A stretch of DNA of 64,000 bases, taken from the IMG/VR virus record IMGVR_UViG_3300008108_000013; one strand, given 5' to 3'. This document shows, piece after piece, positions 1-64,000 of this stretch. Below the pieces are notes generated by a model that saw nothing but the letters and a program-made list of their open reading frames with translations, did no database searches and had not been told where the DNA came from. Position 1 is the first letter of the stretch, and the number at the start of each line of letters is the position of its first letter. The translations under genes were made by a program, and so were the position numbers. Source of the DNA: a virus. Lineage: Duplodnaviria > Heunggongvirae > Uroviricota > Caudoviricetes.

Positions 1-384
1 GACCACATCAAGAAAGTATTGGCTAAGCCAATTGATAACAAATTGGTTATGAGTTTGGTGCTACAGTCTATTGACAATTACAATAATGTCACGTATAATG
101 ACACTATCGTAAATGCTGTTACCAATGCAAATAGCCCTTACAAGGTGTTTTTGAGCAAGCTGAAAGGTTTTGAAAAGATCCGCTACAGTGAACAGAGCTT
201 GAAACGTCTGTGCGAACGTTATGCCAAGGGTGTAACTTTCAATCCAGAAACACAAGTTGAAGCTTTCCGCAAGGAATGCCACGCTGTACAGAATCGTTAC
301 CCGTTGCTGGCTTATATGAGCCGTGTACCGGCAGGCGAGTTGGTTGAGTATATTAACATGGTTGACACACAGAAAGGTGTTTAA
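1..384 (+). CDS. hypothetical protein, probably 5'-truncated by the window edge
   Basis: ORF 19..384 is in frame with an open reading frame back to nt 1 (no stop in 1-18). No recognisable motifs. Confidence 0.45.
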   Translation, partial: DHIKKVLAKPIDNKLVMSLVLQSIDNYNNVTYNDTIVNAVTNANSPYKVFLSKLKGFEKIRYSEQSLKRLCERYAKGVTFNPETQVEAFRKECHAVQNRYPLLAYMSRVPAGELVEYINMVDTQKGV

Positions 385-385
385 A

Positions 386-1351
386 ATGAGCTATCCGTTT
401 TTGATTCAAGGCGATAATGTTGTAGTTGTTATTGATAACAAACCGCACACTATCAATAAGACGCACATTACCTATCAAAAGGTAGTTGATGCTATTAAGG
501 CAGGTGATTGGGACGCCGTTAAGGATGCAATCGAGCCTAAGAAGATTGTTCTTAACTACGGTAAGGGCAACGTGTCTATCCAAGGCGAAACATTGTTTTG
601 GAAGGGCACAGAGCTTCATACTACGCTGGCAGTTAAGATGATTGACATGTTGCGTGAAGGCTTTCCGATCGAGCCAATGGTCCACTTTATGGACAATCTG
701 TACCAAAACCCAAGCAAGCGAGCAGTTGATGAACTGTACGGCTTCTTGGAAAAGGGCAATTTGCCTATTACTCCAGATGGTCACTTCCTTGCTTACAAGA
801 AAGTCCGTGCTAACTACATGGACGTTCACAGTGGCACTATGGACAATAGTATTGGTAAGATCGTTGAAATGGAACGCTACAACGTTGACGATAACAAGGA
901 CAATACTTGCTCAACAGGACTTCACTTCTGTAGCAAGGATTACTTGAACTCATTTAGCGGCGAGCGTACTGTTATTGTTAAAATCAACCCACGTGATGTG
1001 GTTAGTATTCCTAGCGACTACAATGCTACTAAGGGCCGTGCTTGCCGTTACGAAGTTGTTGGTGAAATTGATGCAGATAAAGTAGATCAAGCATTTACTC
1101 GTTCTGTACAATCTAACAGTTCTAATTATGATCGACCTGTTAAAGAAGGTGACACTCCTTTTAAAGCAGGCTATAGCAATGGTTATCACGGGTTGTATAA
1201 TGCACAAGATAACTACTACGGCAAAGATCATACAGATTATAGCGAAGGCTATGCTAAAGGACGTCAAGATGCGCTGTGGGGACACCCAGAACGCTATCGC
1301 TATGTTCCGAATGATTTTTCAAAAGGTGCATGGCCTTTTCCTAACCAATAA
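386..1351 (+). CDS. hypothetical protein (phage early-region type)
   Basis: Long ORF. An internal ATG at 386 sits just after the upstream stop, with an aaaggtg RBS. The upstream part of the track ORF 323..1351 overlaps the previous gene, so the start is set at 386. The C-terminal third is Tyr/Gly/Asn-rich. Confidence 0.55.
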   Translation: MSYPFLIQGDNVVVVIDNKPHTINKTHITYQKVVDAIKAGDWDAVKDAIEPKKIVLNYGKGNVSIQGETLFWKGTELHTTLAVKMIDMLREGFPIEPMVHFMDNLYQNPSKRAVDELYGFLEKGNLPITPDGHFLAYKKVRANYMDVHSGTMDNSIGKIVEMERYNVDDNKDNTCSTGLHFCSKDYLNSFSGERTVIVKINPRDVVSIPSDYNATKGRACRYEVVGEIDADKVDQAFTRSVQSNSSNYDRPVKEGDTPFKAGYSNGYHGLYNAQDNYYGKDHTDYSEGYAKGRQDALWGHPERYRYVPNDFSKGAWPFPNQ

Positions 1352-1368
1352 TTAAAACAGCACATAAT

Positions 1369-1392
1369 AGGCCCTACGGGGCCTATTTTTTT
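1369..1392 (+). terminator. rho-independent terminator
   Basis: AGGCCC-tacg-GGGCCT hairpin followed by a T8 run. Confidence 0.7.
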
Positions 1393-1426
1393 GGCCGTTT
1401 TGTGCGGGTGCGGTTTTCTTCGTTTG

Positions 1427-1436
1427 AATAAATACT
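1427..1436 (+). promoter_or_regulatory. T4-type late-promoter-like box AATAAATACT
   Basis: ATAAATAC lies 45 nt upstream of structural gene 1481. The same ATAAATACTG 10-mer recurs upstream of structural gene 41496. Confidence 0.4.
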
Positions 1437-1480
1437 GTGTATTGATCTAGACGATCTAAAGAAATAACGGAGAATAAGCA

Positions 1481-2605
1481 ATGGGCCTACGTATAAGACG
1501 AGGAAGTGACGAAGCAAGGGCAAACACATCTTTAGACCAAGGTGAGTTAGTTTGGACTAGCAGTCAAGGAACAACTGGTGCAAATTATCACCAACTTTGG
1601 GTAGGTACTGGAATAGGTACTGGTGGTGTAAACATCCTAGAAACTTCAGCAGGATACGGCCTATCTTGGGACGCAGAAACACAAAGATTAGAAGTTTCAG
1701 GGCTTACAACCGACGACATTTCAGTTGGACTCAACAACAAATACTTTACTAACGAACTAGCTGTTGACGCGGTTGCAGCCGCATTAGTAGCAGGCAATGC
1801 AACTAACTCAAATATTACGTTTGTCTATTCAAATACACAAGATGACGCAAACAGAATTAATGCTATTGTTTCTCTCGACGGTATTGGTATTACTGATCTA
1901 GTTGATGACACTACACCTCAACTCGGTGGCAATTTAGATTTAAACAGTAACGATATTACAGGTACAGGTAATGTTGACATAACTGGAGATATTGGTCTTG
2001 CTGGCAGCATTGTTGCAGAAGGTGACACTGGAACTTTAACAATTAACGGGACACAACTTTCAGCTAATACAGAATACGTAACCGTCGGAACTAGTGCTTC
2101 TCCTGTTGGTATTATTGTTAAGAATACAGGACTGATTGACGGCCTTAATGTTATTTCTCCATCGACAACAAACAACGGCCCAAATATTGCTTTTTCAGCA
2201 GTAGGCGGTAGTATAGATGCTCCAGAAGTATTAACAGTCGGAGATTCGTTAGGTCAAGTCCGTTTCCAAGGATACCAAGATACTCCAGTTGGTGAAATAC
2301 AAGCCAACATGGTTACTATCAATGCTGTATTAGCAGTAGCAGGTGATGGTGCTAGTATCCTACCAAGAGGCAAACTACAGTTCTTAATTGCTAACGGTCC
2401 TAATCCTGTAGATGCTGCCACAGCAGAATTTAATAAAGATGGTGTATTTTCTGCACCAGTAATGCGCCCAGGATCGTTTACTACTACACAAAGAAATGCA
2501 CTAACACCAGCAGTTGGAATGATCATTTATAACACAACCGCAAACAAATTCCAAGGTTATCAAAACACAGGCGGCTCAACACTTGAGTGGGTTGACCTAA
2601 GTTAA
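1481..2605 (+). CDS. virion structural / tail-fiber-like protein
   Basis: The N-terminus LRIRRGSDEARANTSLDQGELVWTS resembles the QLRRDTAANW..GE N-domain of the tail-fiber gene at 60463. The sequence is Gly/Thr/Asn-rich and fiber-like, and a late-promoter box lies upstream. Confidence 0.55.
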   Translation: MGLRIRRGSDEARANTSLDQGELVWTSSQGTTGANYHQLWVGTGIGTGGVNILETSAGYGLSWDAETQRLEVSGLTTDDISVGLNNKYFTNELAVDAVAAALVAGNATNSNITFVYSNTQDDANRINAIVSLDGIGITDLVDDTTPQLGGNLDLNSNDITGTGNVDITGDIGLAGSIVAEGDTGTLTINGTQLSANTEYVTVGTSASPVGIIVKNTGLIDGLNVISPSTTNNGPNIAFSAVGGSIDAPEVLTVGDSLGQVRFQGYQDTPVGEIQANMVTINAVLAVAGDGASILPRGKLQFLIANGPNPVDAATAEFNKDGVFSAPVMRPGSFTTTQRNALTPAVGMIIYNTTANKFQGYQNTGGSTLEWVDLS

Positions 2606-2627
2606 TAGCACTTATCACTTTAAATAA

Positions 2628-2676
2628 TCCCTAGTTTTAGTAGTGTTAAATACACACTACTTTCTAGGGATTTTTT
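2628..2676 (+). terminator. rho-independent terminator (two-part hairpin + T6)
   Basis: Outer stem tccctag/ctaggga (7 bp) and inner stem agtagtgt/acactact (8 bp) with a 7-nt loop taaatac, then TTTTTT immediately before ATG 2678. Confidence 0.7.
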
Positions 2677-2677
2677 A

Positions 2678-3400
2678 ATGGATAGATTTTTGAAACACCC
2701 ATCAGATCTTAAATTATCTGATTTACAGAATGTCGATTGGGATGTTATAGAACTAAAACCAACTGTTGACCACAAGGCGTTAATGGAGTGGTATGATCTA
2801 ATGTCTGTTAAATTAGAGCAGGCCAAATGGATTGCATGTGATGAATACGAAGAAAAATATTTCAATCCAGAATTAAAACGTCGATGGTGGGCGGCCAATC
2901 CTAACAAGTATTCCGATAGACCACCATTCTGGTGGTATATGAATTGGCCTTTAGAACGATATGATCCGTTGCCATTTGCATTCCTAGCCAATAAAGAAAT
3001 CTTTCCAGAAGCATTTTCAGACTCATATAATGATCAAGAGAATCCACTTTTAAAAGAATATAACTTTGGTGCGTTTGAAAATCTCTATAACAAATACGGC
3101 AAATACTTACGTGCTATTAGAACAATAGTTCTTCCGGAAGGAGCAGGGTTGGGGCTTCATGTCGACATGCCATATCCTAATGTTATTATTAGATTACACA
3201 TACAGCTAGATGCTAATGAAAATTGTGAATGGCAATTTGGACATGCCGCTGATAGAAGATACGTAATGGAGCCAGGAAAGATGTACTTAGTTAATACTGC
3301 TGTTCCGCATAGTGTAGCAAATTTCGGAGGCCCAGACTGGGTAGTAATTTATGGAACTCCTAACAAAGAAGATATTGAAGAAATGTTAGGATTAGAATAA
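2678..3400 (+). CDS. AspH-like (aspartyl/asparaginyl beta-hydroxylase family) 2OG/Fe(II) cupin oxygenase
   Basis: HxD...H facial triad (LGLHVDMPYPN ... AVPHSVAN). Paralogous to 6558, 8738, 9387 and 14844. Confidence 0.6.
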   Translation: MDRFLKHPSDLKLSDLQNVDWDVIELKPTVDHKALMEWYDLMSVKLEQAKWIACDEYEEKYFNPELKRRWWAANPNKYSDRPPFWWYMNWPLERYDPLPFAFLANKEIFPEAFSDSYNDQENPLLKEYNFGAFENLYNKYGKYLRAIRTIVLPEGAGLGLHVDMPYPNVIIRLHIQLDANENCEWQFGHAADRRYVMEPGKMYLVNTAVPHSVANFGGPDWVVIYGTPNKEDIEEMLGLE

Positions 3401-3401
3401 C

Positions 3402-4232
3402 ATGGCACATTTAAATGTAATAGTTCCTTCTGAGATTGATTACTGGCCTTATTCTTATCCAGATAATCCAGTGTCAACTACTACAGAGTTTGCTGGCCCA
3501 GATAGCCGAGAATTGTACGAAAGAAATTTAAAATACTTACCCCAAGATTGGATTTATCGTAAAACAGATATAGAATATTCCTTTAACAGTAGTAGGTTAA
3601 GAATGAACAAGGATATCGAGAATGTTGATCAATCTTATATATTGTTTAGCGGTACTAGTTATACAATGGGAGTAGGAATTAAAGAAGAAGATCGGTTCTC
3701 TGAAAAAATTAGTAAACAGTTGAATCTGGACTTCATAAACTTTGCAGGTCCTACATATAGTGTTAAAATACAAACAATATCTTTTTTCAATTTATTAAAA
3801 ACAAATCTTCCTCTTCCTAAGGTGTTAGTCGTTGAGTATGCTCCTGAAATAGGATATACCTTTTACAACAATGGAAATTTTGTTTGTGCTAATAAGCCTT
3901 TTTTAAAACACTTGCAAGGACATGATACACAGGCCGATGTTTATAAAACTTTACTCGATACCGATTTCTTTTTTCAAGAAGCAAACATTTATAGAAATAT
4001 GTTGATTGGAACTTGTAAACGGCTTGGAATCAAAATGTTAGAGGTATCCTTTAACATTAACGATAGATTTGTAACTGAAAACGGAATACTTTCCATCGAC
4101 GATGAATATAAAGGTGTTGATATCAGCACAGAGCTTGCTCGAGATGTTAGAATACATAATGGTAATTATTCTGCACATCCGGGAACAGGAATACATCAGT
4201 TGATAACAGATCGACTACTAAAACTAATATGA
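3402..4232 (+). CDS. hypothetical protein, possibly SGNH/GDSL-like hydrolase
   Basis: ILFSGTSYTMGVG (GDSx-like block I) and SAHPGTGIH (DGxHP-like block V). Weak. Confidence 0.3.
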   Translation: MAHLNVIVPSEIDYWPYSYPDNPVSTTTEFAGPDSRELYERNLKYLPQDWIYRKTDIEYSFNSSRLRMNKDIENVDQSYILFSGTSYTMGVGIKEEDRFSEKISKQLNLDFINFAGPTYSVKIQTISFFNLLKTNLPLPKVLVVEYAPEIGYTFYNNGNFVCANKPFLKHLQGHDTQADVYKTLLDTDFFFQEANIYRNMLIGTCKRLGIKMLEVSFNINDRFVTENGILSIDDEYKGVDISTELARDVRIHNGNYSAHPGTGIHQLITDRLLKLI

Positions 4233-4876
4233 GCTCATTGACACTCTTTACATCTGGCAGCACTAAAGAACCAAAAGAAGTTACACATCTTTGGTCAACT
4301 GTTGAGAAGTGCATACTAAGATCAATACAAGAAATAGGTTTAACTCGTTATGACACAGTACTAGATGTCTTTCCGGGAAATGTCATAGCACACTATACAG
4401 TTACAGCCTTTCCGGCAAAATACAGTGGAGCAAGATTAATTACTTCTAACTTTGATCCGTATAACTACATTAAACTATTTCAAAAGTATCAACCTACTTA
4501 TATTGCATTAATTCCTAGACACTATGATATACTGTCAAAGACTAAAGGTTGGAACGAATTAGATATGAGCTGTGTCCGTTATATGGTTATGGGAAGTAGT
4601 AATATCAGCCAATCTACTATAGATACTTTCAGATCCAAGGGTGTACAAACTGTAGCTAACTGGTACGGTATGACTGAAATGCCTCCACCTGTGTTTGTAG
4701 GTTATAATAGTGAATCATTTGATTTTACACCTAGACAAGGCTATACTGTAGAATTTACAGACGAAGGCGAGTGTATAGTTAACGGTGTGTTAACTGGTGA
4801 CTTATTTGATCTTAAGACTAAAAAATTTGTTTCAAGGAAAGTTCAATCTAATGGAAAAACTTGGAAGACAGTTTAG
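4229..4876 (+). CDS. truncated ANL-superfamily adenylate-forming enzyme (mini adenylation core)
   Basis: TSGSTKEPK (A3 P-loop) at residues 8-16, YGMTE (A5) at about residue 147 and TGD (A7) at about residue 198. The protein is only 215 aa and lacks the N- and C-terminal subdomains. ATGA overlap with the previous gene. Confidence 0.5.
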   Translation: MSSLTLFTSGSTKEPKEVTHLWSTVEKCILRSIQEIGLTRYDTVLDVFPGNVIAHYTVTAFPAKYSGARLITSNFDPYNYIKLFQKYQPTYIALIPRHYDILSKTKGWNELDMSCVRYMVMGSSNISQSTIDTFRSKGVQTVANWYGMTEMPPPVFVGYNSESFDFTPRQGYTVEFTDEGECIVNGVLTGDLFDLKTKKFVSRKVQSNGKTWKTV

Positions 4877-5438
4877 AAAATTAGAAGAAAAAGATATTCC
4901 TTCTCTACAGGAATTCTGTGACACTTGTAAAGATCTAGGCTATGTTAATAATCAATCATTTGAAGCTATTAAGTTAGATAAAATGGTAATGCCCTACGGA
5001 CAGTTTTTTGTCGGTGTTGACGATGATAAAATCTTTACCATAGCAGGGGTTCACAGACTGCCTGAGGTAAACGATCGAGCTTGGAGATGTCTTTTTAGAG
5101 GAGCGCAACTTCCTGGGTATACTCCTGCATGGAGCATGGACATATTTAAAAGTGGAATACACTTCAGTCAATTCTTATACCAGCAGATTAAATTTGTACA
5201 AGAACTAGATCCTGATGCAGACTTTTATGTGAGTACCAACGTTCATTCAACTGTAGGTGCTAAGAGCTCTAGAATGAACGATGTTATGATGCCAAGAATA
5301 GCTAAACGTGGTATCTGGACGCTGGCCTTAGAAAACTTCATGCTTTATAATGTTCCGCAGAACCTTTGGAAAATTAACGTTCAGCAGTATATGGAAGCCC
5401 GCGAGCGTTGGCTATCTGGCGAAAGCTGTAGGGATTAA
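4851..5438 (+). CDS. hypothetical protein
   Basis: ORF 4797..5438. The probable start is the MEKLGRQ ATG at 4851, which reduces overlap. No clear motifs; weak GNAT-like resemblance only. Confidence 0.4.
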   Translation: MEKLGRQFRKLEEKDIPSLQEFCDTCKDLGYVNNQSFEAIKLDKMVMPYGQFFVGVDDDKIFTIAGVHRLPEVNDRAWRCLFRGAQLPGYTPAWSMDIFKSGIHFSQFLYQQIKFVQELDPDADFYVSTNVHSTVGAKSSRMNDVMMPRIAKRGIWTLALENFMLYNVPQNLWKINVQQYMEARERWLSGESCRD

Positions 5439-6561
5439 ACAGAGTTTGATTTTCTTGTGGTAAATTAATTTTATCGATCTTATTAAAACTACGCCAATAA
5501 TCTGTGTGATCTAATTTACTAGTTTTAAAATGCAACGAAATAAAACGTCCTAGGTGGGCGTATAACCTACTCCATACCCGATTATACTTTTCAGCTCCTT
5601 GATTATCGTTGAGTAATCTGGCCAGCATTTTAACTGGAGCATGGATAATAAACAACCCTGTTGATTCGAGGGGATCTAAGAATCCTGCACTTAGTCCAAC
5701 CGCTACTACATTTTTCTTCCACGGTTCGGGATTATATTGATTAGAGAATGGAACTTCAAAAATTTTATCTTTCTTTAGGCCTGGAGTCTTTTTAATAAAC
5801 TCATCAACTGCTTGGTCAACACTAACGGCATCTTTGTTAAATGCATAGCCGTTGCCAGTTCGATGATCTAAACTAATTCTCCAACGCCAACCATAATCCA
5901 TTGCATAGGTTTGTGTGTAGTTTGCAGATGGTGCTGTGAAATCTCCAGGACCAGCTACAGCATAATTATTAATTAATCCGTCGTGCTTGACTAAGTTCTG
6001 TCCTAGTGGTTTTCTAATGATAGATCTAAATCCTGTACAATCAATGTATAAATCAGCGGTATACTTACCAGCTCTGCCAACTAAACATTTAACTCCATTT
6101 TCATCTAGTTGAACATCAAGTACATCATCGATGATGTGCTTAACACCTTTTGGAATACAAACAGTATCGCGTAAAGCAATTCCCAATCTAGTAGCATCTA
6201 CGTGATAAGCATGTCTCCACTTTTTAGTAGGCTTAGTTTTTGTTTCTAACCAATGTAACTGTTCTTCGTGTTCCGACTCGTCGAAACAAAAATGGTGCCA
6301 CCACTGATCGTTACCAGTAGTCCAGTTATTATGCTGGATGGTATATTTTCTGATAGCACTACATTTTTCAAAAAGATCTTGTTCAGAGAATCCAACGTCT
6401 TCCAAAAAGTCAACAATACTAGGAACTGTGCTTTCGCCTACTCCGATAATAGGAATATTGTCACTTTCTATGACAGAAATTTTACAGCTAGTTTTATTAG
6501 CAAGATATGCCGCTGCCATCCAGCCTGCACTGCCGCCACCGACTATTAGTATTGTTTTCAT
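5374..6561 (-). CDS. flavin-dependent (tryptophan-type) halogenase
   Basis: N-terminal GGGSAGW FAD-binding motif, GWRWRIS (variant of WxWxIP) and overall halogenase-like length of 395 aa. Confidence 0.75.
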   Translation of the reverse strand: MKTILIVGGGSAGWMAAAYLANKTSCKISVIESDNIPIIGVGESTVPSIVDFLEDVGFSEQDLFEKCSAIRKYTIQHNNWTTGNDQWWHHFCFDESEHEEQLHWLETKTKPTKKWRHAYHVDATRLGIALRDTVCIPKGVKHIIDDVLDVQLDENGVKCLVGRAGKYTADLYIDCTGFRSIIRKPLGQNLVKHDGLINNYAVAGPGDFTAPSANYTQTYAMDYGWRWRISLDHRTGNGYAFNKDAVSVDQAVDEFIKKTPGLKKDKIFEVPFSNQYNPEPWKKNVVAVGLSAGFLDPLESTGLFIIHAPVKMLARLLNDNQGAEKYNRVWSRLYAHLGRFISLHFKTSKLDHTDYWRSFNKIDKINLPQENQTLFNPYSFRQIANARGLPYTAER

Positions 6562-7733
6562 AATCTATATTCTTTATTAATTATATCGTTGACTCTGCCC
6601 ATTGGAATCTTAAACAACAAATGTGTTCTAGTTTTAGACCCTTGATTATGCGTAGCATGAGTTCTTTTCGTATTTATAAGGTAGGCCTTACCTGGTTGTA
6701 GATTATATTTCTTATCTCCAAATATAAAGTAAGATTTTTCGTCTACTTCTATAGGAAAGTGTATTCTTAAATGTGCATCTTTATCAATATGCGGAGGCAA
6801 CATAGAACCAGAAGTATGCGATGTAATTCCAAGTTCTTCAACATCATCAAATGTTTCTAATACCTTTTCGGCGAACCCGAAAACTAAAGGAGTTCTATTA
6901 GTAAATGCAGGTAGCTTTTCATCCTCAGGAGTTGAATCTTTTCCGCTAGGCGGGCTAATTGGTTTACTAGGATTTTTTAAATTACTTAATATACCGTATC
7001 CATGTATTGGGGAGGGTGTATCTAAAGTCCACTCGAGATGTACAAAGTCGTGTTTAACTTTAAAATAGTAGTCAGCTAACTCTTGATAGTTAAATTTAAT
7101 ATTAGGTAGCTCTAGTACATCAAAGTCAAATTGACTTTCATCTAGTAAGTACTCTCGATTTAATATTAAATCAATATCATCTTTATGTAGTTTAAAAATA
7201 AAATGAACTCTATCAGTATCACCTTCATTTTCAACTCCATGAGGTAGAGCTGTATTAATTAGATAGGCATGTCCTTCTTCTAGAACAAAGCTCTCATCTT
7301 CAAATTTAAAATAGCTTTTATCGTTTGCTTTGATAGGTATATGTATCTTAACAAACTCGTCGTTGTCCACATGCATATCGATACGTGTGCCTGGCGGATG
7401 GCCTGCAATTACTGTTTGTCTTACATCTGGAAATGCTTTAATAACTTTACGTGCAAAGCCAAATATCAAATCAGTTGGAACCTTAAAGTCGTTATTTGGG
7501 TGGACTTCGTTATCTTCTTTGACATGATAAGGCGGACAAGGTTTACTTGGATCTTTTAAATTGCTCTGTATAGCCCAGCTATACATATCGGCTACATTAT
7601 GTGTCTTAACATCAAAGTCCTTATCTACAGTCCACTTAAGATGCTGGTAATCGTTAACCACTTGATTGTAGTAATCAAGTAATTCTTTGTAAGAAAATTT
7701 TATATTAGATAATTTTATAACTTTAAAATCCAT
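6558..7733 (-). CDS. tandem-duplicated double AspH-like cupin oxygenase
   Basis: Two complete repeats within one ORF. Each has an N-terminal IKFxYxEL(L/A)DYY segment and an HxD...H cupin core (GHPPGTRIDMHVD..ALPHGVEN and SHTSGSMLPPHIDKD..RTHATHN). Confidence 0.6.
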   Translation of the reverse strand: MDFKVIKLSNIKFSYKELLDYYNQVVNDYQHLKWTVDKDFDVKTHNVADMYSWAIQSNLKDPSKPCPPYHVKEDNEVHPNNDFKVPTDLIFGFARKVIKAFPDVRQTVIAGHPPGTRIDMHVDNDEFVKIHIPIKANDKSYFKFEDESFVLEEGHAYLINTALPHGVENEGDTDRVHFIFKLHKDDIDLILNREYLLDESQFDFDVLELPNIKFNYQELADYYFKVKHDFVHLEWTLDTPSPIHGYGILSNLKNPSKPISPPSGKDSTPEDEKLPAFTNRTPLVFGFAEKVLETFDDVEELGITSHTSGSMLPPHIDKDAHLRIHFPIEVDEKSYFIFGDKKYNLQPGKAYLINTKRTHATHNQGSKTRTHLLFKIPMGRVNDIINKEYRL

Positions 7734-8176
7734 TATACACTCTTTAACATATCATAGACATTACTGTTTATTTCGTCATGTAAAACAGTATTATTAAATA
7801 ATTCACTTATATACATTTCAACTCCTCTGGATCTCGATCGTCCCTTAGCACAATAGATGTGTACTATAGATCCTTGTGGAATAGTTTCAATAAACTTTTT
7901 TAATTCTACTGCTTGTTCTTTGGAACAGGCATGAGCATAAATTATTCTTTGGTCATTATTAAACCAAGGTATAACTTTTAATCCTGTTTTATGTACATCA
8001 TCGAAATATAAATTAATTACGTTTCTATGTTCTTTTTTAAAATAAGGAATTCCGTGTATCCAGCCAGTTGCATTTATACAAATAAAATATTCGTTAAGTA
8101 ACTCAACATTACTGTCGTTGATGTCGGACATGGCCTCTTCAAAGGAGGATCGAGAATATCTTCTAACGTCTAGCAT
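7733..8176 (-). CDS. dual-specificity / tyrosine phosphatase-like protein
   Basis: CX5R P-loop VHIYCAKGRSRSRG with an upstream acidic YFDDVH. Confidence 0.55.
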   Translation of the reverse strand: MLDVRRYSRSSFEEAMSDINDSNVELLNEYFICINATGWIHGIPYFKKEHRNVINLYFDDVHKTGLKVIPWFNNDQRIIYAHACSKEQAVELKKFIETIPQGSIVHIYCAKGRSRSRGVEMYISELFNNTVLHDEINSNVYDMLKSV

Positions 8177-8741
8177 AAAATTCTAAAACACGATTTACTT
8201 TTTCTAATTTTTCGCCTGTTAAAAAATGTTTACCAATAAAGAATTTTAAATCTATATTGGACATTACAGGATTCCTTAACCAAAACTCTATAAGATCCTT
8301 TAGTTGATTTTTACTGATTCCCTCTTTACTATTTGATGTATCTTCAACTTCTGTTATAGTTAAGTGTAGCAGATTAGTTATATCTGTCTTTTTTTCTAAG
8401 GGAATCATCTTACAACGATCTTTTAACTCATGTTTAATTTTTGAATAGGGATCATTTATAGCCTGATAAAAATCTCCCGAAATACTTCCAATGACTAGCA
8501 TATTCGGAACCCACCCATATACATCTTCAAGTAGTTTAATTTGATAATCTTCTACACAGGCGCAATTAATAAACAAGTCTGCTGATCGTGCTTCTTTAAC
8601 TATTTCATCATAGTTGATTGTAAAATCGTATCCTGTAGTTCTACTAAGCTGTACAGTTCCTTCGAACATTTCGAATAACCATTTTCCCAAGAAGTGACTA
8701 GGATTTTCAGAAGACCCGCCGCCGGTCATAACTACTTTCAT
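8163..8741 (-). CDS. hypothetical protein with Rossmann-like N-terminus
   Basis: KVVMTGGGSS Gly-rich N-terminus. No further confident motifs. Confidence 0.3.
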   Translation of the reverse strand: MKVVMTGGGSSENPSHFLGKWLFEMFEGTVQLSRTTGYDFTINYDEIVKEARSADLFINCACVEDYQIKLLEDVYGWVPNMLVIGSISGDFYQAINDPYSKIKHELKDRCKMIPLEKKTDITNLLHLTITEVEDTSNSKEGISKNQLKDLIEFWLRNPVMSNIDLKFFIGKHFLTGEKLEKVNRVLEFYARR

Positions 8742-9394
8742 AGATATAATCCTTTAACATCGTCAGTCCATACTTTTCCATATAAATGTATTCTGTTCGA
8801 ACTACCTTTGTTTTCAACACTATGGGGCAAAGTAGTATTAACTAGATATGCCCACCCAGGTTCCATATGATATTCTTCTCCGTCGATAATCCAATTACTT
8901 TCAAGATTAGTATATATAGGTATGTGTACTCTAATCTTGTCAGGACTGTCTTGATGAGTTATTAACTTAGTTCCTGGTACGTGATCAGTGACTAACCATT
9001 TCTTACTTCGTATAGGCATCGATTGTACAATCTCAAGAGCATAGCCATAAAAGCATTTTCTTGGATTTAGTTTATCATTGTCGTTGTCTTGATACTCTGG
9101 TTTAGCCATTCCTTGCTCAAATGGCTTCGGGCCTGGCTCATCATTACTCCAACAAAGGGTATAGTAGCCTGTATCATCTGGCAATATGTGTCCTGTTGTA
9201 CCAGTCATATCAACGATAGGTTCTTGCCAGACGTGATGATTTTCACCGACTAAAAATTTCCAATCTCGATATTTCGTTTCTAAGTCTTTATACCATTGTT
9301 GCAGTTGTACAGCATCTACCTTAAACCAAGGTTTAACTTTAAATCCAAGATCGACAGAATCAAAGTTCTGTATATACCTTTTCATTTTAGTCAT
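8738..9394 (-). CDS. AspH-like 2OG/Fe(II) cupin oxygenase
   Basis: DHVPGTKLITHQD...RVHIPIYTN...LPHSVEN, the same architecture as 2678. Confidence 0.6.
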   Translation of the reverse strand: MTKMKRYIQNFDSVDLGFKVKPWFKVDAVQLQQWYKDLETKYRDWKFLVGENHHVWQEPIVDMTGTTGHILPDDTGYYTLCWSNDEPGPKPFEQGMAKPEYQDNDNDKLNPRKCFYGYALEIVQSMPIRSKKWLVTDHVPGTKLITHQDSPDKIRVHIPIYTNLESNWIIDGEEYHMEPGWAYLVNTTLPHSVENKGSSNRIHLYGKVWTDDVKGLYL

Positions 9395-10115
9395 TAGTTA
9401 AATCAATAACCTTTGTTAATTGCCAAGGAGCAATTCTAGTAATAATATGAGATCTAAATTCTTTAGACTCGTTGGATGTTCCGTGCCAGTCACCGGTGTT
9501 TAAGATATAAATTTTTCCTAGCTTCATATGGTATTCCCTTTCTTTATTTGGGCCAAAATGAAACTTTGCATTTTCATTTGTTTCTACAGGTATATGTAAC
9601 TTTAAAACTTTACTGTCGAGATGCTGTCTAATATACATACCTGGATGATGAGTAGTAATAATCATCTGTCTAAAAGAGTCTTCACCTAAAACAGATATCA
9701 TTTCTTCTAAGTACCCGAATTTCATTTTTGACATTATCTTAGCATCATCAAAAAACGTATTCCTATTAACTTCAGGAAATAACTCAAGATTGCATTGTTG
9801 CGGAGGCGGTAACGGCTCATATCTTTCTGTTGGCCAAGAAAAGGTAATCCCATCGATAGGACCGCAGTAGTAACCACAATATCCTTCTTCAACCATTTGT
9901 TTACTTAATTCTAAGTCTAACTTTTCCGAGTAGGTATTAAAATTAAATCGCATGTGAGAAAACTTCTCATTTACTTGAGAATACCACTCTGATAATTTAC
10001 TAGTATCGAGCGAATAGTTAAGTTCCAGTAAATCCCAATCATTAGACTCAATTAAAAATTCTTCGGTTATTCCGTGATTTTTGGGATCGTAGTCTTTGAT
10101 AATACGTGCTTTCAA
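9387..10115 (-). CDS. AspH-like 2OG/Fe(II) cupin oxygenase
   Basis: THHPGMYIRQHLD...LHIPVETN...GDWHGTSN. Confidence 0.55.
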   Translation of the reverse strand: MKARIIKDYDPKNHGITEEFLIESNDWDLLELNYSLDTSKLSEWYSQVNEKFSHMRFNFNTYSEKLDLELSKQMVEEGYCGYYCGPIDGITFSWPTERYEPLPPPQQCNLELFPEVNRNTFFDDAKIMSKMKFGYLEEMISVLGEDSFRQMIITTHHPGMYIRQHLDSKVLKLHIPVETNENAKFHFGPNKEREYHMKLGKIYILNTGDWHGTSNESKEFRSHIITRIAPWQLTKVIDLTND

Positions 10116-10153
10116 AATATTTCCTCGGTGATGGAATATTTATTAAATAGAAA

Positions 10154-11188
10154 ATGAGGTGCAAATATTTAGATAACCAAGTGTGCATAAGATCAAACGG
10201 ACAATACAGACTGTGTTGTGCGAGTTTAGAATCTGACAATTTAGAAAATGTTAGAACGCATACTATTGAAGAATGGCGTAACAGTCCAACACACGTTATC
10301 ACAAGACAACAGTTAGAAAATAATATTTGGCCGGATGCGTGTCTTAAATGTAAATTGGACGAAGATGCTGGTAGATCAAGCCAACGATTAAAAACTGCCG
10401 AATATGGCCCGGGACTAACACATTTAGATTTAAGATTTAGCAATAGTTGTAATTTATCTTGTAGTATGTGTTGGCCCGGAAGTTCTTCAAAATTAGTCGA
10501 AGAACACAAAGCATTGGGGGAGTTGTCACCTTGGGGAAGTTTAACCTTTGACCTAGTAAATTGGTACGAAGAAGATTTAGTCGGTAATCTAATTAAATCT
10601 GTTCCTGAATTAAAAGAGGTATACCTCACAGGTGGCGAACCTTTTATGGTTAAAGGCATATTAGACTTTTTAAAAAAGTTAGACGAGAACGTTACTGTAA
10701 GATTTAATACTAACGGTACTTTATACAATGATAAAATTTTTAAAGAATTAAAAAGATTTAAACACGTTAACATTAGTTTTTCCGTAGACGGAATTGGCAA
10801 AGTTAATGATTATATACGTTGGGGAAGTACTTGGAAAGAAATCGAATATAATATAAACAAGTATCAGGAACTTAGCGGTTTCTTTAGTGTTAGCTCTGTA
10901 GTACAAATTTTAAATATCCTTTACATTGATGAACTTAAAGAATGGGTTAAATCTCTAAACTTAGAACACTACGAAACATTCTTGTTGAATCCTAAGCATT
11001 ACTGCCTTTATAACGCTGTGGATGATATAAAAAATACAGTTAAGGGTTACGATCATATTAGAAATATAGAAGCAGATGTCTCAGAACAAAATAAATTTGT
11101 TGAATATACTAATATTTTAGATAACAATAGAAATTGTAAGATAAGAGATTACTTACCGGAGGTTGCAAAACTTTATGGTATTAATTAA
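10154..11188 (+). CDS. radical SAM enzyme, family A (N-terminal Cys-rich extension)
   Basis: CIRSNGQYRLCC ... ACLKCKLDE ... SCNLSCSMC (CxxxCxxC) ... TGGEP ... C-terminal NNRNCKIRDYLPEV. Paralog of 15500, 16788, 18942 and 38120. Confidence 0.7.
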   Translation: MRCKYLDNQVCIRSNGQYRLCCASLESDNLENVRTHTIEEWRNSPTHVITRQQLENNIWPDACLKCKLDEDAGRSSQRLKTAEYGPGLTHLDLRFSNSCNLSCSMCWPGSSSKLVEEHKALGELSPWGSLTFDLVNWYEEDLVGNLIKSVPELKEVYLTGGEPFMVKGILDFLKKLDENVTVRFNTNGTLYNDKIFKELKRFKHVNISFSVDGIGKVNDYIRWGSTWKEIEYNINKYQELSGFFSVSSVVQILNILYIDELKEWVKSLNLEHYETFLLNPKHYCLYNAVDDIKNTVKGYDHIRNIEADVSEQNKFVEYTNILDNNRNCKIRDYLPEVAKLYGIN

Positions 11189-11624
11189 AGAAAATAAAGA
11201 AAAACATAGATCAGTATTCTTCGACGGAGAAAATTATGTCAAGGTGTGGGGCAATACTACTCCGCAGTGGATATCAGAACATGTAAGTATTCTTAATGAG
11301 CTAGTTCCTAACTACGTAATCGAGTATGGCGGCAATTGGATAAAATTTAAAACCGTACAAGGAACACCTGCTAGCGAATTTGATCATACTGAGGAATTTA
11401 TTAACAGAGTCTATAATTTTTGTTTAGAACAAATTGAGAAAACATTGCCGTATGCACACGGTGATTGGGTGTTAAGCAACATAATTATAAAAGAAGATTC
11501 TATGTTTATGGTAGACTGGGATAATGTTGGAATTTACCCTAAAGAAGAAATATATAAAAAACTACACAATGATTTAAAAAGTGCCTTTGGAGAAAAATAC
11601 AAGTATGACACCACAGTCGTTTAG
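11163..11624 (+). CDS. mini kinase, APH/choline-kinase-like catalytic segment
   Basis: HGDWVLSNIII (HGDxxxxN catalytic loop) followed by VDWDNVG (DxD/IDWE-like motif). Only 153 aa. Confidence 0.4.
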   Translation: MQNFMVLIKENKEKHRSVFFDGENYVKVWGNTTPQWISEHVSILNELVPNYVIEYGGNWIKFKTVQGTPASEFDHTEEFINRVYNFCLEQIEKTLPYAHGDWVLSNIIIKEDSMFMVDWDNVGIYPKEEIYKKLHNDLKSAFGEKYKYDTTVV

Positions 11625-12822
11625 TTACCCAACATTAGGTAAAGACGGATTAATTTATTGTCCGCCATACGGTTTAGACGAACCTATGGATTTTATGATT
11701 ACAATAAATCCTAAAACTTTTGATATTCAGAAACTCCCTATTAAGGTTAACAACAGTACAGAAAAATGGACATTTGGAATTACTGTAGATGATAAGATCT
11801 ATTGGTTGCCTTACGGCGAAAGCAAAGTGTTAGTAGTCAATACAACAACAAAGAAGGTCGATTACATTGATATTGATTGGCCTGATAATACAAAAAGCAT
11901 CAAAGGCAAATTTGTTCAAGGACACATTTATAAAAATAAAATTTATGCATTACCTTATGGCGAAGACCAACCACTTGACTACGTATTAATAATAGATACA
12001 ACTACTGATAACGCAGTCCTTAAACCCCTACACTTGCCTGATACCGATACTAAAAAATGGCATCAAAGTGTGTTGCGTGGTAATACAATATATGCTGTAC
12101 CTCGAGGTGGCTCTAAACCGTTTAATTTTGCAATCGAATATAATTGTGACGACTGTAGTGTTAAGTTTATAAACTTTAGCAAATACTATGAAGGGTATCA
12201 AGATACTAGCATGAAGTTTACAACTATAGGTATGATCGACGATATAATCTATGCGGCTCCGTATGGTTACCACGATGATTTTGATTTTTTAATTACAAAT
12301 AAAAAAGGTGAATGGAAATCGGAAAGAACTGGTATAACAGGAACAACAAGAAGATACTTCACTAACATCAAGACAAAAAATGAAAAATTATATTTTCCTC
12401 CTGCAGGCCATCACTCATCATGGAGTAAATTTTTAATCATCGACAGCAATGGCTATAAAACTATAGATCTTGGAATAACAAAGGAAACTAAAAAATACTT
12501 CGCAGGAGTTGAAAATAGCCAAGGCAAAGTCTATTATATTCCCCGAGGCGGATGTGTTTGTGATCCAGATGCCGAATTAAAATTAACCGGAGACCTAGCA
12601 GAAGTATTAGTATTTGATACTAAAGACGATAGTTACTATACTGTCGACGTAAGCAGTTGCTTCACTGATAATACAACTATAGAAAAGTACAATGCCTGTT
12701 GTATTGTCGATGACGTAATATTTGCTATGCCGTACGGTGAAAGCAATTCTTTTCAAACTGTATTAGTTTTTGATACAACACAAGATAAAATTATTAAAAC
12801 GATAGATCTAAATGGCATATAA
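11581..12822 (+). CDS. PYG-repeat protein (beta-propeller-like), paralog 1
   Basis: At least 8 repeats of about 45 aa with the core (I/L)Y(x)(x)P(Y/R)G(E/G)xxx and a trailing DTTT/NTTT (e.g. IYWLPYGESKVLVVNTTT, IYALPYGEDQPLDYVLIIDTTT). The start is uncertain; ATG 11605 is an alternative. Confidence 0.5.
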   Translation: MPLEKNTSMTPQSFSYPTLGKDGLIYCPPYGLDEPMDFMITINPKTFDIQKLPIKVNNSTEKWTFGITVDDKIYWLPYGESKVLVVNTTTKKVDYIDIDWPDNTKSIKGKFVQGHIYKNKIYALPYGEDQPLDYVLIIDTTTDNAVLKPLHLPDTDTKKWHQSVLRGNTIYAVPRGGSKPFNFAIEYNCDDCSVKFINFSKYYEGYQDTSMKFTTIGMIDDIIYAAPYGYHDDFDFLITNKKGEWKSERTGITGTTRRYFTNIKTKNEKLYFPPAGHHSSWSKFLIIDSNGYKTIDLGITKETKKYFAGVENSQGKVYYIPRGGCVCDPDAELKLTGDLAEVLVFDTKDDSYYTVDVSSCFTDNTTIEKYNACCIVDDVIFAMPYGESNSFQTVLVFDTTQDKIIKTIDLNGI

Positions 12823-13963
12823 AGCGTTCCAAGATTTTTATTTAGAAGAATCAATTAAACATCTGTTGTTAACAGAGTATAATGGCTGTTTAGTAAGTCC
12901 TCCCTTTGCTACAGAAAAATGCAAAGACTACAATCAAATTATGATCATCGGAAATGATGTGTCGTTTATTGATTTAGATTTGCCGCCTGCAACTAGCAAG
13001 TTTAATGCTTATACTGTGATAGGAGACAGTCTTTGGCTAATACCGTATGGTATCTGGGATAACTTTAATGTCGTGGTACAATTAAAAGATTTTAAACCTA
13101 TATATCATTATATCGATAAACCAGGAAAAGGCCAATTTTATAATGTAGCATCTAATGGCGAAACTGCTTTTAGTTTTCCTTTAGGGTACGAAGATACAAG
13201 TTTTGGGATCTTTATCAGGGATCAACAAGTCCATACAGTTGAATTTGAAAAACAATCTCAAACAAAATTACACATGGGCTGTGTATATGCAAATGGAAAA
13301 TATTGGAGTGCTCCTAGAGGTGACGAACCTGGCTATGTTAATATGATGAGTTTTGATGGCGAACAGTTAAAGTCGTATCCTATCAACTTGCCTAATCCTA
13401 ACATTACTAGAAAATACACCGATATTATTGTTAAAGGAAACACATTGTATGCTATGCCGTTTGGAGAACAACCGGGTTTGATGGAAGTTATAGAGTTTGA
13501 TACTGTTAGTGAAAATTACAAACTTCACAAACTGAATATGCCAGACGTTGCAAAAAAGTTTAACTGTATGGTAGAAGTTGATGAATATATTATCGGACTA
13601 CCTTACGGAACAAAAGGCGATACAAACAGTCGCTGGGGTATATCTTTTAATACTACAACTAACGATTCTGCTTGTTTTGACTTAGGGGAAGATTTTGCCG
13701 ACGGTGGAAAATATCGTTTTAGATGCGGAGTTAATTTTAATAACAATGCTGTATTTTTTCCTGCTGGTACTCCTGACTGTCCAATAGTTAAAGTCAGTAA
13801 AGACTTAACAATTACTACAAAGCACATTGAGGGCGTTATGTTTGGTAGACCTATTGTACATGACAATAAGTTAAAAGTCTTAGGTTATGATATGCGCGAT
13901 GCTACTAACTCGCTTTATGAGTTTGATGAGAGTTTAAATTACTCTAAAACCTTTTTAAGATAA
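12812..13963 (+). CDS. PYG-repeat protein (beta-propeller-like), paralog 2
   Basis: LWLIPYGIWDNF, YWSAPRGDEPGY, LYAMPFGEQPGL and IIGLPYGTKGDT repeats. Confidence 0.5.
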   Translation: MAYKAFQDFYLEESIKHLLLTEYNGCLVSPPFATEKCKDYNQIMIIGNDVSFIDLDLPPATSKFNAYTVIGDSLWLIPYGIWDNFNVVVQLKDFKPIYHYIDKPGKGQFYNVASNGETAFSFPLGYEDTSFGIFIRDQQVHTVEFEKQSQTKLHMGCVYANGKYWSAPRGDEPGYVNMMSFDGEQLKSYPINLPNPNITRKYTDIIVKGNTLYAMPFGEQPGLMEVIEFDTVSENYKLHKLNMPDVAKKFNCMVEVDEYIIGLPYGTKGDTNSRWGISFNTTTNDSACFDLGEDFADGGKYRFRCGVNFNNNAVFFPAGTPDCPIVKVSKDLTITTKHIEGVMFGRPIVHDNKLKVLGYDMRDATNSLYEFDESLNYSKTFLR

Positions 13964-14844
13964 ATGTCGCTAAGACAACTACATTTATTAGTACCGCAGA
14001 CAATCGGACTGTTAGGGAGTATAAAAGAATCTATAGTTCCAATCTTGCCGCCTTGCTGACAATCTGCTCGATAAACATCTCCCCACTGATCAATACTAAC
14101 CATATGCTGTCCTGCCCAGCATTTCCATCCTTTGAAGTTATTAAGACCCTTTAGTATTAAATCGTTACCCGATACTCGCTGTCCGTCTAATGCTATTTCA
14201 CCTCGATGCATCTTGTAGTCATTAACTGATCTAAAATAAGGCCACTGGTTTATGATTCTTCTTTGTTGTTCTGTGTAATCAGCAACTTCATTAGAGATGT
14301 GATTTATATCGCTTTTATCTAAAATAACTTTTGGCCATACAATAACATTAGGTGATCCGTTATACAACTTATCAGCTACTGCTAGTAGCTCATCAAATTT
14401 ATCAGGCACTAGCATTAGGTTGACTGCTACTACTCCTTTAATTGTTTGAGCAACATTAACGCAATGATCAACATCAGCATACTCTGGATGGTAGCTAAGT
14501 ATCATGCCATCAGTATAGTTACTAATAGATTTAAAATATTCAACACTTTGACTGCCGTTAGTTAAAAAGCTAAAAGTATGGCCTTGTTCTTTAACTACTT
14601 TAGCCATGTCAATAAAGTGTTTCCAATAAGTCGGTTCACCGCCGCTGATTCGATAGCAAATTTCCTTGCCCGGCAAATTAAAATTTTCTATAAATCTCTT
14701 AACTGATTCCCAAGTCGGCCAACCTGAACTACCATCATGCAAATTGCTAGGGCAATAACTACACCTATAATTACATTTGTTTGATAGTGTCCAGCTGACT
14801 AGAAACCAATCTTCTTTTTTAGGATCGAGATAAGTTAATTTCAT
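13939..14844 (-). CDS. radical SAM/SPASM-like enzyme, family B
   Basis: SNKCNYRCSYCPS (CxxxCxxC), ISGGEPTYW, HPEYADVDH and a C-terminal Cys cluster (CWAG..CQQGG..CGTNKCSC). Confidence 0.7.
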   Translation of the reverse strand: MKLTYLDPKKEDWFLVSWTLSNKCNYRCSYCPSNLHDGSSGWPTWESVKRFIENFNLPGKEICYRISGGEPTYWKHFIDMAKVVKEQGHTFSFLTNGSQSVEYFKSISNYTDGMILSYHPEYADVDHCVNVAQTIKGVVAVNLMLVPDKFDELLAVADKLYNGSPNVIVWPKVILDKSDINHISNEVADYTEQQRRIINQWPYFRSVNDYKMHRGEIALDGQRVSGNDLILKGLNNFKGWKCWAGQHMVSIDQWGDVYRADCQQGGKIGTIDSFILPNSPIVCGTNKCSCLSDIYLKKVLE

Positions 14845-15503
14845 TAGTACACATTCATTCCGTGTTTAAGGATAATATCATGTGTACGTTGATTTAATTT
14901 AACTGTTAATATCATTGAATAGACACTATCAGTAAAACTAAACACAGAATGTTCTCTTTGGAAATTAGCAAAGTAAAAATAGCCAGGATCAAAGTACAAC
15001 GGTTTACCATCAAGTAACTGTACATAGTTCTCCGGCTTGCACTTTCCAAATGTCATTATAAGGCGTAGGTATTCTGGTGCAGGGCCTGGATAGTCTACGT
15101 GCGGCGGAAAGAACCCGCCAGCATCTAATTTTAAAAAATGTACACGACCGATATCTGGTCTAAAAATATCAACTACTTGCTGTATCTCAGGAAGTGCATG
15201 ATATACTTGTGTTGGCGTTGTGAAGTTATCATCTTTTAAATCAACATCATGATAATTTTGTAAGTAACCAAAACTGTTTAAGTGATAGTTATCCATGACA
15301 TCGCCTGTGTGGCTAGTTACAGGTAACCCCCACCTATTATTGTGCGTATCTTTTTTTAAGTTATAAGGGCACCAGTTATCTTTAAATTGTAAAAGGTCGT
15401 GCTCTAACTTCAATGGTTCGACACGAAGTTTTAATTTAAGGTACAGACCTAAGTTTGTTAGGCTGTGCCATAGCAACCCTCTTTCAATTTCTTCATTAGT
15501 CAT
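14844..15503 (-). CDS. cupin 2OG/Fe(II) oxygenase-like protein (divergent AspH-like)
   Basis: GRVHFLKLDAGGFFPPHVD ... FQREHSVFSF (HxD...H). Confidence 0.45.
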   Translation of the reverse strand: MTNEEIERGLLWHSLTNLGLYLKLKLRVEPLKLEHDLLQFKDNWCPYNLKKDTHNNRWGLPVTSHTGDVMDNYHLNSFGYLQNYHDVDLKDDNFTTPTQVYHALPEIQQVVDIFRPDIGRVHFLKLDAGGFFPPHVDYPGPAPEYLRLIMTFGKCKPENYVQLLDGKPLYFDPGYFYFANFQREHSVFSFTDSVYSMILTVKLNQRTHDIILKHGMNVY

Positions 15504-16795
15504 AATATTTTTAAGTCCGGAAAAATTTTCCTAAAATCTGTATTCCTTGTTTGGTCACATATTTCTAAATACTCAACAGTACTAGGTAATTTAGAAGACC
15601 AGTCTTCGGACATCATGTATCCGATTAATCCTTCCCAACGCTGTTTTCCGTATGTGTTATTTACAAAACCAGGATCTTGGTACTCATTTAAAAAGGCTTC
15701 AATCCTAGATTTTGCCAATTGTTTTAACTCTAACGGCAAAACTTTAACATTTAAATAGCTTGGTAAGTACACCAAATGCAATCCGATAACACCGCCACCA
15801 TATGGATATAGATTAATCTTTTTAAAGTTAGATTGAATCTTCCAGCGAGCTAGATCAGTTATGTATAGGACATTTAGTAACTGAACAGCGCAGGCAACAT
15901 TTATAGTAATATGATCAGGTGTATTGTCTAACTTATTCAAGTTTGTAACAACGTCTGCCCACTTACTAGGATAACGAATGTAGTCATTGTGTTCACCAAG
16001 TGCATCTATACTAAAATTAAACTTAACCTGTTTGAATTGATTCCAAAGATCAAACAACTTGTCAGGTAGCTCTAAACCGTTTGAGTTGTATCTTAATATA
16101 CAGTTCTTAGCATGTCCACTTTCTACCATGAACTCTAATATTTTATAGTGCTCGGGTATTAGTAAAGGTTCACCACCGGCAAAGTACAACTCTTTGATAT
16201 TGTGTGCTTGAGCCTTCATGTTTTCTAAGAAGGCGCTATCCTTATACCAGGTGTAATCAAATGTTCTATCCCAACCTTGATCTTGTTTAAGCTCAACAGT
16301 CTTATACTTAGGATACTGTTGTTTCCAATCTTTAATCCAGCTTGAACTATCGTGTGGACTACACATGACACATTTTAGTTGACATAAGTTACCCAAACGC
16401 AAGTCGAAGTAGGGTATATCAACAGGTAATGTTCCGTCTGAACCTGTCTTAGTAACAATGCTATCAATATCAACACGATCCTTCCATACCATAGTTTCCC
16501 ATTGACGTTTACTTGTGATACCTTTACTTTCTTCTTCAAAACATTTAGTACAACTATTCGGAACTTCACCATTAAGCATTTGTAAACGAGTTGTCTTCAT
16601 GCTTTCGCTATTCCATACTTCGTCTATAGAATGCTTTGCTAAGTTTAAAACCTGTCCTTGGTGTTTAACTAATCCTGCTTCTTTGTCGTCAACTATTCCT
16701 GCACCGCTAGCATTGGCCGTGCAACATACTCTTACATCACCGTTTGGTCTTGTAGCGATATGAATCCAAGGAAGTGGGCAAAAGGTCTTACTCAA
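15500..16795 (-). CDS. radical SAM enzyme, family A
   Basis: MSKTFCPLPWIHIATRPNGDVRVCC, NSCTKCFEEE, GNLCQLKCVMC, AGGEP and C-terminal QTRNTDFRKIFPDL. Confidence 0.75.
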   Translation of the reverse strand: MSKTFCPLPWIHIATRPNGDVRVCCTANASGAGIVDDKEAGLVKHQGQVLNLAKHSIDEVWNSESMKTTRLQMLNGEVPNSCTKCFEEESKGITSKRQWETMVWKDRVDIDSIVTKTGSDGTLPVDIPYFDLRLGNLCQLKCVMCSPHDSSSWIKDWKQQYPKYKTVELKQDQGWDRTFDYTWYKDSAFLENMKAQAHNIKELYFAGGEPLLIPEHYKILEFMVESGHAKNCILRYNSNGLELPDKLFDLWNQFKQVKFNFSIDALGEHNDYIRYPSKWADVVTNLNKLDNTPDHITINVACAVQLLNVLYITDLARWKIQSNFKKINLYPYGGGVIGLHLVYLPSYLNVKVLPLELKQLAKSRIEAFLNEYQDPGFVNNTYGKQRWEGLIGYMMSEDWSSKLPSTVEYLEICDQTRNTDFRKIFPDLKIL

Positions 16796-18104
16796 AAAGC
16801 TCTCCTAGTTCTGGAGTAACATCTAAAATGTTTTGATTGCGGCGCTGGTCGATAACTTTTGTAAATCTAACAAACTCAGGAATACGTTCTTGTGATAGAT
16901 CTTCCTGATCCATGAAGTTTAAAATTGATTTTAGTATAGAAACTGATGCAGACTTTACATTGTCATTTAGATCACTTTCTAAGAATTTGTTAATCCAGCT
17001 ATCGTAATGTAACTTTAATTTATTTCTTATAGACTCTGGATACATCCTAACACTAACACAATATGGTTTGTGTACAGGGTGTGTAGTTATAACAGGTCTT
17101 TTCTCTCTAGAATTAATTTTTTTAAATCCGCTATCAACTAATTTCCACCACATAAATTCCGGCAAGTGAAAAGCATTGTAGGCACTAACAGTGTATGTTA
17201 TATGGACCATAACGTTAGGATTTTGTTGACATATCTCATCTAGCTGTATTAAGTTCTTAAGGGTAGTATTCCATTTAATAGGATATCGTTGATACTCTTG
17301 CATAGACCCCATGCCGTCAACGCTGGCACCTATTCTAACTTGTTTAAACTGTGTCCAAAGTTCTAAAACTTTTTTCGGTAATGATGTGATATTTGTATTA
17401 TATTCTAGGATTATTTTTGAAGCTCGACCAGCGGCAATACACTTTTCTAAGAATAGAGTATGCCTATCTATAATTAAAGGCTCTCCGCCTGCCATGTAAA
17501 CGTGTTCAATATTATTAATTTGTTCTTCTATCTGCTGCCAAAAGAATTCTGACTCGTGCCAGTTGTAATCATCAGTGACAAACCTTCCTTTGTCGTTCCT
17601 TATCAAATGGACCCACCCGTGACTATCTAAGAACCCCTGCTTTTGATCATACGCAACCCAATCCTCATACCACGAGTGGCTGTCTGTTGGCCCGCACATA
17701 CGACAGGCAAGATTACAGGTGTTACCGAATCTTAAATCGTAATAGCGAGTATCTAAGTTTATACTCCCATCATCGTTTGTACTGTTTACTGCATCTTCGT
17801 AAGTAAAGTTCCACTGATCAATTTCGTTAAGACGTCTGCTAGACATACCAGATTCTTCTTCTTGCTGGCATCTTTTACATTCATCACTCCACACACCATT
17901 AATAATATTCTTCCGAATCTCTTTAATCATGATAGCATTTTTAGCATCAACTATAGAATCTTTACCTGCATTAAAGGGTGTTCCATCATCTTTTCTTGCA
18001 GTTCCTTGATTAGGAGTCACGTTGGCTTGGCAACAAACACGCATGTCGCCATTGTTGCGTACTGCTTGATGTATCCAAGGTAAAGGACAGAATGTTTTAG
18101 ACAT
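16788..18104 (-). CDS. radical SAM enzyme, family A (tandem paralog)
   Basis: MSKTFCPLPWIHQAVRNNGDMRVCC, DECKRCQQEE, GNTCNLACRMC, AGGEP and C-terminal QRRNQNILDVTPEL. Confidence 0.75.
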   Translation of the reverse strand: MSKTFCPLPWIHQAVRNNGDMRVCCQANVTPNQGTARKDDGTPFNAGKDSIVDAKNAIMIKEIRKNIINGVWSDECKRCQQEEESGMSSRRLNEIDQWNFTYEDAVNSTNDDGSINLDTRYYDLRFGNTCNLACRMCGPTDSHSWYEDWVAYDQKQGFLDSHGWVHLIRNDKGRFVTDDYNWHESEFFWQQIEEQINNIEHVYMAGGEPLIIDRHTLFLEKCIAAGRASKIILEYNTNITSLPKKVLELWTQFKQVRIGASVDGMGSMQEYQRYPIKWNTTLKNLIQLDEICQQNPNVMVHITYTVSAYNAFHLPEFMWWKLVDSGFKKINSREKRPVITTHPVHKPYCVSVRMYPESIRNKLKLHYDSWINKFLESDLNDNVKSASVSILKSILNFMDQEDLSQERIPEFVRFTKVIDQRRNQNILDVTPELGELFE

Positions 18105-18954
18105 TAAGTAGATACCTCATAAGAGAACTTATTCCCACTAGCTCTCCGCTTCTATCTATAGCTACATGGATAGCCTTAGTCTGAGTTAGATCGAAGTCCC
18201 TGCAGACTTTTTCATTCACGTCAGCATATTTTTTCCAAAAGTAATCTGGTTCAATATTGTTTAAGATATAAAGTGCAACGATTGTGGTCATTCGATTGCA
18301 CATATGAAAGTCATTCATTATGCTAATAGAGTCGGCTTTCTCTTCTTTAGTCCATCTTAAACCAATTCTATTCCAACCCAGTCCTAGACCTTTTGAAAGG
18401 CTGATGCCTAGTGATACAATAGCAGGATGATCAAAATTAAAATCAATTGTGCGGCTACATGTAATCCATGCTCCGTCGACATGCACAGGAATATTTTTTT
18501 TGGCACATTCATCTAAAATTCCATTCATGCCTGTATGAATATCAGCAGTACCTGGAAAAGGTAAAGAAATTATTAAAGGAATTCCGGGGATCAATGTGCC
18601 GGGTATAGATCTTGTAAAAGAATAACCTAATCTTTCGTGATACTTATAATCACCTTCAATTGTCTGTACGTACCCGGACATATATAAATTATCAATAAAC
18701 TGTGTACATCCGTTAATTATATCGACTCTGTTAAAGGTTTCAAGTCCTCTTATTTGATTCAAGGTCGACGCAGTTAACCAACTAATCATTTTATCTTTAA
18801 AAATATTATGTACGTTATCCGTGTGATCAGGCACCCAACCGTTATAACCAGTTAATGTTGAATTAAACAATGACTCAAGATGACTATCGCAAAAAGGTTT
18901 TAATCTACCTTTTTGTAAATAATCTTGAGAATATTCAGGTGCTATTCTTTCCAT
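18097..18954 (-). CDS. PLP-dependent aminotransferase-like protein (short)
   Basis: SLSKGLGLGWNRIG matches the SxSK...GxRxG PLP-lysine region of fold-type I aminotransferases. The protein is only 285 aa. Confidence 0.4.
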   Translation of the reverse strand: MERIAPEYSQDYLQKGRLKPFCDSHLESLFNSTLTGYNGWVPDHTDNVHNIFKDKMISWLTASTLNQIRGLETFNRVDIINGCTQFIDNLYMSGYVQTIEGDYKYHERLGYSFTRSIPGTLIPGIPLIISLPFPGTADIHTGMNGILDECAKKNIPVHVDGAWITCSRTIDFNFDHPAIVSLGISLSKGLGLGWNRIGLRWTKEEKADSISIMNDFHMCNRMTTIVALYILNNIEPDYFWKKYADVNEKVCRDFDLTQTKAIHVAIDRSGELVGISSLMRYLLNV

Positions 18955-20219
18955 TCTAACATCATCTCATAACACTTTGGAAATACTTCTTTCCAATTAA
19001 TATTTTGTAAACTAGACATCTTAAAGAAAAAGTCTTTAAGATCCTTTCGTCCTTGGATTATTTCATCAACGGTTATAGGCATTTTATTTGCGTACAATTC
19101 CCATTGGTTTAATTTAGAAAGTATCTCCGTATCTGTTGTTTTAGATCGTAGATAGACGAACATCCTATTTCTTTGATCCTCAGACAGTAATCCTATATTT
19201 AAATATTTAGGATTCATAACCGGATGACTTACTACACCAGCAAATGTATCTTTATTAATCTTTTTAAAATTCTTATTCTTTAACCAAAGCATCCAATCGA
19301 CTATGTTTTCTAAATTTAAAATCGAAACCGTAGTACTGGTAAAAACAGTAATATTAGCTGGCGTACTGTCAAGTATATCTAAATTCTTTTCTACAACTTT
19401 CCAAGGTGTTGGATATCGTATCGCATGGTTAACATCTGCTGTTCCGTCAACACTGGCACACAACTTAACTATTTTAAAATTTGAAAATAAATTAAAAATA
19501 TAATCGGGTAACACAGTTACATTAATACTATACTCTAATTCAATATCATTGGCAAATCCATTACTAATAAGTGCCTCTAATAAAGCAACGTGTTCTTTAA
19601 CTAGGAATGGTTCGCCGCCACCGAATTTAATCTTTTTAACAAACATCGAATGTTTAGCAACTAACTCGTAATACTCTTTTTGGTTGGCCCAATCAAATAC
19701 CTTTGTGTCGTCGATTGAATATGACACATCATCGATAGAAAAGATACGCTTACCTGTTACCTTTTCTTGTATCTTATACCATTGATTACTTTCTCCAGGA
19801 TAACACATAACACATTGTACGTTACACTTATTACCTAATCGAAGATCTAGGGATAAGATACGGTATTCAGATACTGTGCCGTCAGGGGCAGTGATTGCTC
19901 TAGCGTCTTCTTTGGTAAAATCATACATAGTCGATTCCCATTGATTCCGACTACGTTTACCTGCTTCGCTTTCGATACGACATCGTCTACATTGTTCGGG
20001 CCATTCATTGTTTAAAAATTTAGCACGAACTTCTTTCAACGTTTCGCAATTACTGATATCAAATTTTAAATCGTCAATAGTTAATATCTTTTCGTTCTGC
20101 GTTAACACAGTTTTCTTATTGCCGCCGCTTTGGCTGTGAGAGCATAGTCGCAGATGTCCATTACTTTTAACAGCAATATGACTCCACGGCAACGGACACC
20201 ATTTATCTAAATTGCTCAT
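18942..20219 (-). CDS. radical SAM enzyme, family A
   Basis: MSNLDKWCPLPWSHIAVKSNGHLRLCS, EQCRRCRIES, GNKCNVQCVMC and GGGEP. ATG 20219 is preferred because it matches paralogs; the track start is 20237. Confidence 0.7.
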   Translation of the reverse strand: MSNLDKWCPLPWSHIAVKSNGHLRLCSHSQSGGNKKTVLTQNEKILTIDDLKFDISNCETLKEVRAKFLNNEWPEQCRRCRIESEAGKRSRNQWESTMYDFTKEDARAITAPDGTVSEYRILSLDLRLGNKCNVQCVMCYPGESNQWYKIQEKVTGKRIFSIDDVSYSIDDTKVFDWANQKEYYELVAKHSMFVKKIKFGGGEPFLVKEHVALLEALISNGFANDIELEYSINVTVLPDYIFNLFSNFKIVKLCASVDGTADVNHAIRYPTPWKVVEKNLDILDSTPANITVFTSTTVSILNLENIVDWMLWLKNKNFKKINKDTFAGVVSHPVMNPKYLNIGLLSEDQRNRMFVYLRSKTTDTEILSKLNQWELYANKMPITVDEIIQGRKDLKDFFFKMSSLQNINWKEVFPKCYEMMLEWKE

Positions 20220-21168
20220 TAAACCTATCCACTTCACCGCACTGGCGACTACATTCTTTTAACGGACTATTCTCCCATGTACTTGCAATACTGTTAAAGT
20301 ATCCGCTATCAAAAATTTCTGCTAAACTGTTTTCATGTAAGTTAGGATACTTGCCTATCTTATCCATATAATCTATTCTGTTGGGATGGTTAGGATTAAA
20401 CCATTCGTTGTCTAGCCAACAACAAGGAACAACATTTCCTGTAGCACTAACATACAGACTCTTTTCATTGGCTACTTTACAGGTAATCGCTTTAGATTGT
20501 TCAGACACAACAATTTTCTTGCTTTTATCTGTTGGATACAGTATATGTAATGTACGACCTTCTTTATCTAATACTTGTAACTTGTCTTCTTTGAAACGTG
20601 CTGTGTTCTTTGCTACAAAATGTTTGAACCCCATGCGCTGGCTCAATTCTTTACAAATCTCTACTTGGTGTTTATTGTGTTCGAAAATTAACATATCCCA
20701 AGTTGCTGTTCCACCTTCTTTGATAAACAACTTAGCATTATCAAGAATCTTAACCCAGTCTGTGCCAATGCGGTATAAGGGGTGTGTATCAATAAGCCCG
20801 TCAATACCAAATCGAACATGTACATCTAACTTAGCAAGTCCCTTCCAAAAATTTTCACTCTTAGCGGAACCGTTAGTGTTCATGCTTAATTGTATGTCTG
20901 GATTTGCTGATCGCAAGTATTCAAAAATCTTTAATGTATCCTTAGCAATAATGGGGTCGCCTAAGTTACCACACATATATAACCTGTCTAACTGCTTTAT
21001 AATACCGTCGGGGAACCACTCTTTAAACTGTTCAAGTGTAATCTCGTCAATTGTAATAAAAGGATTTTCAATGCCGCCTTGAATGTTACGGGCACACATA
21101 GGACAACTAGCCTGACAACGACTGGTAACTTCTAAGTGAACTGTCCTAATATCCGTTAGTTTATACAT
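20203..21168 (-). CDS. radical SAM/SPASM-like enzyme (distinct type)
   Basis: TSRCQASCPMC (CxxxCxxC) at the N-terminus. C-terminal Cys-rich region TCKV...PCCWLDNEW...CSRQCGE. Confidence 0.7.
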   Translation of the reverse strand: MYKLTDIRTVHLEVTSRCQASCPMCARNIQGGIENPFITIDEITLEQFKEWFPDGIIKQLDRLYMCGNLGDPIIAKDTLKIFEYLRSANPDIQLSMNTNGSAKSENFWKGLAKLDVHVRFGIDGLIDTHPLYRIGTDWVKILDNAKLFIKEGGTATWDMLIFEHNKHQVEICKELSQRMGFKHFVAKNTARFKEDKLQVLDKEGRTLHILYPTDKSKKIVVSEQSKAITCKVANEKSLYVSATGNVVPCCWLDNEWFNPNHPNRIDYMDKIGKYPNLHENSLAEIFDSGYFNSIASTWENSPLKECSRQCGEVDRFNEQFR

Positions 21169-22168
21169 TCAACTTCCTTTTAGGAATCTTAACCTCTGTC
21201 GGGCAATTACAATATAACTGCTGACAGCGTGTAGTTGTGATTACATCAGGAGTAAACTTTGACTCAAACTCAGGGTCGTATATAGAAAATCTATTAACAC
21301 CACCAAACATATTTCTTGCACCACAGCTACCGCTAATAACACCATCTCGCTCTATAGCAAATCTATCTACGCCCAAGTTACAATCCCAGCCTGTAAAGTA
21401 ATGCCAACCATTTTGAATTACTTTAAAAGTATCAGCCGGTATCTCTTCTCCAGAATCCATAACTACACGCATGTCGGATTTAGAATCCTGGATCCTTCCG
21501 AGATCTCTTTGTTTCTGTATCCACTCTACAGGAGGAATTTTTTTCATCTTCTGTTCAGTATAGGCAATCTGTTCCGGAGTAAATCCTTTTATTTCACCGT
21601 CAGTAAATATAGGTTTAGTCTTTAACACCCACGGTGTAGGATGTGCCTTCATTTTCTCGGCTATCTCAACACAGCGATCCCAGTGTAAAGGATCCATTAA
21701 TACCTGTGCATTGATTAGCACATCAGTATTATAAAACACCCAATCCATTACTTCAATGATATGGTCGACATCCGCAAATTCATTATGTACACTAATACTA
21801 ATATCATCAAAGTACTTTGCATACTCCATCCAGAATCTCATAGTTCTTGATGCGTTAGTAACTATACTAATTTTACAGTCATGATTTTTACTAAAATATT
21901 CTGCAAATTCACCTAGCTCTGGCCATAGACTCGGCTCACCGCCGGTCAAGTTTATACGCACATTTTGTTTGCCAAGATGTTCTTTGTATATCTTTAACAT
22001 ATGGCTGAGATTCTTAGTGACCATATTAAAGTCTGTAGGGAATCGATACTTGCCATCATTACAGCCGTCGTAGCAATAATGACACTTATAGTTACACAAC
22101 GTTCCTATGATGTATTCGATTCTCAAGACACCGTCAAAGTCTTTATTTAAGATTGCTATCGGCTTCAT
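21161..22168 (-). CDS. radical SAM/SPASM-like enzyme, family B
   Basis: GTLCNYKCHYC, LTGGEPSLW, HNEFADVDH and a C-terminal CNLG..SGSCGARN..RCQQLYCNCP. Confidence 0.7.
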   Translation of the reverse strand: MKPIAILNKDFDGVLRIEYIIGTLCNYKCHYCYDGCNDGKYRFPTDFNMVTKNLSHMLKIYKEHLGKQNVRINLTGGEPSLWPELGEFAEYFSKNHDCKISIVTNASRTMRFWMEYAKYFDDISISVHNEFADVDHIIEVMDWVFYNTDVLINAQVLMDPLHWDRCVEIAEKMKAHPTPWVLKTKPIFTDGEIKGFTPEQIAYTEQKMKKIPPVEWIQKQRDLGRIQDSKSDMRVVMDSGEEIPADTFKVIQNGWHYFTGWDCNLGVDRFAIERDGVISGSCGARNMFGGVNRFSIYDPEFESKFTPDVITTTRCQQLYCNCPTEVKIPKRKLNV

Positions 22169-22758
22169 TTCTTACCTATTATCATAAAACGTTTATATAA
22201 CGGTAGATCCAATTCGCCGGAATATAAAATTTGTTCTAGTCCTGATTGCTGTTTAAATTCTTCTAAATCTCGAGCAATACGAACATGTTCCGGAATACTG
22301 TAATTGTTACTCTGTAACACAATTAAACTATCGTGTGGAAGCCCCGATAGCCACAGATCATATTCGTCTTGTGTAATGTGTTCGCAACTAGTGTTAATAA
22401 CAACATCTGCATCACTTCTAATATTACACATATCGGCTGTGATTGCTCTAAACTTACCTTTTTCTAATTCGATCTGATTCATATTATGAGCGATTTCTTC
22501 GCACTCAGGATCGATATCAATACTACGAATATAGTGACAAGGCACATTACTTTGAAATAACATACTCGCTAGTGTTCCAACCCAACCGCCGTGAATATCC
22601 ACACTAACGCTAGAATGTACTAATTCGTCTAAATTATCTATTAACCATTCTTTACTTAATATTTGGCCGCGCCAAAACGCATCCATAGTACGAATAGGAT
22701 CTTTACTGTTTCGTATGGCTCTCATCCAATGATGTAAATGTTCTGTGTCTATTTGCAT
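22165..22758 (-). CDS. hypothetical protein, possibly class I SAM-dependent methyltransferase
   Basis: VDIHGGWVGT (motif I-like Gly-rich loop) and DADVVINTS. Weak. Confidence 0.3.
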   Translation of the reverse strand: MQIDTEHLHHWMRAIRNSKDPIRTMDAFWRGQILSKEWLIDNLDELVHSSVSVDIHGGWVGTLASMLFQSNVPCHYIRSIDIDPECEEIAHNMNQIELEKGKFRAITADMCNIRSDADVVINTSCEHITQDEYDLWLSGLPHDSLIVLQSNNYSIPEHVRIARDLEEFKQQSGLEQILYSGELDLPLYKRFMIIGKK

Positions 22759-23723
22759 TTTGGTATTTTACTATCCGCTGAACTTACGCAACTAGGTGTA
22801 ATACAGCTTTGAGGTTGTTTAAATAATTCAAAGTTATCTAGTGTTCCTAAAGATTGGTCGTGACAACTGTAACTTCTCTTGACCTCAGTTCCCCTAATTA
22901 TAACACTCTGGTATCCTGAATTGCAAGTCCAATTATTAAATTTATTAAAACCAAAAGAATTAAATCTTTCAGCTTGATCGAATAGGTATTCTGTCCCAGA
23001 GTTATCATAAAGAGCAATCTGATAAACATCTTCTCCATTTGACGACTGAGGAAATCCTTCTCTCATTAAATGTAGCATTTCCTCAGTATAACCATCAACA
23101 ATCGCAGTAGCATCTAAAGTACTCTGCGGTTTTAAGGTAACACTTATTCCTCTTTTATGTAGGCGTTCCATGCGTTCATATAATGTATAAAATTGATCTG
23201 GAACCATAACTTGATTAACTGTAAGCAAAACATTTTCATACATTAATTGTAAACACTTGTCTCCGAATTCTTGTTCTTTGGCAAACTCTGCATGGTAGCT
23301 GGCAGTGATACTTCTGCGCTGTAGTGTAGATGTAACACTGGCCCAGTTCTTCCACCAATTAGTTCCAGGACTCAAATTTGTAGTCATGTGAATACTTTGG
23401 TAAGGACTTTCTAAATCTTTTTCTACATGTTTTGTTAGATCTAAAAGGTGTTTATAAGCAGTAGGTTCTCCGCCACTAAAACTCCAATGAAATTCTGTAA
23501 ATCCGTTACGTCTTGCTTGGCGCTTTATCTCATCAACTGTTTGTTTGTAAACATCTAACGGTTGGAAGTCAAGTCGATCACTTCTTGCATAGGGCCAACA
23601 GTACGAACAGTTATAATTACAAAAACGACCTAGTATCCAGCTAACCGAAAACAGAGGTCGATTTAACATTGTTCTTTGTCCAAAACGGACTATTTTTTCG
23701 AATGGAATGGTAGAAAATAGCAT
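22749..23723 (-). CDS. radical SAM/SPASM-like enzyme, family B
   Basis: GRFCNYNCSYCWP, FSGGEPTAY and a C-terminal Cys cluster (CNSG..SCHD..SCITPSC..KCK). Confidence 0.7.
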   Translation of the reverse strand: MLFSTIPFEKIVRFGQRTMLNRPLFSVSWILGRFCNYNCSYCWPYARSDRLDFQPLDVYKQTVDEIKRQARRNGFTEFHWSFSGGEPTAYKHLLDLTKHVEKDLESPYQSIHMTTNLSPGTNWWKNWASVTSTLQRRSITASYHAEFAKEQEFGDKCLQLMYENVLLTVNQVMVPDQFYTLYERMERLHKRGISVTLKPQSTLDATAIVDGYTEEMLHLMREGFPQSSNGEDVYQIALYDNSGTEYLFDQAERFNSFGFNKFNNWTCNSGYQSVIIRGTEVKRSYSCHDQSLGTLDNFELFKQPQSCITPSCVSSADSKIPKCK

Positions 23724-23764
23724 CAGGTGTATTTAACTAGCTAACAACATGGGTCCAAAATAAG

Positions 23765-23793
23765 TTGACTTTAACTGAAAACGAATATATACT
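23765..23793 (+). promoter_or_regulatory. sigma70-type promoter TTGACT-17-TATACT
   Basis: -35 at 23765-23770 and -10 at 23788-23793. The -10 ends 6 nt before the first base of the tRNA-like gene at 23800. Confidence 0.6.
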
Positions 23794-23799
23794 ATGCAT

Positions 23800-23914
23800 G
23801 TAGACGTGAGTGGAATTGGTAGACCTCCCCTATGGTAAGTATCAAACTGCCATAGGGGGCCTGGGCCTAGCCAATATGGCGGCTTTGTAGGTTCGAATCC
23901 TACCGTCTACACCA
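23800..23914 (+). tRNA. atypical tRNA-like gene (115 nt; tRNA-Leu-like D-loop, unresolved anticodon arm)
   Basis: Perfect 7-bp acceptor stem gtagacg/cgtctac. T-arm gtagg-TTCGAAT-cctac. Discriminator A plus encoded CCA. D-loop GGAATTGGTAGAC as in tRNA-Leu. Between them lies a 10-bp perfect hairpin tcccctatgg/ccataggggg with a 14-nt loop that does not fit a canonical anticodon arm. Confidence 0.5.
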
Positions 23915-23938
23915 GATTAACTACACACAGAGGCACAG

Positions 23939-24274
23939 ATGAAAAAGACTATCGTTATCTTTACTGCTCTTTCTTTTATTTTTGTTAGTTCAGCAGTGGC
24001 TGGTCCGATCGTAGACGCTGACCCAAATAAGATGTATAACTTTGACAAAGGATCTAAGACCATGTCCGTTACATGGCATGTAGTTGATAATCCTCTAGCA
24101 GAGTGCGACAAGGAGAGTAAGAGAGTCGGCAACGGCGGCTTTGCCTATAAAGTACAGGCCTGTGCATTTTGGACTAAGACTCAATGCACTATTATTACAG
24201 GCAAGCGTGATAACCACGACACTATTGGACATGAGTTTCGCCACTGTTTTCAAGGCCACTGGCATTCGCAATGA
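23939..24274 (+). CDS. small secreted protein with C-terminal HExxH-like motif
   Basis: N-terminal signal peptide MKKTIVIFTALSFIFVSSAVA. C-terminal GHEFRHCFQGHWH. Confidence 0.45.
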   Translation: MKKTIVIFTALSFIFVSSAVAGPIVDADPNKMYNFDKGSKTMSVTWHVVDNPLAECDKESKRVGNGGFAYKVQACAFWTKTQCTIITGKRDNHDTIGHEFRHCFQGHWHSQ

Positions 24275-24675
24275 CTAGAGATTTAGTTGAAGACATTTAT
24301 AAAGATTCCGAAATCTTAAACAAGATTCGGACACGTGACGACTATGCTCAAAACTTGTATGCGGCATGGTGTAATATGCAGTGGTGTCCAAAAGAACTTT
24401 GGCCCACCCTCCGGCAAGATCCCGACAAAGACCTTTGGTCCGCTAGTTGGCGTAGTGCTGGTGGTATAGTAGCGCGGTTTCGTAATAACGGTGAAGACTA
24501 TATGGATTATTACTGTAGTGGTATGGGTGGTGTTGCCACTTACGATTTGAAAGAAGGCGAAGAATATATGGCTCAAAAGAAATTTGTGCCTGAGGGAACT
24601 ATTACAGACGAGATTGCCACAGATCTTGACAGGATAGGATGGTTTCCTGTACCATACGACGATGACAAGATTTAA
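24271..24675 (+). CDS. hypothetical protein
   Basis: ORF with ATGA overlap to the upstream gene. Trp-rich. Confidence 0.45.
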   Translation: MTRDLVEDIYKDSEILNKIRTRDDYAQNLYAAWCNMQWCPKELWPTLRQDPDKDLWSASWRSAGGIVARFRNNGEDYMDYYCSGMGGVATYDLKEGEEYMAQKKFVPEGTITDEIATDLDRIGWFPVPYDDDKI

Positions 24676-24693
24676 AGTTAAAGTAAATACAAC

Positions 24694-24873
24694 ATGGAAA
24701 ACGAAAAACTTATTTTTACAGCAGAAGAGATCTTCCAAGAAATACCTGGAGATCCAGACAATGTTATAATGAAATTTCCCGATGAAGTTTTAAAATTAAC
24801 AGGCTGGAAAGAAGGCGACATTTTAGATATCAACATAGAGGACGGAAAAATCGTAGTAAAAAAGAATGGCTAA
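24694..24873 (+). CDS. small hypothetical protein (59 aa)
   Basis: Not in the ORF track. ATG at 24694 and TAA at 24871, overlapping the IF-1 start by 8 nt. Confidence 0.3.
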   Translation: MENEKLIFTAEEIFQEIPGDPDNVIMKFPDEVLKLTGWKEGDILDINIEDGKIVVKKNG

Positions 24874-25084
24874 AGACGACATCATTGAACTCACAGGCAC
24901 AGTAGACGAAGTACTTCCCGGTAGTATGTTTAGGGTAAAGGTAGAAAATATGCAGGCCGTTTTACTCTGTTACATGGGCGGGAAACTAAAACAAAATAAG
25001 ATTAGGATAATCTTAGGAGATAAGGTCAAACTAGAAGTAAGTCCATATGACCTTACGAAGGGTAGAATAACTTATAGGCTGTAA
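24866..25084 (+). CDS. infA: translation initiation factor IF-1 homolog
   Basis: 72 aa. AKDDIIELTGTV..LPGSMFRVKVENMQAV..KLKQNKIRIILGDKVKLEVSPYDLTKGRITYR aligns along the full length with bacterial IF-1 (S1-like fold). Confidence 0.8.
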   Translation: MAKDDIIELTGTVDEVLPGSMFRVKVENMQAVLLCYMGGKLKQNKIRIILGDKVKLEVSPYDLTKGRITYRL

Positions 25085-25086
25085 TT

Positions 25087-25752
25087 ATGAACTCGGTAAT
25101 GGAGACAATTTGTGCGATTTGTAATTCAATTTTGAGTCGCACAAGATCAGGAATAAGTTTCCAAAAGCTAGTAAATCAAATACGCCGAGAATTCAAATCT
25201 AACTACCTAGAAATTAAAGTCACAACAGTGAGAGATAAATCTCTCAACGAAGAAATATTCTATGCCAACGGATATTATGATCCTACTGATGACCAAGAAG
25301 GTGACCGTTGTATAGAATTGGTCATAACTCATAACTTTATCAAAGATCGAATTTGGTATGAAGAACCTATCAAGCAATTATTGATACAGGTTTTTGATAC
25401 TGTAGTTCACGAACTAAGACATCAACGACAGTATCGAAAAAGACATTTCCAAATGGGCACTGATCGCGGAACTGGATATAAAGAATATCTAGCCGATCCA
25501 GAAGAGGTTGATGCATATTCGATCAGCATAGCAATCGAACTTTGCCGAAGTTTAGGAAAAACTAGAGCTTTGAGATATCTCCACAATATCGACAAACTGA
25601 GCCGATTTAAAATAAGTGGTAATTTTGTTAGCCCATGTTTGGCTTCTTATCGTGCAGAATTTCCCAATCCGTCGGATCCGATTGTAAAAGAATTAGCCAA
25701 AAAAATCTATATACGATTAAAAAAGATTGACACAGACTACATTTTCCAGTAA
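25087..25752 (+). CDS. putative Zn-metallopeptidase (HExxH)
   Basis: VVHELRHQ HExxH motif. SprT-like possibility. Confidence 0.35.
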   Translation: MNSVMETICAICNSILSRTRSGISFQKLVNQIRREFKSNYLEIKVTTVRDKSLNEEIFYANGYYDPTDDQEGDRCIELVITHNFIKDRIWYEEPIKQLLIQVFDTVVHELRHQRQYRKRHFQMGTDRGTGYKEYLADPEEVDAYSISIAIELCRSLGKTRALRYLHNIDKLSRFKISGNFVSPCLASYRAEFPNPSDPIVKELAKKIYIRLKKIDTDYIFQ

Positions 25753-25785
25753 AATATAGACAATACAACTCACACAGAGAGCGAA

Positions 25786-26472
25786 ATGAAATATCCACTT
25801 CAGACTGTATTGGAACTGGCCTGCGCCGCACAGCGTACCAACAGTGACTATATCAAGCAAACTCAACCTGTTTATTCCGAAGACAACAAGTTAATGTCCT
25901 ATAAGTGGGACAACAAACTATTAATGCTGATTACACTTGGAGCTTCTAGTTATACTCCAAGTGACGACGGACTGAAACCCCCGTTGCTCTGTACTAAAAA
26001 AGAAGATTCAGACCTTGCTGAAGAAATTAAAAAATACTATCGCCGATTGATGTTTTCAGCAGTACAGGGCGACAATGAATTTCAAACCGAGGTTAATTCA
26101 CTACTCAATTCCGAGGAGGTGCCAGACAATCGTTTTGGGTTTATTGCTTGTTTGCCCAGCGTGTACAAAAGAGATGTTAGCCGCAAACAAGTAGAAAAAA
26201 AGAGCAAAACTGTTGATAAAGAGTTTTTAGCCGATGTAGGATCGAATATTTTGGATAAAGATTGTGAAGTGATAGCATGTCAACGTTCAAAAAACTTTGA
26301 TGCTTTTAATGTTGATGCTATAATCGACAACAAGATGGTCTCATGGATGAGCAAATATGAGCTCAAACTTGGACCCGCAGTTGTTGTTAAAGCAAAGGTT
26401 AAAGATCACAATGCTCATTGGAAGTATGAAAACCCAGTGACCCGTTTAAATTATGTAAAGGCTGTACAATGA
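25786..26472 (+). CDS. hypothetical protein
   Basis: ORF only. Confidence 0.45.
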   Translation: MKYPLQTVLELACAAQRTNSDYIKQTQPVYSEDNKLMSYKWDNKLLMLITLGASSYTPSDDGLKPPLLCTKKEDSDLAEEIKKYYRRLMFSAVQGDNEFQTEVNSLLNSEEVPDNRFGFIACLPSVYKRDVSRKQVEKKSKTVDKEFLADVGSNILDKDCEVIACQRSKNFDAFNVDAIIDNKMVSWMSKYELKLGPAVVVKAKVKDHNAHWKYENPVTRLNYVKAVQ

Positions 26473-27059
26473 AACTAGAACTAGACGAACAGTTATGCCA
26501 AAAGTATCCTAAGATATTTGCTAACCGGCATGCTGACATGAAAACAACCTGTATGTGTTGGGGGTTTGAATGCGGCGATGGTTGGTACAATTTGTTAGAT
26601 CATCTGTGCAATAGTATCCAACACCATATCGATTGGTCCATACGTCAAAATGAAATGGATTTAAAATACAACTCTATGGTCGAAGATCTAAAGGCTGGAA
26701 AAGATAGTTCATTTAGAGAATATACTAAAGGCCTTTATGAAACAGTTGCAGAAGATCGAAAAAAAGAAATCCTTAAAAACGGTTTAAGAAAAGTTAAAGA
26801 TTCAATCCCTCAGGTAGTAGCAGATCAAGTTAAAGAAAAGTTTGGTACACTACGTTTTTACTATCACGGTGGTGATGATCAAATTAGAGGTATGGTAAGT
26901 TTGGCAGAAAGCCTAAGTGCTTCAATGTGTGAAGGATGCGGCATTCCGTCAAAGGTGCAAAACGATGGTGGTTGGTACAGTAACATCTGTCCTGTTTGTC
27001 GTGACTTACGAGAACAAGAACGTGTTCAAATGATGAAAAGTAATGGATTTGAAGAATGA
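26469..27059 (+). CDS. hypothetical Cys-rich protein
   Basis: CMCWGFECGDGW ... CEGCG ... CPVCRD pairs, a possible Zn-binding protein. Confidence 0.45.
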   Translation: MKLELDEQLCQKYPKIFANRHADMKTTCMCWGFECGDGWYNLLDHLCNSIQHHIDWSIRQNEMDLKYNSMVEDLKAGKDSSFREYTKGLYETVAEDRKKEILKNGLRKVKDSIPQVVADQVKEKFGTLRFYYHGGDDQIRGMVSLAESLSASMCEGCGIPSKVQNDGGWYSNICPVCRDLREQERVQMMKSNGFEE

Positions 27060-27322
27060 CTAAAGAAATTAAAATTCAATTTGCACCAGGATGCTTTGAT
27101 AACTTCGAAGGTTCTCAGGAAGAGCTCGACGGACTCATTGCCGAAATACAACAGATGTTCGAAGGAAAGACTCCGGAAGAAATTGAAGCTATGAGTAATA
27201 GAATCAATCCCGACGATCTATCTGAGGAAGAATTGGCACAACTAGCCGAAGCTATGCTTGATGAGGAAGAATTGGATGAACTTGAACAAATGGGTATGCC
27301 TCGTAAAAGGAAACTGCAATGA
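27056..27322 (+). CDS. small highly acidic protein
   Basis: Glu/Asp-rich (EEELAQLAEAMLDEEELDELEQ) with a basic tail PRKRKLQ. Confidence 0.45.
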   Translation: MTKEIKIQFAPGCFDNFEGSQEELDGLIAEIQQMFEGKTPEEIEAMSNRINPDDLSEEELAQLAEAMLDEEELDELEQMGMPRKRKLQ

Positions 27323-27882
27323 TCACTCTTAAAGAATATCTAGAAGCAATTGATTATAAAATCACCGAAGGCTCCGACTACGGTTGGGGTTGTTACGGCC
27401 CAAATGCGAGATACCTAGACTCATATAAAGAAGATCGGTATAGCATTAGTGCTATCTTTGATAGCCAAAACCAATTTGTCTACGCTGTTGAATTATGGGA
27501 TTATGTAAACCATCGAGAATATCGTTGGCAACATCCTAATTACAAGGAAGAATATCTAGCCGAATCTAAAGAGAGAGGTATTGATCCAACAGAATCGCTT
27601 GACGACAGTAAGTTCATCGATTTGGACGTAACAGAAGATATTCTGGAAAAGATCGCCAAAGTTGTAGCAGGAGAAGATTACGACACTCGTGTCAAAATCG
27701 AAGTTGACTTTTCAGATGAAGATCTGCTTCAATACATGAAACTAGCACACGAAATGGACATTACATTTAACGAGCTAGTTGAACGTGCTGTCAAAGCCGC
27801 AATCGACGACTTTGAGCGTGATCCAGATACATTTAAACAAAACGCAGAGAGATTTATAAATGAAAATTACCCTAGCGTCTGA
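27319..27882 (+). CDS. hypothetical acidic protein
   Basis: ORF only. Confidence 0.45.
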   Translation: MITLKEYLEAIDYKITEGSDYGWGCYGPNARYLDSYKEDRYSISAIFDSQNQFVYAVELWDYVNHREYRWQHPNYKEEYLAESKERGIDPTESLDDSKFIDLDVTEDILEKIAKVVAGEDYDTRVKIEVDFSDEDLLQYMKLAHEMDITFNELVERAVKAAIDDFERDPDTFKQNAERFINENYPSV

Positions 27883-28714
27883 TCTCCACTTAGAGTTTTC
27901 AGACTGCTACGACCTTAAAAACGAGAACAATGCGAACGTATTGATCCTTGGTGGCGACATCATGATTGCCGAGGATCTTCACGACCATCCTTATGTTCCT
28001 AGTATCTACGAATACGGTTCATTTGCTGAACTAGGTCGTAAGCAGAAGCGTGTTCAGACATTCCGTGACTTCCTGAAGCGTATGAGCAACCTGTTTCCGC
28101 ATGTTATCTATGTTGCAGGTAACCACGAATTCTATCACGGCAAGTGGGTTAAGGGTATCCAGTACCTCAGAGACGAGTGTTCCCAGTTCCCCAATGTTCA
28201 CTTCTTAGAGCGTGATTCGATTAAGATCGACGATGTTATATTTGTCGGCGGAACACTATGGACTGATATGAACAAAGGTGATCCTCTCACTCTTCATGCT
28301 GTTCGTGATATGATGAACGATTTCCGTATCATTAAAAACGATGAAAAGGGCTATACTAACCTTAAGCCTGCGGATACTGTTATTCGTCATCGCGAAACAC
28401 TGGCATACATCAAAACTGTAATTGCTGAAAAGCCAGATGAAAAGTTTGTTGTTGTAGGACACCACAGTCCAAGTCACCAAAGTATCCATGAAGGATACCG
28501 ACATGAAACTCTCATGAATGGTGCATATCATAGTGACTTGAGTGAGTTTATTTTGGATCATCCGCAGATCAAACTGTGGACACATGGCCATACTCATCAC
28601 TGTTTTGATTATGTAATAGGCGAAACTCGTGTTGTTTGTAATCCACGTGGTTACCAAAGCGATGGTTACAGCGAGAATACTGGCTGGAATCCTAATATTA
28701 TTTTGGAGGTTTAA
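27860..28714 (+). CDS. calcineurin-like metallophosphoesterase
   Basis: DLHLE, GGDIM, GNHEF, GHHSP and GHTHH metal-binding blocks. Confidence 0.75.
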   Translation: MKITLASDLHLEFSDCYDLKNENNANVLILGGDIMIAEDLHDHPYVPSIYEYGSFAELGRKQKRVQTFRDFLKRMSNLFPHVIYVAGNHEFYHGKWVKGIQYLRDECSQFPNVHFLERDSIKIDDVIFVGGTLWTDMNKGDPLTLHAVRDMMNDFRIIKNDEKGYTNLKPADTVIRHRETLAYIKTVIAEKPDEKFVVVGHHSPSHQSIHEGYRHETLMNGAYHSDLSEFILDHPQIKLWTHGHTHHCFDYVIGETRVVCNPRGYQSDGYSENTGWNPNIILEV

Positions 28715-28888
28715 ATGACAGAAGAAAAGAAAGTAGTAACTGTAACTGAAATGCTACGACAGACAGGCAATAACACTGCCTTCTTTCTAGGTAAGGTTGC
28801 AGAACATATTGAACAGTTGGAGAGCGAGATCGCTCAACTTCGTAAACGTGTCGAAGAATTAGAAAATGAACGTTCAGACAACATTTAA
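28715..28888 (+). CDS. small coiled-coil hypothetical protein (57 aa)
   Basis: Not in the ORF track. MTEEKKVV...LESEIAQLRKRVEELENE. Overlaps the start of 28866. Confidence 0.3.
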   Translation: MTEEKKVVTVTEMLRQTGNNTAFFLGKVAEHIEQLESEIAQLRKRVEELENERSDNI

Positions 28889-29162
28889 CGAAAAAGAGCT
28901 TAAACTCTTTAAACGCTGGCTCAAAGGCTGTCTTGCCTTTGGGCCGGTCACTGTTACCTTTACTAAAAAAGACGGCAGTGAAAGAATCATGGAGTGTACG
29001 ACAGCACTATCACTAGTACCTGAAGATGCGGCTGATCCTATGATTCCTAAAAGAGAAAAGAAAGTCAACGAAGAAGTATGTCCTGTTTATGACATTGAAT
29101 CCAAGGCTTGGCGCAGTTTTCGTTGGGATAGTATCAAACAAGTTAGACTGGAAATTAAATGA
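28866..29162 (+). CDS. hypothetical protein
   Basis: ORF only. Confidence 0.4.
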   Translation: MNVQTTFNEKELKLFKRWLKGCLAFGPVTVTFTKKDGSERIMECTTALSLVPEDAADPMIPKREKKVNEEVCPVYDIESKAWRSFRWDSIKQVRLEIK

Positions 29163-29557
29163 CAGCACCTCTGCGTGATGACCTAATGGTTCAACAGCAG
29201 ATTAGAAACAGTTGGGAGCATATGATCGGAGTCATTATGCTCAACCAAACTGGGCGAAAACCCGTAAAAACAGTACTACCAAACTTTCTTGATCTTTGGC
29301 CTACACCAAAAGATTTCCTAAATGCACACCATATGACTGTTAAAAAAGTAATACGTCCATTAGGAATGACCAATGTTCGATATAAAAGACTGCGTCAAAT
29401 GACCAAAGATTACTTGACGTGGGACGGTAGTGATGCTACAATGCTTTATGGAATTGGAAAATATGGTTCTGATTCTTATGAAATTTTCTTTAAGCAAAAC
29501 TATTCTGTAAAACCCACGGATAAGGAACTTATCCGATATCTGAAAGAAGAAGTATGA
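29159..29557 (+). CDS. hypothetical protein
   Basis: ORF with ATGA-type coupling to neighbours. Confidence 0.45.
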   Translation: MTAPLRDDLMVQQQIRNSWEHMIGVIMLNQTGRKPVKTVLPNFLDLWPTPKDFLNAHHMTVKKVIRPLGMTNVRYKRLRQMTKDYLTWDGSDATMLYGIGKYGSDSYEIFFKQNYSVKPTDKELIRYLKEEV

Positions 29558-30003
29558 AGATTGGACTTAGCTATAGCCGTTGCGTTCGTGACATTGTAGA
29601 AGGCAAAGTTGATATCAATGATGTTTTGGTTATTGTTGCTCGAACCGACTTCGATCCACGAGATGACATGCAATGGCAGGGTATTTGGCAGGGCTACGGT
29701 GGTGGCAGTGACGGCAATATGATGCGTGGCTTCTTTGGTGGTAGTCATCCAGAGTGGGCCGGATATACCGACGTAGACGAAGATCGTTTTCGTAGTGTTA
29801 GTATTGAACTTTGGGAATCTGGAAAATTTCACCAGCCTCGTAAATTTGGCTCACACCCACGCAGACTTCCTCATATTTGGTTAGAAACAGTTCTTCCTAG
29901 CGAAGAGCTAGACAAGAATCCAGGAATCAAAGCCGCTTGGAATAAATTCCAGACATTGGCTAGCCTGTCTAGTGTAAACCTAAATGAAGATCACAGCGTG
30001 TGA
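29554..30003 (+). CDS. hypothetical protein
   Basis: ORF only. Confidence 0.45.
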   Translation: MKIGLSYSRCVRDIVEGKVDINDVLVIVARTDFDPRDDMQWQGIWQGYGGGSDGNMMRGFFGGSHPEWAGYTDVDEDRFRSVSIELWESGKFHQPRKFGSHPRRLPHIWLETVLPSEELDKNPGIKAAWNKFQTLASLSSVNLNEDHSV

Positions 30004-30530
30004 AGACTCTACCTTTAATTCTAACTTTTTTGGCTTTTCCTGTATTAGCAGATAACTGCCGTATGCAGGAAACCAGCCAAATGACCAGCCAGCGTAAAGT
30101 CGGCGAAGTTATAAATTTGGTTAAAAATAAAAGTCATAATCGTTGCGAAGTCAAGTATCAAATAGATGTTGATGGCAAGAAACATTTGGTTTCGTGGGTA
30201 CAAACTGGCTTGTATCAGGAAGAAATACTGTGCCAAATGGCAATCCAAAATGGCACTAACGATCTATTAGTCCGATTGCCCGGAGTCTACCAAACCGAAA
30301 CCATTATCAAGTGTAAAGAAAAAACTTATCCAAAATCGATCACCAAGGGGTATGAAGGTGAAGAAATAGAATTTGGTACACACCCACAAGCACCTGGATA
30401 TCGTAGAATTGGTACAGCGTCTAACTGTAGATTCTTTATTGGTTGGACTGCAAACGGCTATTCCGAAAGAACCCAAGGCGTCATCTGCGAAAATAAAAAC
30501 AATCTTTGGACAGTTGTGGACAAGTTCTGA
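30000..30530 (+). CDS. secreted protein (signal peptide)
   Basis: MKTLPLILTFLAFPVLA signal peptide. Confidence 0.5.
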   Translation: MKTLPLILTFLAFPVLADNCRMQETSQMTSQRKVGEVINLVKNKSHNRCEVKYQIDVDGKKHLVSWVQTGLYQEEILCQMAIQNGTNDLLVRLPGVYQTETIIKCKEKTYPKSITKGYEGEEIEFGTHPQAPGYRRIGTASNCRFFIGWTANGYSERTQGVICENKNNLWTVVDKF

Positions 30531-30531
30531 C

Positions 30532-30560
30532 TTGACCTTTTTCTCTAATTGTGATATAAT
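30532..30560 (+). promoter_or_regulatory. sigma70 promoter TTGACC-17-TATAAT
   Basis: -35 at 30532-30537 and -10 at 30555-30560, upstream of the small membrane-protein operon. Confidence 0.6.
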
Positions 30561-30591
30561 AACAATATCGTAATTCGATAGAGAGGCATTT

Positions 30592-30720
30592 ATGAAGGCA
30601 TTTATTTTAGGCACTATCTTTGGTTTGGTACTAGCTACTGTTGGTTTCAGCGGTATCGCTCGTATTCTTGACCGAGGAGTTGATACAGTTAAAACACACT
30701 CACAGGAGATGGCAAAATGA
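30592..30720 (+). CDS. small membrane protein (42 aa)
   Basis: Not in the track. MKAFILGTIFGLVLATVGFSGIARIL is a single transmembrane helix. Confidence 0.4.
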   Translation: MKAFILGTIFGLVLATVGFSGIARILDRGVDTVKTHSQEMAK

Positions 30721-30851
30721 AAGTAGTATTCTCATTTATCATTGTCGGTATGCTGACAGCATGTAGTACTTCCGCTGGATTAGTTAAAGGTCTAGGAGAA
30801 GATATCAAAGCTGGTACCGACTGGACAGCTTCTAAAATCAAATCTAACTAA
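30717..30851 (+). CDS. entericidin-like small lipoprotein
   Basis: Not in the track. MKVVFSFIIVGMLTACSTSAGLVKGLGEDIKAG has a lipobox LTAC followed by a GxGEDI motif, as in EcnA/EcnB. ATGA overlap with the previous ORF. Confidence 0.55.
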   Translation: MKVVFSFIIVGMLTACSTSAGLVKGLGEDIKAGTDWTASKIKSN

Positions 30852-30861
30852 GGACAAAAAA

Positions 30862-31425
30862 ATGAAAAAGACTCTACTACTTCTACCTCTTGTAGCAGTT
30901 ATGACTGCCTGCGGCACTACTGATCCTTATGGGAAACGTGCTGACATGGAACGTGAACGTCAAGAACGCTATGTAGAACGTTCAATCGACAAGGCACCTA
31001 AGTGGATGTTTGAATTGCCTAACAGTACCAGTGCAGTTTACGAAAACGGTACTGCGGTTAGTGGTGATTGGATGATGGCTGATGCTAAAGCCAAAGCAAC
31101 CGCTTATGGCAAACTTTGTATGCTAGCCGGTGGTACTGCTAGTCAGCAGACTAAAATCTACCGTACAGATTCCGAAGCAACGTCAACTGAACTCAGTGAA
31201 CAGGCAATTAAAACTTCATGCAAGGCTGTTGACCTGACGGGTGCTGAAGTTGCCAAAGACGGAATTAAAGTTGTCCAAGAGGGCAATCGATATCGTGTAT
31301 ATGTACTAGTAGCTTTGCCTACCGGCGATGCTAACATCCTACGCAAATACAAAGATGCTCAACGTCAACGAGAAATTGCCGCACAGCGAGCACCAGAAGC
31401 ATTTAAAGAAATGGAACGTCAATGA
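30862..31425 (+). CDS. lipoprotein
   Basis: Signal peptide with lipobox VMTAC. Confidence 0.55.
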   Translation: MKKTLLLLPLVAVMTACGTTDPYGKRADMERERQERYVERSIDKAPKWMFELPNSTSAVYENGTAVSGDWMMADAKAKATAYGKLCMLAGGTASQQTKIYRTDSEATSTELSEQAIKTSCKAVDLTGAEVAKDGIKVVQEGNRYRVYVLVALPTGDANILRKYKDAQRQREIAAQRAPEAFKEMERQ

Positions 31426-31598
31426 TTAAAATTATTCTAGCATTTCTCATAGCCTTTGGTATTTGCTATTTTGGTATTAAAGGCTATAGAGATCTAACCG
31501 GCAAGGACAAATGGGCATTGACAAAACTTGTAGGATACAGTATATTCTGTAGTGTTTTAGCAATCGCTGTACTGATTGCTATTGTTATTATTTTTTAA
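31422..31598 (+). CDS. small two-TM membrane protein (58 aa)
   Basis: Not in the track. ATGA overlap with the previous gene. Two hydrophobic helices. Confidence 0.4.
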   Translation: MIKIILAFLIAFGICYFGIKGYRDLTGKDKWALTKLVGYSIFCSVLAIAVLIAIVIIF

Positions 31599-31607
31599 GG
31601 ACTTAAA

Positions 31608-32405
31608 ATGAAACGTATTTTCACTCTCTCTATTCTCGCCGCCGCAGTTCTTGCTACTGGCTGTACTCGTATCGAAACCGGTGAGGTTGGTGTACGGGTC
31701 GGTTTTGACAAACAGGTTAAACCTGGTGAACTGCTACCTGGCTCATTCAATCAAACTATCATCGGCGATGTCTTGACGTTCCCAGTCAAAGACGTTAACG
31801 TTATTCTTGAGAACATGACCCCCGTTGCTAAAGATAACAGCACCATGAAAGACTTGGATGCTGTGGTTGTTTACAACATCAATCCGCAGAGCGTAGCTGA
31901 ACTCTACAGCACCAAGAACAAGGCATTCCACGCCGAGTTCAAAGGCGACACTTATGTGATGTATAATTATGTTGTACAGAATGCTCGTAACGCTATCTAC
32001 AAAGCGGCTCGTAAGTACGAAGCATTGGACATGGCAGACAATCGTGAACCGATGGAGAAGTTTATTCAGGAAGAAATTACTCGCAATCTTGCTGAAGAAA
32101 AACTAGACGGCACTATCATGATCAGCCAAGTGTTGATCCGTAATGTTGTACCAGCAGATAGTGTCGTAGAATCAGCTAACGCTCTTGTTCGTGCTAAGAA
32201 CGAATACAAGCAGAAGGAAGTTGAAGTTCAAACAGCTAAGAAAGAAGCAGAACGTATGGCCGCGTTGGCTAATAACTCTGCTAGTTCGATCGCATTTATG
32301 AATGCACAGGCCGCATTGAATATTTCGGAAGGTATCAAGAATGGTAAGGTACAGACTATTGTTGTACCGGCTAACTTCAATGCTTTGATGTTGCCTAAAC
32401 AGTAA
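31608..32405 (+). CDS. SPFH (band-7/prohibitin/HflKC-like) domain lipoprotein
   Basis: Lipobox LATGC. SPFH-like core followed by a C-terminal coiled-coil KEVEVQTAKKEAERMAAL. Confidence 0.7.
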   Translation: MKRIFTLSILAAAVLATGCTRIETGEVGVRVGFDKQVKPGELLPGSFNQTIIGDVLTFPVKDVNVILENMTPVAKDNSTMKDLDAVVVYNINPQSVAELYSTKNKAFHAEFKGDTYVMYNYVVQNARNAIYKAARKYEALDMADNREPMEKFIQEEITRNLAEEKLDGTIMISQVLIRNVVPADSVVESANALVRAKNEYKQKEVEVQTAKKEAERMAALANNSASSIAFMNAQAALNISEGIKNGKVQTIVVPANFNALMLPKQ

Positions 32406-32944
32406 TGAAACTGTTCGGACGCACAGGCGGCTACTACCTATTCTGGACAGGCTTTGTCTACTTCTGGATAGGTATGTACCTTGCTTTCACACATGCCGCC
32501 CTCCCAGAAATTGCTACAGCATTATGGATTTGTGTTTTAGCTCTACCTTTCGTAATTCCTCCGATTGGTAGATATTTTAACTTAGATGTGAGATGGGATA
32601 TGAACTTTTTAAGTTTTTTAGGATTTGGAAAAATGGTCAAAGACGGTGCAGATGTTTTAGAGTTTCCTAAGCCAAAAGCAGTTCCTCCGATGCCAGAAGT
32701 GCAACCTCCTGCTCCAAAAGAAGAACCTGCTAAAGTTTTTTATCGCCTTGGACTAACTGATAACAATCGAGTTGCGTTTCATATGGGCTATAGTGAAATT
32801 ACCATGAACAAAGATGGCTGTCAACAAATGATTGATCAGATTGCTTTCTTCCAAAGTCAATTATACGACGAAGGTGGTCCAAGTGACGACCCAGATGGAG
32901 GATTGCCGGTGCCAGAAGAAGTTGAAAATAAAAAGGCGGCGTAA
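32405..32944 (+). CDS. membrane protein with Pro-rich linker (possible SPFH partner)
   Basis: Two TM helices, a PPMPEVQPPAPKEEP linker and ATGA coupling to the SPFH gene. Confidence 0.45.
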   Translation: MKLFGRTGGYYLFWTGFVYFWIGMYLAFTHAALPEIATALWICVLALPFVIPPIGRYFNLDVRWDMNFLSFLGFGKMVKDGADVLEFPKPKAVPPMPEVQPPAPKEEPAKVFYRLGLTDNNRVAFHMGYSEITMNKDGCQQMIDQIAFFQSQLYDEGGPSDDPDGGLPVPEEVENKKAA

Positions 32945-33132
32945 TGAGTGGACGTGGAATTATAATGCAAGAACCCGATACTGTTTGCGAACTGTGCGGG
33001 AAAATTGATGAGTGTAGGCCTTATGGCGCAAACGATGAACAAATCTGTTTTGATTGTGCTATGGCTACACCCGAATCACAGGCCATTGCTGAAAAGAAAA
33101 TGGCTAGATATATTTTTGGAGAAGAAGAATAA
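32944..33132 (+). CDS. small zinc-ribbon protein
   Basis: CELCGK...CFDC. Confidence 0.35.
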   Translation: MSGRGIIMQEPDTVCELCGKIDECRPYGANDEQICFDCAMATPESQAIAEKKMARYIFGEEE

Positions 33133-33752
33133 TGCCTCGTTTAGTACCTACTATTATTGAAAAAGAAGCACACGGCGAACGTGCCTATGACATTTACAGT
33201 CGATTACTCAAGGATCGTATTGTTATGCTAGATTCAGATGTTGATGAACACATGTCTAGCCTAATTGTAGCACAACTACTATTTTTGGAAAGCCAAGGTA
33301 ATGAAGATATTAACTTCTTCATTAATAGCCCGGGCGGTAGTGTAACAGCAGGATTGGCTATCTATGATACCATGCAGTTTATCAAACCAGACATCGCAAC
33401 CTATGTTGTAGGTCAAGCCGCAAGTATGGGCTCATTTTTGTCCCAAGCAGGCACTCCAGGTAAAAGGTTTGTCTTGCCCGAAAGCCGGACAATGATCCAT
33501 CGTGTTAGTTCAGGTACTCCGGGTACCCGTGGTAGTGTTCATGTACAAGAGCTACAGTTTGAAGATGCTGTACGGGCTATGGAAGAGTCAAAAAGACTGA
33601 ATAAACGACTAACCGAACTATATGTTAAGCACAATACTAAGGGTAAAACCTACGAAGAACTGTTCGATACTATGAAATTTGACACATTTTTAAGTGCCGA
33701 AGAAGCAGTAAACTACGGTTTAGCGGACAAAGTTATAACTCAACGTCCTTGA
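33132..33752 (+). CDS. clpP: ATP-dependent Clp protease proteolytic subunit ClpP
   Basis: ERAYDIYSRLLKDRIVML N-terminus, GQAASMGS (catalytic Ser) and MIHRV (His). Full-length cellular-type ClpP. Confidence 0.85.
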   Translation: MPRLVPTIIEKEAHGERAYDIYSRLLKDRIVMLDSDVDEHMSSLIVAQLLFLESQGNEDINFFINSPGGSVTAGLAIYDTMQFIKPDIATYVVGQAASMGSFLSQAGTPGKRFVLPESRTMIHRVSSGTPGTRGSVHVQELQFEDAVRAMEESKRLNKRLTELYVKHNTKGKTYEELFDTMKFDTFLSAEEAVNYGLADKVITQRP

Positions 33753-33776
33753 GTTCTTTTGGGTTTTCTGCTATAG

Positions 33777-33784
33777 TATAAATA
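33777..33784 (+). promoter_or_regulatory. T4-type late promoter TATAAATA
   Basis: Exact TATAAATA 25 nt upstream of the GTG start of the second ClpP gene. Confidence 0.45.
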
Positions 33785-33809
33785 TACGCAGATAATCAAA
33801 GGGCCCATC

Positions 33810-34385
33810 GTGAAAAAACTAGAGGATTTTTCCGCTTCAGATCGTATTGATGTAAAATTACTCGAAAATCATACGCATTTCCTAGTAGGCGAAATTGACG
33901 AAAATAATGTCAACGAATGTATCAAATGGATAACCTACGAAAGTTTTGATACTAAAGAAAAAACGATAACTCTGTACATTAATTCAACAGGTGGTGATCT
34001 TTACCAAGCATTTGCCCTTATTGATGTGATGCAGAACAGTCATCATCCTATACGTGTTATAGGTATCGGTGCTGTGATGAGTGCGGCATTTTTAATATTT
34101 GCTAGCGGAACTAAGGGCGAAAGATTTGCCGCTCCAAACACTAGTTTTATGTGTCATCAGTTTTCGGCAGGCGTTGAAGCCAAATATCACGATATCAAAG
34201 CCGAAATGAAAGAAAATGAATCTCTTAACACTAAGATGGTTCAAATTCTAAAAGAAGCCACAGGACTAGCACCTTCCAAAATTAAGTCTAAACTACTTCC
34301 AGCCAGCGATGTTTATCTAACAGCCGACGAAGTTGTAGAATTGGGTGTTGCAGATTACGTCCTCGGTGTTGAAGACGAAGAATAA
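33810..34385 (+). CDS. ClpP paralog (second proteolytic subunit)
   Basis: Aligns with ClpP. GAVMSAAF has Ser in the catalytic position and MCHQF has His. GTG start. Divergent from the first copy. Confidence 0.65.
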   Translation: MKKLEDFSASDRIDVKLLENHTHFLVGEIDENNVNECIKWITYESFDTKEKTITLYINSTGGDLYQAFALIDVMQNSHHPIRVIGIGAVMSAAFLIFASGTKGERFAAPNTSFMCHQFSAGVEAKYHDIKAEMKENESLNTKMVQILKEATGLAPSKIKSKLLPASDVYLTADEVVELGVADYVLGVEDEE

Positions 34386-34388
34386 GTC

Positions 34389-34417
34389 TTGACAATTTTT
34401 CCTTAAGAAACTATAAT
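34389..34417 (+). promoter_or_regulatory. perfect-consensus sigma70 promoter TTGACA-17-TATAAT
   Basis: -35 at 34389-34394 and -10 at 34412-34417, 30 nt upstream of the DNA ligase ATG. Confidence 0.65.
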
Positions 34418-34446
34418 AATAACATTATAGTTAACTAGGATTCAAA

Positions 34447-35766
34447 ATGAAATTTCCATGGGAAGTTATTAGCGATTTAGAATCTGACAATAGCCGTTTG
34501 GCTAAAGAAGATGTTGTACAGAGAGAAGCAGTTGCAGGTAACAATGTTTTTTTTGAAGGCTGTCGATTGGCCCTAGATCCAATGATCACTTTTGGTCTTA
34601 AACAAATACCGGAGAAAAAAGATGAAGATGGCCCTGGCTTACCTTGGGATGGTTTTAATAGTGTTGTTCAGCGTCTACGTGATCGTAAGCTCACCGGTAA
34701 CGTTGCCCGTAGTGCCGTTGACACGTTGATGAATACTGCGACTAAGTCGCAATGGAACAATTGGTATCGTCGTATCCTTATCAAGGACTTGCGTTGTGGT
34801 ACTAGCGAAAAAACCATCAACAAAGTTGTAGAAAAGAAATGGCCAGAGTATTCAGTTCCTATTTTTAGTTGTCAGCTTGCTCACGATAGTGCTAATCACG
34901 AGAGCAAGGTTTCTGGACGTAAACTTATCGAAGTTAAACTCGATGGTGTTCGCGTTCTTACTATTGTTCGTACAGATGGTCGCGTTGAGCAGTTTAGTCG
35001 TAATGGTAAAGAGCTAGTAAACTTTGAACACATTACTAAGCAAATTAGCGAAGTCGTAAAGAAGGATCCTCCTAAATACGATCTTGTCTTAGACGGCGAA
35101 GTTATGTCTAGTAGTTTCCAAGACTTGATGAAGCAAGTACATCGCAAAAGTGATGTAGCCGCAAATGATGCTGTACTACATTTATTCGACCTTTGTCCCT
35201 TGGACAAGTTCCAGGAAGGATCTTGGGATAAAGATCAAGAAACTCGTAGTGCTTATGTTAAAGCCTGGATAGAAAAACATCAAGCAGATTTACCTAATGT
35301 TGCCTGTTTAACGTTCGAAGATGTAGATCTAGACACTGATATAGGCAAAAAACGATTTAAAGAAATTAATCAAAAGGCTATTGACGGTGGCTACGAAGGC
35401 ATTATGATTAAAGATCCTAATGCTGGTTATGAATGTAAACGTAGTGTGGCTTGGCTCAAGCTGAAACCGTTTATCGAAGTAAGCCTTGATGTTGTTGCCG
35501 TAGAAGAAGGCACTGGTCGTAATGTAGGTAAACTTGGTGCTTTAGTTTGTGAAGGTGTAGATGATGGAAAGTCGATACGAGTTAATGTTGGCAGTGGGTT
35601 TAGTGATGACCAGCGCAGTGGTTTTTGGAATTTTAAAGAAGACTGTGTGGGTATGGTTGCGGAAGTACGTGCAGATGCTATCACGCAAAATCAAGATGGC
35701 AGTTATTCGTTACGGTTTCCCAGGTTTTTACGTTTTAGGGGGCTCACACATGGCGAGAAAATATAA
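34447..35766 (+). CDS. ATP-dependent DNA ligase
   Basis: Motif I KLDGVR (KxDG). Nucleotidyltransferase and OB-domain length of 439 aa. Confidence 0.8.
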   Translation: MKFPWEVISDLESDNSRLAKEDVVQREAVAGNNVFFEGCRLALDPMITFGLKQIPEKKDEDGPGLPWDGFNSVVQRLRDRKLTGNVARSAVDTLMNTATKSQWNNWYRRILIKDLRCGTSEKTINKVVEKKWPEYSVPIFSCQLAHDSANHESKVSGRKLIEVKLDGVRVLTIVRTDGRVEQFSRNGKELVNFEHITKQISEVVKKDPPKYDLVLDGEVMSSSFQDLMKQVHRKSDVAANDAVLHLFDLCPLDKFQEGSWDKDQETRSAYVKAWIEKHQADLPNVACLTFEDVDLDTDIGKKRFKEINQKAIDGGYEGIMIKDPNAGYECKRSVAWLKLKPFIEVSLDVVAVEEGTGRNVGKLGALVCEGVDDGKSIRVNVGSGFSDDQRSGFWNFKEDCVGMVAEVRADAITQNQDGSYSLRFPRFLRFRGLTHGEKI

Positions 35767-35998
35767 TATTCGGCGTTCGATGCACAAGGACATGCTCTAC
35801 GGAGCATTACTTGAGTTGGTACAAAATCAACGTGTTTGGCACGAAAGCTCTGTAAGTCCAGAGTATAGCCACTTGACGGAAGAAGGTAAAGACGCTATCA
35901 TACATATTGTTGAAGAAATGTTTAGAGGATTGCAGACAATTCACAAACAAGAAATTAAAGAAGAAGCAAAGAAACAAACAATGGAGGCATTAAAGTGA
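35750..35998 (+). CDS. hypothetical protein
   Basis: Internal ATG MARKYNI of track ORF 35561..35998. The upstream part lies inside the ligase gene. Confidence 0.35.
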   Translation: MARKYNIRRSMHKDMLYGALLELVQNQRVWHESSVSPEYSHLTEEGKDAIIHIVEEMFRGLQTIHKQEIKEEAKKQTMEALK

Positions 35999-36369
35999 CG
36001 AATCCTTTTCGTGATCAAGAAAAATTTATGAAGGCCTGCGATCAAAGTGTCGAAGGCTGGAACCAGGAGCAATTTAATCTGTATGTTAATTTAATCGATG
36101 AAGAATACAATGACGAACTTAAGACCGCCATTGCTAATTGCGACCCAGTTGAAATCGTAGATGCACTAACAGATATTCTAGTTGTTACTATTGGCGCACT
36201 GCACAGCATGGGTGCAGACGGCGAAGGCGCCTGGAAAGAAGTTATGCGTACTAACTTTGCCAAGATTGACAAAGAAACTGGCAAGGTGCGTAAACGCGAG
36301 GACGGAAAAGTCTTAAAACCCGTGGGCTGGACACCGCCCGAATTAAATAAGTTTTTAACTAAGGAGTAA
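35995..36369 (+). CDS. mazG: MazG-like nucleotide pyrophosphohydrolase
   Basis: All-alpha NTP-PPase signature. EExxDE-like acidic pairs (IDEEYNDELKTAIAN, DALTDILVV). Confidence 0.7.
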   Translation: MTNPFRDQEKFMKACDQSVEGWNQEQFNLYVNLIDEEYNDELKTAIANCDPVEIVDALTDILVVTIGALHSMGADGEGAWKEVMRTNFAKIDKETGKVRKREDGKVLKPVGWTPPELNKFLTKE

Positions 36370-36372
36370 ACT

Positions 36373-37062
36373 ATGTTTGGATCTAGTTACACAGGCGGTG
36401 CAGTTTACCGTTCAGCAAGTGATATTAATGGTGCAATGGGTCGAGTTTACGGACACATGGGACTTGCAGTTATCACATCAATGATTGTTAGTTTTTTAGT
36501 AGGCAATAATACTACACTCATGCAGTTCTTTTTTACCGGGGCAATGAAGTGGGTTGTAATTTTTGCACCGCTGGTGGCTATTCTAGCTGTTAGCTTCGCA
36601 ATGGATAAGTTTAGTAAATCTGCATTACAACTATTTTTACATGGATTTGCCGCACTAATGGGATTGAGTTTTGCTACAATTTTTGTAGTCTATAACATGG
36701 GCAGTATTGTAAGTGCATTTATGAGTGCCGCAGTTTTATTTGGCGTCATGAGTTTTTATGGTTACTTTACTAAAAAGAATCTAGACAGTGTTGGCCAATT
36801 TATGTTTATTGGTTTGATTGCTATCATTATTGCTAGTATCATCAATATCTTCATTGGTAGTACTGTAATGCAAATGGTAATTTCAGCTATTGCTGTTATT
36901 ATTTTCCTAGGATTGACTGCCTACGACACACAAAAGATTCGTGAAATGGTCAGTTATGACAATGACGGTAAGGCCGAGGTAATGGGTGCATTGACACTAT
37001 ATCTCGACTTCATTAATCTGTTCTTAAACTTGCTACAACTGTTCGGCGGACGTAAGGATTAA
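36373..37062 (+). CDS. Bax inhibitor-1 / YccA family membrane protein
   Basis: Seven hydrophobic segments. The N-terminal GAVYRSA..MGRVYGHMGLAV is typical of BI-1/YccA. Confidence 0.7.
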   Translation: MFGSSYTGGAVYRSASDINGAMGRVYGHMGLAVITSMIVSFLVGNNTTLMQFFFTGAMKWVVIFAPLVAILAVSFAMDKFSKSALQLFLHGFAALMGLSFATIFVVYNMGSIVSAFMSAAVLFGVMSFYGYFTKKNLDSVGQFMFIGLIAIIIASIINIFIGSTVMQMVISAIAVIIFLGLTAYDTQKIREMVSYDNDGKAEVMGALTLYLDFINLFLNLLQLFGGRKD

Positions 37063-37063
37063 A

Positions 37064-37888
37064 ATGCGTAATTACTGGACTTGCTCAAAATTCGCAGACT
37101 GGATTCGAGGTACTACTAAAGGTGGTGCCAAGACTTCTGAAGGCTGGAACGAATGGGAAAAGCGAGCCAAAGCTGAACACCCTATTCGTTGGTGGATTGC
37201 CGAAGAAGGTTTGGACAAGATACAAGACGTATGGTGTTATATTCCAGAAAGATTGAATGATGTTCGCTACTATATTAATAACCGTTGGGTTACTCGCACT
37301 CATTGTCTTACCGCTCACCCTCGAGATATCCCCCGCGGCGAGTGGAGGGACGTAGGCAACAGATTCCTGCCATGCTTGTTTAACGAGCTTGTCGATTTTG
37401 TTGAAGTAGAACAGGCATGGCACCATGTAATGTGGGACGAAGAGGCTCGTAAAAAATACAAAACCCCATGGTGGCGCAGTGGTTGGCTGCGTTGGAGAAC
37501 TTGGCGTTGTCCTGAAGCAGGTATCGATTATCTCAAATGGGCAATGACTTTAACTAACAAAGACTTTATCGAAGAAGGCGAAAAAGAAGAACCTACCTAT
37601 CAAGCCAAAGCCGCTAAAGAAATTCTTGAGCTTTATACTTGGTGGAAAGAAGTCTATCCCAATCGCCCAGAACCCATGGAAGCCAGTGGCTGGAGTGCGT
37701 ATTGCGATGCTATGCGTGATAAGTATCCCGGTAGTTTTATGGCTAGCCTAAACAGCAAAGATCCCGAAGATCGTAAAGCCAGCGACAAAGCTCACAAGCT
37801 ACTTCGTAAAATTGAAGCGGCTTATGAAAAAGAAGATGAGGCTATGATGATTCGTCTTATTAAGATTCGTGAATCATTGTGGACATAG
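37064..37888 (+). CDS. hypothetical Trp-rich protein
   Basis: ORF only. Confidence 0.45.
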   Translation: MRNYWTCSKFADWIRGTTKGGAKTSEGWNEWEKRAKAEHPIRWWIAEEGLDKIQDVWCYIPERLNDVRYYINNRWVTRTHCLTAHPRDIPRGEWRDVGNRFLPCLFNELVDFVEVEQAWHHVMWDEEARKKYKTPWWRSGWLRWRTWRCPEAGIDYLKWAMTLTNKDFIEEGEKEEPTYQAKAAKEILELYTWWKEVYPNRPEPMEASGWSAYCDAMRDKYPGSFMASLNSKDPEDRKASDKAHKLLRKIEAAYEKEDEAMMIRLIKIRESLWT

Positions 37889-38112
37889 TCTATAGGCAAG
37901 ACCGAAGAAAGTGGATAGCAGAGGTTTGGAGCGATGACCAATCCGAACCTCTTGTTGCGGAAGGTTTCAAAGAACCTTATCCAGAAGAATTATATGTTGA
38001 AATAAATCAATGGTGTATTGATACACTAGGGTATCATGCCCGCACAGCCTATCACATATTTGAATTTAAAAGACGTTCAGACCTGGACTGGTTTCTATTA
38101 AGGTGGCAATAA
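37879..38112 (+). CDS. hypothetical small protein
   Basis: ORF only. Confidence 0.4.
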   Translation: MDIVYRQDRRKWIAEVWSDDQSEPLVAEGFKEPYPEELYVEINQWCIDTLGYHARTAYHIFEFKRRSDLDWFLLRWQ

Positions 38113-38119
38113 TTACTAT

Positions 38120-39499
38120 ATGGATAATAAAATCGTTTGGTTAAAACAAATAAAAAAGGACCTAGACAAAGTCGGGCCAGGCATGTGTCTAGCAAAATGG
38201 GTTCAAACAACATTACACCTTCATAACGGACACACTCATAGCTGTCACCATCCCGACACACACAAAGTTCCTTTAGAAGAGATTGCTGTAAATCCAAGTG
38301 CGTTACATAATACCAATTTCAAAAAAGAGCAGAGAAAATTAATGATGACTGGACAACGTCCAGCAGAGTGTCACTATTGCTGGAATGTTGAGGATAATGT
38401 TCCTCCGGGCGTTGATGATGTCTTTAGCGATAGGGTTTATAAAAGTGCCAACTCTAAATGGGCAGGCCCAAAACATTATGCTGAAGTTCTTAACATCGGC
38501 TGGCAGGGTGATATTAATCCGACATATCTCGAAGTAAGTTTTAGTTACGCTTGTAATTTTAAGTGCTCATATTGCAGTCCGCAGATTAGTTCAAAATGGA
38601 TGGAAGAAATTAAAGAGTATGGCGAATATCCGACTACGCTGAGATACAACGGTTTAGATCATATCAACTACCAAAACAAAATGCCTATCCCGGAAAGAGA
38701 AGATAATCCATATACAGATGCATTCTGGAAGTGGTGGCCCGAAATATATAACACCCTTCACACGTTTAGAATTACCGGCGGCGAACCGTTAATGACTAAA
38801 CATACTTTTCGTACATTAGATTACGTTATTGAAAATCCTAATCCTGAACTAGAACTTGCGATTAATTCTAACCTATGTGTTCCTGATAAATTATTTGATG
38901 AGTTTATAGAAAAAGTTAAAATTATTACAGAAAATAAACTAGTCAAGCAATTTACACTCTATACAAGTTGCGAAGCTACTGGAAAAAAAGCAGAATACAT
39001 TCGTCACGGATTAGATTATAACAAGTGGATCTCTAATTGTAATCGTTATCTAAAAGAAATTCCTGCCGGTAATTTTAGTATTATGTCAACATACAACGCT
39101 CTTTCAATAACTTCGTATATGGAGTTTTTAAAAGATGTTCTTATTCTTAAATTAAAATATGCAAATAAAGAATTACACAGGACAATTAATATAGACATAC
39201 CGTACTTAGATAATCCTAAATGGATGAGCGTTAGAATCTTGCCAACATCTTACATATCTTTAATACAAGAACAGGTTCAATATATGAAAGACAATCATTG
39301 CGATGGCAAAGGTTTTCAACACTGGGAAGTTGAAAAGCTAGATAGGATACAGTATCTTATCAAAGAAGATCCAGAACAATCCTGGCTTAAAGATTTTTAT
39401 ATGTTTTTTAACGAACACGATCGAAGAAGAAATACGGATTTTAAAAATACGTTCCCTGAATTAATTGATTTTTATCACGCATGTCAACAAATAAAATAA
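38120..39499 (+). CDS. radical SAM enzyme, family A (distant fifth copy)
   Basis: MCLAKW...NGHTHSCHHP, AECHYCWNVE, YACNFKCSYCSP, TGGEP and C-terminal DRRRNTDFKNTFPEL. Confidence 0.7.
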   Translation: MDNKIVWLKQIKKDLDKVGPGMCLAKWVQTTLHLHNGHTHSCHHPDTHKVPLEEIAVNPSALHNTNFKKEQRKLMMTGQRPAECHYCWNVEDNVPPGVDDVFSDRVYKSANSKWAGPKHYAEVLNIGWQGDINPTYLEVSFSYACNFKCSYCSPQISSKWMEEIKEYGEYPTTLRYNGLDHINYQNKMPIPEREDNPYTDAFWKWWPEIYNTLHTFRITGGEPLMTKHTFRTLDYVIENPNPELELAINSNLCVPDKLFDEFIEKVKIITENKLVKQFTLYTSCEATGKKAEYIRHGLDYNKWISNCNRYLKEIPAGNFSIMSTYNALSITSYMEFLKDVLILKLKYANKELHRTINIDIPYLDNPKWMSVRILPTSYISLIQEQVQYMKDNHCDGKGFQHWEVEKLDRIQYLIKEDPEQSWLKDFYMFFNEHDRRRNTDFKNTFPELIDFYHACQQIK

Positions 39500-40161
39500 A
39501 AAGACTTTTTTCTTTTGGTTCAGAATTTACTAACTATAATTGGTTTACCTGGGCTGAAATACTTGCCGATGACCTTAGTATTCCTTTGTATAATTACGGA
39601 GGAAAAAACTTTAACAACAGAGAAATTTTTGATTGTGTAATGAAAACTGATGGCATTTATAAATTTACCAGCAATGATATTGTTGTAGTACAATGGGTGC
39701 AGGGAAATATAGACGATCTATCTTTGGTCAAAGCAACAGGTTCATTAATGGAACTGAAACAGACTGAGTATCATTTTATTTCGTCAGTACCGTTCCTTGA
39801 TCAAAAAACAAGAAATTCTGAAAGTAATAGAAAAGTCATTGCATCATATCATGAATATTTTTCGAAGATTCAGAAAGACTTTTCTACTGTCCTTTGGAAT
39901 AACGATCTAGAGAAAAAATATCGAGACGATTTTCAATCATTAGGTTATCTGTTCAAAGACCCAACACCTAATCCAATACAGCATCTAGAGTATTTTGAAA
40001 GAACTTTTTGGAAGGTTAATCCAAAAACAAAGAATAGTGTACAAAGGTGTCATCTTCTTTGGACAGAAAAAATCAAATCAAACTGCACCAAAAATAAATT
40101 AAATTTGGACTCCTACACAAAAGAAGAACTGTTCGAACTTAAAGATACTACCAATCTTTAA
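39481..40161 (+). CDS. hypothetical protein
   Basis: ORF overlapping the end of 38120. Confidence 0.45.
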   Translation: MSTNKIKRLFSFGSEFTNYNWFTWAEILADDLSIPLYNYGGKNFNNREIFDCVMKTDGIYKFTSNDIVVVQWVQGNIDDLSLVKATGSLMELKQTEYHFISSVPFLDQKTRNSESNRKVIASYHEYFSKIQKDFSTVLWNNDLEKKYRDDFQSLGYLFKDPTPNPIQHLEYFERTFWKVNPKTKNSVQRCHLLWTEKIKSNCTKNKLNLDSYTKEELFELKDTTNL

Positions 40162-40164
40162 CGG

Positions 40165-40193
40165 TTGACAGATATAGCCATTGGCTATATAAT
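40165..40193 (+). promoter_or_regulatory. perfect-consensus sigma70 promoter TTGACA-17-TATAAT
   Basis: -35 at 40165-40170 and -10 at 40188-40193, upstream of 40227. Confidence 0.65.
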
Positions 40194-40226
40194 AACTATA
40201 TTGAAACTTAGATAGGAGCATTTCAA

Positions 40227-41417
40227 ATGGCTAAAGCCGCAACCAAAACCCGTGTAACCAAAAAGCAAGTTATTGCTCATCGTACTCGTGCCGTAAAAGA
40301 CACTAGCCCGACTTGGGATGGTTGTGAAGATTGGGGTGCTGATCAGTTCTATTCACACTTCCGTAGATCTATGGATTACTATCGTTTAGAAACTGATGGT
40401 AAGTTTGCTAAACCGTCAGTGATTAAGTGGATGGAAACCGTAGGCTGTGCCAAAAGTGATATCCTTGCAATTAAAAAAGTAAAGGACAGTCGTATTAGCG
40501 GCACAATGGGTGCTATTGCTTCCTGTTTACTTCGCGGTATGACTCCGCAACGTGCAGACTTCAATGGGGGCCGCGATACTACCGAATGGTTGCGTAAGGC
40601 CATTGTTGAGGCTATTTCTGCAGGTAAGGATGATATCGAAGAAGAAGAAAAGAAAGAGACTAAACCAACTGGTCCGATTATTAGTATTCAAGATCGCGTT
40701 CGTGAAGCCACATATGCTATGACCGAAGAAATCGAAGACGCTATCGAAGCATGGCAAAAGGACCCAGAAAGTTTTGATCCAAAAGCATTCAAAGTTCTTA
40801 ATCTTCTAAAAGGCAAACAGGCCAAAGCCGCACACGCTCGTATTATCCGTGACTTTTACGGTCGAGATTTAGCCGAGCTTTTGGAATTGTCTAGCGGTAA
40901 AGCTGACGAGCAGTTGCGTGAAGGCTACAGTCATCGCAGTCGCAAGCAAATTAAAAAGTTCATCGAATTCCTACAAGAAATTGAAAGTGCTTGTAATATG
41001 CTCATGCAAGAGGCTAAAGTTAATAAAAAGCCTCGTGCCCGTAAGGCTGTACCTGCAGAGAAGATTGTTGCTAAACTCAAGTACAAAAAGACAGACGAGC
41101 CTCTCAAACTAGTATCTATTAACCCAACAGATATTCTAGGCGCTAAAGAGCTTTGGGTTTACAATACTAAATCTCGTAAACTAGGCAAGTATGTTGCCAC
41201 TGAGTATGCAGAACTCGGAGTTAAGGGCACTACTATTACAGGCTTTAACGAAGCACAGAGTATCTGTAAGACTATTCGCAAGCCAGAAGAGAAGCTTAAA
41301 GAGTTTAAGGCGGCGGGTAAGGTACAGTTGCGTAAGTTCTTAGACGACATCAATGCTACAGATACTAAGATGAACGGCAGGATTAATGAAGAAATAATCC
41401 TACTTAAAGTAGCATAA
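40227..41417 (+). CDS. hypothetical protein (strongly expressed early-type gene)
   Basis: Flanked by a perfect promoter and a strong terminator. Charged and Lys-rich. No recognised motif. Confidence 0.5.
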   Translation: MAKAATKTRVTKKQVIAHRTRAVKDTSPTWDGCEDWGADQFYSHFRRSMDYYRLETDGKFAKPSVIKWMETVGCAKSDILAIKKVKDSRISGTMGAIASCLLRGMTPQRADFNGGRDTTEWLRKAIVEAISAGKDDIEEEEKKETKPTGPIISIQDRVREATYAMTEEIEDAIEAWQKDPESFDPKAFKVLNLLKGKQAKAAHARIIRDFYGRDLAELLELSSGKADEQLREGYSHRSRKQIKKFIEFLQEIESACNMLMQEAKVNKKPRARKAVPAEKIVAKLKYKKTDEPLKLVSINPTDILGAKELWVYNTKSRKLGKYVATEYAELGVKGTTITGFNEAQSICKTIRKPEEKLKEFKAAGKVQLRKFLDDINATDTKMNGRINEEIILLKVA

Positions 41418-41420
41418 AAT

Positions 41421-41446
41421 AGGGCCGAGAGGCCCTATTTTTTTGG
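41421..41446 (+). terminator. rho-independent terminator
   Basis: AGGGCC-gaga-GGCCCT hairpin plus T8. Confidence 0.7.
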
Positions 41447-41469
41447 CTTTCGGTTACTCGTTGTTCAAG

Positions 41470-41477
41470 ATAAATAC
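41470..41477 (+). promoter_or_regulatory. late-promoter-like ATAAATAC box
   Basis: The same ATAAATACTG as at 1427, 19 nt upstream of the ATG at 41496. Confidence 0.4.
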
Positions 41478-41495
41478 TGGACGAGAGACCTATTT

Positions 41496-42950
41496 ATGAG
41501 CCAAATTTTTACCATTGAAAACGACCGAGTCGTAATTAAAAAACTAGCCTTAGAAGAGTTATCAGGTGATCTAACTGTTAGCGGTACACTTACAGTTGAT
41601 AATCTTGTTGTTAAAAACTCTGAGGAAACAGAGAAACCAGTATTAGAAAACTTCGGTAACTGGGAAGAATCTCACGAACCAGATTTACAGACTAAAGGAT
41701 TCTCGTGGACATGGGCTAATGGAACTACGCACCTAGCTTATCGAAACGGCGGAAGAATATGGACCAGCGGACATATTGATTTAGAACCAACTAAGTCATT
41801 TATGATCGATGGTATCGCTGTTCTAAGCAAAAACGAACTAGGTTCTCAAATCACAAAAAGTAAATTAAAAGAAGTCGGTTCTCTAAAAGATCTAACAGTT
41901 TTAGGAAATACCGCACTCGGTGAATTTGCGATTTTTAATGCCACTGTTAACAGACTAGGTCTTAATACTGAAGAACCTAATGGTACATTTAGTGTTGTAG
42001 AAAATAATGTTGAATTAGTTGTTACATCACAAAAAGAAAATGTCGGTCACATAGGAACACATACTAACAGTGATTTAGAAATTATAAGTGATAATACAAC
42101 ACGAATTACTGTTAAAAATAACGGACAGATTATTTTTGGAAATCCGTCAACAAATAATGCAGATGTTAGAATTTACGGAACCCTGCATGTTGAAACAGTC
42201 GTTGCTGATAATAGAATTGATAGGTATCAACCTTTAGAATTTAGATCTTCTAAAGATGCAGGTATTTACGGCCAGGGCCTAGTTTGGACAGGACAAGGAA
42301 GTGCCCGTAGATTAGTCATGCTGGCTAATCCAGATAGAATTTTCTCTTCGGAATCTTTTGATCTTGCCACTGATCAAAGTTATCATATAGGTGGTGTTTC
42401 TGTATTATCTAGCGTAGGATTAGGAAAGTCTGTTACACAGTCTAATTTAAGTAAATTAGGAACACTAGAAAATCTAGCAGTTGAAGGTGAAACAGTATTT
42501 TTAGGAGATGTAAATGCCAGTCGATCAGTTATTAATGCAAAATCTATACTGTTTAATGACGGCGACGAGTTTACTATCACTAACTCAAAATTAAACGGAA
42601 ATAGGAAGATTTCTTTTTCTGTAAACAATGATGAAACATACTATGCCGACCTCAATGAAATAATTATCGGTAACAAACAAAATATTCGTAGACCAGTTAA
42701 AGTATTTGGTCAAATGAGTGTAGGGATTAATAACCCAGAGGAAGGTGTTGATCTTGCAGTAAAAGGCAATATACAATTCTCAAATAAAAAGTTTGTCACC
42801 GGTCCGTCAGTACCAACATCAGGAAACTTCAACAAGGGTGATATTTGTTGGAATGAAAATCCAGTTGCTGATAATTATGTTGGATGGATTTGTATAGAAG
42901 CAGGTGCGCCTGGTCGCTGGTTACCGTTCGGCAGTATTGCACGTCAATAA
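41496..42950 (+). CDS. virion structural-like protein
   Basis: Internal repeats (SKLKEVGSLKDLTVLGNTALGEF and SNLSKLGTLENLAVEGETVFLGDV). Late box upstream. Confidence 0.45.
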   Translation: MSQIFTIENDRVVIKKLALEELSGDLTVSGTLTVDNLVVKNSEETEKPVLENFGNWEESHEPDLQTKGFSWTWANGTTHLAYRNGGRIWTSGHIDLEPTKSFMIDGIAVLSKNELGSQITKSKLKEVGSLKDLTVLGNTALGEFAIFNATVNRLGLNTEEPNGTFSVVENNVELVVTSQKENVGHIGTHTNSDLEIISDNTTRITVKNNGQIIFGNPSTNNADVRIYGTLHVETVVADNRIDRYQPLEFRSSKDAGIYGQGLVWTGQGSARRLVMLANPDRIFSSESFDLATDQSYHIGGVSVLSSVGLGKSVTQSNLSKLGTLENLAVEGETVFLGDVNASRSVINAKSILFNDGDEFTITNSKLNGNRKISFSVNNDETYYADLNEIIIGNKQNIRRPVKVFGQMSVGINNPEEGVDLAVKGNIQFSNKKFVTGPSVPTSGNFNKGDICWNENPVADNYVGWICIEAGAPGRWLPFGSIARQ

Positions 42951-42980
42951 TATCAGTTTTTAATTTATCTTTTTTTGCCC

Positions 42981-42988
42981 ATAAATAT
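42981..42988 (+). promoter_or_regulatory. late-promoter-like ATAAATAT box
   Basis: Upstream of the 43008 start. Confidence 0.35.
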
Positions 42989-43007
42989 TTGCTCACAGAG
43001 GCATATC

Positions 43008-43334
43008 ATGGGCAAAATTACACAACAACTTCATAAACAAATCACAGGCTGGAGAATATATTCTGTCGTAGCACCAGCAGTATTCACAGCCGTGTCAGCA
43101 TGGCTGTATCTTCAATTCGGAACACCGTTTGAAACTATTTTTTATACAGGATTGATTGTATTATCAGTTACCTGTATCAGTTGGTGGCATTGGAGTCTAT
43201 CTACTATGGTTACAATGCTATCCATTATGAAAGATACCGACGACCATTTCGAAGGCGTTCAAAATGAACTTAAACGTCTTCGAGAACATATGAAACCGGA
43301 CTTACATGTAGTCAAAACTGTTGACAAACGATAA
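43008..43334 (+). CDS. small membrane protein
   Basis: The internal ATG 43008 (MGKITQQ) is preceded by a cagagg RBS, whereas track start 42975 lacks one. Two TM helices. Confidence 0.45.
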   Translation: MGKITQQLHKQITGWRIYSVVAPAVFTAVSAWLYLQFGTPFETIFYTGLIVLSVTCISWWHWSLSTMVTMLSIMKDTDDHFEGVQNELKRLREHMKPDLHVVKTVDKR

Positions 43335-43430
43335 GAACAAAGTATAATTACATTATGCGGTCTTAGGCATTCAACCCGCAATATAAATTCTGCATGCCAT
43401 CAAACTTGCTCAACTATAAGGAGACTAGAG

Positions 43431-44015
43431 ATGGCAATTAAAATCAAAGCAACTAAAGTTTTTAAATATCTACCCTGCGGTCACGCTCAATATTTTGATC
43501 TTGAACCTGATGGTAGTCCTGGCGAGTGTGCCAGTGTTCACGGTTATGATCGAGAAGTTGAATTTACCTTTGCGGGTGAAATTGACGACTATGGTTGGAT
43601 CATTCCATTTGGTGAACTAGCACCAGTTAAAGCATTCTTAGAATACTACTTCGATCACGTGACTGTTCTTCCCGCAGATGATCCAAGATTGGGTCAAATT
43701 ACAAAAGAACTTACTGTACCTGGAGGTCTATTAGGTACACTTCGTGTTCTCCCTAGCGGTGTGTCGATGGAAATGAGTTCGATTTTTATTTGGGAACATG
43801 TTAATCATTACGTATATAAAGTAACCAATGGTCGCTGTTATGTAGAGCGTGTTCGTGTTTATGAACACAATCGCAATGATGCTATGTGCGAAGTAGATGA
43901 AGTCACAGCTAAAACAGACGCACAGCGTAAAATGACCGGCGGCGAAGTACTGCCAATGAAGCCACGCTGGGCCTGGGAAGCTCCAAAAGATCTTATCCAA
44001 AGATTGGAACAATAA
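43431..44015 (+). CDS. 6-pyruvoyl-tetrahydropterin synthase / QueD-like protein
   Basis: CxxxxHGH-like ECASVHGYD motif in the expected position. Weak overall. Confidence 0.4.
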   Translation: MAIKIKATKVFKYLPCGHAQYFDLEPDGSPGECASVHGYDREVEFTFAGEIDDYGWIIPFGELAPVKAFLEYYFDHVTVLPADDPRLGQITKELTVPGGLLGTLRVLPSGVSMEMSSIFIWEHVNHYVYKVTNGRCYVERVRVYEHNRNDAMCEVDEVTAKTDAQRKMTGGEVLPMKPRWAWEAPKDLIQRLEQ

Positions 44016-44097
44016 TTGCTAAAGAAATTTTGGCGTATATGGGCCAAGGCGCTAGGCGAAAAAGCAGGTGATTCGGACTCTGAAGCGGACCGAATCG

Positions 44098-44126
44098 CTT
44101 GCATTAGAACTGTAATTGTGTTAATA
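44098..44126 (+). promoter_or_regulatory. sigma70-like promoter TTGCAT-17-TAATAT
   Basis: Lies in the 160-nt intergenic region upstream of uvdE. Coordinates are approximate. Confidence 0.35.
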
Positions 44127-44175
44127 TACATTATCACTAACTTTTTTATCGTCGCAGGCGTTATAAGGCATTGGA

Positions 44176-45195
44176 ATGGCTAAAATTGGTTTCGCATGTA
44201 AATGGATTGACTTTCCTAATCAAGTCGACGGCATTAAACCCAAAGATGCTTGTAAGCAGTATAATACCGGTGCTACAACTGTAGCTTGGTTAAATAGACA
44301 GAGCAGAGATGTTGCAGAACAAAAGCTCTGGGACCTTATGGTTCAAAATATCGAAGCAACACACAAACTCGTAAAGCGAGTAGGAGAATTGGATGAATCC
44401 CTTAGGATGGTTCGTATTAGCAGTGATATCCTTCCTGTATATACTGAGCCCAAGTGGTCTTACTTTTGGCGCAGACTCGACGTTGTGGACTACTGTGATC
44501 GGCATTTTAAACTTGTTGGCGATAGTGCTCGTAGAAGCGGCGTTCGTCTTTCTTTTCATCCTGGCCAGTTCACTGTTCTTGCTAGCGATAATCCTGAAAT
44601 TGTCAAAAGATCAATAGAGGAGTTTGAGTATCATGCAGATATGGCCCGTTGGATGGGGTACGGTAAATCATTTCAGGACTTTAAAATCAATGTCCACATC
44701 GCGGGTAGAGCCGGTCCAGAAGGTATCCGACAAGCCCATAAGAGACTCAGTCCAGAAGCCCGTAACTGTATTACCATCGAAAACGAAGAAAACGCCTGGG
44801 GCTTAGATGATTGCCTTACTCTTTCTGATATTATCCCTATCGTTCTTGATATACACCATCATTGGGTCCGAGAAGGAGAGTATATCAATAGTCAAGACTC
44901 AAGAGTTAAACAGGTGGAAGCGAGTTGGCGTGGTGTTCGTCCTGCTATGCATTACAGCGTATCTCGTGAAGATATACTCACCGGACACAGTACAAGTGTT
45001 TTGCCAGATTACAAAGCTCTGTTAGAATCTGGATATAAAAAAGCAAAGCTCAGAGCACACTCTGATTTTTATTGGAACAAGGAAGTTAATAATTGGGCAA
45101 TAAGTTTTCTAGACCAGTTCGACATAATGTGCGAAAGCAAAGGCAAGAATCTAGCCAGTATGGAACTGTACAAACAGTGGAAGGGAATCGAATGA
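44176..45195 (+). CDS. uvdE: UV-damage endonuclease UvdE/Uve1 family
   Basis: TIM-barrel UvdE blocks (RISSDILPVY, GVRLSFHPGQF, CITIENEENAW, LDIHHH). Confidence 0.75.
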   Translation: MAKIGFACKWIDFPNQVDGIKPKDACKQYNTGATTVAWLNRQSRDVAEQKLWDLMVQNIEATHKLVKRVGELDESLRMVRISSDILPVYTEPKWSYFWRRLDVVDYCDRHFKLVGDSARRSGVRLSFHPGQFTVLASDNPEIVKRSIEEFEYHADMARWMGYGKSFQDFKINVHIAGRAGPEGIRQAHKRLSPEARNCITIENEENAWGLDDCLTLSDIIPIVLDIHHHWVREGEYINSQDSRVKQVEASWRGVRPAMHYSVSREDILTGHSTSVLPDYKALLESGYKKAKLRAHSDFYWNKEVNNWAISFLDQFDIMCESKGKNLASMELYKQWKGIE

Positions 45196-45386
45196 TAACC
45201 AGAGAAAAACTAATACATCATATCGAAACCATGCGTGAAAGGCATGATGAACTCGATAAGCAGATTAAAGAATTATACGAACATCATGCCAATGATCTAA
45301 AAGTAGAAGAACTTAAAAAGAAAAAGCTCAAACTCAAAGATGAGATTGAGCAAACAAGTTCAAAGTTAAAGAAAATTGATCAATAA
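45192..45386 (+). CDS. small coiled-coil protein (DUF465/YdcH-like)
   Basis: MITREKLIHHIETMRERHDELDKQIKELYEHHANDL. ATGA overlap with the uvdE stop. Confidence 0.4.
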   Translation: MITREKLIHHIETMRERHDELDKQIKELYEHHANDLKVEELKKKKLKLKDEIEQTSSKLKKIDQ

Positions 45387-45412
45387 AAAAGGGCCACTAG
45401 GGCCCTTTTTTT
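45385..45412. terminator. bidirectional rho-independent terminator
   Basis: AAAAAA-GGGCC-acta-GGGCCC-TTTTTTT is flanked by A and T runs. It serves plus gene 45192..45386 and minus gene 45411..45710. Confidence 0.65.
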
Positions 45413-45710
45413 ATGCCTTTGGTTTACGGCCGCGAGCTTTTTTAACAGTATCTTTTGCTTTAGTGGTGGCTTTTTTAACACCAGCCTTAGCTTTTTCTTT
45501 AACTACTGCAACGTCAGCTGAATCAACCTTACCGTCTTTGTTAACATCGGCGGTAGCTTTTACACCCTCGACGACATTTTGAACGGCGGCTGTTGCATCA
45601 GCAACGTCAACCTTACCGTCTTGATTAACATCAAAACTTTTGGCATTTCTATTGTAGTACCAGAAACCAGCAACTGCTAAAATTGCGACAGCAATTAGAA
45701 GTAATTCCAT
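45411..45710 (-). CDS. small membrane-anchored protein with two dockerin/EF-hand-like Ca-loop motifs and a Lys-rich tail
   Basis: N-terminal TM helix, DVNQDGKVDVAD and DVNKDGKVDSAD loops, and C-terminal KKATTKAKDTVKKARGRKPKA. Confidence 0.5.
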   Translation of the reverse strand: MELLLIAVAILAVAGFWYYNRNAKSFDVNQDGKVDVADATAAVQNVVEGVKATADVNKDGKVDSADVAVVKEKAKAGVKKATTKAKDTVKKARGRKPKA

Positions 45711-45763
45711 AGTTGTCTCCTTGTTGATTATTTAGTTTTAAATACGCTACTATATATTTTATT

Positions 45764-46678
45764 ATGAAAAATACGCCAATAGTTACTGTTACTTGTACCA
45801 GAGATCTGCCATTACTTGAATTGCAGGCGCAAAGTGTGTATCATTACTTAGATACAGAATGTCCTGTTTATATCATTGTAAATGAATCTAATATGTTAGA
45901 TTGGTTAGATTACTTTGATAAAAATATAAGACATTTTTACGATAAGCATAAACTTAAAATACTATTTAGAGATGCGTTTCCTGGAGAATGGCAACAATGG
46001 ATACCTAGTAAAATTAACCCATGGCATGTGGGCTGGGAAACCCAACAAATATTAAAGTTGGCTATAGCAGAGCATTTAACTACAGATGCATTTCTAGTCT
46101 GCGACAGCCAGAATTTTTTGATTAAAAACTGGTCAGCCGATTATAATATTCCTGAGGGGAAGATTCCTTACAGGACAGGAATTTATGCTATGCCAATAGA
46201 CATATGGCAAGAATATTCAAAACGTCTAGACCTGGATCTAAAATCTCCTAATTCTCAAACTATATCAATGTGTACCCCGATTTTTTTACACACTCAATTA
46301 GTTCAAAGTCTAATCAAAAGCAAAGGTGGCGTACAAAAATTTAGCAGTTGGTTTAAAACTGCTTCCAGAGTAAAAAGCGAATTTGTATTATATGCTCTGT
46401 GGGCTGAAAAACACGGCGGGCTTAACAAATTACACTATTGCGTCGAAGACTGGGCTAGTCCGTATTTGCGAGATAGCAATAATTTTGATTATGATTTTGA
46501 GAAATTTATAAATTTTATCGGAGTACACGAACCACATTCTTGGATCAGTGTTAACCATCGTAGCTGGGGCGATATGAGTGGCAAACAATATCAGAGATTA
46601 AAAGCTAAATTATTAGAATATAAACTAGAACCAAAATTTGACGAATATCGTAGCACTTACGTTGACTACAAATTCTAA
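45764..46678 (+). CDS. hypothetical protein
   Basis: ORF only. Confidence 0.45.
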   Translation: MKNTPIVTVTCTRDLPLLELQAQSVYHYLDTECPVYIIVNESNMLDWLDYFDKNIRHFYDKHKLKILFRDAFPGEWQQWIPSKINPWHVGWETQQILKLAIAEHLTTDAFLVCDSQNFLIKNWSADYNIPEGKIPYRTGIYAMPIDIWQEYSKRLDLDLKSPNSQTISMCTPIFLHTQLVQSLIKSKGGVQKFSSWFKTASRVKSEFVLYALWAEKHGGLNKLHYCVEDWASPYLRDSNNFDYDFEKFINFIGVHEPHSWISVNHRSWGDMSGKQYQRLKAKLLEYKLEPKFDEYRSTYVDYKF

Positions 46679-46690
46679 ATAAATATCACT

Positions 46691-47254
46691 ATGTATAATT
46701 TTATCAAGTGGGCTACTCTACAAGAAAGCCATACTCCCAAAACCTTAGAACAACTAATTCTTCCTTATAAAAAGGACGAACTAGATCCTGTTCTTTCTGA
46801 AGATACGATAAAATTACACTACGGTAAACTGTATAAAACTTATGTTGAAAGATACAATGCTGGGGAGGGCGATCCCGATTTTAACGAAGCAGGCGCATTC
46901 TTACATCATATTCTTTTCGAACAATTCCAAGTTCCTAGCGGCAACAACAATCCTGACGGCTCTGCAGGAGAGTTTATCAATAAACATTTTAAGTCTTACG
47001 AAGCATTTAAAGACGCTTTTAACAAAGAAGCAATGGCTATACAAGGCTCGGGGTGGGTATATTTGGCTCGTAACGGTGAAATAAAAACCATTAAAAATCA
47101 CCAAATCAAACAAGACATCGTGCTACTCATAGACTGGTGGGAACATGCGTTTATCTTAGATTACGGATCAGATAAAAAACGTTATCTTGAGAACCAATGG
47201 AAGATTATAAACTGGAACGTAATAAGTGCTAGAATTGGTCTAGTGTCTTCATAG
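46691..47254 (+). CDS. Fe/Mn superoxide dismutase family protein
   Basis: LPYKKDELDPVLSEDTIKLHYGK (first His ligand), AFLHH (second His), GSGWVYL and DWWEHAF (Asp and His ligands). All four metal ligands are conserved. Confidence 0.7.
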   Translation: MYNFIKWATLQESHTPKTLEQLILPYKKDELDPVLSEDTIKLHYGKLYKTYVERYNAGEGDPDFNEAGAFLHHILFEQFQVPSGNNNPDGSAGEFINKHFKSYEAFKDAFNKEAMAIQGSGWVYLARNGEIKTIKNHQIKQDIVLLIDWWEHAFILDYGSDKKRYLENQWKIINWNVISARIGLVSS

Positions 47255-47516
47255 AGCTTACAGGCATATCCCATATTCTACGTGCTTCTACACCCTTTTC
47301 TTGTGCAAACTTTTTAGCATCACAATCTCCGCATACATGATAGTAGTTGTTGTTTAAACGCTTGGGATCCATGTTACCCTTATCTCGTTTAAATATCCCC
47401 TGACAACAATCACAACGAAAGATCAAAACAGTTTTTTTTCTTGTGTAGGCATGCATCGTACCGTACTTACTCTTACGGTAGTGAGCTTGTTGTGCGTATT
47501 CTTGTCCTATGTACAT
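47229..47516 (-). CDS. small zinc-ribbon protein
   Basis: CDCCQG...CGDCD, convergent with the SOD gene. Confidence 0.35.
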   Translation of the reverse strand: MYIGQEYAQQAHYRKSKYGTMHAYTRKKTVLIFRCDCCQGIFKRDKGNMDPKRLNNNYYHVCGDCDAKKFAQEKGVEARRIWDMPVSSMKTLDQF

Positions 47517-47576
47517 AACTGTATTTACATTAAGGTTATAAAAATGTTTTGCTAAATATGATATCGAGGGGTAAAT

Positions 47577-47900
47577 GTGATTACAATTACTGATTCAGCA
47601 AAACAAAAAATTAAAGATCTTCTCTATGAAGAAGGGAATCCTAACCTAGCACTAAGAACATTTGTCCAAGGTGGCGGATGCAGTGGTTTTAGTTATGGAT
47701 TTACATTTGACGAAGAAATCAACGAAGATGATTTCGAACTACCCTTAGATGAATTTAAATTACTTGTAGACAGCATGAGTATGCAGTATCTACAAGGTGC
47801 AGAAATCGATTATAAAGAAGAGCTAATGGGCTCTCAATTCACTATTAAAAATCCCAACGCAGTAACTACCTGCGGGTGTGGTTCCAGTTTCGGAGTATAA
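47577..47900 (+). CDS. A-type Fe-S cluster carrier (IscA/ErpA/HesB family)
   Basis: GGGCSGFSY and C-terminal CGCGSSF signature cysteines. GTG start with a gagggg RBS. Confidence 0.8.
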
Positions 47901-47905
47901 AATAA

Positions 47906-50900
47906 ATGGCAAAGCAAATTATTGATATTGGTGTACAAGGTAACGACGGTACCGGCGACAGTATTCGCGAATCGTTCCGCAAAGTTAATGAAAACTTTAC
48001 AGAACTATATGCTGTCTTTGGTATTGAAGGATCTATTGATTTTACCGCGTTAGGCGATACCCCGAACAGTTACGAAGCTAATCAGCTGATCATGGCTAAC
48101 AATGCCGGTGATTCGCTAACTGCTAGAACTATCATCGGCGAGGGTGCTGTAAGTATTGATACTGATGATAACGGAAAAATCATATTTTCTGTCGATCAGA
48201 TTGGCTTGGCTGCTGACCAGGAGCCAGCACTTGCAAACTATCTAAATGCTAATAACTTTTCTATTGTTCGCCTAGCAGATCCTAGCCAAACTATAGTTGA
48301 TATTTGGAATCTTAACAATGCCAGCTTGCCAACTACTCTCGACGAACTGCCCGTAACTGTTGGCTACGCCAATGACAATTACCTACGTGTAAGCGGAGAA
48401 CAGGTATCAACAGTATTGCGTGTACGCGATGAGCCTACATTTCCAGACGTAGAAGATCCAGATTATGACGGTTCTCTAGTCGGAAACTATCTATCAACTG
48501 AAGCAGTACAAAGAAAATTTGTCGTAAGTCGCCAGGGTGATGCGATGACTGGTCCTTTATTCTTAAACGACCATCCAAGTCCGTTAGCAGGGCAAGGCAC
48601 ACCAAACGGTATTACTGACCTACAGGCTGCAACAAAATACTATGTAGATAATCAGGTATTCTCAAGTGCTGTTAACTTGTTTGTTAGCGGTGCTACTGGT
48701 GATGATTTACAACAAAGAACACCGGCGGGTAAAGAAGGTCGTTACTGGCAATATGCTTATAAAACGATCGGTGCTGCCGCTTTGGCTGCAGAAAACATCA
48801 TTAATCTTGCTAACCAAGAACCTGGACCATACCGTCAACGTTTAAGCTACACAATTGGTCCTGACCAGTATTTTAGTACTGTACAAGAAGTAACTCTTAT
48901 CGACGGAAACACAAAAACTGAAGGTTATCAAGATGCTTTTGATCTGCTACAAGTTAACAAAGAGTTCATCCAAGCAGAAACTATCGCTTATATCAATAAC
49001 AAATACGTAAACAGTTTTACATACGATGAGGCTCAATTCAATGCTGATATACAGTTTGCACTTGAAAGTGTTGCAAACGATATTGTAGTTGGATCTACAT
49101 TTAATTCCACTCGTGCGGCAGTTGCCTATTACACTGGACCAAATAGCGATAAATTAGCGTCGCAGTTAGTTCAAACTATCGAAGCAATTAAATATGCTCG
49201 AGATGAAGTATTAAACTTTTCTTATGATGACGATAAGCTGGCCAATTATGTTGGGCAGGTTATTGATGCACTATGCTATGACTTAGTATTCCAATCAAAT
49301 TATCAAAGTATCCAAGCAGGTATTTTCTTTGCAGATGCAGGAACAGACATTAGCGTTCCGCAAATGGTTCAACTATTATTAGAAATTGAAGAACAGATCA
49401 CTGCTCTCGGCGCAGTCAGCGGACCAAGTGCGCCGCCTGCGGCTGCTCAATCTATTACTGATAATATTGCGGTTATCATCGACATTATAACCGGGGATAC
49501 TATTCCAGAACCAAGTATGCCAGATTTATCCAACACCCCAGTTGGAAGATCTAGTGCTAGAGATTTAGTATTAGCTAACATTCCGTTCCTACAAGCAGAG
49601 ACTATTGCATTCTTAGGTGCAGAATATCCTACACTAGCCTACAACAAAGAAAAATGCCGTAGAGATATAAAATATATACTCTGGAGTTTAGTCTACGACT
49701 TTATGTATGATGGTAATCTACAAAGCGTATATGCTGGATTAAGATATTGGACTGGGACTACACGAAATATTGCGTCATATGAAATTGAACCGTTTAATGA
49801 TGTCCTTGAATATATGAGGACATTGTTAGTATCTATAGTTAACAGCGACAGTCCAACCACTGTATACCAACAAAGTTTTAGACAGTATAGAAACGAAACA
49901 TTAATCAACGGTAGCATTGTTTTATCTTCAATCGATGACAACATTGATGCTATCAAAGCAATTATCACTAATTACCTTTCTGCTCCGGCAGTTGTATTAC
50001 CAACAGTAACTAATCCGCCAATCGCGGCAACTATTATTACTGCTAGGAATGCTATACAAACAGAAAAACCTGCTTATCAAGATTTTGCAATCGATTACAT
50101 CGACGAAAACTTCCCTGTAATTAATGATCCTGATATCCTAACCGACATCGAAGAAAGATTCCAAATAATTATTGATTTACTGACTCTAGGTCTCCAAGGC
50201 AGAGAAAACTCTAACTATACAATACCAGTGGGAACTAGTATCGGTGCGTTCCATGCCCAGGCATTAATAATGGGCAACTTAGATTTTATTGCTTCTCAAA
50301 CAGAAGGATATTTAATTGCCAATCATGGCGGATATTCTTATGATTCTGTGATTTTCCAACAACATATTAAAGATATCACCGAAGCAGTTGTTTATGACCT
50401 AATCTACGGTGGTAACTCTGCTATTAGCTATAAAGCAAATCAATTATTTGCTGCCGAAGTAACTGGAAATGAAATTTTAGATACGTTTTCATATACTGCT
50501 GGTTTAATTACCAACAGTATTATACAGAATCTAGGAGCATCTCCTATCTATTCAATAACAACTGCGGCCGGCTTAACACAATTTATTGATGCTACTAATT
50601 ACCCAGGCGGTGGTGGCGCGGCGCCTTCAATTAATAACCTCTTTAATATTTTACAGGCAATTATCGATGGTGATGAAGGTCCTACTGTACAAACACCAGT
50701 CTTAGACGGATACAGTTCGATTAGAAGAAGTGCTAGAAATATTATTCTATTAAACCGTGCACCTGTAGCACAAAGAACTCTAGATTTCTTAAATGCTAAC
50801 TACCAAGGTGGCTTTAACTACGACGAAGCAATTTGCTACAGAGACTTGGGATTAATTATCGATGCTATGAGCATTGATATAATTACAGGCGGAACTTATC

Positions 50901-53900
50901 AAAGTATTACTGCTGGTAAGAGCTACTACAGAAATGCTAGTGCTAGGGCTATCGCTATCGGAACACAGCTAACTGAAACTCTTGATGCAATTAATTTTGC
51001 TAAAGGAGTAGCAGTACAAGTATTAGAACAAACAACTGCTAGTCGTTACCAAAGTTTAATTACACAAACATTAAACCCTGCAAAAATTGCAAGTCCACAA
51101 GCAGTTACTGATTTACAAAATAATATGGACATCATCGTTACGATTATTAACGGTGGTGTTGGCGTAGCACCAACTCCGAGCTTTGGAACAGGTATATGGC
51201 GAGTTGAAATTTCCAATGGTGGTAACGGATTCGTCGACCAAGGTGCACCGGGTAATAACGATATTATTCCTGCCAAGGTGTTAGTCGGTATTGATTCTGC
51301 GGCCTATGGTAGTATTGTAAGATATGTTCGTGGTTATACTATCAATACAGACATTATTGAAGTACGCCTTACTAAGCCAGGATTCTTTACCGTTAATGAA
51401 CAAATCGAATTCGGTGAAACTATTCGTGATATCAACATTGTTATTCAAGTTGAAGCAGGTATATATCTCGAAGACTACCCAATTAAAGTTCCGCCTAATG
51501 TTTCTATAAGAGGCGATGAATTCCGTAGAACTATTGTTAGACCAAGAGATAGAATTTCTCAAAGTCCGTGGCGTAAAGTATTCTTCTATCGTGACTCAGT
51601 TATCGATGCTCTAGAACTAGGATTGATCGATACTGAAAACGATTATGCAACTGAATCAACTATCGACCTAGGTGGTACTAGTGATAAGATTGTTGTTACA
51701 TTGAATGTAGGTCAAGTTCCGAGTTCATGGGTTGGAAAAATCCTTATGGATGACAGACCTGCTGTTTCTGTCACTGGAACTAGTGCATCAAACAACAGAG
51801 TGACAACTGCTACTGCACACAACTATGAAGTAGGAAATCCTATTATCTTTACAGAAACCATAGGCGGTTTAATTGCCAATAGAAAATATTATGTATATGA
51901 TGTTCCTACAACTTCAACCTTTAGAGTTGCAGATAACCTAACAAATCCAACACCGTTGACGCTGACTACAGATTCAACAGCGTCATCTGTGCTACGTTAT
52001 GATCGCCGAGGCAAAGCAGTTGTTGATAGTGTGTCTGGAAACTTTGCAAACTGTTCAGTAATCTATCCATTCCAGTCAAGCGGAGAACTAGCTATCGGCG
52101 AATGGCATTTATACGAACCGCTTAACTACGGACGACACTATCTAGTAGATCCGTTAGATGTTGATAGCCCGGCTAAAAATAACAAAGATATTGACGTTAT
52201 GTTGTGTAACGATGCTAATCGTATCAGCAACTTAACATTCCAAGGACACGGTGGATTCTCAATGGTCCTTGATCCAGAAGGAACTATTAAGACTAAATCA
52301 CCTTATGGCCAAGTTTGTTCTTCATTCAGTCAGTCGAATAACCGCAAGCGTTTTGCTGGCGGACAGTTTGTTGACGGATTTACTGGCCGATTAAAAGGTA
52401 AAATTATCAGTGTTGAATACGACGGTATTACCAGTTTCGATCTAACAAACCTAACTAATGGTAGCGGCTACACTCCAACGACCGGTTCTGTAACATACAC
52501 TAGCGTCCCTGTTACTGGTTTAACTTATACAGCAACTAGTGTAAACGGTACTACAAATAAAGTTTTACTTGATGTAACAGAAGAAGAACTAGGAGATCTA
52601 GTCCCAGGAAGTGCTGTTACTTTCAGTGGAACTACATTCGGTGGTATTGAAGCAGGTCGTAGATATTACATTAATACAATCTATGTAACTAAGGAAATTA
52701 CTCTAAGTCTTACACAAAGTACAGATATTTCAGATGTTGTTGATCTAACATCAGGATCTGGAACTATGACTATGGTCAACGGTGGTGTAAATGCCACTGC
52801 TGATGTCACTGTTATCAACGGTGTTGTAACTAACGTCATCATCAACCAAGCTGGCGAATACTGGACAGAAGGTGAATTGATCACTGTTGATTCTGCAGAC
52901 ATTGGAGGGACAGGTAGCGGTTTTAACACACCGATCGGTGCTGTTAATGGAAAAGGGGTACAAATTAATGTACGTGGTGGAAAGAACAGCGGTTTAGATA
53001 TTCGCCCACCACAGCCTCCATGTGCTTTCTTTGTTCAGGGTATTCGTTATCAGGTCAACGACGTTGTTAGCTGGACTCCTAACTCGTTCAATTACGATTC
53101 GGACAAGTGTGCCCGAGATGTTGAGATCATCGTAAATGCCGTTTTAGAAGATTCGATCTTCGGCACAAATTATCAAACTATCACTGCCGGTCTAGCATAC
53201 ATTAGAAGCTATAGCTCAGTAGTAACAAGCCAACAAAAAGAACAAACGATAGACGGCTTAAACTATGCTAGAGATTTAATCTACGATCTAGCCACAGATA
53301 ATGCAACTAAGTTAGCAATAAGAACTAACATGAAGATTATCACTGACATTATTGAAGCTGTCAGTGAGTCTGCGGCGCCTAGTTTAACTTACACAGATCC
53401 TACAACACCAGCAAGCGGAACTAGTTTAATCGGTTCCAATCAGGCGGCCGCAGTTATCATCGATAATAAAGAATTTTTACAAGAAGAAGTTGTTTCTTAT
53501 ATCGCAGACGAATTAGGAAGTATTCCAGGGTATGACGAAGCTACCTGTGCCCGTGATGTAGGTTATATTATTGACGCTATGGTCTTTGATATTCTCTACG
53601 GTGGTAATACTGCTACGATAGTTGCGGCTGAAGCATATTTCGATGGTACTGGTGAAAATACTGTTGAACCGCAAATTTCTGCCTTCCAAGATGCTCTTGG
53701 TAGATTAAAAGATATTATAGGATTTATTATTACATCAGATCCGGGCGCCTGGACTAAATCTCCATCTAATGGATTAACTCAGACTAACGGATTCCCCGGA
53801 GATAGCGGATCTGTTTCTACAGCAGAATCGTTAGTACAGATTGTAATTAATGTAGTGTCTAACGGGTTAGGTGTTGTTCCTGCAGATGACGAACCTACAT

Positions 53901-56900
53901 TTGCAAATGGTGTTGAATATGTAACTATCAACCCTGATAGAATTGAAATACTTAACAATATCAATCTTGTAAAAGAAAGAACAATAGCTTACCTTGATAG
54001 TCTATATCGAGGCGGCACAGTAATCTTAACACTAGATACTTCTACACCATTTAATGCACAAGGTGCATACGACAATGAAATTTGTTCAAGAGACGTTGGT
54101 TTAATCATCGACGCTGTCTTGTATGATATGGTGTTAGGTTCTAATTATCAAACTATTAAAGCTGGTGTTTCTTATACACGAGCAACTGCTAGTGCTGTTA
54201 TTACTTCTCAGAAAACACAGACATTAGCTGGTTTAGATCAAACTAGAAATCTAGTATTAAATGAAGTATTAAATCCTATTGCTAGAGAAAGTATCGTTGA
54301 TAGTATGGCTTTGATCAATTCTATCATTGATCAAGGTGTTACCGCGGCGCCTGCAATATCATATCCTTCTAGTCCTAGCACTACTGCTAACGCAGGAAAA
54401 GTTAGAGATAACATAGTTGCTAATAGAAATTTCATTGCAGAAGAAGTTGTTGCTTGGATTGCGGCTTCATTTAATTTAAAGAATTATTCAAATTACAGTT
54501 CTGTAACAACTCGTCGAGATATGGGCTACATCATTGATGCCATGGTGTACGATATCGTTTACGGCGGCAACTCGATGACCTATGACATTTCTGAATCTTT
54601 CTATTCTAAGATTACAGGTGCAAGTCAGATCGACGGAGTTGAAGAACTATACACAGCGGCATTAGGTAGAATGACGGTTATTTTACAACAGGTTGTAACT
54701 AACGCTGGCGTAACACGCAGTCCAGGGACTGTATCAACACAGACTATAAATCCTGCATACGCTATATTAGTTTCTGATGCAGAATATACAAAAATAGAAA
54801 CTCTAACTGATATCGTAACAGACTATGTTGAAGACGGCGATTTTGATACAGCTACAACTAGAACCACTCCAACCATAAGTGGCCTAGATGCAGATCTATT
54901 AGCAGAAAGAACTAGCATCCTGTCTGTCAAAGATGATATTAGAAAAGAAACTATAACATTTATTAATGATGGTGCAGACCTAACTATTAACATCGAGATG
55001 GGCGGTAACAAGTCTATGTTGGCCAACGACTTTGCGATGATTAACGATTTAGGCTATGCGATTGTATGTACTAACGGTGGTATATCAGAACAAGTTTCAA
55101 CATTCACATACTACTGTCATACTCACTACTGGGCCAACAACGGTGGACAGATTCGTTCTGTAGCAGGTTCAAATGCACACGGTACATATGGTCTACGTGC
55201 TAGTGGATTTGATGTAACTGAAAAACCAGATGCAGTAACTCTTGCTCATGACATGGTGCAGACTGCAAGAGTTTATAAGTCTGGCGAATATGCAGACGAG
55301 ATGACACCAACTACCGGTAAGCAGGCTCTGAGTATCTTTATTCTAGGTTATAGTTACAAACCATTTAATAATTCTGAAGTAGAAATAGATCATAGTATGG
55401 CCGGCTTGGGTATAGTTCGATATGAAGTTAGCTCTATCGAAAATACTCCAGTGTCAATTGGTGGACAAACTGTTCTTAAGATGAACTTGTCTACTACAGG
55501 TAATAACGGAACTAGCTCAACTGGTCTAGCTACAGCCTTGTATGACGGGCAACAGATTACTATACGTGTCTTACAAAATATCAAGTTTAATAATATTGAT
55601 AACGTTAATCCAACTCGTCCAAGTACTGCTCTACAGTACAACGACAACTTAGCCGACATTTATCGTATTCTTGCATATAACTTAAATGAGTCAACAGGCG
55701 AATTACTACCAGATAACGTGTCGATTCTACAGTCTGATGCATCATTTAACTATTATAAGTTCACTACTGATCTCAATAATCTAGGAACTTTAGACTGGGA
55801 TTATGCTTTAGAGATTACCGATCTTACTGCTGATGGCACTACTGTCACTGTCGAGTTTGCCGCACAAACGTTTGCTCCGTTTGAAATCGGAGAGTACATC
55901 AGTGTTCAACAGACTGTTAGTGATGGTACTAATACTGAATCGTTTAACGGTGCATATCTCGTAACTGATGTCGGTGTTGACTTTGTTGAATTTGCCAGCA
56001 CAGTCACTGATAACTGGGTCGAAGGTGGTTATGTAGGAGATAAAACCCAGGGTTCTAGAGTAGGCGACATTAAACTTGCTGTACTTGAAATCGGACAGGC
56101 TACAGTTATTGCACAGATCAACAAAGGAACCTATGTCGTAGGTTGGCATGGTCGAACACATCGTGTAGATGGTTACACCGTTCCTTTAAAAATCGCACAA
56201 GGATCTTATGTAAGCTATACCGCTGGAACTAACACATTATTAGTAAATGGTGTGTCGGGTACTATCGAAATAGGCGACGAGATATTTGGTACTGGATGGG
56301 CTGGAGAAACTGTTGTTAGCGTTACAGAACCACCATCAGTAGGCGGAGATTACACTATCGTTGTTTCCGGAGACCCAAGTACTACTCCAACAGGAACGAT
56401 TACATTTGGTATCCAAAGAAACGGTTACTTAAGAATTGATCCTAATCCTGTACAGAACTTAGTCGGTGACGGTTCGGGTATTGATGCTCTTTCTTTTGTA
56501 AGTAAGACCAATCCAGCTAGTGGATTAAAATTTGTTACCTATAATGTACCTTGGACTCCAAACACACCTCCTATCGCAGATGCATGGTATAAGATAGCTG
56601 GGCAAGAAAATCAAAATTATAATGATTGGCATCAGGTATCGGGGGTATTAAGTAAGACACAATTAACTGTTAGTAGCACTTCAAACCTAACAGTAGGTAT
56701 GGTGGTTACCAGCGTAAGTCCAGGAACTGTTATTCAAGCAGGCACTATCATCCAAAGTATTGATGCCGCAGATAAATTTACAGTAAGTCCGGCATGTTGG
56801 GTTCCTGCAGGTTCTCTAGTAAGTTCGACTATTGTGGCTACACTTGCAAGTATTATTATCAGTAATGCAGGTACAAACTATACATCGGGCGCACCAATCA

Positions 56901-59900
56901 TTACATTCGTCGGCGGCGATCCTATCGTTCCTGCGATTGCAACCTGTACAGTCTTAAATGGTAGTATCGAAACTGTTACTGTAGTAAGTCCAGGTTACGG
57001 TTATCAAGATACACCTATCATACAACTAAGTTATGGTAATGGTTTGCTTACAGCAGTACTAACCAGCTCTCCGATTGTCGATACAACAGCATTAGCTGGT
57101 ACTAGCACAAATCAAATTACTGTTGCCTATGAAGACAATCCTGGTATTTTCGAGTTGCAAGATCAGGCAGTGTTTACTGCAAGTATTAGCGACGGACTAG
57201 GTGGAGCCGGTACTCAATTAGATGTCTCTGCTGTTGAAGTTGGTGTAATTAAAGTCGGCCAAACTATCAGCGGTACTGGTATCACTGCTGGAACAAAGAT
57301 TACTGCATTTGTATCCGGAACTCCGGGCGGCATTGGAGTTTACACCGTTGATACTAGTCAATCAGTTATTGCACCGATTGAAGTAACTGCTGAAGTTATT
57401 CTAAGCGGATTTACCAGCAAGACAGGACCTGCGGTATTTGTTGGTAGCATTAGCGGAACTACACTAACTGTTGCTTCACTGACATCAGGAACTATTGCGA
57501 TAGGTCAAGTAATTACCGGAACTGGTATTACAGCGAATACTTATATTATTGGAGGTAGTGCATCTACATGGACTGTAAGCACTAGCCAAACTGTAGGCTC
57601 GGGTACTACTATTACCGCAGGATATGCTGTAGTACTAAACTTCCCAACACAGTCTAGTGCTCCAACTGCAAGTCGTTGGTATGAAATTAGCGGAAATACT
57701 AATCCGCTTTACAATGGAATATATTATGCTGTAGCTTCTACAACATCGACTATTACACTGTCATATCCTAATGACCCAGGAACATGGAGTTCGTCAACTG
57801 ATACTAAACTCGACGGACTGACTGCTTCTGCTATTACAGAAAGTCTAGGATTCAGCAAACCTTTCCCAGAAGAGGGTGCTGTAACTATGCGACTTGGATA
57901 TCCAAGAAACGCTGATGCACAGATTACTGTTCGTATTTCAACTTGCCGTGCAACAGGGCATGACTTCTTAGACATTGGTACTGGTAGTTACTCAACAACT
58001 AACTATCCTGTAACAATTTATGGTAATCCTGTTTTAAGTAAACAACAGGCCAATGAAGTTATTGAAGACGGTGTCGGTCGTGTATTCTATGTAACGTCAG
58101 ACCAAAACGGTATCTTCCGTGTAGGTCGTTTCTTTACAGTTGACCAAGGTACTGGTACAGTTACATTCTCAGCGTCTATTGCGTTGAGTAACTTGGACGG
58201 TATTGGTTTCAAACGAGGTGTTGTTGTTAGTGAATTCTCAACTGACAGCTCGATGACTAACAATGCTCCTGAAATTGTTCCAGTGCAGTCAGCTGTTCGT
58301 GGGTATATCGACAAGCGTCTAGGCCTAGACCATGGAGGCGGTCCTGTTCCATTAAACAACTTAATTGGCCCAGGTTATCTAGCTCTTAACGGTTCGTTAA
58401 CTATGAAGGGTAACCTTAACATGGGTACCTTTAGTATTACTAACCTAGCAACACCGTTGATTACAGATGCTGGTACTAATGCGGCTAACAAATTCTATGT
58501 TGACCAAGCAATCAGCGAGTTCGACGAGTTTGAAGAACTAAGAGATGTACAGTTTAACAGTTTAGTTGAAGGTGAGATTCCGGTATGGGATCAAAGCACT
58601 GTATTCAACATCATCGGTGGACTAGGTAATGGTAACACATTAACTGTTAACTTTGCCACACAGGCAACTGCACCTTTCCCAATTGGCAGCATTATTGTTG
58701 TAAGTGGTGTTACTCCCGCAAACTACAATGGAACTTATATTGTAACTAGTTGTACAACTAACTCTGTAAGTTTCGATAGCGATGTAGTCGATGCGTATTC
58801 TAGTGGTGGTACAGTTAAAGCTAATAAATGGCGAAACATACAACTACCTAACAACTCTGCTACTAGCGATGTATTATTAACATACAACGGTGTCACTGGA
58901 AAAATAACCAGCACTATTCAATCTGGCAAGATTGTTAACAGTATGGTCAGTGCTACCGCAGGCATTGAGCAGAGCAAACTAGCGATGACTGCGGCCAGTA
59001 CCCGTGCTAGTGCTACAGGTATTGCACAGTCTAATCTAGGACTTGCCAGCTTTAAAGACATTGAGTTCCAAGCAACTAATGGTTGGATTGAACTTAAGAG
59101 TGCTACTAGTGCATCAACAGGTGTTACCCATGCTAAACTTCAATGGATGTCGCAAGGTACTATTTTAGGACGTGCGGCGGGTACAGGTACAGGGGCAGCT
59201 GGGGAGATTTCATTTGGAACAGTAGTTGCCAGCGGTGACGGTGTTAAGAATGCACCATTTGCTGCCAACGGTGCTATGACTGTTACCTACGATGGTAGCA
59301 ATCCATCTAATAACAGTTATAGCGTAACAAGCATTTCTACAACTGGTTCAAGCAATAGCTTGACAAAGACTGACGGCAGTGGAAACTTGAACATATCTGG
59401 TGGTTATGTTAATGCTACTTCTTTAAGAATTAGTTCAAACACTATCATAGATGTTAACGTTGGTACTAATGCTTCACAATTCTATACTCCAGGATCTTAT
59501 AACTTCTTATCTGCTACTGGTACTAATAGTTCTAACTCAACTGTTACATTGAACGGTGGTACTTTAGATGTTACTGCCGGTACATTAAAATCAGACGATT
59601 TAACTACAGGAGGTACTTCAACAGCAGGTACTATTACTGGAGACTGGTCATTAGCCAGTACTAGTGTTTTAGATGTAACTGCCGGAACACTATATACTGA
59701 TACTATCGTATCAAGTAGGACTAACGCGGCTGCAACAGGTTCGATTCGAGGTTACTGGTCACTTGATGGTTCAAGTCGACTTGAAGCGACTTATGCAGAC
59801 TTGGCAGAATACTACGAGAGTGATCAGGAATATCGCCCAGGTACTGTTCTAGTTTTTGGTGGAACTAAAGAAGTTACAACTAGTAATATACTAAACGATA

Positions 59901-60169
59901 CTAGACTAGCAGGAGTTGTAACAACTAATCCAGCTTATATTATGAATAGAGAACAAACTGGAACCAGGGCCTGCGTTGCACTTATTGGTCGAGTTCCATG
60001 TTGGGTAGTAGGAAGAGTCAAAAAAGGCGATATGCTGACAACAGCATCTACTCCAGGTTGTGCTGTTAAGGCCATGAATCCGACACTAGGTGCTATCATA
60101 GGCAAAGCATTAGAAGACAAGGATTACGGTGAAGCCGGAGTCATTCAAGTCGCAGTGGGGAGATCATAA
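47906..60169 (+). CDS. giant (4087 aa) virion structural / fiber-like protein with multiple internal repeat families
   Basis: Single 12.3-kb ORF. The N-terminal [35 protein letters not shown] domain is shared with 60169. There are at least 9 copies of a ~150-250 aa repeat with the core C(A/R)RD(V/M)G(Y/L)IIDA(M/V)xxD(I/L)xYGGN(Y/T)QxIxAG. The C-terminal half is Gly/Thr/Ser/Val-rich with duplicated FA(A/T)Q(T/A)xAPFxIG...NG(A/T)Y(L/I)VT domains. Confidence 0.8.
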
Positions 60170-60444
60170 TGACCAAACAAGTAATCAACGTTGGAACAAC
60201 ACCAAACGATCGCACAGGCGATCCGTTGCGTACAGCGTTTAACAAAATAAACGAAAACTTTAATGAACTTTATATATTAACAAGTGGTACTGGAGCAGAA
60301 CTAAGTGAACTTGCTCAAGACTATGCGGCGGAAATGTTTGTTAATGAAACTCATAACGGTGTTAGCGTAACATATGATGATATTGAAAATAAAATAAGAT
60401 TATCAGTAAATATAGATGGTGGCAACGCTTCTACTACATTTTAA
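60169..60444 (+). CDS. small paralog of the giant-protein N-terminal domain
   Basis: [35 protein letters not shown] parallels the first 35 aa of 47906. 1-nt stop/start overlap. Confidence 0.55.
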   Translation: MTKQVINVGTTPNDRTGDPLRTAFNKINENFNELYILTSGTGAELSELAQDYAAEMFVNETHNGVSVTYDDIENKIRLSVNIDGGNASTTF

Positions 60445-60462
60445 ATTATAGGAATAGATAAA

Positions 60463-63400
60463 ATGGCAAATAGAATTCAATTAAGAAGAGATACTGCGGC
60501 AAATTGGGAAGATGCTGATCCAACGTTGGCTGCTGGAGAAGTAGGCGTTGACCTTACTAATCGAAAAATTAAAATCGGCGACGGATCTACTAAATGGACT
60601 GACCTAGACTACTGGGATGATCAAGAACCAAATCCATTTGATGGCTCATATAACAGCCTAACAGGTAAGCCAACTCTATTCAGCGGTAGTTACAGTGACT
60701 TAACTAACAAACCCAGTCTGTTTAGCGGTAGCTATAACGATCTAACCAACAAGCCAACTATTCCAGATTTAGGCAATGTAGGACAGCATGTTTTACCTAG
60801 TACAGACAATACCTACGATCTAGGATCACCAACAAAACAATGGCGTGATATATTTGTCAGCGAAGGAAGTATCTATATCGGTGATGTTAAACTCAGCAAC
60901 GATAGTGGAACACTACTAGTACAGAGAGTCACCGATGCTGGTCTAGTTACAGAAGAACCGGTTGAAGCTCCGGGTGTTGTAACTACTGACAGATTGGTCA
61001 ATGGTATTAATACGTTTGTTCTCAATGCCGATGGCACCGTAGAGATCAATGGTGAACCTTTCACCGGAGGCGGTGGATCTATATCAGTTGGCGATGGTCA
61101 AGGACCTAGCGTCGAAAATGTCACAGAAATTTTAATCAACGGTACTATTACAGAAATAGAACCTGGTTTAGTAGGTATTAGTGTAGGCAGTGGAGATGCG
61201 ATCGTCAACGGTGATAACTCATTAACCATAGACGGCAGTGGTAACGCTATATTTCAAGGTGACGGTGCAGGCAACGGAGTTAATCGCGGACTAGAGTGGG
61301 ACTACGGTGCTGAACAAAACAATGGTACAAACTCTATGGTTCGCCAAGACGTCAGTGGTCTAAGTGTAAAGGCTTGGACAGAAGGCGACGGTGGCGGACC
61401 AACAGGCGGCAGCGAAAATGGTGGTTCAGCAACAGTAAACATTCGTACCAATCAAGGTGATAATGAAAAATGGTGGATATTTGACGGAGCAGGTAATTTA
61501 ACGTTACCGACAGGTGGTGATATCCTAGACGAAAATGGCGATTCAGTATTAGGTTTAACCAACGATAAAGAAGTCAAAGTTACAGTGGGCAACACAGAAT
61601 ACTTTGCCCTAATTAGTCGTGCCCAGCAGGCAGATACCAACGGTGTATCACCGCAGGCTGTGGCCTATGATGGGGACGGTAATATGATTACCCTACACGT
61701 CAGTCTTTACGACATAGGCAACGACAAACTAGTCATTTCAAAGTTTGACGATGCAGGATCATTATTGTGGCAAACGCAACTGAACAATCACGATGTTGAC
61801 CTAAGTGTAAATGCTGATCTAGTAGTGTTTGATGACAACAGTATGGTGATAACATTTACCATTGACAGTTACAGTACTACTGACAGAGACAGCATCGCCG
61901 TAATGAAACTTGACGATGAAGGCGGTCTAGTATGGAGCAAGGTGCTAACTGGTAATCAAGAAGTTGAAATTAATGAACTTATTACTCCTAGTGTAAACAC
62001 CATATCATTGGTAAATGTTGAAGGCACAGACTATCAGGTAGTATCTGTTGGCAATGACTATACTTGGTTACCGGTAGGAGCGGTGTTCTCAGAAAGCACA
62101 GACAGCGTTAACTGGACCATACTAGGTAATTTATCAGCCGTTACCTATGACAGTGGAACTAATACTTCCAGCCTACGATTTCCACTTGGCACATTCTCAG
62201 GCGATCTAGATTCTCCTACTAAATCTTACAGATTCAGTTATGATCAAGTCAACAGTTGGCACGAAACTAGTGCTATCACTACAGACGGTGATGACGTGTT
62301 TGTGATCGCAGAATATCAAGACGGTGCTAGCGGACCTAACCTAACCAAAGCAGCCATACTGAAACTGGCGGGCACTAACGGTAATTTAATATGGGCTAAG
62401 ATATTAGAAGTTCCAGGTAGTGTAGCTGAAATGTACGGGGCAGATGTAGGAGCAGACGGCAACATTGTGGCCGTGGGTTATTATAGTCCCGATGGCCCTG
62501 GACTAACAGGAGCCTGGGTCAACAAGTTTGACGGCACTACCGGTGCTTATATCTGGGGCACTGCAATCCAAGGGTTAGGTGAAGTTAATGCTGCCGGTGG
62601 CGATATTGTGGTAGACAGCCAGAACAACGTGTTTGTCACCTTAAACACTCGTGAAGATATTGTTATTGACCTTGGGACCACTACCAAAACCATAGCCTAC
62701 ATAGTCAAGATTGACAGCACCGGTGACATAGTATGGAGCCGCAGAGCGGGACCAGGACCTTGTGCTAGTGTAGCATCAGGTATTGACTGCGACGACACAG
62801 GTAATGTTTATCTAAGTGTTCTAACAGTCACACAGGACAATCCTATTAGAGACGTTAATGAGTTTGGAACCACTGGTAAGACCACTATGGCTCTGGCCAA
62901 GTACAGCACAGACGGTGAAGTACTGTGGCAGAGATACATTGAGTCAGATCATTATGAATTCATTGGCTATGATGATATTGGCAACAGCGACTACGATTAC
63001 AACTTCAACTACAATCGTGCCCGCAATCTAAGCCTAGGCCCTAACGGTAAGTTGGCCATACAAGGCTCAGTGCTTGAGGAAGACAGCGATGGTTCCTTCG
63101 GCGGTGATAGAAACAAACAGGGTGTGGTTCTACAGATAGATCAAGATGGCCGTGAAATGACCATAGGATCTAGTTCAGACAAATTCACTGTAGTTGCCAG
63201 CCGTATTCCAGGCAAGTTCGTTACATTACCTGCTGTAGAAGGTCTAGCAGAGGGTGTACTAACAGACCTCACAGAAGATGTATTAGTGGTTACACCAACA
63301 CTGACCTTTGTGGACGCTGAATTAGCACAGGTTCGTTCAACATCACAGCCATATGAATATGTATTTGGCAACGATGGTACACTGACCATACCTAACGATG

Positions 63401-64000
63401 GTGATATTCGCCTAACACAAACACAAATTGGTTGGTTCTCCGTATTTGGACAAGCCAATAATAACAACAACGATATTTGGTTCCGTGCCAACTGTGTAGA
63501 TCCCGCCACAGGTGACGTCTATGCCGTGGGTCAAGATGACAACAGCGGTGACGGTATCGTAGTTCGCTACAACAGCCAAGGACAGGTAGTATGGAGTATT
63601 AAACTCAACGACGTCACTAACGGTAACAACACTCGTTGTAACGCTGTCAAGATCCATCCAACCAACGGCAACATTGTAGTACTATGCGAATACTATGGCA
63701 ATTATACAGGAGCATTGTTCCTACAAATTGATCCAGAAACTGCTCGTGTAGTAGTCAGTGCTGGATTTAGAGACAGTGGAGACAATAACAGTGCTATACC
63801 TTATGACTTTAGTTTTGACGGTGCTGGCAACATCATTGTCGTTGGTCGTAAGTTTGACGAGTATAACAGCGTTTCTATAACTCCACAAACTGGTAGTACT
63901 ACCAGCACATTATATGTTCTACGATCAGTGGGCGATGTTAATGCCAACGACTGGTATGTAAGTGGCACAGGCATTACTGGTCGTGCTAGTATAAACACAG
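60463..64000 (+). CDS. tail-fiber protein (3' end beyond window)
   Basis: Open frame from ATG 60463 to the window end. The N-terminus MANRIQLRRDTAANWEDADPTLAAGEVGVDLTNRKIKIGDGSTKW is a phage fiber N-domain. It has three Phage_fiber_2-type repeats (GSYNSLTGKPTLF, SGSYSDLTNKPSLF, SGSYNDLTNKPTIP). Confidence 0.65.
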   Translation, partial: MANRIQLRRDTAANWEDADPTLAAGEVGVDLTNRKIKIGDGSTKWTDLDYWDDQEPNPFDGSYNSLTGKPTLFSGSYSDLTNKPSLFSGSYNDLTNKPTIPDLGNVGQHVLPSTDNTYDLGSPTKQWRDIFVSEGSIYIGDVKLSNDSGTLLVQRVTDAGLVTEEPVEAPGVVTTDRLVNGINTFVLNADGTVEINGEPFTGGGGSISVGDGQGPSVENVTEILINGTITEIEPGLVGISVGSGDAIVNGDNSLTIDGSGNAIFQGDGAGNGVNRGLEWDYGAEQNNGTNSMVRQDVSGLSVKAWTEGDGGGPTGGSENGGSATVNIRTNQGDNEKWWIFDGAGNLTLPTGGDILDENGDSVLGLTNDKEVKVTVGNTEYFALISRAQQADTNGVSPQAVAYDGDGNMITLHVSLYDIGNDKLVISKFDDAGSLLWQTQLNNHDVDLSVNADLVVFDDNSMVITFTIDSYSTTDRDSIAVMKLDDEGGLVWSKVLTGNQEVEINELITPSVNTISLVNVEGTDYQVVSVGNDYTWLPVGAVFSESTDSVNWTILGNLSAVTYDSGTNTSSLRFPLGTFSGDLDSPTKSYRFSYDQVNSWHETSAITTDGDDVFVIAEYQDGASGPNLTKAAILKLAGTNGNLIWAKILEVPGSVAEMYGADVGADGNIVAVGYYSPDGPGLTGAWVNKFDGTTGAYIWGTAIQGLGEVNAAGGDIVVDSQNNVFVTLNTREDIVIDLGTTTKTIAYIVKIDSTGDIVWSRRAGPGPCASVASGIDCDDTGNVYLSVLTVTQDNPIRDVNEFGTTGKTTMALAKYSTDGEVLWQRYIESDHYEFIGYDDIGNSDYDYNFNYNRARNLSLGPNGKLAIQGSVLEEDSDGSFGGDRNKQGVVLQIDQDGREMTIGSSSDKFTVVASRIPGKFVTLPAVEGLAEGVLTDLTEDVLVVTPTLTFVDAELAQVRSTSQPYEYVFGNDGTLTIPNDGDIRLTQTQIGWFSVFGQANNNNNDIWFRANCVDPATGDVYAVGQDDNSGDGIVVRYNSQGQVVWSIKLNDVTNGNNTRCNAVKIHPTNGNIVVLCEYYGNYTGALFLQIDPETARVVVSAGFRDSGDNNSAIPYDFSFDGAGNIIVVGRKFDEYNSVSITPQTGSTTSTLYVLRSVGDVNANDWYVSGTGITGRASINT

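Follow-up and report, generated by a model that had tools for sequence, protein, structure and literature searches.

Our best explanation for an enzyme-dense island in a freshwater T4-like myophage is that it may encode a modular pathway that tailors a carbohydrate-type substrate step by step through radical and oxidative chemistry, a reading that we hold with low-to-moderate confidence (a probability of about 0.4). The core of the island, three unstudied radical-SAM (rSAM) families and a methyltransferase-like protein, is shared by uncultured phages, in their thousands, and by predatory bacteria of the Bdellovibrio type. The window is the whole 64,000-nucleotide stretch of viral DNA analysed here; genes are called by their first coordinate.

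A tailoring island at a phage hot spot

The island (2678 to 23723) is located at a fixed hot spot of its carrier phage, flanked by rIIB, DNA ligase, and T4-like baseplate/fibre-like genes. The original prediction of a phage island dense in tailoring or biosynthetic enzymes is upheld, and no match to a characterised LPS, capsule, or queuosine cluster was found. Its 24 open reading frames overlap their neighbours or leave gaps of a few bases, and its G+C content is 0.33 to 0.37, versus 0.40 to 0.45 in the remaining window. The tight overlaps described earlier are real, but some, with certain choices of start codon, run past the given maximum of 35 nt, and the genes lie in four strand blocks rather than three. 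Overlaps inside the blocks suggest co-translation. Because the island was assembled independently in at least six samples, with identical gene order across ENA, JGI, NCBI, and Logan assemblies, a chimeric artefact is excluded. Two elements mark its surroundings:

2628 to 2676, plus strand: terminator-like hairpin with a T run after it (AATCCCTAG...CTAGGGATTTTTT, read from the sequence); left border
23800 to 23911, plus strand: tRNA-like element with ∼40 extra bases, just beyond the island (Rfam tRNA 27.3 bits, E 7e-4, below the gathering score of 29)

Synteny across the right border extends to phage contigs L090 and L093-L095. For the tRNA-like gene claimed at 23800, ARAGORN made a call at a lowered threshold but not at default.

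Three families of radical-SAM enzymes

The island encodes eight rSAM proteins, and a ninth is found at 38120. Profile searches confirmed their identity: Pfam Radical_SAM matches 10154, 13939, 15500, 16788 (28.9 bits, slightly short of the 29.5 cut-off), 18942, 20203, 21161, and 22749, and NCBIfam NF033640 gives 243 to 430 bits (cut-off, 170) for 10154, 15500, 16788, 18942, and 38120. CX3CX2C and GGEP had been reported for all nine; the former is present in 9/9 and the latter in 8/9, with 20203 as the exception. Judged from their sequences, the island rSAMs represent three mutually unrelated, uncharacterised SPASM/twitch-type families with predicted auxiliary-cluster domains: A, with an N-terminal twitch; B, short, with a C-terminal Cys cluster; and C, with a C-terminal SPASM.

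10154 to 11188, plus strand: family A, N-terminal twitch (NF033640 243 bits; Pfam Radical_SAM E 1e-14)
13939 to 14844, minus strand: family B, CNYxCxYC and C-terminal Cys cluster, paralogue of 22749 and 21161; core cassette (Pfam E 1.3e-11)
15500 to 16795, minus strand: family A, core copy (NF033640 430 bits)
16788 to 18104, minus strand: family A (NF033640 373 bits)
18942 to 20237, minus strand: family A (NF033640 281 bits)
20203 to 21168, minus strand: family C, C-terminal SPASM; core cassette (Pfam Radical_SAM E 3.3e-9, SPASM E 1.9e-6)
21161 to 22168, minus strand: family B; core cassette (Pfam E 7e-12)
22749 to 23723, minus strand: family B, most conserved island gene, anchoring the right border (Pfam E 3.7e-13)
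38120 to 39499, plus strand: satellite family A (NF033640 335 bits; Pfam weak)

Oxygenases, halogenase, and other island proteins

2678 to 3400, plus strand: AspH-type cupin, 2OG/Fe oxygenase-like (Pfam PF05118 E 1.2e-5, 25.6 bits, over cut-off)
3402 to 4232, plus strand: weakly SGNH-hydrolase-like protein (solved structures, family-profile matches to SGNH esterases, E 0.012-0.17)
4229 to 4876, plus strand: truncated ANL (AMP-binding) core, 215 aa (Pfam PF00501 E 1.5e-17)
4797 to 5438, plus strand: conserved ANL partner, weakly GNAT-like (solved structures, family-profile match to GNAT 3t9y, E 0.0018)
5374 to 6561, minus strand: flavin-dependent halogenase, short form, 395 aa (Pfam Trp_halogenase E 2.9e-86)
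6558 to 7733, minus strand: two AspH-type cupin domains in one protein (Pfam PF05118 E 3.2e-23, two stretches matched)
7733 to 8176, minus strand: Cys-based PTP/DSP-type phosphatase-like protein (CX5R motif visible in the sequence)
8163 to 8741, minus strand: protein with a Rossmann-like N terminus (motif VVMTGGGS only)
8738 to 9394, minus strand: AspH-type cupin (Pfam PF05118 E 3.3e-11)
9387 to 10115, minus strand: AspH-type cupin (Pfam PF05118 E 8.6e-8)
11163 to 11624, plus strand: small kinase-like protein (HGDxxxxN...D motif and weak Pfam matches)
11581 to 12822, plus strand: PYG-repeat protein, eight P-Y/R-G units (period ∼48 aa)
12812 to 13963, plus strand: paralogous repeat protein (BLASTP against 11581, E 3e-8)
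14844 to 15503, minus strand: divergent AspH-like cupin; core cassette (hhalign against the island AspH family, 96.3%, E 1.8e-9)
18097 to 18954, minus strand: PLP-enzyme-like protein with fold-type-I motifs (D-x-A and S-x-S-K; alignment invariants D160, S185, and K188)
22165 to 22758, minus strand: class I SAM-dependent transferase fold, methyltransferase-like, without a Pfam family; core cassette

Most of the enzyme calls in the original prediction were borne out. Five genes indeed carry six AspH-type domains, by Pfam Asp_Arg_Hydrox for 2678, 6558 (twice), 8738, and 9387 and by profile-profile comparison for 14844, whose family is seen in 17 viral loci with invariant HxD...H residues. The flavin halogenase aligns its catalytic Lys with solved enzymes (E 5e-53 to Trp halogenases) and is missing their C-terminal substrate module. 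The ANL core is minimal, as proposed: its Pfam match is restricted to profile positions 168-346 of 384, without the N-terminal third and C-terminal subdomain, and the same length is kept in L029-L036. Its 4797-type partner adjoins the ANL gene in five loci; the 4797 start codon is uncertain, and public gene calls use 4827 or 4851. The CX5R phosphatase assignment gained family-profile matches among solved structures, to PTP-like phytase (E 1.6e-4) and to many DSP P-loops. The mini-kinase drew weak Pfam matches (RIO1, choline kinase, and APH; E 0.003-0.01), and in the aminotransferase-like 18097 the D-x-A and S-x-S-K motifs are conserved, but matches to solved structures (aminotransferase and ACC-synthase, E 0.019-1.3) are not significant. 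Pfam and PHROG searches with 3402, family profile searches with 8163, and family searches with 11581 gave no significant match. Both predicted PYG-repeat proteins are present (∼400 aa each, 48-aa repeat); they may be beta-propeller-like and were found in phage loci only.

A core cassette recurs in phages and bacteria

The core cassette, consisting of 22749, 22165, 21161, 20203, 15500, 14844, and 13939, turns up again, in varying gene order, in 31 IMG/VR loci. The two proteins with the highest conservation, 22749 and 22165, belong to families of 4,890 and 4,686 metagenome clusters, and no 22749 homologue was found in 50,697 GenBank phages. Around this core, sub-modules move independently: a family A rSAM with the PLP-like protein, ANL with the GNAT-like protein, the kinase-like with the repeat proteins, and the halogenase alone, which occurs in 1/9 related loci. 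The rSAM/PLP-like pair is kept in both phages and bacteria, with 16788 as the partner adjoining 18097-like genes in phage and Bdellovibrionota loci.

Separate movement of sub-modules, together with gene order shuffled between lineages, lower G+C, and four strand blocks, could also reflect a hot spot that gathers independent enzyme cassettes with unrelated targets. We regard this as unlikely: the core set co-occurs in phages and bacteria sharing only ∼50% identity, the cluster numbers of the 22749 and 22165 families are nearly equal, and within-block overlaps suggest co-translation.

The 46 cellular orthologues of 22749 (∼50% identity), mostly from Bdellovibrionota and some on 2-3 Mb chromosomes, form a clade apart from the phage clade. 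The Bdellovibrionota loci additionally hold 20203-like, 15500-like (45-50% identity by tblastn), 22165-like, and 18097-like genes, and the core orthologues are interleaved with GT-A-type glycosyltransferase (GT) genes, usually directly adjacent. GT2 and ArnT/PMT_2-like genes border the cluster, and a divergent GT2-like family, in which PF00535 matches 3/20 members (best E 6.9e-7), adjoins the transferase gene. GT-like genes occur in 25/40 long genome loci and 8/18 long viral loci, and in 24/30 genome loci carrying both, <150 bp separates them from the closest rSAM gene. Neighbours in related loci include carbamoyltransferase-like (read by eye), SGNH-like, and PP-loop/Asn-synthase-like genes, which are typical for glycan tailoring. 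Glycan tailoring, originally named as an alternative, fits these comparative data better than a RiPP pathway.

No glycosyltransferase, sugar-nucleotide, or polysaccharide-export gene was found in the island or its closest relatives (L029-L036, L090, and L093-L095); therefore, the GT link rests on remoter phages and the ∼50%-identical bacterial orthologues. Peptides and cofactors, too, count among the acceptors of GT2 enzymes.

The same neighbourhoods bear on nucleic-acid hypermodification, in which phage DNA or tRNA would be altered to evade host defences. QueC-like PP-loop ATPases lie close to the cassette in 19 loci, PTPS and ThyX genes occur near it in related phages, the tRNA-like element abuts the island, and family B partially and weakly matches viperin, QueE, and MoaA models. 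Those matches, however, span the generic rSAM core only, far under family cut-offs; DpdA/TGT, FolE, QueD, and QueC homologues were not found among 49 scanned window ORFs; and the bacterial orthologues are surrounded by envelope-type, not DNA-modification, genes. We consider this explanation very improbable.

Protein, small-molecule, or carbohydrate substrate

Modification of a ribosomal product remains a strong rival to the carbohydrate reading, possible if somewhat doubtful. The rSAMs, AspH-type hydroxylases, transferase, and halogenase would install cross-links, epimerisation, formylglycine-type oxidation, hydroxylation, or methylation on a virion fibre/baseplate protein, a host protein, or a precursor peptide whose gene lies elsewhere in the genome. 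Proteins or peptides are the usual targets of characterised AspH, SPASM-rSAM, and NRMT-like relatives, which counts against a carbohydrate. The Pfam AspH family takes its name from a protein Asp/Asn hydroxylase, and the 22165 transferase model also matches the N-terminal protein methyltransferases NRMT1/2 and NTM1. Candidate targets exist in a fibre-like Gly/Thr-rich protein directly upstream of the island (1481 to 2605) and in Gly/Thr-rich proteins after the 22749 orthologue in locus L077 and in Ralstonia phage RsoM2USA; beta-hydroxylase operons have been predicted to modify tail-collar and collagen-like proteins (PMC2938197). Yet fibre-like proteins are inconsistently linked to the cassette (6 among 1,401 ORFs), and GT-A genes beside the bacterial orthologues stay unexplained unless the target is a glycoprotein.

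The RiPP-like version of this idea, raised originally, fared worse. A small-ORF scan of 83 loci found no precursor-like ORF conserved with the cassette, in agreement with the earlier remark that no precursor peptide was evident, and family searches found no RRE/PqqD, leader peptidase, or exporter family. Because precursor peptide, RRE domain, and peptidase were all not found, a classical RiPP cluster is not supported, and we rejected it. The PYG proteins, once suggested as substrates, are ∼400-aa repeat proteins confined to few phage lineages, which speaks against them as precursors. These results also weigh on protein modification in general.

A small molecule other than a carbohydrate, for example a cofactor-like compound, modified lipid, or halogenated secondary metabolite, would suit the combination of multiple distinct rSAMs with a methyltransferase, a pattern of cofactor/lipid pathways, as well as the ANL fragment and halogenase. 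An amine-oxidase flavoprotein and, as read by eye, tandemly arranged fatty-acid-desaturase-like genes are found in related loci, and secondary-metabolite synthesis was proposed for the dioxygenase/halogenase arrays of cyanophage Syn9 (PMC2938197). This origin seems improbable, since neither a carrier protein nor an NRPS, PKS, terpene, or fatty-acid synthase core was seen, the desaturase-like arrays are limited to one phage sub-lineage (L019-L023), and the halogenase is in just 1/9 related loci.

Under the carbohydrate reading, the core enzymes would act serially on a single scaffold, most likely a sugar, nucleotide-sugar, or cell-envelope/virion glycan. The core rSAMs would abstract H at unactivated C-H positions, leading to oxidation, epimerisation, dehydration, or alkylation, and accessory modules would decorate the scaffold afterwards. 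The family A rSAM/PLP-like pair may convert an alcohol via a ketone to an amine, the route taken by BtrN and BtrS. AspH-type cupins would hydroxylate, the 22165 transferase methylate, and 11163 and 7733 handle phosphates. Attachment of an acyl or aminoacyl group would fall to the ANL fragment and its GNAT-like partner, and halogenation to the short halogenase. Module gain and loss among related phages could then generate product diversity, as expected of a surface structure selected in phage-host recognition or superinfection exclusion.

Comparison with known systems

The system had been called undescribed, which is true in part. Multi-rSAM T4-like phages, pelagimyophage rSAM cassettes, and cyanophage dioxygenase/halogenase arrays have already been noted (PMC5332604, PMC7029224, and PMC2938197), and none was assigned a function in the literature found. 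In pelagimyophages, the rSAM cassettes lie within the host-recognition cluster, alongside many LPS glycosyltransferases (PMC7029224). New here are the three rSAM families, the recurrent core cassette, its metagenome abundance, and the Bdellovibrionota orthologues beside GT-A-type genes. RsoM2USA, whose gp349 is 41% identical to the satellite rSAM at 38120, groups a transferase gene, a GT-like gene, a family A rSAM gene, and another GT-like gene in one operon.

Island layout and genomic context

Twenty-four ORFs fill positions 2678 to 23723 of the window, with almost no space between genes (named here by their start coordinates). They form four strand blocks, at 2678-5438 (+), 5374-10115 (-), 10154-13963 (+), and 13939-23723 (-), rather than the three co-oriented blocks of the original prediction. 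The G+C content is 0.33 to 0.37 in the island versus 0.40 to 0.45 elsewhere in the window. By sequence similarity, the flanking genes, namely, rIIB, a fibre-like protein, a DNA ligase, UvdE, and a 4,087-aa ORF resembling gp7/short-tail-fibre genes, mark the phage as a T4-like myophage.

Features around the island
323-1351, rIIB, left flank
1481-2605, fibre-like protein that over 42 residues shares 71% identity with a tail fibre of a Pelagibacter phage
flank of the island, ATP-dependent DNA ligase
23800-23911 (+), tRNA-like element
31608-32405 (+), Band_7/SPFH protein
33132-33752 and 33810-34385 (+), two ClpP paralogues in tandem
36373-37062 (+), Bax-inhibitor-1 family protein
44176-45195, UvdE UV endonuclease, upstream of the 4,087-aa ORF
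45764-46678, DUF6492 protein, upstream of the 4,087-aa ORF
47906-60169 (+), 4,087-aa ORF with patchy likeness to cyanomyovirus gp7 baseplate/short-tail-fibre genes

Similarity of the 4,087-aa ORF to the cyanomyovirus genes covers just 11 to 20% of its first 2,000 residues. The run of membrane and proteostasis genes at 31608-37062 (+) is unusual for a phage; Band_7 and Bax-inhibitor-1 genes also adjoin the conserved gene cassette described below in related phage contigs (L093 to L095).

Bases 1 to 24000 have no DNA-level match among GenBank phages by megablast, and an exact look-up of the halogenase sequence returned 14 contigs. The original prediction would have been refuted by read-level evidence of a chimeric assembly; a chimera is ruled out because gene order is identical in at least six independent assemblies (ENA, JGI, NCBI, and Logan). 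The phage is also represented by a 110-kb ENA contig (ERZ27247984, k141_1763368). Scans for sigma-70 promoters and terminators gave counts at or below chance expectation, and a motif scan found no enrichment of the T4 late-promoter motif TATAAATA.

The tRNA-like gene predicted at 23800 scores below the standard thresholds of Rfam and ARAGORN. It has a flawless acceptor stem, T arm, and CCA end together with ∼40 extra bases, among them a strong hairpin of 9 bp. Its Rfam score is 27.3 bits, just under the gathering score of 29, and ARAGORN makes no call at its default threshold; only at a lowered threshold is it read as tRNA-Gly(acc) with an ad hoc 33-nt intron.

Nine radical-SAM proteins in three families

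Profile searches support the radical-SAM (rSAM) identity of eight island proteins and of 38120, a satellite copy outside the island. All nine had been predicted to carry both CxxxCxxC and GGEP; CX3CX2C occurs once in each, and GGEP occurs in eight. Seven exceed the PF04055 cut-off of 29.5 bits. Below it are 16788, with 28.9 bits, and 38120, with 23.2 bits, for which the NF033640 scores are 373 and 335 bits, respectively. By motif and profile, the nine proteins are members of the radical SAM superfamily and are predicted to cleave SAM.

All-against-all BLAST and NCBIfam split them into three families. Family A (NF033640) comprises 10154, 15500, 16788, 18942, and 38120, which score 243 to 430 bits against a cut-off of 170 bits and have a twitch domain that precedes the rSAM core. 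In Pfam, the SPASM match covers residues 3 to 86, before Radical_SAM, and CX12GX4C...CX2C can be read in the 15500 sequence. Family B (13939, 21161, and 22749) consists of short proteins marked by CNYxCxYC and by a Cys cluster conserved at the C terminus, and family C (20203) has a C-terminal SPASM domain. The placement of the SPASM/twitch-type Cys domain ahead of the core in family A reverses the usual order.

Family A genes with the reversed domain order
10154-11188, rSAM
15500-16795, rSAM
16788-18104, rSAM
18942-20237, rSAM
38120-39499, rSAM, satellite copy

NF033640 is a curated family of uncharacterised function. Searching solved structures by sequence with the three families gave generic core matches only, and RiPP-maturase equivalog models scored just 15 to 47 bits, against cut-offs of 300 to 720.

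The RiPP-like pathway originally proposed is not supported. Pfam and NCBIfam found no PqqD-like RRE, leader peptidase, or exporter in any island protein, and no precursor peptide gene was found, with almost no intergenic space in the island and no small ORF conserved alongside the cassette in the 83 loci compared. Nor did support emerge for the suggested substrates, i.e., PYG-repeat or virion proteins. No characterised cluster for LPS, capsule, or queuosine matches the island either: among its proteins, profile searches found no sugar-nucleotide synthases, Wzx/Wzy, or ABC exporter and no FolE, QueD, QueE, QueC, or TGT.

Other island enzymes

Profile searches bore out the catalytic signatures claimed for the island, to differing degrees. 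The six AspH-type domains expected in five genes are all accounted for: four genes with five domains exceed the PF05118 cut-off of 22.6 bits, and 14844 is a divergent member detected by hhalign (96.3%, E 1.8e-9). The HxD...H triad is invariant in the family alignments, including 14844. Triad and profile thus place the island cupins in PF05118, and hydroxylation is predicted; this family also takes in the lipid A hydroxylase LpxO.

The flavin halogenase at 5374-6561 (-) matches Trp_halogenase (PF04820) at E 2.9e-86. It has the FAD-binding motif (GGGSAGW), a catalytic Lys that aligns with that of solved halogenases, and a WxWxIP-type motif, GWRWRIS, in which Ser replaces Pro. The protein is 395 aa long, versus 497 to 554 aa in solved tryptophan halogenases; an internal insert of ∼50 aa is missing, as is the C-terminal helical substrate module, with alignments stopping near residue 420 of the solved targets. 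Judged by its sequence, it is not a canonical tryptophan halogenase, and since it is short and lacks the substrate module, free tryptophan is an unlikely substrate.

Two predicted enzymes held in part. The minimal ANL core contains the AMP-binding stretch, as a conserved 215-aa fragment spanning PF00501 positions 168 to 346 of 384, but Pfam found no AMP-binding_C match and it does not make a complete ANL enzyme. The methyltransferase-like protein 22165, hereafter the transferase, matches no Pfam family; its structure, predicted from a shallower alignment of database homologues, is a class I SAM-dependent transferase fold (pLDDT 92). The model has the Rossmann-like seven-strand fold and Gly-rich SAM loop expected of a class I SAM-dependent methyltransferase. 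Its fold matches are generic class I methyltransferases, with no pointer to a substrate. Matches to spermidine and nicotianamine synthases, a hint of aminoalkyl transfer, were not significant.

The CX5R phosphatase-like protein (7733) matches PTP-like phytase and dual-specificity phosphatase P loops (E 1.6e-4). For the mini-kinase (11163), we found the motif and weak matches only, and for the aminotransferase-like, PLP-like protein 18097, D-x-A and S-x-S-K motifs accompanied by nonsignificant aminotransferase matches. Motifs and weak matches further suggest a GNAT-like protein (4797) and an SGNH-like protein (3402), both new here. The two PYG proteins (11581 and 12812) have eight units with a period of ∼48 aa, which equals propeller-blade spacing, and we infer a propeller-like fold.

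A conserved core with exchangeable modules

A core set consisting of 22749, 22165, 21161, 20203, a 15500-type family A gene, 14844, and 13939 recurs, in shuffled order, in 31 IMG/VR loci. The remaining island genes behave as accessory modules that are gained and lost between loci.

Accessory modules
AspH cupins with the phosphatase-like gene
kinase-like gene with the repeat proteins
ANL fragment with 4797
family A rSAM with the PLP-like gene
halogenase, in one of nine related loci

The 22749-type gene keeps a constant border position, divergent from a conserved eIF-1a-like/Metallophos/Band_7 block. At 90% identity, its family comprises 4,890 clusters and that of the transferase 4,686. None of the 120 members listed for either family carries a specific functional name; those of the transferase are "hypothetical" or unnamed, and those of 22749 have generic rSAM labels only. 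By tblastn, 22749 has no match in 50,697 GenBank phage records, and the sole GenBank-phage match of the transferase is to the Ralstonia jumbo phage RsoM2USA. Our searches turned up neither a close solved structure nor an assigned function for any of the three rSAM families or the methyltransferase-fold family. The feature is real and is more than was originally seen, as the island exemplifies a conserved, unstudied cassette of very high abundance.

Other genes accompany the cassette in places. Four tandem paralogues resembling membrane fatty-acid desaturases (His boxes, by eye) lie beside it at L019 12823-15751 and L020 15222-18150 and in L022 and L023, and are confined to the one phage sub-lineage to which these loci belong; near them is an ORF that looks IscU-like by eye (L020 19926-20306). 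Fibre-like proteins were also considered as companions of the cassette, without consistent support.

A bacterial counterpart

A search of one genome per species found 52 genome loci, mostly in Bdellovibrionota MAGs and none from a cultured isolate; several are on chromosome records of 1.6 to 3.0 Mb, and ORFs read by eye in the flanks of two of them (L047 and L055) are ordinary housekeeping genes. The bacterial loci hold orthologues of 22749 (46 to 51% identity), 20203, and 15500, together with numerous additional paralogues of families A and C; in many there are also orthologues of 18097 and of the transferase, the latter often fused to an N-terminal extension. On a neighbour-joining tree, 46 "genome" sequences separate from 27 viral ones, arguing that transfer between phage and bacterium was not recent.

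Two loci stand out. In L038, a MAG labelled Crocinitomicaceae, the 22749 homologue groups inside the viral clade, with 76% identity, and the contig therefore probably comes from a phage and was misbinned. In L047, on a complete Bdellovibrionales chromosome (OZ241848.1), the 22749 orthologue at 10001-11092 looks split or N-terminally truncated, with no other cassette gene within 10 kb; possible explanations are a pseudogene and a long-read frameshift.

Glycosyltransferases and other neighbours

Interspersed among the bacterial rSAM genes are those for GT2 glycosyltransferases and for a protein resembling ArnT/PMT_2. Of the long loci, 25 of 40 in genomes and 8 of 18 in viruses contain GT-like genes, usually <150 bp from an rSAM gene and in some loci abutting or overlapping it; no GT gene is present in the island of the window or in those of its closest relatives. 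One recurring neighbour family is divergent and GT2-like (PF00535 match in 3 of 20 members, best E 6.9e-7; no relative among solved structures). The others are carbamoyltransferase-like (by eye), SGNH-like, PP-loop/Asn-synthase-like, and B12-rSAM proteins and more AspH cupins.

In RsoM2USA (L092, MG752970.1), an operon at 12950-20554 (gp347 to gp355) has every gene annotated as "hypothetical." Its products are the transferase, a pair of GT-like proteins, a family A rSAM protein 41% identical to the satellite copy 38120, two further proteins judged GT8-like by eye, and one rich in Gly and Thr. The gene set of this operon is shared with a Bdellovibrionales MAG locus (L077 8296-14235).

The only recurrent small ORF, present in five loci, encodes a conserved basic peptide of 30 to 34 aa with the consensus MFNWFRTIYIKIKYRKKLKELSKRSPFIYR.

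Loci encoding the basic peptide
L029 3570-3662
L031 2431-2523
L032 2181-2273
L035 4506-4598
L070 20625-20729

In the four phage loci, the gene directly following it encodes a B12-binding rSAM protein, and the peptide may be a precursor or leader peptide. The B12-rSAM family has no match in the window.

A candidate tailoring pathway

Taken together, the enzyme families, the conserved core, the modularity of the accessory genes, and the GT linkage in relatives lead us to favor, at a probability of roughly 0.4, a stepwise tailoring pathway whose scaffold is most likely of the carbohydrate type. By means of 5'-deoxyadenosyl radicals, enzymes of the three rSAM types would oxidise, epimerise, dehydrate, or alkylate one scaffold at unactivated positions. 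A family A enzyme and its PLP-like partner, by analogy with BtrN and BtrS, could turn an alcohol into an amine via a ketone. Further decorations would come from the cupins, the transferase, the kinase/phosphatase pair, the ANL/GNAT-like pair, and the halogenase. Module turnover among related phages is consistent with diversifying selection acting on a surface structure.

The main rival, which we hold to be somewhat doubtful, is that the enzymes modify a protein such as a fibre. The biochemical pedigree of SPASM rSAM, AspH, and NRMT-like relatives speaks for it, as does the fibre-like gene adjoining the island, but no conserved substrate gene has come to light. We regard it as less likely that the pathway acts on a non-carbohydrate small molecule or on nucleic acid, or that the island is a "grab-bag" of unlinked genes.

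The core cassette is common to uncultured aquatic T4-like phages and predatory Bdellovibrionota and is wholly uncharacterised. Speculatively, its three rSAM families and transferase might make a new class of rSAM-tailored surface structure, an envelope glycan or a modified adhesin, that governs predator-prey or phage-host recognition, with the accessory modules as a diversification toolkit. The cassette is conserved across very common uncultured phages and predatory bacteria; its product, once worked out, would bring new radical chemistry into enzymology and explain why lytic phages devote 10 to 20 kb to this cassette, a point that bears on "auxiliary" genes within hypervariable islands. With RsoM2USA, a cultured phage is available for experimental work.

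Comparison with known systems

In mycofactocin synthesis, the rSAM-SPASM protein MftC works with the GT2 protein MftF and the methyltransferase MftM. The island shares with mycofactocin and RiPP maturase clusters SPASM-type rSAMs and a methyltransferase, whereas GT2-type glycosyltransferases appear only in its relatives; unlike these clusters, it has no precursor peptide, RRE chaperone, peptidase, or exporter in profile searches and the 83-locus ORF comparison.

Twitch/SPASM rSAMs that act on sugars or cyclitols include BlsE, SpeY, AprD4, DesII, and BtrN, which, with the aminotransferase BtrS in 2-deoxystreptamine synthesis, takes an alcohol through a ketone to an amine. The island resembles these systems in having rSAMs with an auxiliary-cluster domain and in pairing a family A twitch rSAM with a PLP-like enzyme. 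Sequence identity is just 9 to 19%, however, the family A twitch domain is N-terminal, and no scaffold genes for aminoglycosides or nucleoside antibiotics are present.

Among phages, one of the three closest descriptions is that of the cyanophage Syn9 gp49-gp54 arrays (Iyer et al. 2010, PMC2938197), which have no known product and have been read as a tailoring pathway. Both reside in T4-like aquatic myophages and combine tandem, distantly related 2OG/Fe oxygenases with a Trp-halogenase-family gene. The oxygenases of the island are AspH-type cupins rather than classical 2OGFeDO or JmjC proteins, the halogenase is a rare accessory among island relatives (1/9 loci), and the Syn9 description names no radical-SAM enzymes, whereas an rSAM cassette is the conserved core of the island.

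Pelagimyophage host-recognition clusters combine rSAM cassettes with LPS genes (PMC7029224), and a T4-like marine viral genome carries 12 rSAM genes (PMC5332604). These phages share with ours multiple rSAM genes in flexible regions and, in some relatives, Fe-S assembly genes near rSAM genes (an ORF IscU-like by eye in four viral loci). The island follows rIIB and the fibre-like gene rather than lying between VrlC and gp14; both reports give the rSAM genes as lists. None of the three papers defines families, a core cassette, or a bacterial counterpart or assigns a function. We class the island as, in kind, a flexible-island tailoring enzyme array of phages, for which three rSAM families, a core cassette, and a bacterial counterpart are newly defined here.

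Follow-up and report, generated by a model that had tools for sequence, protein, structure and literature searches.

Gene organization of the locus

The analyzed window (the whole stretch of 64,000 nucleotides of the IMG/VR record IMGVR_UViG_3300008108_000013) contains two operons that meet tail-to-tail (Table 1). The plus-strand operon carries, in this order, the genes of a fibre-like protein, an AspH-type cupin, a 276-aa protein (P276), a minimal ANL protein (mini-ANL) and a GNAT-fold protein. The minus-strand operon is made of AspH-type cupin genes and the gene of a phosphatase-like protein, with a flavin-dependent halogenase as its last, optional gene. We read in the sequence an ATGA junction at which the stop codon of the two-domain cupin gene overlaps the start codon of the halogenase gene.

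The initial annotation had described a mini-ANL operon at 3402-5438, overlapped by a convergent halogenase gene. Coding genes do occupy this interval, but the operon probably starts farther upstream, at 1481 or 2678. The overlap of 65 nt is present as well, but the gene that takes part in it codes for the GNAT-fold protein and not for the ANL protein. Convergent overlaps of ~16-60 nt were also observed in the related loci L007, L012 and L015. The sole strong terminator detected in a terminator scan (1366-1387) is situated just before the fibre-like gene, and promoter-like sites were no commoner in a promoter scan than in shuffled sequence.

The N-terminus of the fibre-like protein is common to the proteins encoded upstream of the ANL gene in L007 (Mtd_N), L012 and L182. 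Four of the six lineages examined had this fibre-gene neighbourhood, and the other two had, near a PAAR gene, another protein of 677 aa. P276 has the invariant motifs FSGTSY..G.G and Y..HPG.G.H and matched nothing in Pfam, nor in PDB by sequence or profile; the motifs, read by eye, could possibly indicate an SGNH-like protein.

On the minus strand, the 147-aa phosphatase-like protein was found in most related loci, with weak matches of its counterparts in L020 and L182 to PF00782 (DSPc). We considered the 192-aa protein as a Rossmann-type flavin reductase serving the halogenase and dropped this idea, since nothing was found in the Pfam or PDB profile search. The radical SAM gene is divergent from the cupin operon and keeps its position in related loci; the window has nine radical SAM genes, of which this one comes first.

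Table 1. Features of the halogenase locus (positions are those of the window)
Feature	Position	Strand	Evidence or remark
Fibre-like protein, 374 aa	1481..2605	+	Probable first gene of the plus operon; weak PF26696 PTL_trimer (precomputed annotation)
AspH-type cupin, 240 aa	2678..3400	+	PF05118, E 1.2e-5
P276, 276 aa	3402..4232	+	ATGA-coupled to mini-ANL; orthologues in many, not all, related loci
Minimal ANL (AMP-binding) protein, 215 aa	4229..4876	+	PF00501, E 1.5e-17, profile positions 168-346 of 384
GNAT-fold protein, orphan family, 195 aa	4851..5438	+	ATG at 4851; ORF open from GTG at 4797
Halogenase/GNAT-fold tail-to-tail overlap, 65 nt	5374..5438	.	Convergent ORFs
Short-form flavin-dependent halogenase, 395 aa	5374..6561	-	PF04820 match, motifs, AF2 fold
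Two-domain AspH-type cupin (Asp_Arg_Hydrox), 391 aa	6558..7733	-	PF05118, E 3.2e-23, two stretches
Dual-specificity-phosphatase-like protein, 147 aa	7733..8176	-	C-x5-R motif YCAKGRSRS; phrog_5614 match
192-aa protein, VVMTGGG Rossmann-like N-terminus	8163..8741	-	No Pfam/PDB match; orthologues in L022, L038, L039
AspH-type cupin dioxygenase, 218 aa	8738..9394	-	PF05118, E 3.3e-11
AspH-type cupin dioxygenase, 242 aa	9387..10115	-	First gene of the minus operon; PF05118, E 8.6e-8
Radical SAM enzyme	10154..11188	+	N-terminal SPASM-like Cys-rich region; PF04055, E 1e-14

The phage origin of the halogenase gene, assumed from the start, was upheld by an adjacent rIIB gene, by IMG/VR contigs and by the top rIIB matches, which fell in jumbo phages. 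The closest rIIB sequences were those of jumbo phages of Xanthomonas, Ralstonia and Pseudomonas, and for rIIB and the ligase no cultured relative was closer than ~34-52% identity. We found no tRNA gene in the window. A DNA-level search of cultured phages gave no match and the mini-ANL protein had no real homologue there; thus, there is no annotated reference genome for comparison. Pelagiphage HTVC008M was examined as a candidate for the same arrangement and rejected, its halogenase being a 464-aa protein encoded between terminase genes.

Family, motifs and fold of the halogenase

The 395-aa protein is confirmed as a genuine PF04820 flavin-dependent halogenase by its family, motifs and fold. 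The Pfam scan gave a PF04820 (Trp_halogenase) match with E 2.9e-86 and 290.6 bits (cut-off 21), and phrog_2928 ('tryptophan halogenase') matched with E 4.6e-90. The top solved structures by sequence were tryptophan 5-, 6- and 7-halogenases and VirX1 (E 5e-53 to 1e-46). Generic FAD families appeared in the Pfam results with E 1e-3 to 1e-4 and monooxygenase families with ~18-21 bits; no better match to non-halogenating FAD monooxygenases was found.

Both motifs on which the initial annotation had relied are present. The FAD motif GGGSAGW occupies residues 8-14 (G8-G-G-S-A-G13, of the GxGxxG type) and is invariant in the clade of short halogenases to which the protein belongs; GWRWRIS occupies residues 224-230 (W225-R-W227-R-I-S230). 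The catalytic lysine and glutamate were located by alignment: K72 is aligned with K75 of PyrH (K79 of PrnA), and E299 with the active-site E354 of PyrH (E346 of PrnA, whose numbering is 8 below that of PyrH there). Along with E43, W225, W227, F294 and P297, these two residues were present in all 50 unique clade members. The tunnel motif FxxPxxSxG reads F294-L-D-P297-L-E299-S-T-G302, with the first Glu of EPLE changed to Asp in the window protein, as in 4 of the 50 clade members. The WxWxIP motif has the role of holding the substrate away from the flavin. Both of its Trp residues were found in 50 of 50 clade members, but none of the 50 has the Pro, its place being taken by S, C or another residue; according to a review, active flavin-dependent halogenases with WxWxIP variants exist.

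The AF2 model had a pLDDT of 93.8. In the Foldseek search it matched 50 halogenase chains, including those of Xcc4156, PyrH, PrnA, Thal and VirX1, with probability 1.00 and a query-normalized TM-score (TMq) of 0.82-0.91; the target-normalized values were only 0.62-0.73. We also considered the carrier-protein-dependent 'variant B' type (PltA, CndH, CmlS). This assignment was rejected because of the sequence distance, with matches of only E 1e-4 to 1e-6 and mainly N-terminal, and because no carrier-protein family was found among the scanned island genes.

A clade of shortened phage halogenases

We observed that the halogenase belongs to a clade with lengths of 365-406 aa (median 395, 41 loci). 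The lengths of other phage halogenases were 467-540 aa (median ~516, 56 loci), and those of cellular halogenases among the matches listed were 482-748 aa (median ~504, 79 loci). The deletions follow residues 94 and 112, with a further one at the C-terminus, and of the 511-residue PyrH chain only ~residues 3-95 and 157-417 could be aligned with the protein. The ~110-120 residues lost by the short clade form the substrate-holding module in PrnA- and PyrH-type enzymes, while the FAD-binding box, the Trp-x-Trp wall, the tunnel motif and the Lys/Glu pair are all retained.

The signature segments STVPSI (after GVGE) and HHFCF resemble those of the non-tryptophan 'indole' group in the table of PMC8269204. 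None of the tryptophan-halogenase signatures of the same source (ATFS.., HPFE[RQ], Q..Q, [YH]YHG[FL]..YS) was found in the window halogenase, and the last two of these segments fall inside the deleted regions. The complete module that sandwiches L-Trp in enzymes of ~510-540 aa is missing from this protein of only 395 aa. Judged by sequence, the window protein is not a tryptophan halogenase in the strict sense of PrnA, RebH, PyrH and Thal.

One alternative is that the shortened protein has no halogenase activity in vivo, being either a flavin monooxygenase or the inactive remainder of a truncated gene. In line with this, it is at least 100 aa shorter than every characterized family member, it does not have the proline of WxWxIP, and weak matches to LodB- and QhpG-type monooxygenases were detected (E 1e-8 to 1e-11, far below the cut-offs of these families). 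We consider this explanation highly improbable. The halogenase-specific Lys and Glu, the two Trp residues and the tunnel motif do not vary among members with 42-100% identity, and the scores of the monooxygenase families stay far from the 290 bits of PF04820. Moreover, the length varies little across the 41 loci and the AF2 model has high confidence over its whole extent, which argues for a selected, folded protein and not for a fragment. A frameshifted longer gene was likewise rejected as the cause of the 395-aa length, given the conservation of length and given that the downstream DNA codes for the conserved GNAT-fold gene.

Among the matches listed, the short clade has so far been restricted to phage-like contigs. 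The cellular sequences among these matches had at most 34% identity to the short halogenase, the closest ones (29-34%) being from Caulobacter, Alteromonadaceae and sphingomonads. As biocatalysts, flavin-dependent halogenases are much in demand. A naturally minimized 395-aa scaffold with the catalytic elements kept and the substrate lid gone could be a compact start for engineering, and such an enzyme may take very large substrates.

The mini-ANL and GNAT-fold proteins

The initial annotation had noted a minimal adenylating enzyme adjacent to the halogenase. Its presence as a conserved protein was corroborated by the PF00501 match and by motifs that are invariant in the family: A3 (T8-S-G-S-T-x-x-P-K16, with K-E in the variable places of the window protein), A5 (Y146-G-M-T-E150), A7 (T189-G-D191) and R203. 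In 13 members of the mini-ANL family, with 30-54% identity to the window protein, residues T8, G10, T12, Y146, G147, E150, T189 and D191 did not vary; in the family as a whole, the length stays at ~203-242 aa at identities down to 30%. The protein aligned to residues ~150-340 of the 500-aa CoA ligases. The first ~150 residues are missing, as is the whole C-terminal domain of ~120-160 residues with A9 and the A10 lysine. There is an invariant C-terminal T-W-K213, which may serve as a substitute for the A10 lysine. The nearest relatives are fatty-acyl and aryl-CoA ligases and not amino-acid adenylation domains. At ~215 aa and with its invariant C-terminal lysine, the mini-ANL family is a reduced form, not described before, of an enzyme superfamily that has been studied in great depth.

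The protein encoded next to mini-ANL had no Pfam match, including the Pfam GNAT models, and none of its 284 relatives among 5.8 billion proteins had a Pfam domain. Its profile matched the GNAT structure 3t9y with E 2e-4. The AF2 model (pLDDT 86) was matched in Foldseek with probability 1.00 and a target-normalized TM-score (TMt) of 0.53-0.68, and all 50 PDB matches listed were GNAT-family acyltransferases. The stretch R83-G-A-Q86-L-P-G89-Y-T is invariant and follows a predicted strand (77-86); its Q-x-x-G-x-T is a partial fit to Q/R-x-x-G-x-G/A, the motif that binds the acyl-CoA pyrophosphate after strand 4 of GNAT enzymes.

Association of the halogenase with the ANL-GNAT pair

In each of 56 loci the mini-ANL gene immediately precedes the GNAT-fold gene, and the two genes are thus an obligate pair. 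A convergent ANL-GNAT pair next to the short halogenase was found in 19 of 24 loci and was absent in 5; beside ordinary phage halogenases it was seen in none of 56 loci. Viewed from the side of the pair, the convergent slot was filled by a halogenase in 33 of the 47 ANL-GNAT loci with room for a neighbour (a short one in 27 and a long one, of 501-511 aa, in 6), and in the other 14 a cupin takes the slot. The long halogenases found in this slot in L195, L200, L225 and L232 suggest that the gene may have been shortened in situ. A few halogenases of the convergent slot have the degenerate motif GWQFVID. These counts show that the link between the halogenase and the ANL-GNAT pair is strong, though not obligatory. 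Uncultured large aquatic phages share the island in conserved form, together with the radical SAM genes on its flanks.

The adjacency, then, is non-random. The initial annotation had gone further and suggested that adenylation and halogenation are directed at one aromatic or amino-acid substrate; this part was not established, since the genes are on opposite strands, the halogenase is ATGA-coupled to a cupin and the obligate partner of ANL is the GNAT-fold protein. A dedicated two-enzyme pathway would have mini-ANL make an aromatic or amino-acid acyl-adenylate, which the halogenase would chlorinate or brominate. Besides the counts given above, this scheme is consistent with the ATP-binding motifs kept across the mini-ANL family and with the solved relatives of mini-ANL, which include the feruloyl- and 4-coumarate-CoA ligases (aryl-CoA). 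We consider it unlikely. The two enzymes belong to separate operons, and the GNAT-fold protein is constant at the side of ANL, while the ANL-GNAT pair does without the halogenase in 14 of 47 loci and the short halogenase does without ANL in 5 of 24. The scan of island genes revealed no carrier protein, and mini-ANL does not have the C-terminal domain that canonical enzymes require for both half-reactions.

Predicted function and substrate

The reading that we regard as probable is that of a competent halogenase of the short clade, predicted to act on a bulky substrate other than free tryptophan as a late tailoring step within the island, with the mini-ANL/GNAT pair as a separate module. The FADH2 would be supplied by a host flavin reductase; this is proposed since none of the 40 window proteins scanned against Pfam was a flavin reductase, the window being a part of a genome of at least 200 kb. 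With O2 and a halide, FADH2 would yield hypohalous acid, which would travel to K72 and E299 and halogenate an electron-rich aromatic carbon. The ANL/GNAT module would probably activate a carboxylate with ATP and then transfer it to an amine.

Since the pocket-forming parts are absent, free tryptophan is probably not the substrate. From the sequence and the model we infer that the substrate is more likely bulky and peptide- or protein-like; it would bring its own binding surface, as a peptide or protein side chain or as an intermediate bound by a partner protein. The case of VirX1 and Xcc4156, which use small molecules in spite of their open sites, speaks against a bulky substrate. Neither a carrier protein among the scanned island genes nor a precursor peptide was identified, and the gap at 23.7-25.1 kb of the window contained nothing convincing of the latter kind.

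A narrower version of the bulky-substrate reading is tentative, and we give it a modest chance. Here, the short halogenase would be protein- or peptide-directed. It would act on a target encoded by the phage, with the fibre-like protein as the leading candidate, and halogenate Trp or Tyr side chains there; the island would be a factory of large aquatic phages for post-translational modification of virion proteins, or for RiPP-like modification. Its partners would be the AspH-type hydroxylases, the phosphatase-like protein, the mini-ANL/GNAT pair as an ATP-dependent acylation module and the SPASM radical SAM enzymes. If the fibre-like protein were the target, it would be the first halogenated phage structural protein.

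Rather doubtful, in our view, is that the island yields in infection a small halogenated and hydroxylated metabolite, peptide-derived or lipid-like, with the halogenase acting on a free indole- or phenol-like molecule. VirX1 and Xcc4156 do use free small aromatics, mini-ANL resembles fatty-acyl and aryl-CoA ligases, and the AspH family includes lipid hydroxylases such as LpxO. A metabolite of this kind was proposed for cyanophage dioxygenase/halogenase arrays by Iyer et al. (2010; PMC2938197). On the other hand, no scaffold enzymes of the NRPS, PKS or ATP-grasp types were found in the scanned island genes, and the loss of the substrate-holding module is hard to square with selective binding of a small molecule. 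Also, the AspH, SPASM radical SAM, DSP and GNAT families all have members that modify proteins or peptides.

Next to a fibre-like gene, the conserved island brings together a halogenase, five AspH-type domains, nine radical SAM enzymes, a phosphatase-like protein and the mini-ANL/GNAT pair. Some large aquatic phages thus seem to give more than 20 kb to a modification chemistry.

Comparison with known systems

Phage halogenases are already known, and the short form described here is a new variant. To our knowledge, VirX1 (cyanophage Syn10, PDB 6QGM) is the sole viral halogenase that has been characterized. It was studied by Gkotsi et al. (2019) and acts on free small aromatics. Like the window protein, VirX1 is a virus-encoded PF04820 halogenase with the lysine (K79) and the glutamate conserved. 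The two proteins matched with E 1.2e-46 by sequence and TMq 0.82 in Foldseek, at an identity of only ~28%; VirX1 has 531 aa with a complete C-terminal module compared to 395 aa here. Ordinary halogenase loci of the cyanophage type differ also in gene content, as the ANL-GNAT pair was in none of the 56.

The best structural match was Xcc4156 (6Y1W, TMq 0.91), which acts on free small aromatics. In the Xcc4156/BrvH group (6Y1W, 6FRL) the segment after GVGE reads STVPPI or ATIPSL, of the same type as STVPSI here. However, these 'indole-type' proteobacterial halogenases are chromosomal proteins of 491-511 residues, whereas the protein described here has ~110 residues fewer and is encoded in a phage island. 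Related alpha- and gamma-proteobacterial halogenases occur in a TonB-receptor/SapC context (Iyer et al. 2010, PMC2938197). PyrH, Thal, PrnA and RebH share the FAD box and have the Lys and the Glu at the same alignment positions, while their Trp-binding regions (~95-157 in PyrH and the C-terminal helices) are absent here.

With FadD13, 4-coumarate-CoA ligase and feruloyl-CoA synthetase, mini-ANL shares the A3 P-loop, A5 YGxTE, A7 TGD and the A8 Arg; these ligases have the N-terminal ~150 residues and the C-terminal domain that mini-ANL does not have.

For phage arrays of dioxygenases and halogenases, Iyer et al. (2010, PMC2938197) predicted a peptide-derived modification chemistry, and they described bacterial operons with beta-hydroxylases, acetyltransferases and tail-collar or collagen-like proteins. 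The gp49-gp54 array of cyanophage Syn9 is similar to the window in that several distantly related Fe/2OG-type oxygenases are combined with PF04820 halogenases in a phage island. Unlike the Syn9 array, the window has AspH-type cupins, the obligate mini-ANL/GNAT pair, a DSP-like protein, nine radical SAM genes and a short halogenase, and its phage is distinct from the known cyanophages.

Family assignment and catalytic residues of the halogenase

The minus-strand ORF that the initial annotation had described as a flavin-dependent halogenase was re-read at the same coordinates as a 395-aa protein with the same motifs, GGGSAGW (residues 8-14) and GWRWRIS (residues 224-230). The match to the Pfam model PF04820 (Trp_halogenase), the check proposed there, was strong, with E-value 2.9e-86 and a score of 290.6 bits (cut-off 21). 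We also found a match to phrog_2928 'tryptophan halogenase' (E 4.6e-90), and the top matches among solved structures were Trp 5-, 6-, and 7-halogenases (E-values from 5e-53 to 5e-46), with the viral enzyme VirX1 at 1.2e-46. As judged by sequence comparison, membership in this family is far beyond chance; the general FAD families of Pfam reached E ~1e-3 at most, and no monooxygenase family gave a better match.

In the HMMER alignment, K72 (IRKYT) was aligned with K75 of PyrH, and E299, the second Glu position of D296-P-L-E299-S-T-G, was aligned with PyrH E354. Where this aligned segment ends, the PrnA numbering runs 8 behind that of PyrH, thus the latter position is E346, the known PrnA residue. 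Residues E43, K72, W225, W227, F294, P297, and E299 were invariant in the alignment of 33 relatives (42-84% identical to the window protein) as well as in 50 of 50 unique sequences of the short clade, the relatives of ~395 aa; the catalytic Lys and Glu are therefore intact across the aligned clade. The D296 position was occupied by Glu in 46 of the 50 sequences, and the proline of WxWxIP was absent from all the short-clade sequences aligned, with S, C, or another residue instead.

A shortened form with a confident fold

The alignment covered only residues 3-95 and ~157-417 of the 511-residue PyrH chain. Among ORFs taken from 176 loci, the lengths were 365-406 aa (median 395 aa) in 41 short-clade loci, compared to 467-540 aa (median 516.5 aa) in 56 loci of other phage halogenases and 482-748 aa (median 504 aa) in 79 loci of cellular relatives. 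In a MAFFT alignment, the deleted segments followed residues 94 and 112, with further losses at about 364-367 and at the C-terminal end. The AlphaFold2 model (pLDDT 93.8) was superimposed on Xcc4156, PyrH, PrnA, Thal, and VirX1 with TM-scores of 0.82-0.91 normalised by the query and 0.62-0.73 normalised by the target. In PrnA-type structures, tryptophan is held by a helical module, and the segments lost here are parts of it. The remaining signature segments, STVPSI and HHFCF, are akin to those of the 'indole-type' group (VirX1, the Xcc enzymes, BrvH) and unlike the Trp-halogenase signatures tabulated in PMC8269204. Therefore, 'tryptophan halogenase' is here a family label and not a substrate assignment.

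Distribution

Metagenomic contigs, the longest of 215 kb, carried an identical halogenase. Its short-clade relatives formed >100 clusters at 42-86% identity, some on 280-405 kb contigs and some from Tara samples. The search of one genome per bacterial or archaeal species gave no match above 34% identity among the matches listed, and the halogenases of cultured cyanophages and pelagiphages were only ~27-32% identical; no cultured phage had a DNA-level counterpart of the region. Among the matches listed, the short clade is so far restricted to phage-like contigs. A 393-aa UniProt entry from 'uncultured Caudovirales phage' (68% identical, TM 0.98), auto-named 'Flavin-dependent halogenase', means that the clade has already been deposited; no study of it was found in the literature searched. 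The rIIB protein of the window was closest to those of the jumbo phages Xoo-sp13, XacN1, RsoM2USA, and PA5oct; DNA ligase and tail-fibre-like genes were also present.

Features of the window
Feature	Coordinates	Strand	Remarks
Terminator	1366-1387		strong
Fibre-like protein	1481-2605	+	first gene after terminator
Mini-ANL	4229-4876	+	215 aa, AMP-binding
GNAT-fold protein	4851-5438	+	195 aa
Halogenase	5374-6561	-	395 aa
Phosphatase-like protein	7733-8176	-	147 aa; C-x5-R motif YCAKGRSRS
Radical SAM	10154-11188		Cys-rich SPASM-type match N-terminal to core
Repeat protein	11581-12822	+	413 aa
Radical SAM	13939-14844
Radical SAM	15500-16795		Cys-rich SPASM-type match N-terminal to core
Radical SAM	16788-18104
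Radical SAM	18942-20237
Radical SAM	20203-21168
Radical SAM	21161-22168
Radical SAM	22749-23723
IF-1 homologue (translation initiation factor)	24866-25084	+	72 aa; PF01176, E 1.1e-19
SPFH/Band 7 protein	31608-32405	+	host-like
ClpP protease	33132-33752	+	E 4e-61
ClpP protease, adjacent paralogue	33810-34385	+	E 2.4e-36
Bax1-I/YccA-like membrane protein	36373-37062	+	host-like
Radical SAM	38120-39499
PTPS/QueD-like enzyme	43431-44015	+	host-like
Fe/Mn superoxide dismutase	46691-47254	+	host-like
ORF	47906-60169	+	4087 aa

The island and the linkage of its genes

The halogenase gene lies in a conserved island, as the last gene of its operon. Six minus-strand genes with stops overlapping starts run from 10115 to 5374 (cupin, cupin, a 192-aa unknown, the phosphatase-like protein, double cupin, halogenase), the last junction being ATGA. 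Five plus-strand genes follow the terminator: fibre-like protein, cupin, a 276-aa unknown, the mini-ANL, and the GNAT-fold protein. Every cupin of both operons matched PF05118 (Asp_Arg_Hydrox). The convergent overlap with the mini-ANL operon, seen initially, is one of 65 nt between the 3' ends of the halogenase gene and the operon's last gene. In related loci, the phosphatase-like protein accompanied the cupins in most cases, its counterparts weakly matching dual-specificity phosphatase models, and in four of six lineages examined the first gene of the ANL operon encoded a fibre-like protein whose N-terminus was common to them. Eight of the nine radical SAM genes lie within 10154-23723; the placement of the SPASM-type region before the core in two of them is unusual. 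The repeat protein, which had no Pfam match, is probably a beta-propeller; each of its ~8 repeats closes with (I/V)Y-x-x-P-(Y/R)-G.

The proposed adenylation-halogenation pair was upheld in part. The GNAT and ANL genes were convergent next door in 19 of 24 short-clade halogenase loci of IMG/VR, compared to 0 of 56 loci of ordinary phage halogenases. The mini-ANL was directly upstream of the GNAT-fold gene in 56 of 56 loci in a search that started from the GNAT family, and among 47 ANL-GNAT loci with room for a neighbour, the position convergent to the GNAT-fold gene held a short halogenase in 27, a long one in six, and no halogenase in 14, where the convergent neighbour was simply the cupin next in line in the cupin operon. 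With ANL-GNAT constant and a halogenase in only part of the loci, the tight unit is ANL-GNAT; the cupin operon often ends in a halogenase gene but can do without one. Halogenases, short or long, are clearly favoured in this position. The long forms (IMG/VR loci L195, L200, L202, L225, L232) were 501-511 aa and 25-28% identical, the match at L212 was about as distant, and in the 406-aa form of L223 and L230 the WxWxI motif had degenerated to GWQFVID. Loci L020 and L184 are on one contig (IMGVR_UViG_3300013285_000579), where a short halogenase, preceded by a DSP-like phosphatase gene, lies ~14 kb from the ANL-GNAT pair.

The mini-ANL corresponds to residues ~150-340 of canonical 500-aa CoA ligases. 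Its family (P0274-P0301; ~203-242 aa, down to 30% identity) kept the A3 P-loop, A5 YGxTE, A7 T-x-D, R203, and a C-terminal T-W-K invariant or nearly so; it is a selected minimal ANL and not a gene fragment. The T-W-K lysine may stand in for the A10 lysine, which is lost with the C-terminal domain. Intermediate ANL forms of 316-329 aa likewise lacked the N-terminal ~150 residues. The GNAT-fold protein has 284 relatives in a set of 5.8 billion proteins, an orphan family with no Pfam domain; all 50 listed PDB matches of its model (pLDDT 86) were GNAT-family acyltransferases, and a profile matched the GNAT structure 3t9y (E 2e-4).

Proposed chemistry and comparison with known systems

FADH2 would be supplied by a host reductase; Pfam found no reductase domain among the 40 window proteins scanned. 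By the usual chemistry of flavin-dependent halogenases, FADH2, O2, and halide would yield hypohalous acid, which K72 and E299 would direct onto an electron-rich aromatic carbon. The other families of the island, AspH, SPASM radical SAM, DSP, and GNAT, each have protein- or peptide-modifying members. Given these families in the island and an enzyme with no pocket of its own, we favour a bulky peptide or protein as the substrate. That the island makes a small metabolite is a serious rival, since VirX1 and Xcc4156, which are the nearest among characterised or solved relatives, act on small aromatics. For the favoured peptide or protein, bacterial operons provide a comparison: their beta-hydroxylases and acetyltransferases are predicted to modify tail-collar or collagen-like proteins (Iyer et al., PMC2938197).

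Phage halogenases as a kind are not new: they are well known as annotations, one has been characterised, and cyanophage arrays of dioxygenases and halogenases were described by Iyer et al. (PMC2938197). Two features are new: a reduced clade of halogenases that, among the matches listed, has so far come only from phage-like contigs, and the conserved position of its genes in an island where the obligate pair of mini-ANL and GNAT proteins is joined by AspH-type cupins and numerous radical SAM enzymes.

Follow-up and report, generated by a model that had tools for sequence, protein, structure and literature searches.

AspH-like domains at the locus

The window, a stretch of 64,000 nucleotides from a large uncultured phage, analysed over its whole length, encodes five AspH-like proteins. 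A (positions 2678–3400, plus strand, 240 amino acids) is an AspH-like cupin; B (6558–7733, minus strand, 391 amino acids) is a tandem of two complete AspH/Cpz10-like Fe(II)/2OG oxygenase domains; C (8738–9394, minus strand, 218 amino acids) and D (9387–10115, minus strand, 242 amino acids, TTG start) are single-domain AspH-like oxygenases with full sets of catalytic motifs; and E (14844–15503, minus strand, 219 amino acids) is a remote AspH-like cupin of the GGFFPPH(R)D family. A six-frame HMM scan found exactly six AspH-like domains across the 64 kb, and none besides. Domain size is minimal (about 190–240 amino acids), and no hydrophobic or membrane segment was detected in any of the proteins examined. 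A preliminary description had reported five AspH-like genes with an HxD...H triad in a phage, and this observation is confirmed: all five open reading frames exist, the triad is invariant in 27 of 27 aligned domains (including those of A and E), and the phage setting is evident from rIIB, a T4 gp10-like baseplate/fibre protein of 4087 amino acids and relatives in IMG/VR. The peptides quoted in that description (GHPPGTRIDMHVD, IHIPIKAN, ALPHGVEN, IKFSYKELLDYY and IKFNYQELADYY) are all present, and all lie in B.

A search with PF05118, proposed as a check on the family assignment, placed four of the five proteins above the cutoff of 22.6 bits: B (82.7 bits, in two stretches), C (43.7 bits), D (32.6 bits) and, marginally, A (25.6 bits). 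E had no match in the Pfam scan. Its family (169 representatives) is linked to the other domains by profile comparison (hhalign probability 99.1%, E = 1.9e-18); PF05118 matched 9 of 52 family members, and an externally built E profile matched both halves of B, C, A and D within the window. The six domains are very likely to be soluble, minimal oxygenases that depend on Fe(II) and fall, within the cupin 2OG-oxygenase superfamily, in the AspH/Cpz10/L-proline cis-4-hydroxylase branch. We documented homology, domain architecture, residue conservation, synteny and the phylogeny of the duplication, and infer catalytic activity.

The domains differ in their complement of catalytic residues. Both C and D have HxD, R-x-H, the distal His and a second R-x-H, and each has orthologues in 43 of 46 related phage loci (about 70% identity for C and 61–65% for D). 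A, which is 28.7% identical to D (E = 2e-25), keeps HxD...H and R-x-H; Trp replaces the 2OG-binding Arg, the ligand of the C5 carboxylate of 2OG, and is invariant in 15 distinct orthologues. E keeps HxD...H but has a variable residue at the Arg position and lacks the distal R-x-H. Loss of this Arg had been named in advance as evidence against enzymatic function; it is missing from A and E and retained in both halves of B, in C and in D. A and E may be oxidases, whether 2OG-independent or differently liganded, or they may serve as partners without catalytic activity; because they may be inactive, a count of six hydroxylase domains may overstate the number of catalytic units.

We consider it very improbable that the proteins are not pathway enzymes at all, but consume 2OG or act as regulators that reprogram host 2OG and nitrogen status, or that some copies are dead structural or binding cupins. 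The former idea has been put forward for cyanophage 2OG-Fe(II) oxygenase paralogues (PMC3037559). For the latter, the invariant Trp of A occupies the position of human AspH R735W, which is expected to impair 2OG binding, and E has neither the Arg nor the His pair; however, these two proteins, too, have an invariant metal triad. Against the reading as a whole, each paralogue type is a conserved orthologous group of its own with a distinctive N-terminal region, and this points to distinct substrate specificities, not redundancy; the paralogues also show tight operonic coupling and a gene fusion with a phosphatase.

A duplicated and fused oxygenase

The N-terminal domain of B (7140–7733, minus strand; amino acids 1–198) carries the catalytic set H121, D123, K129, H131, H165, R175 and H177, and the C-terminal domain (6561–7139, minus strand; amino acids 199–391) carries H315, D317, R323, H325, H359, R369 and H371. 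Both halves therefore keep HxD, K/R-x-H, the distal His and R-x-H, and all seven residues are invariant in both halves across 34 homologues of 45–99% identity. Self-comparison bears out the proposed in-frame tandem: residues 1–198 and 199–391 are 40.6% identical over 202 columns (E = 2.4e-50). A remnant of the duplication persists in the DNA as a 33-nucleotide direct repeat (6961–6993, paired with 7540–7572; 82% identical), the copies of which are spaced 579 nucleotides, or 193 codons, apart, are in-frame and encode an SNLK(D/N)PSKP motif in each half. The AlphaFold (AF2) model of B has two like domains (pLDDT 92.6), and its pTM of 0.87 indicates a defined inter-domain packing.

Full-length didomain homologues of B form 62 metagenomic clusters. 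About 22 related loci have single-domain orthologues of the N-terminal half, which hold the same cassette position with 50–75% identity; no free-standing gene for the C-terminal half was found among the 46 loci. The N-terminal half is the more conserved (mean pairwise identity of 60%, compared with 46% for the C-terminal half), and the C-terminal half evolves faster. In the domain phylogeny, which had been suggested as a means of dating the duplications, the C-terminal halves are monophyletic (bootstrap 87), and none of 100 replicates groups the N-terminal halves to the exclusion of the single-domain forms. This tree, built by neighbour joining with moderate support (66–87%), is best read as placing the origin of the tandem in one duplication–fusion, after which the C-terminal copy would have diverged faster and been lost repeatedly, in several lineages.

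B is best read as a covalently fused pseudo-homodimer, by analogy with Cpz10, and the single-domain orthologue of sister phages is presumably a homodimer of the Cpz10 type.

Operon, conserved cassette and second module

The operon comprises six genes with overlapping start and stop codons. D is the first gene and is followed by C, a gene for a 192-amino-acid protein (8163–8741, minus strand), a CX5R (PTP/DSP-type) phosphatase-like gene (7733–8176, minus strand, 147 amino acids), the stop of which overlaps the start of B by 1 nucleotide, B itself and, last, a homologue of flavin-dependent Trp-halogenases (5374–6561, minus strand), which overlaps B by 4 nucleotides. The span 6558–10115 thus includes two non-cupin genes, at 7733–8176 and 8163–8741. 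The phosphatase-like gene occurs in 41 of 46 loci; its CxxGxxRS motif is invariant in 27 distinct orthologues, in which DSPc matches are weak or faint, and natural fusions of the phosphatase with a B-type domain occur (P0064–P0068 and L003). The halogenase homologue (PF04820, E = 2.9e-86; phrog_2928, E = 4.6e-90), also in 41 of 46 loci, is about 30% identical to PrnA-like genes of cyanophages and HTVC008M. The 192-amino-acid protein is encoded in only 4 of 46 loci, and no Pfam or PHROG family was found for it; a possible Rossmann-like N terminus, seen by eye only, hints weakly at its function.

Together with genes for a mini adenylate-forming enzyme, a mini-kinase, two beta-propellers and a radical SAM enzyme, the operon forms a cassette that is syntenic in 46 related phage loci (B is present in 45) and absent from cultured phages. 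On the plus strand, a tail-fibre-like protein (1481–2605) heads a string of genes that continues with A, immediately 3′ of the fibre gene, a conserved 276-amino-acid protein (3402–4232), the adenylate-forming (ANL) enzyme core (4229–4876, 215 amino acids; PF00501, E = 1.5e-17) and a conserved protein (4851–5438) of 195 amino acids according to gene callers, or 213 from an upstream GTG. The fibre-like protein of the window had no Pfam match; Mtd_N (PF18454) was found in the orthologues of L003, L004 and L005. The 276-amino-acid protein, possibly SGNH-like from motifs seen by eye, has only a weak DUF6473 match, and its gene lies between A and the ANL gene in each of the 27 of 46 loci that contain it. 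The ANL gene, with TSGST and NWYGxTE motifs invariant in 32 orthologues, and the gene for the 195-amino-acid protein, for which family searches gave no match, are each present in 44 of 46 loci.

Divergent from D, and separated from it by only 39 bp, is a gene for an N-terminal-twitch radical SAM enzyme (10154–11188, plus strand; NF033640, 243 bits; PF04055 and SPASM), which is present in 40 of 46 loci. It is followed by genes for a mini protein-kinase-like enzyme (11163–11624, plus strand, 153 amino acids) and two paralogous beta-propeller proteins (11581–13963, plus strand, 413 and 383 amino acids), all found in 42 of 46 loci. The kinase-like enzyme has weak RIO1 and choline-kinase matches, and 30 orthologues all keep its DxxxxN and DWD motifs. 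No non-enzyme partner in the cassette is more conserved than the propellers; the larger propeller retains 70–75% identity across many clusters and is modelled by AF2 as an 8-bladed propeller (pLDDT 89; TM 0.71 to Ika8 and 0.65 to BamB).

E lies in a second module (13939–23723, minus strand), which also contains eight genes for radical SAM enzymes and two for uncharacterized proteins of 285 and 197 amino acids. Enzymes of this module have Radical_SAM, SPASM and N_Twi_rSAM matches, and E is always directly upstream of the radical SAM gene rSAM301 in related phage loci. E homologues are located in radical-SAM islands of Bdellovibrionales, where close homologues of the module cluster with E-type cupins (40–50% identity, E down to 1e-158). 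E belongs to a separate radical-SAM array that is common to phage and Bdellovibrionales.

These islands bear on whether the phage proteins, like LpxO or OlsC, modify host envelope lipids or glycans (lipid A or ornithine lipids) and so alter the cell surface in the course of infection, for example for superinfection exclusion. In Bdellovibrionales, E-type and other PF05118 genes adjoin fatty-acid desaturases, a PLD-type enzyme, a UDP-sugar dehydrogenase and an SDR-like gene, but the partners of the B/C/D block have no match in the islands. LpxO is the best NCBIfam match of B and C, yet scores only 20–24 bits, the cutoff being 500. Host-recognition clusters of marine myophages commonly carry LPS-related genes (PMC7029224); however, none of the proteins here has a membrane segment, and no lipid-handling or glycosyltransferase gene was found among the cassette proteins scanned against Pfam. 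We regard envelope modification as improbable.

Proposed reactions and relation to known hydroxylases

We propose, with a probability of roughly 60%, that these proteins are Fe(II)/2OG oxygenases, including the fused dimer B, which perform successive tailoring reactions as part of a phage cassette. Four domains (both halves of B, C and D) appear to be equipped for the canonical cycle: HxD...H would bind Fe(II), and an Arg ten residues past the distal His, together with the K/R-x-H pair, would bind 2OG; O2 activation and 2OG decarboxylation would generate a ferryl species able to hydroxylate an unactivated C–H, most likely at a beta-carbon. As both active sites of B are intact, the protein could hydroxylate twice, or act once at each of two related positions or substrates. 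D, C, B, the phosphatase and the halogenase would be translated from one overlapping operon, and the location of this operon within a phage-specific cassette suggests that the hydroxylases act sequentially on one shared substrate. The preliminary interpretation is thus partly supported, in that stepwise or multi-site oxidation by several co-transcribed paralogues is plausible.

The substrate class can be proposed only tentatively, as an amino-acid-like small molecule or short peptide and not an EGF-type protein domain. The small-molecule reading is weakened by the cassette itself, in which we found no recognizable scaffold-forming enzyme (NRPS, PKS or glycosyltransferase), carrier protein or exporter. 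Alternatively, the enzymes could hydroxylate phage proteins at several sites, to give beta-hydroxy-Asp/Asn or other hydroxylated residues (candidate targets are the neighbouring tail fibre, the pair of beta-propellers and the giant baseplate/fibre protein), with the halogenase, the kinase/phosphatase pair and the radical SAM enzymes adding further post-translational modifications. Twitch/SPASM radical SAM enzymes are often peptide maturases, and those in the window have weak NCBIfam matches to several RiPP maturases; together with the tail-fibre neighbour, they are no less compatible with a substrate that is a protein or peptide. The cassette adjoins the fibre gene, A is in the same gene string, the gp10-like fibre protein is also in the window, the propellers are highly conserved, and HTVC008M has small 2OG oxygenases and a halogenase among its virion genes. 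Peptide-acting flavin halogenases and 2OG hydroxylases are known in RiPP pathways (PMC10858898). Nonetheless, no small open reading frame resembling a precursor peptide fits the tightly packed cassette, the propeller fold gives no sign of being a substrate, and the phage proteins have neither a TPR nor another substrate-docking domain. We consider protein modification rather unlikely, although the enzymes may hydroxylate a protein or peptide in a mode that is not AspH-like.

Among PF05118 enzymes, AspH acts on proteins, LpxO on lipid A, L-Pro cis-4-hydroxylase on free amino acids and Cpz10 on an aminoacyl-nucleoside. The preliminary description had favoured Asp/Asn side chains of proteins, and this assignment is not supported: every feature that could be checked speaks against canonical AspH-style hydroxylation of proteins. 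AspH has a two-His site and a TPR domain, without which it does not hydroxylate EGF domains (PMC6817910), whereas the phage domains have the HxD...H triad and no TPR; the absence of a membrane anchor also counts against such a role, and the EGF-type AspH consensus is absent from every open reading frame of the window. Profile searches against the PDB ranked Cpz10 (E = 8.7e-13) and L-Pro cis-4-hydroxylase (1.3e-10) well ahead of human AspH (5.8e-4), and per-domain superposition of the B model, which also included cis-P4H (4p7w), gave the best score with Cpz10 (7v4m, TM 0.75; AspH 5apa, 0.58). H115, D117, H123, H160, R170 and H172 of Cpz10, a homodimer in which crystallography established the roles of these residues (PMC9814697), align one to one with the catalytic sets of both halves of B. 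The nearest characterized relatives, Cpz10 and L-proline cis-4-hydroxylase, hydroxylate small molecules, and the target of the phage hydroxylases probably differs from what the family name AspH suggests.

Six AspH-like domains and their active sites

All five AspH-like genes named in a preliminary description of this phage sequence were confirmed by the ORF listing: A (2678-3400, plus strand, 240 amino acids (aa)), B (6558-7733, minus strand, 391 aa), C (8738-9394, minus strand, 218 aa), D (9387-10115, minus strand, 242 aa) and E (14844-15503, minus strand, 219 aa). Every peptide quoted in that description was located in B. The family assignment proved right for A–D, which in a Pfam scan scored above the 22.6-bit gathering cutoff of PF05118 (Asp_Arg_Hydrox; 82.7 bits over two stretches for B, 43.7 for C, 32.6 for D and 25.6 for A), in each case with a lower score to Cupin_2 than to PF05118. 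E, scanned alone, had no Pfam match. Its family comprises 169 representatives at 50% clustering, and 9 of 52 members match PF05118; the family profile, built from outside sequences and the window E itself, aligned with a profile of the other domains at 99.1% probability (hhalign, E = 1.9e-18) and, in a six-frame scan of the window, matched both halves of B, C, A and D. E is thus a remote relative of the other AspH-like domains. By six-frame profile scanning, the 64 kb contain six such domains and no more.

The number of AspH-like paralogues in the phage-specific orthologous set ranges from three to seven per genome. Some related phages carry a type that is absent from the window, type F, which is around 240 aa in length, PF05118-positive and has a full R-x-H motif (L001:4083-4802, L002:5407-6126, L003:1163-1861, L004:5210-5935 and L007:4703-5428); its gene is usually followed by one for a 494-500-aa protein with no assigned function.

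None of the 27 aligned domains of types A–F deviates from the metal triad HxD/E...H (H, D and distal H). In a 34-sequence alignment, seven residues are invariant in the N-terminal half of B (H121, D123, K129, H131, H165, R175 and H177) and seven in the C-terminal half (H315, D317, R323, H325, H359, R369 and H371). HMM alignments place six of the seven in register with H115 and D117 (Fe), H123, H160 (Fe), R170 (2-oxoglutarate (2OG)) and H172 of the caprazamycin beta-hydroxylase Cpz10 (PDB 7V4F), the roles of which were set by crystal structures and mutants (PMC9814697); the seventh position, K129/R323, corresponds in the alignment to an Arg located two positions ahead of Cpz10 H123. The B residues also match H679, R688, H690, H725 and R735 of human AspH, with the exception of the carboxylate ligand, which AspH lacks (PMC6817910). 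The complete catalytic set of B recurs in the alignments of C and D.

The Arg that binds the C5-carboxylate of 2OG, which follows the distal His by ten residues (AspH R735 and Cpz10 R170), is R175 and R369 in B and is also found in C and D. In A this position is Trp in 15 of 15 distinct orthologues, the same change as R735W in human AspH, which is expected to impair 2OG binding (PMC6817910). In the E family, HxD...H and an Arg at the K129-equivalent position are conserved; its 2OG Arg position is variable and both flanking His residues are absent. The preliminary description had named lack of the 2OG-binding Arg or Lys as one kind of evidence against its reading of the domains; this Arg is present in both halves of B, C and D and absent from A and E. 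With the full residue set, both sites of B and the domains of C and D, four in all, have the appearance of competent Fe(II)/2OG hydroxylases; A and E are metal-binding cupins with an uncertain cosubstrate.

The cassette and the radical SAM module

These genes are carried by a large phage. Markers of this setting in the window are rIIB (323-1351), an ATP-dependent ligase gene and a single ORF of 4087 aa (47906-60169), the N terminus of which matches T4 gp10-type baseplate-wedge and tail-fibre-connector families and long tail-fibre PHROGs. The window also encodes two adjacent ClpP protease paralogues (33132-33752 and 33810-34385; PF00574, E = 4e-61 and 2e-36) and a membrane protein of the Bax-inhibitor-1/YccA family (36373-37062; PF01027, E = 2e-53), followed by a 274-aa protein (37064-37888) with 7.7% tryptophan and no family match.

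D, C, a gene for a 192-aa protein with no assigned function (8163-8741), a CX5R phosphatase-like gene of PTP/DSP-like type (PTP; 7733-8176, 147 aa), B and a Trp-halogenase homologue (5374-6561, 395 aa; PF04820, E = 2.9e-86) form one minus-strand string in which each junction overlaps by 1-14 nt. Converging on it are a tail-fibre-like gene (1481-2605), A, and genes for a 276-aa protein (3402-4232), a mini-adenylating enzyme (ANL; 4229-4876, PF00501) and a 195-aa protein with no assigned function (4851-5438). Divergent from D are genes for an N-terminal-twitch radical SAM enzyme (NF033640), a kinase-like protein (11163-11624) and two beta-propeller proteins (11581-13963). Only 39 bp (10115-10154) separate D from the twitch radical SAM gene, leaving almost no space for two promoters.

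Two of these enzymes are unusually small. The ANL protein is a 215-aa adenylate-forming core that lacks the usual N- and C-terminal parts, and the kinase-like protein has 153 aa with invariant catalytic motifs. The halogenase homologue is short at 395 aa (368-509 aa in related loci and around 465 aa for the PrnA-like gene of Pelagibacter phage HTVC008M), and its WxWxIP-like motif, read by eye, is GWRWRISL. Structure prediction for one of the two propeller proteins gave a generic 8-bladed propeller and no functional clue, and PHROG scans assigned no family to the non-enzyme cassette partners.

An alignment-based scan of IMG/VR, together with look-ups in other assemblies, recovered 46 related loci, whose contigs reach 360 kb in length; in IMG/VR, a single-protein query returned none. 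Gene presence, assigned by BLAST of the locus ORFs, was highest for B (45 of 46 loci), ANL and the 195-aa protein (44 each), C and D (43 each), the kinase and the propellers (42 each), PTP and the halogenase (41 each) and the twitch radical SAM enzyme (40); E (23) and A (21) were found in about half. The syntenic order is propeller-propeller-kinase-radical SAM / (further cupins)-C-PTP-B-halogenase / 195-aa protein-ANL-(276-aa protein-A-fibre). Catalytic motifs are invariant in PTP (CxxGxxRS), the kinase (DxxxxN and DWD) and ANL (TSGST and NWYGxTE), and the signature Cys, Gly, Arg and Ser of PTP are invariant in 27 orthologues. The PTP gene always precedes B, and in five protein clusters (P0064-P0068, 327-333 aa) and at L003:3956-4957 it is fused to a single B-type domain, which is direct evidence of a functional link between the two.

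Megablast of window positions 2500-16000 found no near-identical DNA in 50,697 phage records, and B and C, searched by tblastn against those records, gave only marginal matches to unrelated phages; the cassette is thus absent from cultured phages. No B-type gene turned up when 185,579 species genomes were searched with the B alignment, and a literature search found no publication on this cassette.

E belongs to a different setting. The 64 kb contain ten radical SAM genes (within 10154-23723 and at 38120-39499), and several score as NF033640, the N-terminal-twitch family, with up to 430 bits. A minus-strand, head-to-tail array comprises eight of them together with E and two genes without assigned function; E is directly upstream of a radical SAM gene at one end of this array, which extends to 23723. 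Unlike B, C and D, the E family has cellular members: nearly all of its 27 genome loci are from Bdellovibrionales or related metagenome-assembled genomes, closed chromosomes included. There, E-type genes sit in radical-SAM-rich islands (L052-L078, for example L062:1-16537 and L076:1-16624) of N-twitch, SPASM and B12 types, and the island genes are close homologues of the window array, with identities of 48% over 447 aa for 15500-16795 (E = 1e-158), 47% for 16788-18104, 40% for 20203-21168 and 50% over 357 aa for 22749-23723 (E = 2e-120). Other island genes encode further PF05118 proteins, fatty-acid desaturases, a TauD-type dioxygenase, a B12-radical SAM enzyme, a PLD-type enzyme and a UDP-sugar dehydrogenase. 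No match to the partners of B, C and D was obtained in the islands. The window thus joins two modules, a phage-only cassette (2678-13963) and a radical SAM/E module (13939-23723) that is shared with predatory bacteria. The homology suggests gene exchange with predatory bacteria, or possibly a host among them.

The tandem protein B

The claim that B holds two full copies of the domain in one polypeptide is borne out. Its halves (residues 1-198 and 199-391) are 40.6% identical over 202 columns (E = 2.4e-50), each is nearer to the other than to any other paralogue (at most 35%), and AlphaFold2, using the 34-sequence alignment, modelled two confident domains (pLDDT 92.6, pTM 0.87). A direct DNA repeat of 33 nt, 82% identical, occurs at an in-frame spacing of 579 nt. 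An assembly artefact can be discounted as the source of this architecture, because metagenomes contain 62 clusters of didomain homologues (389-419 aa, 45-99% identical) and the identical protein was recovered from 17 contigs of several samples; a contig of 0.2-1 Mb carries it.

Across the 46 loci, which were not de-replicated, B takes a tandem form in 23, a single-domain form in 22 and a PTP-fused form in one; no free-standing C-half gene was seen among them. A neighbour-joining tree built from 129 domains grouped the C-halves in a single clade, the sister of which contains N-halves and single-domain forms intermingled. Bootstrapping of a 54-taxon subset gave 87% for monophyly of the C-halves, 70% for N-halves together with single-domain forms and PTP fusions, and 0% for N-halves alone. 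Mean pairwise identity is 60% among N-halves versus 46% among C-halves, and was higher for the N-half in 537 of 561 pairs. The simplest reading of these patterns would be one duplication–fusion, then faster divergence of the C-terminal copy and, later, its repeated loss. Derivation of the C-half from a neighbouring C- or D-type paralogue was rejected, as it is 40.6% identical to the N-half versus at most 28% to those paralogues, and groups in the B clade.

Cpz10 is homodimeric, a state that fits the fused phage tandem, and B is thus probably a fused dimer that has retained both active sites. That the phage proteins share the Cpz10 type of homodimer is something we only infer, from the tandem fusion, the single-domain orthologues and the pTM of 0.87. 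Bicupin packing of the quercetinase or oxalate decarboxylase type was rejected for B (whole-chain rmsd of 17-27 Å, TM of around 0.2).

Characterised relatives and candidate substrates

The double-stranded beta-helix (DSBH) fold of the B model superposes on solved PF05118 members, with per-domain TM scores, normalized to the target, of 0.75 for Cpz10 and 0.58 for the AspH oxygenase domain; L-proline cis-4-hydroxylase (cis-P4H) was also among the matches. A profile search of the PDB gave the same leading match (Cpz10, E = 8.7e-13; cis-P4H, E = 1.3e-10; human AspH, E = 5.8e-4). The maximum 19-residue hydropathy is below 0.9 in all of the cupin proteins, which have no hydrophobic segment. Together, the structural and profile rankings and the lack of such a segment indicate that these are soluble minimal oxygenases, the closest studied relatives of which hydroxylate small molecules.

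Protein Asp/Asn hydroxylation, which the preliminary description had drawn from the family name, is not supported. Hydroxylation of EGF domains by AspH requires its TPR domain, and AspH binds iron through His679 and His725 only (PMC6817910). Each phage domain has 190-240 aa, a fold fully covered by the 168-aa Cpz10 chain; Pfam found no TPR domain in any of them, the iron site is HxD rather than two-His in all, and a regular-expression scan of 58 window ORFs gave zero matches to the EGF-type consensus C-x-D/N-x4-F/Y-x-C-x-C. The name 'aspartyl beta-hydroxylase' should therefore not be carried over as a function. Human AspH (PDB 5APA and 5JZA; PMC6817910) does share with the phage proteins the Pfam family and the DSBH core, and B, C and D have equivalents of its 2OG contacts R735, R688 and H690; its sequence match to them is weak, and its two-His site, endoplasmic-reticulum membrane anchor, need for TPR and disulfide-defined EGF consensus are its own.

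The analysis establishes the homology and architecture of the domains, their residue conservation, the operon structure, the synteny and the phylogeny of the duplication. Beyond this, B (at two sites), C and D would be active Fe(II)/2OG hydroxylases and would work on a single substrate, in sequence with the halogenase, the phosphatase and other enzymes of the cassette. We favour a small molecule or short peptide, at a probability of about 0.4; a small amino-acid-like compound or short peptide would suit the closest relatives that have been characterised, the minimal size of the domains and the resemblance of the partner enzymes to a natural-product set. The position of the cassette beside a fibre gene, the radical SAM enzymes of twitch and SPASM types and the high conservation of both propellers argue instead for phage proteins as the target, which we consider rather unlikely. 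An envelope lipid or glycan is improbable: the LpxO model NF033391 was the best NCBIfam match for B and C, a weak one at 23.7 and 19.7 bits against a cutoff of 500, and an LpxO-like membrane enzyme was rejected on these negligible scores and the absence of transmembrane segments. The remaining weight falls to other possibilities.

A bolder proposal, which we consider rather unlikely, is that the cupin paralogues provide the oxidation steps of an as yet undescribed kind of multi-enzyme tailoring pathway encoded by the phage. It would combine four or more working hydroxylase sites with a halogenase, a kinase/phosphatase pair, a mini-adenylating enzyme and around nine radical SAM enzymes, and might either densely modify the receptor-binding or propeller proteins of the phage or make a halogenated, polyhydroxylated metabolite derived from an amino acid or peptide. 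Uncultured large or jumbo phages of one clade would share this pathway, and its radical SAM half would have been exchanged with predatory Bdellovibrionales. Should the products of the cassette prove to be modified virion proteins or a phage-made metabolite, they would represent a new class of phage biochemistry. The compact, clonable six-gene operon offers a means of probing phage 2OG oxygenase arrays and 'viral halogenases'.

Among characterised enzymes, Cpz10 (PDB 7V4F and 7V4M; PMC9814697) is the best match in both sequence and structure, covers the whole fold of around 180 aa and shares the HxD...H triad, the Arg at +10 and the His pair equivalent to H123 and H172. It differs in that identity to the phage domains is only 14-16%, in its origin in a bacterial nucleoside-antibiotic gene cluster, and in that a covalent tandem has not been reported for it. 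Pfam and NCBIfam scans of most cassette proteins recognized no other enzyme of the caprazamycin pathway that would indicate a liponucleoside-antibiotic context, and a conserved N-terminal motif (YSWAIQSNLKDPxKPCPPYH in B) is particular to the phage proteins. L-proline cis-4-hydroxylase, second best by sequence and also present in the Foldseek results, is likewise a soluble, single-domain 2OG oxygenase and acts on a free amino acid; however, it is larger (around 290 aa), and the phage genomic context contains no pointer to proline or pipecolate. The lipid hydroxylases LpxO and OlsC share the Pfam family with the phage proteins, which score far under the LpxO cutoff and have no transmembrane segment. 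Bicupins (quercetin 2,3-dioxygenase, oxalate decarboxylase, BacB and seed storage globulins) resemble B in having two cupin barrels per polypeptide through internal duplication, but are not AspH-type 2OG oxygenases.

What is new here is a phage-specific paralogue array with a fused two-site enzyme and an Arg-to-Trp paralogue, set, together with a natural PTP fusion, in a conserved, syntenic and uncharacterised cassette. Annotation of marine phages and giant viruses routinely yields AspH-like genes, and we know of none with a known substrate. They have been listed among the core genes of pelagimyophages and noted in two cyanophages, with no function assigned, and uncultured Caudovirales and giant viruses commonly have AspH-like folds. 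A close parallel is in marine T4-like myophages (HTVC008M and cyanomyophages), in which runs of 2OG-Fe(II) oxygenase paralogues of around 190 aa and a PrnA-like halogenase sit among virion and host-recognition genes, likewise without an assigned function (PMC3037559, PMC7029224). In the region of HTVC008M inspected, these oxygenases are annotated as PhyH-type or generic 2OG-FeII_Oxy rather than PF05118, and none of the annotations there indicates a tandem fusion or a PTP, mini-ANL, mini-kinase or propeller partner. A tblastn search with B and C found no cyanophage or pelagiphage match. At 56.8-65.2 kb of HTVC008M (L048), four consecutive 2OG-Fe(II) oxygenase genes of around 190 aa lie between baseplate and neck genes, and a fifth adjoins a Trp halogenase gene between the small and large terminase subunits. 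This arrangement, analogous to that of the window and equally unexplained, occurs in a cultured phage.
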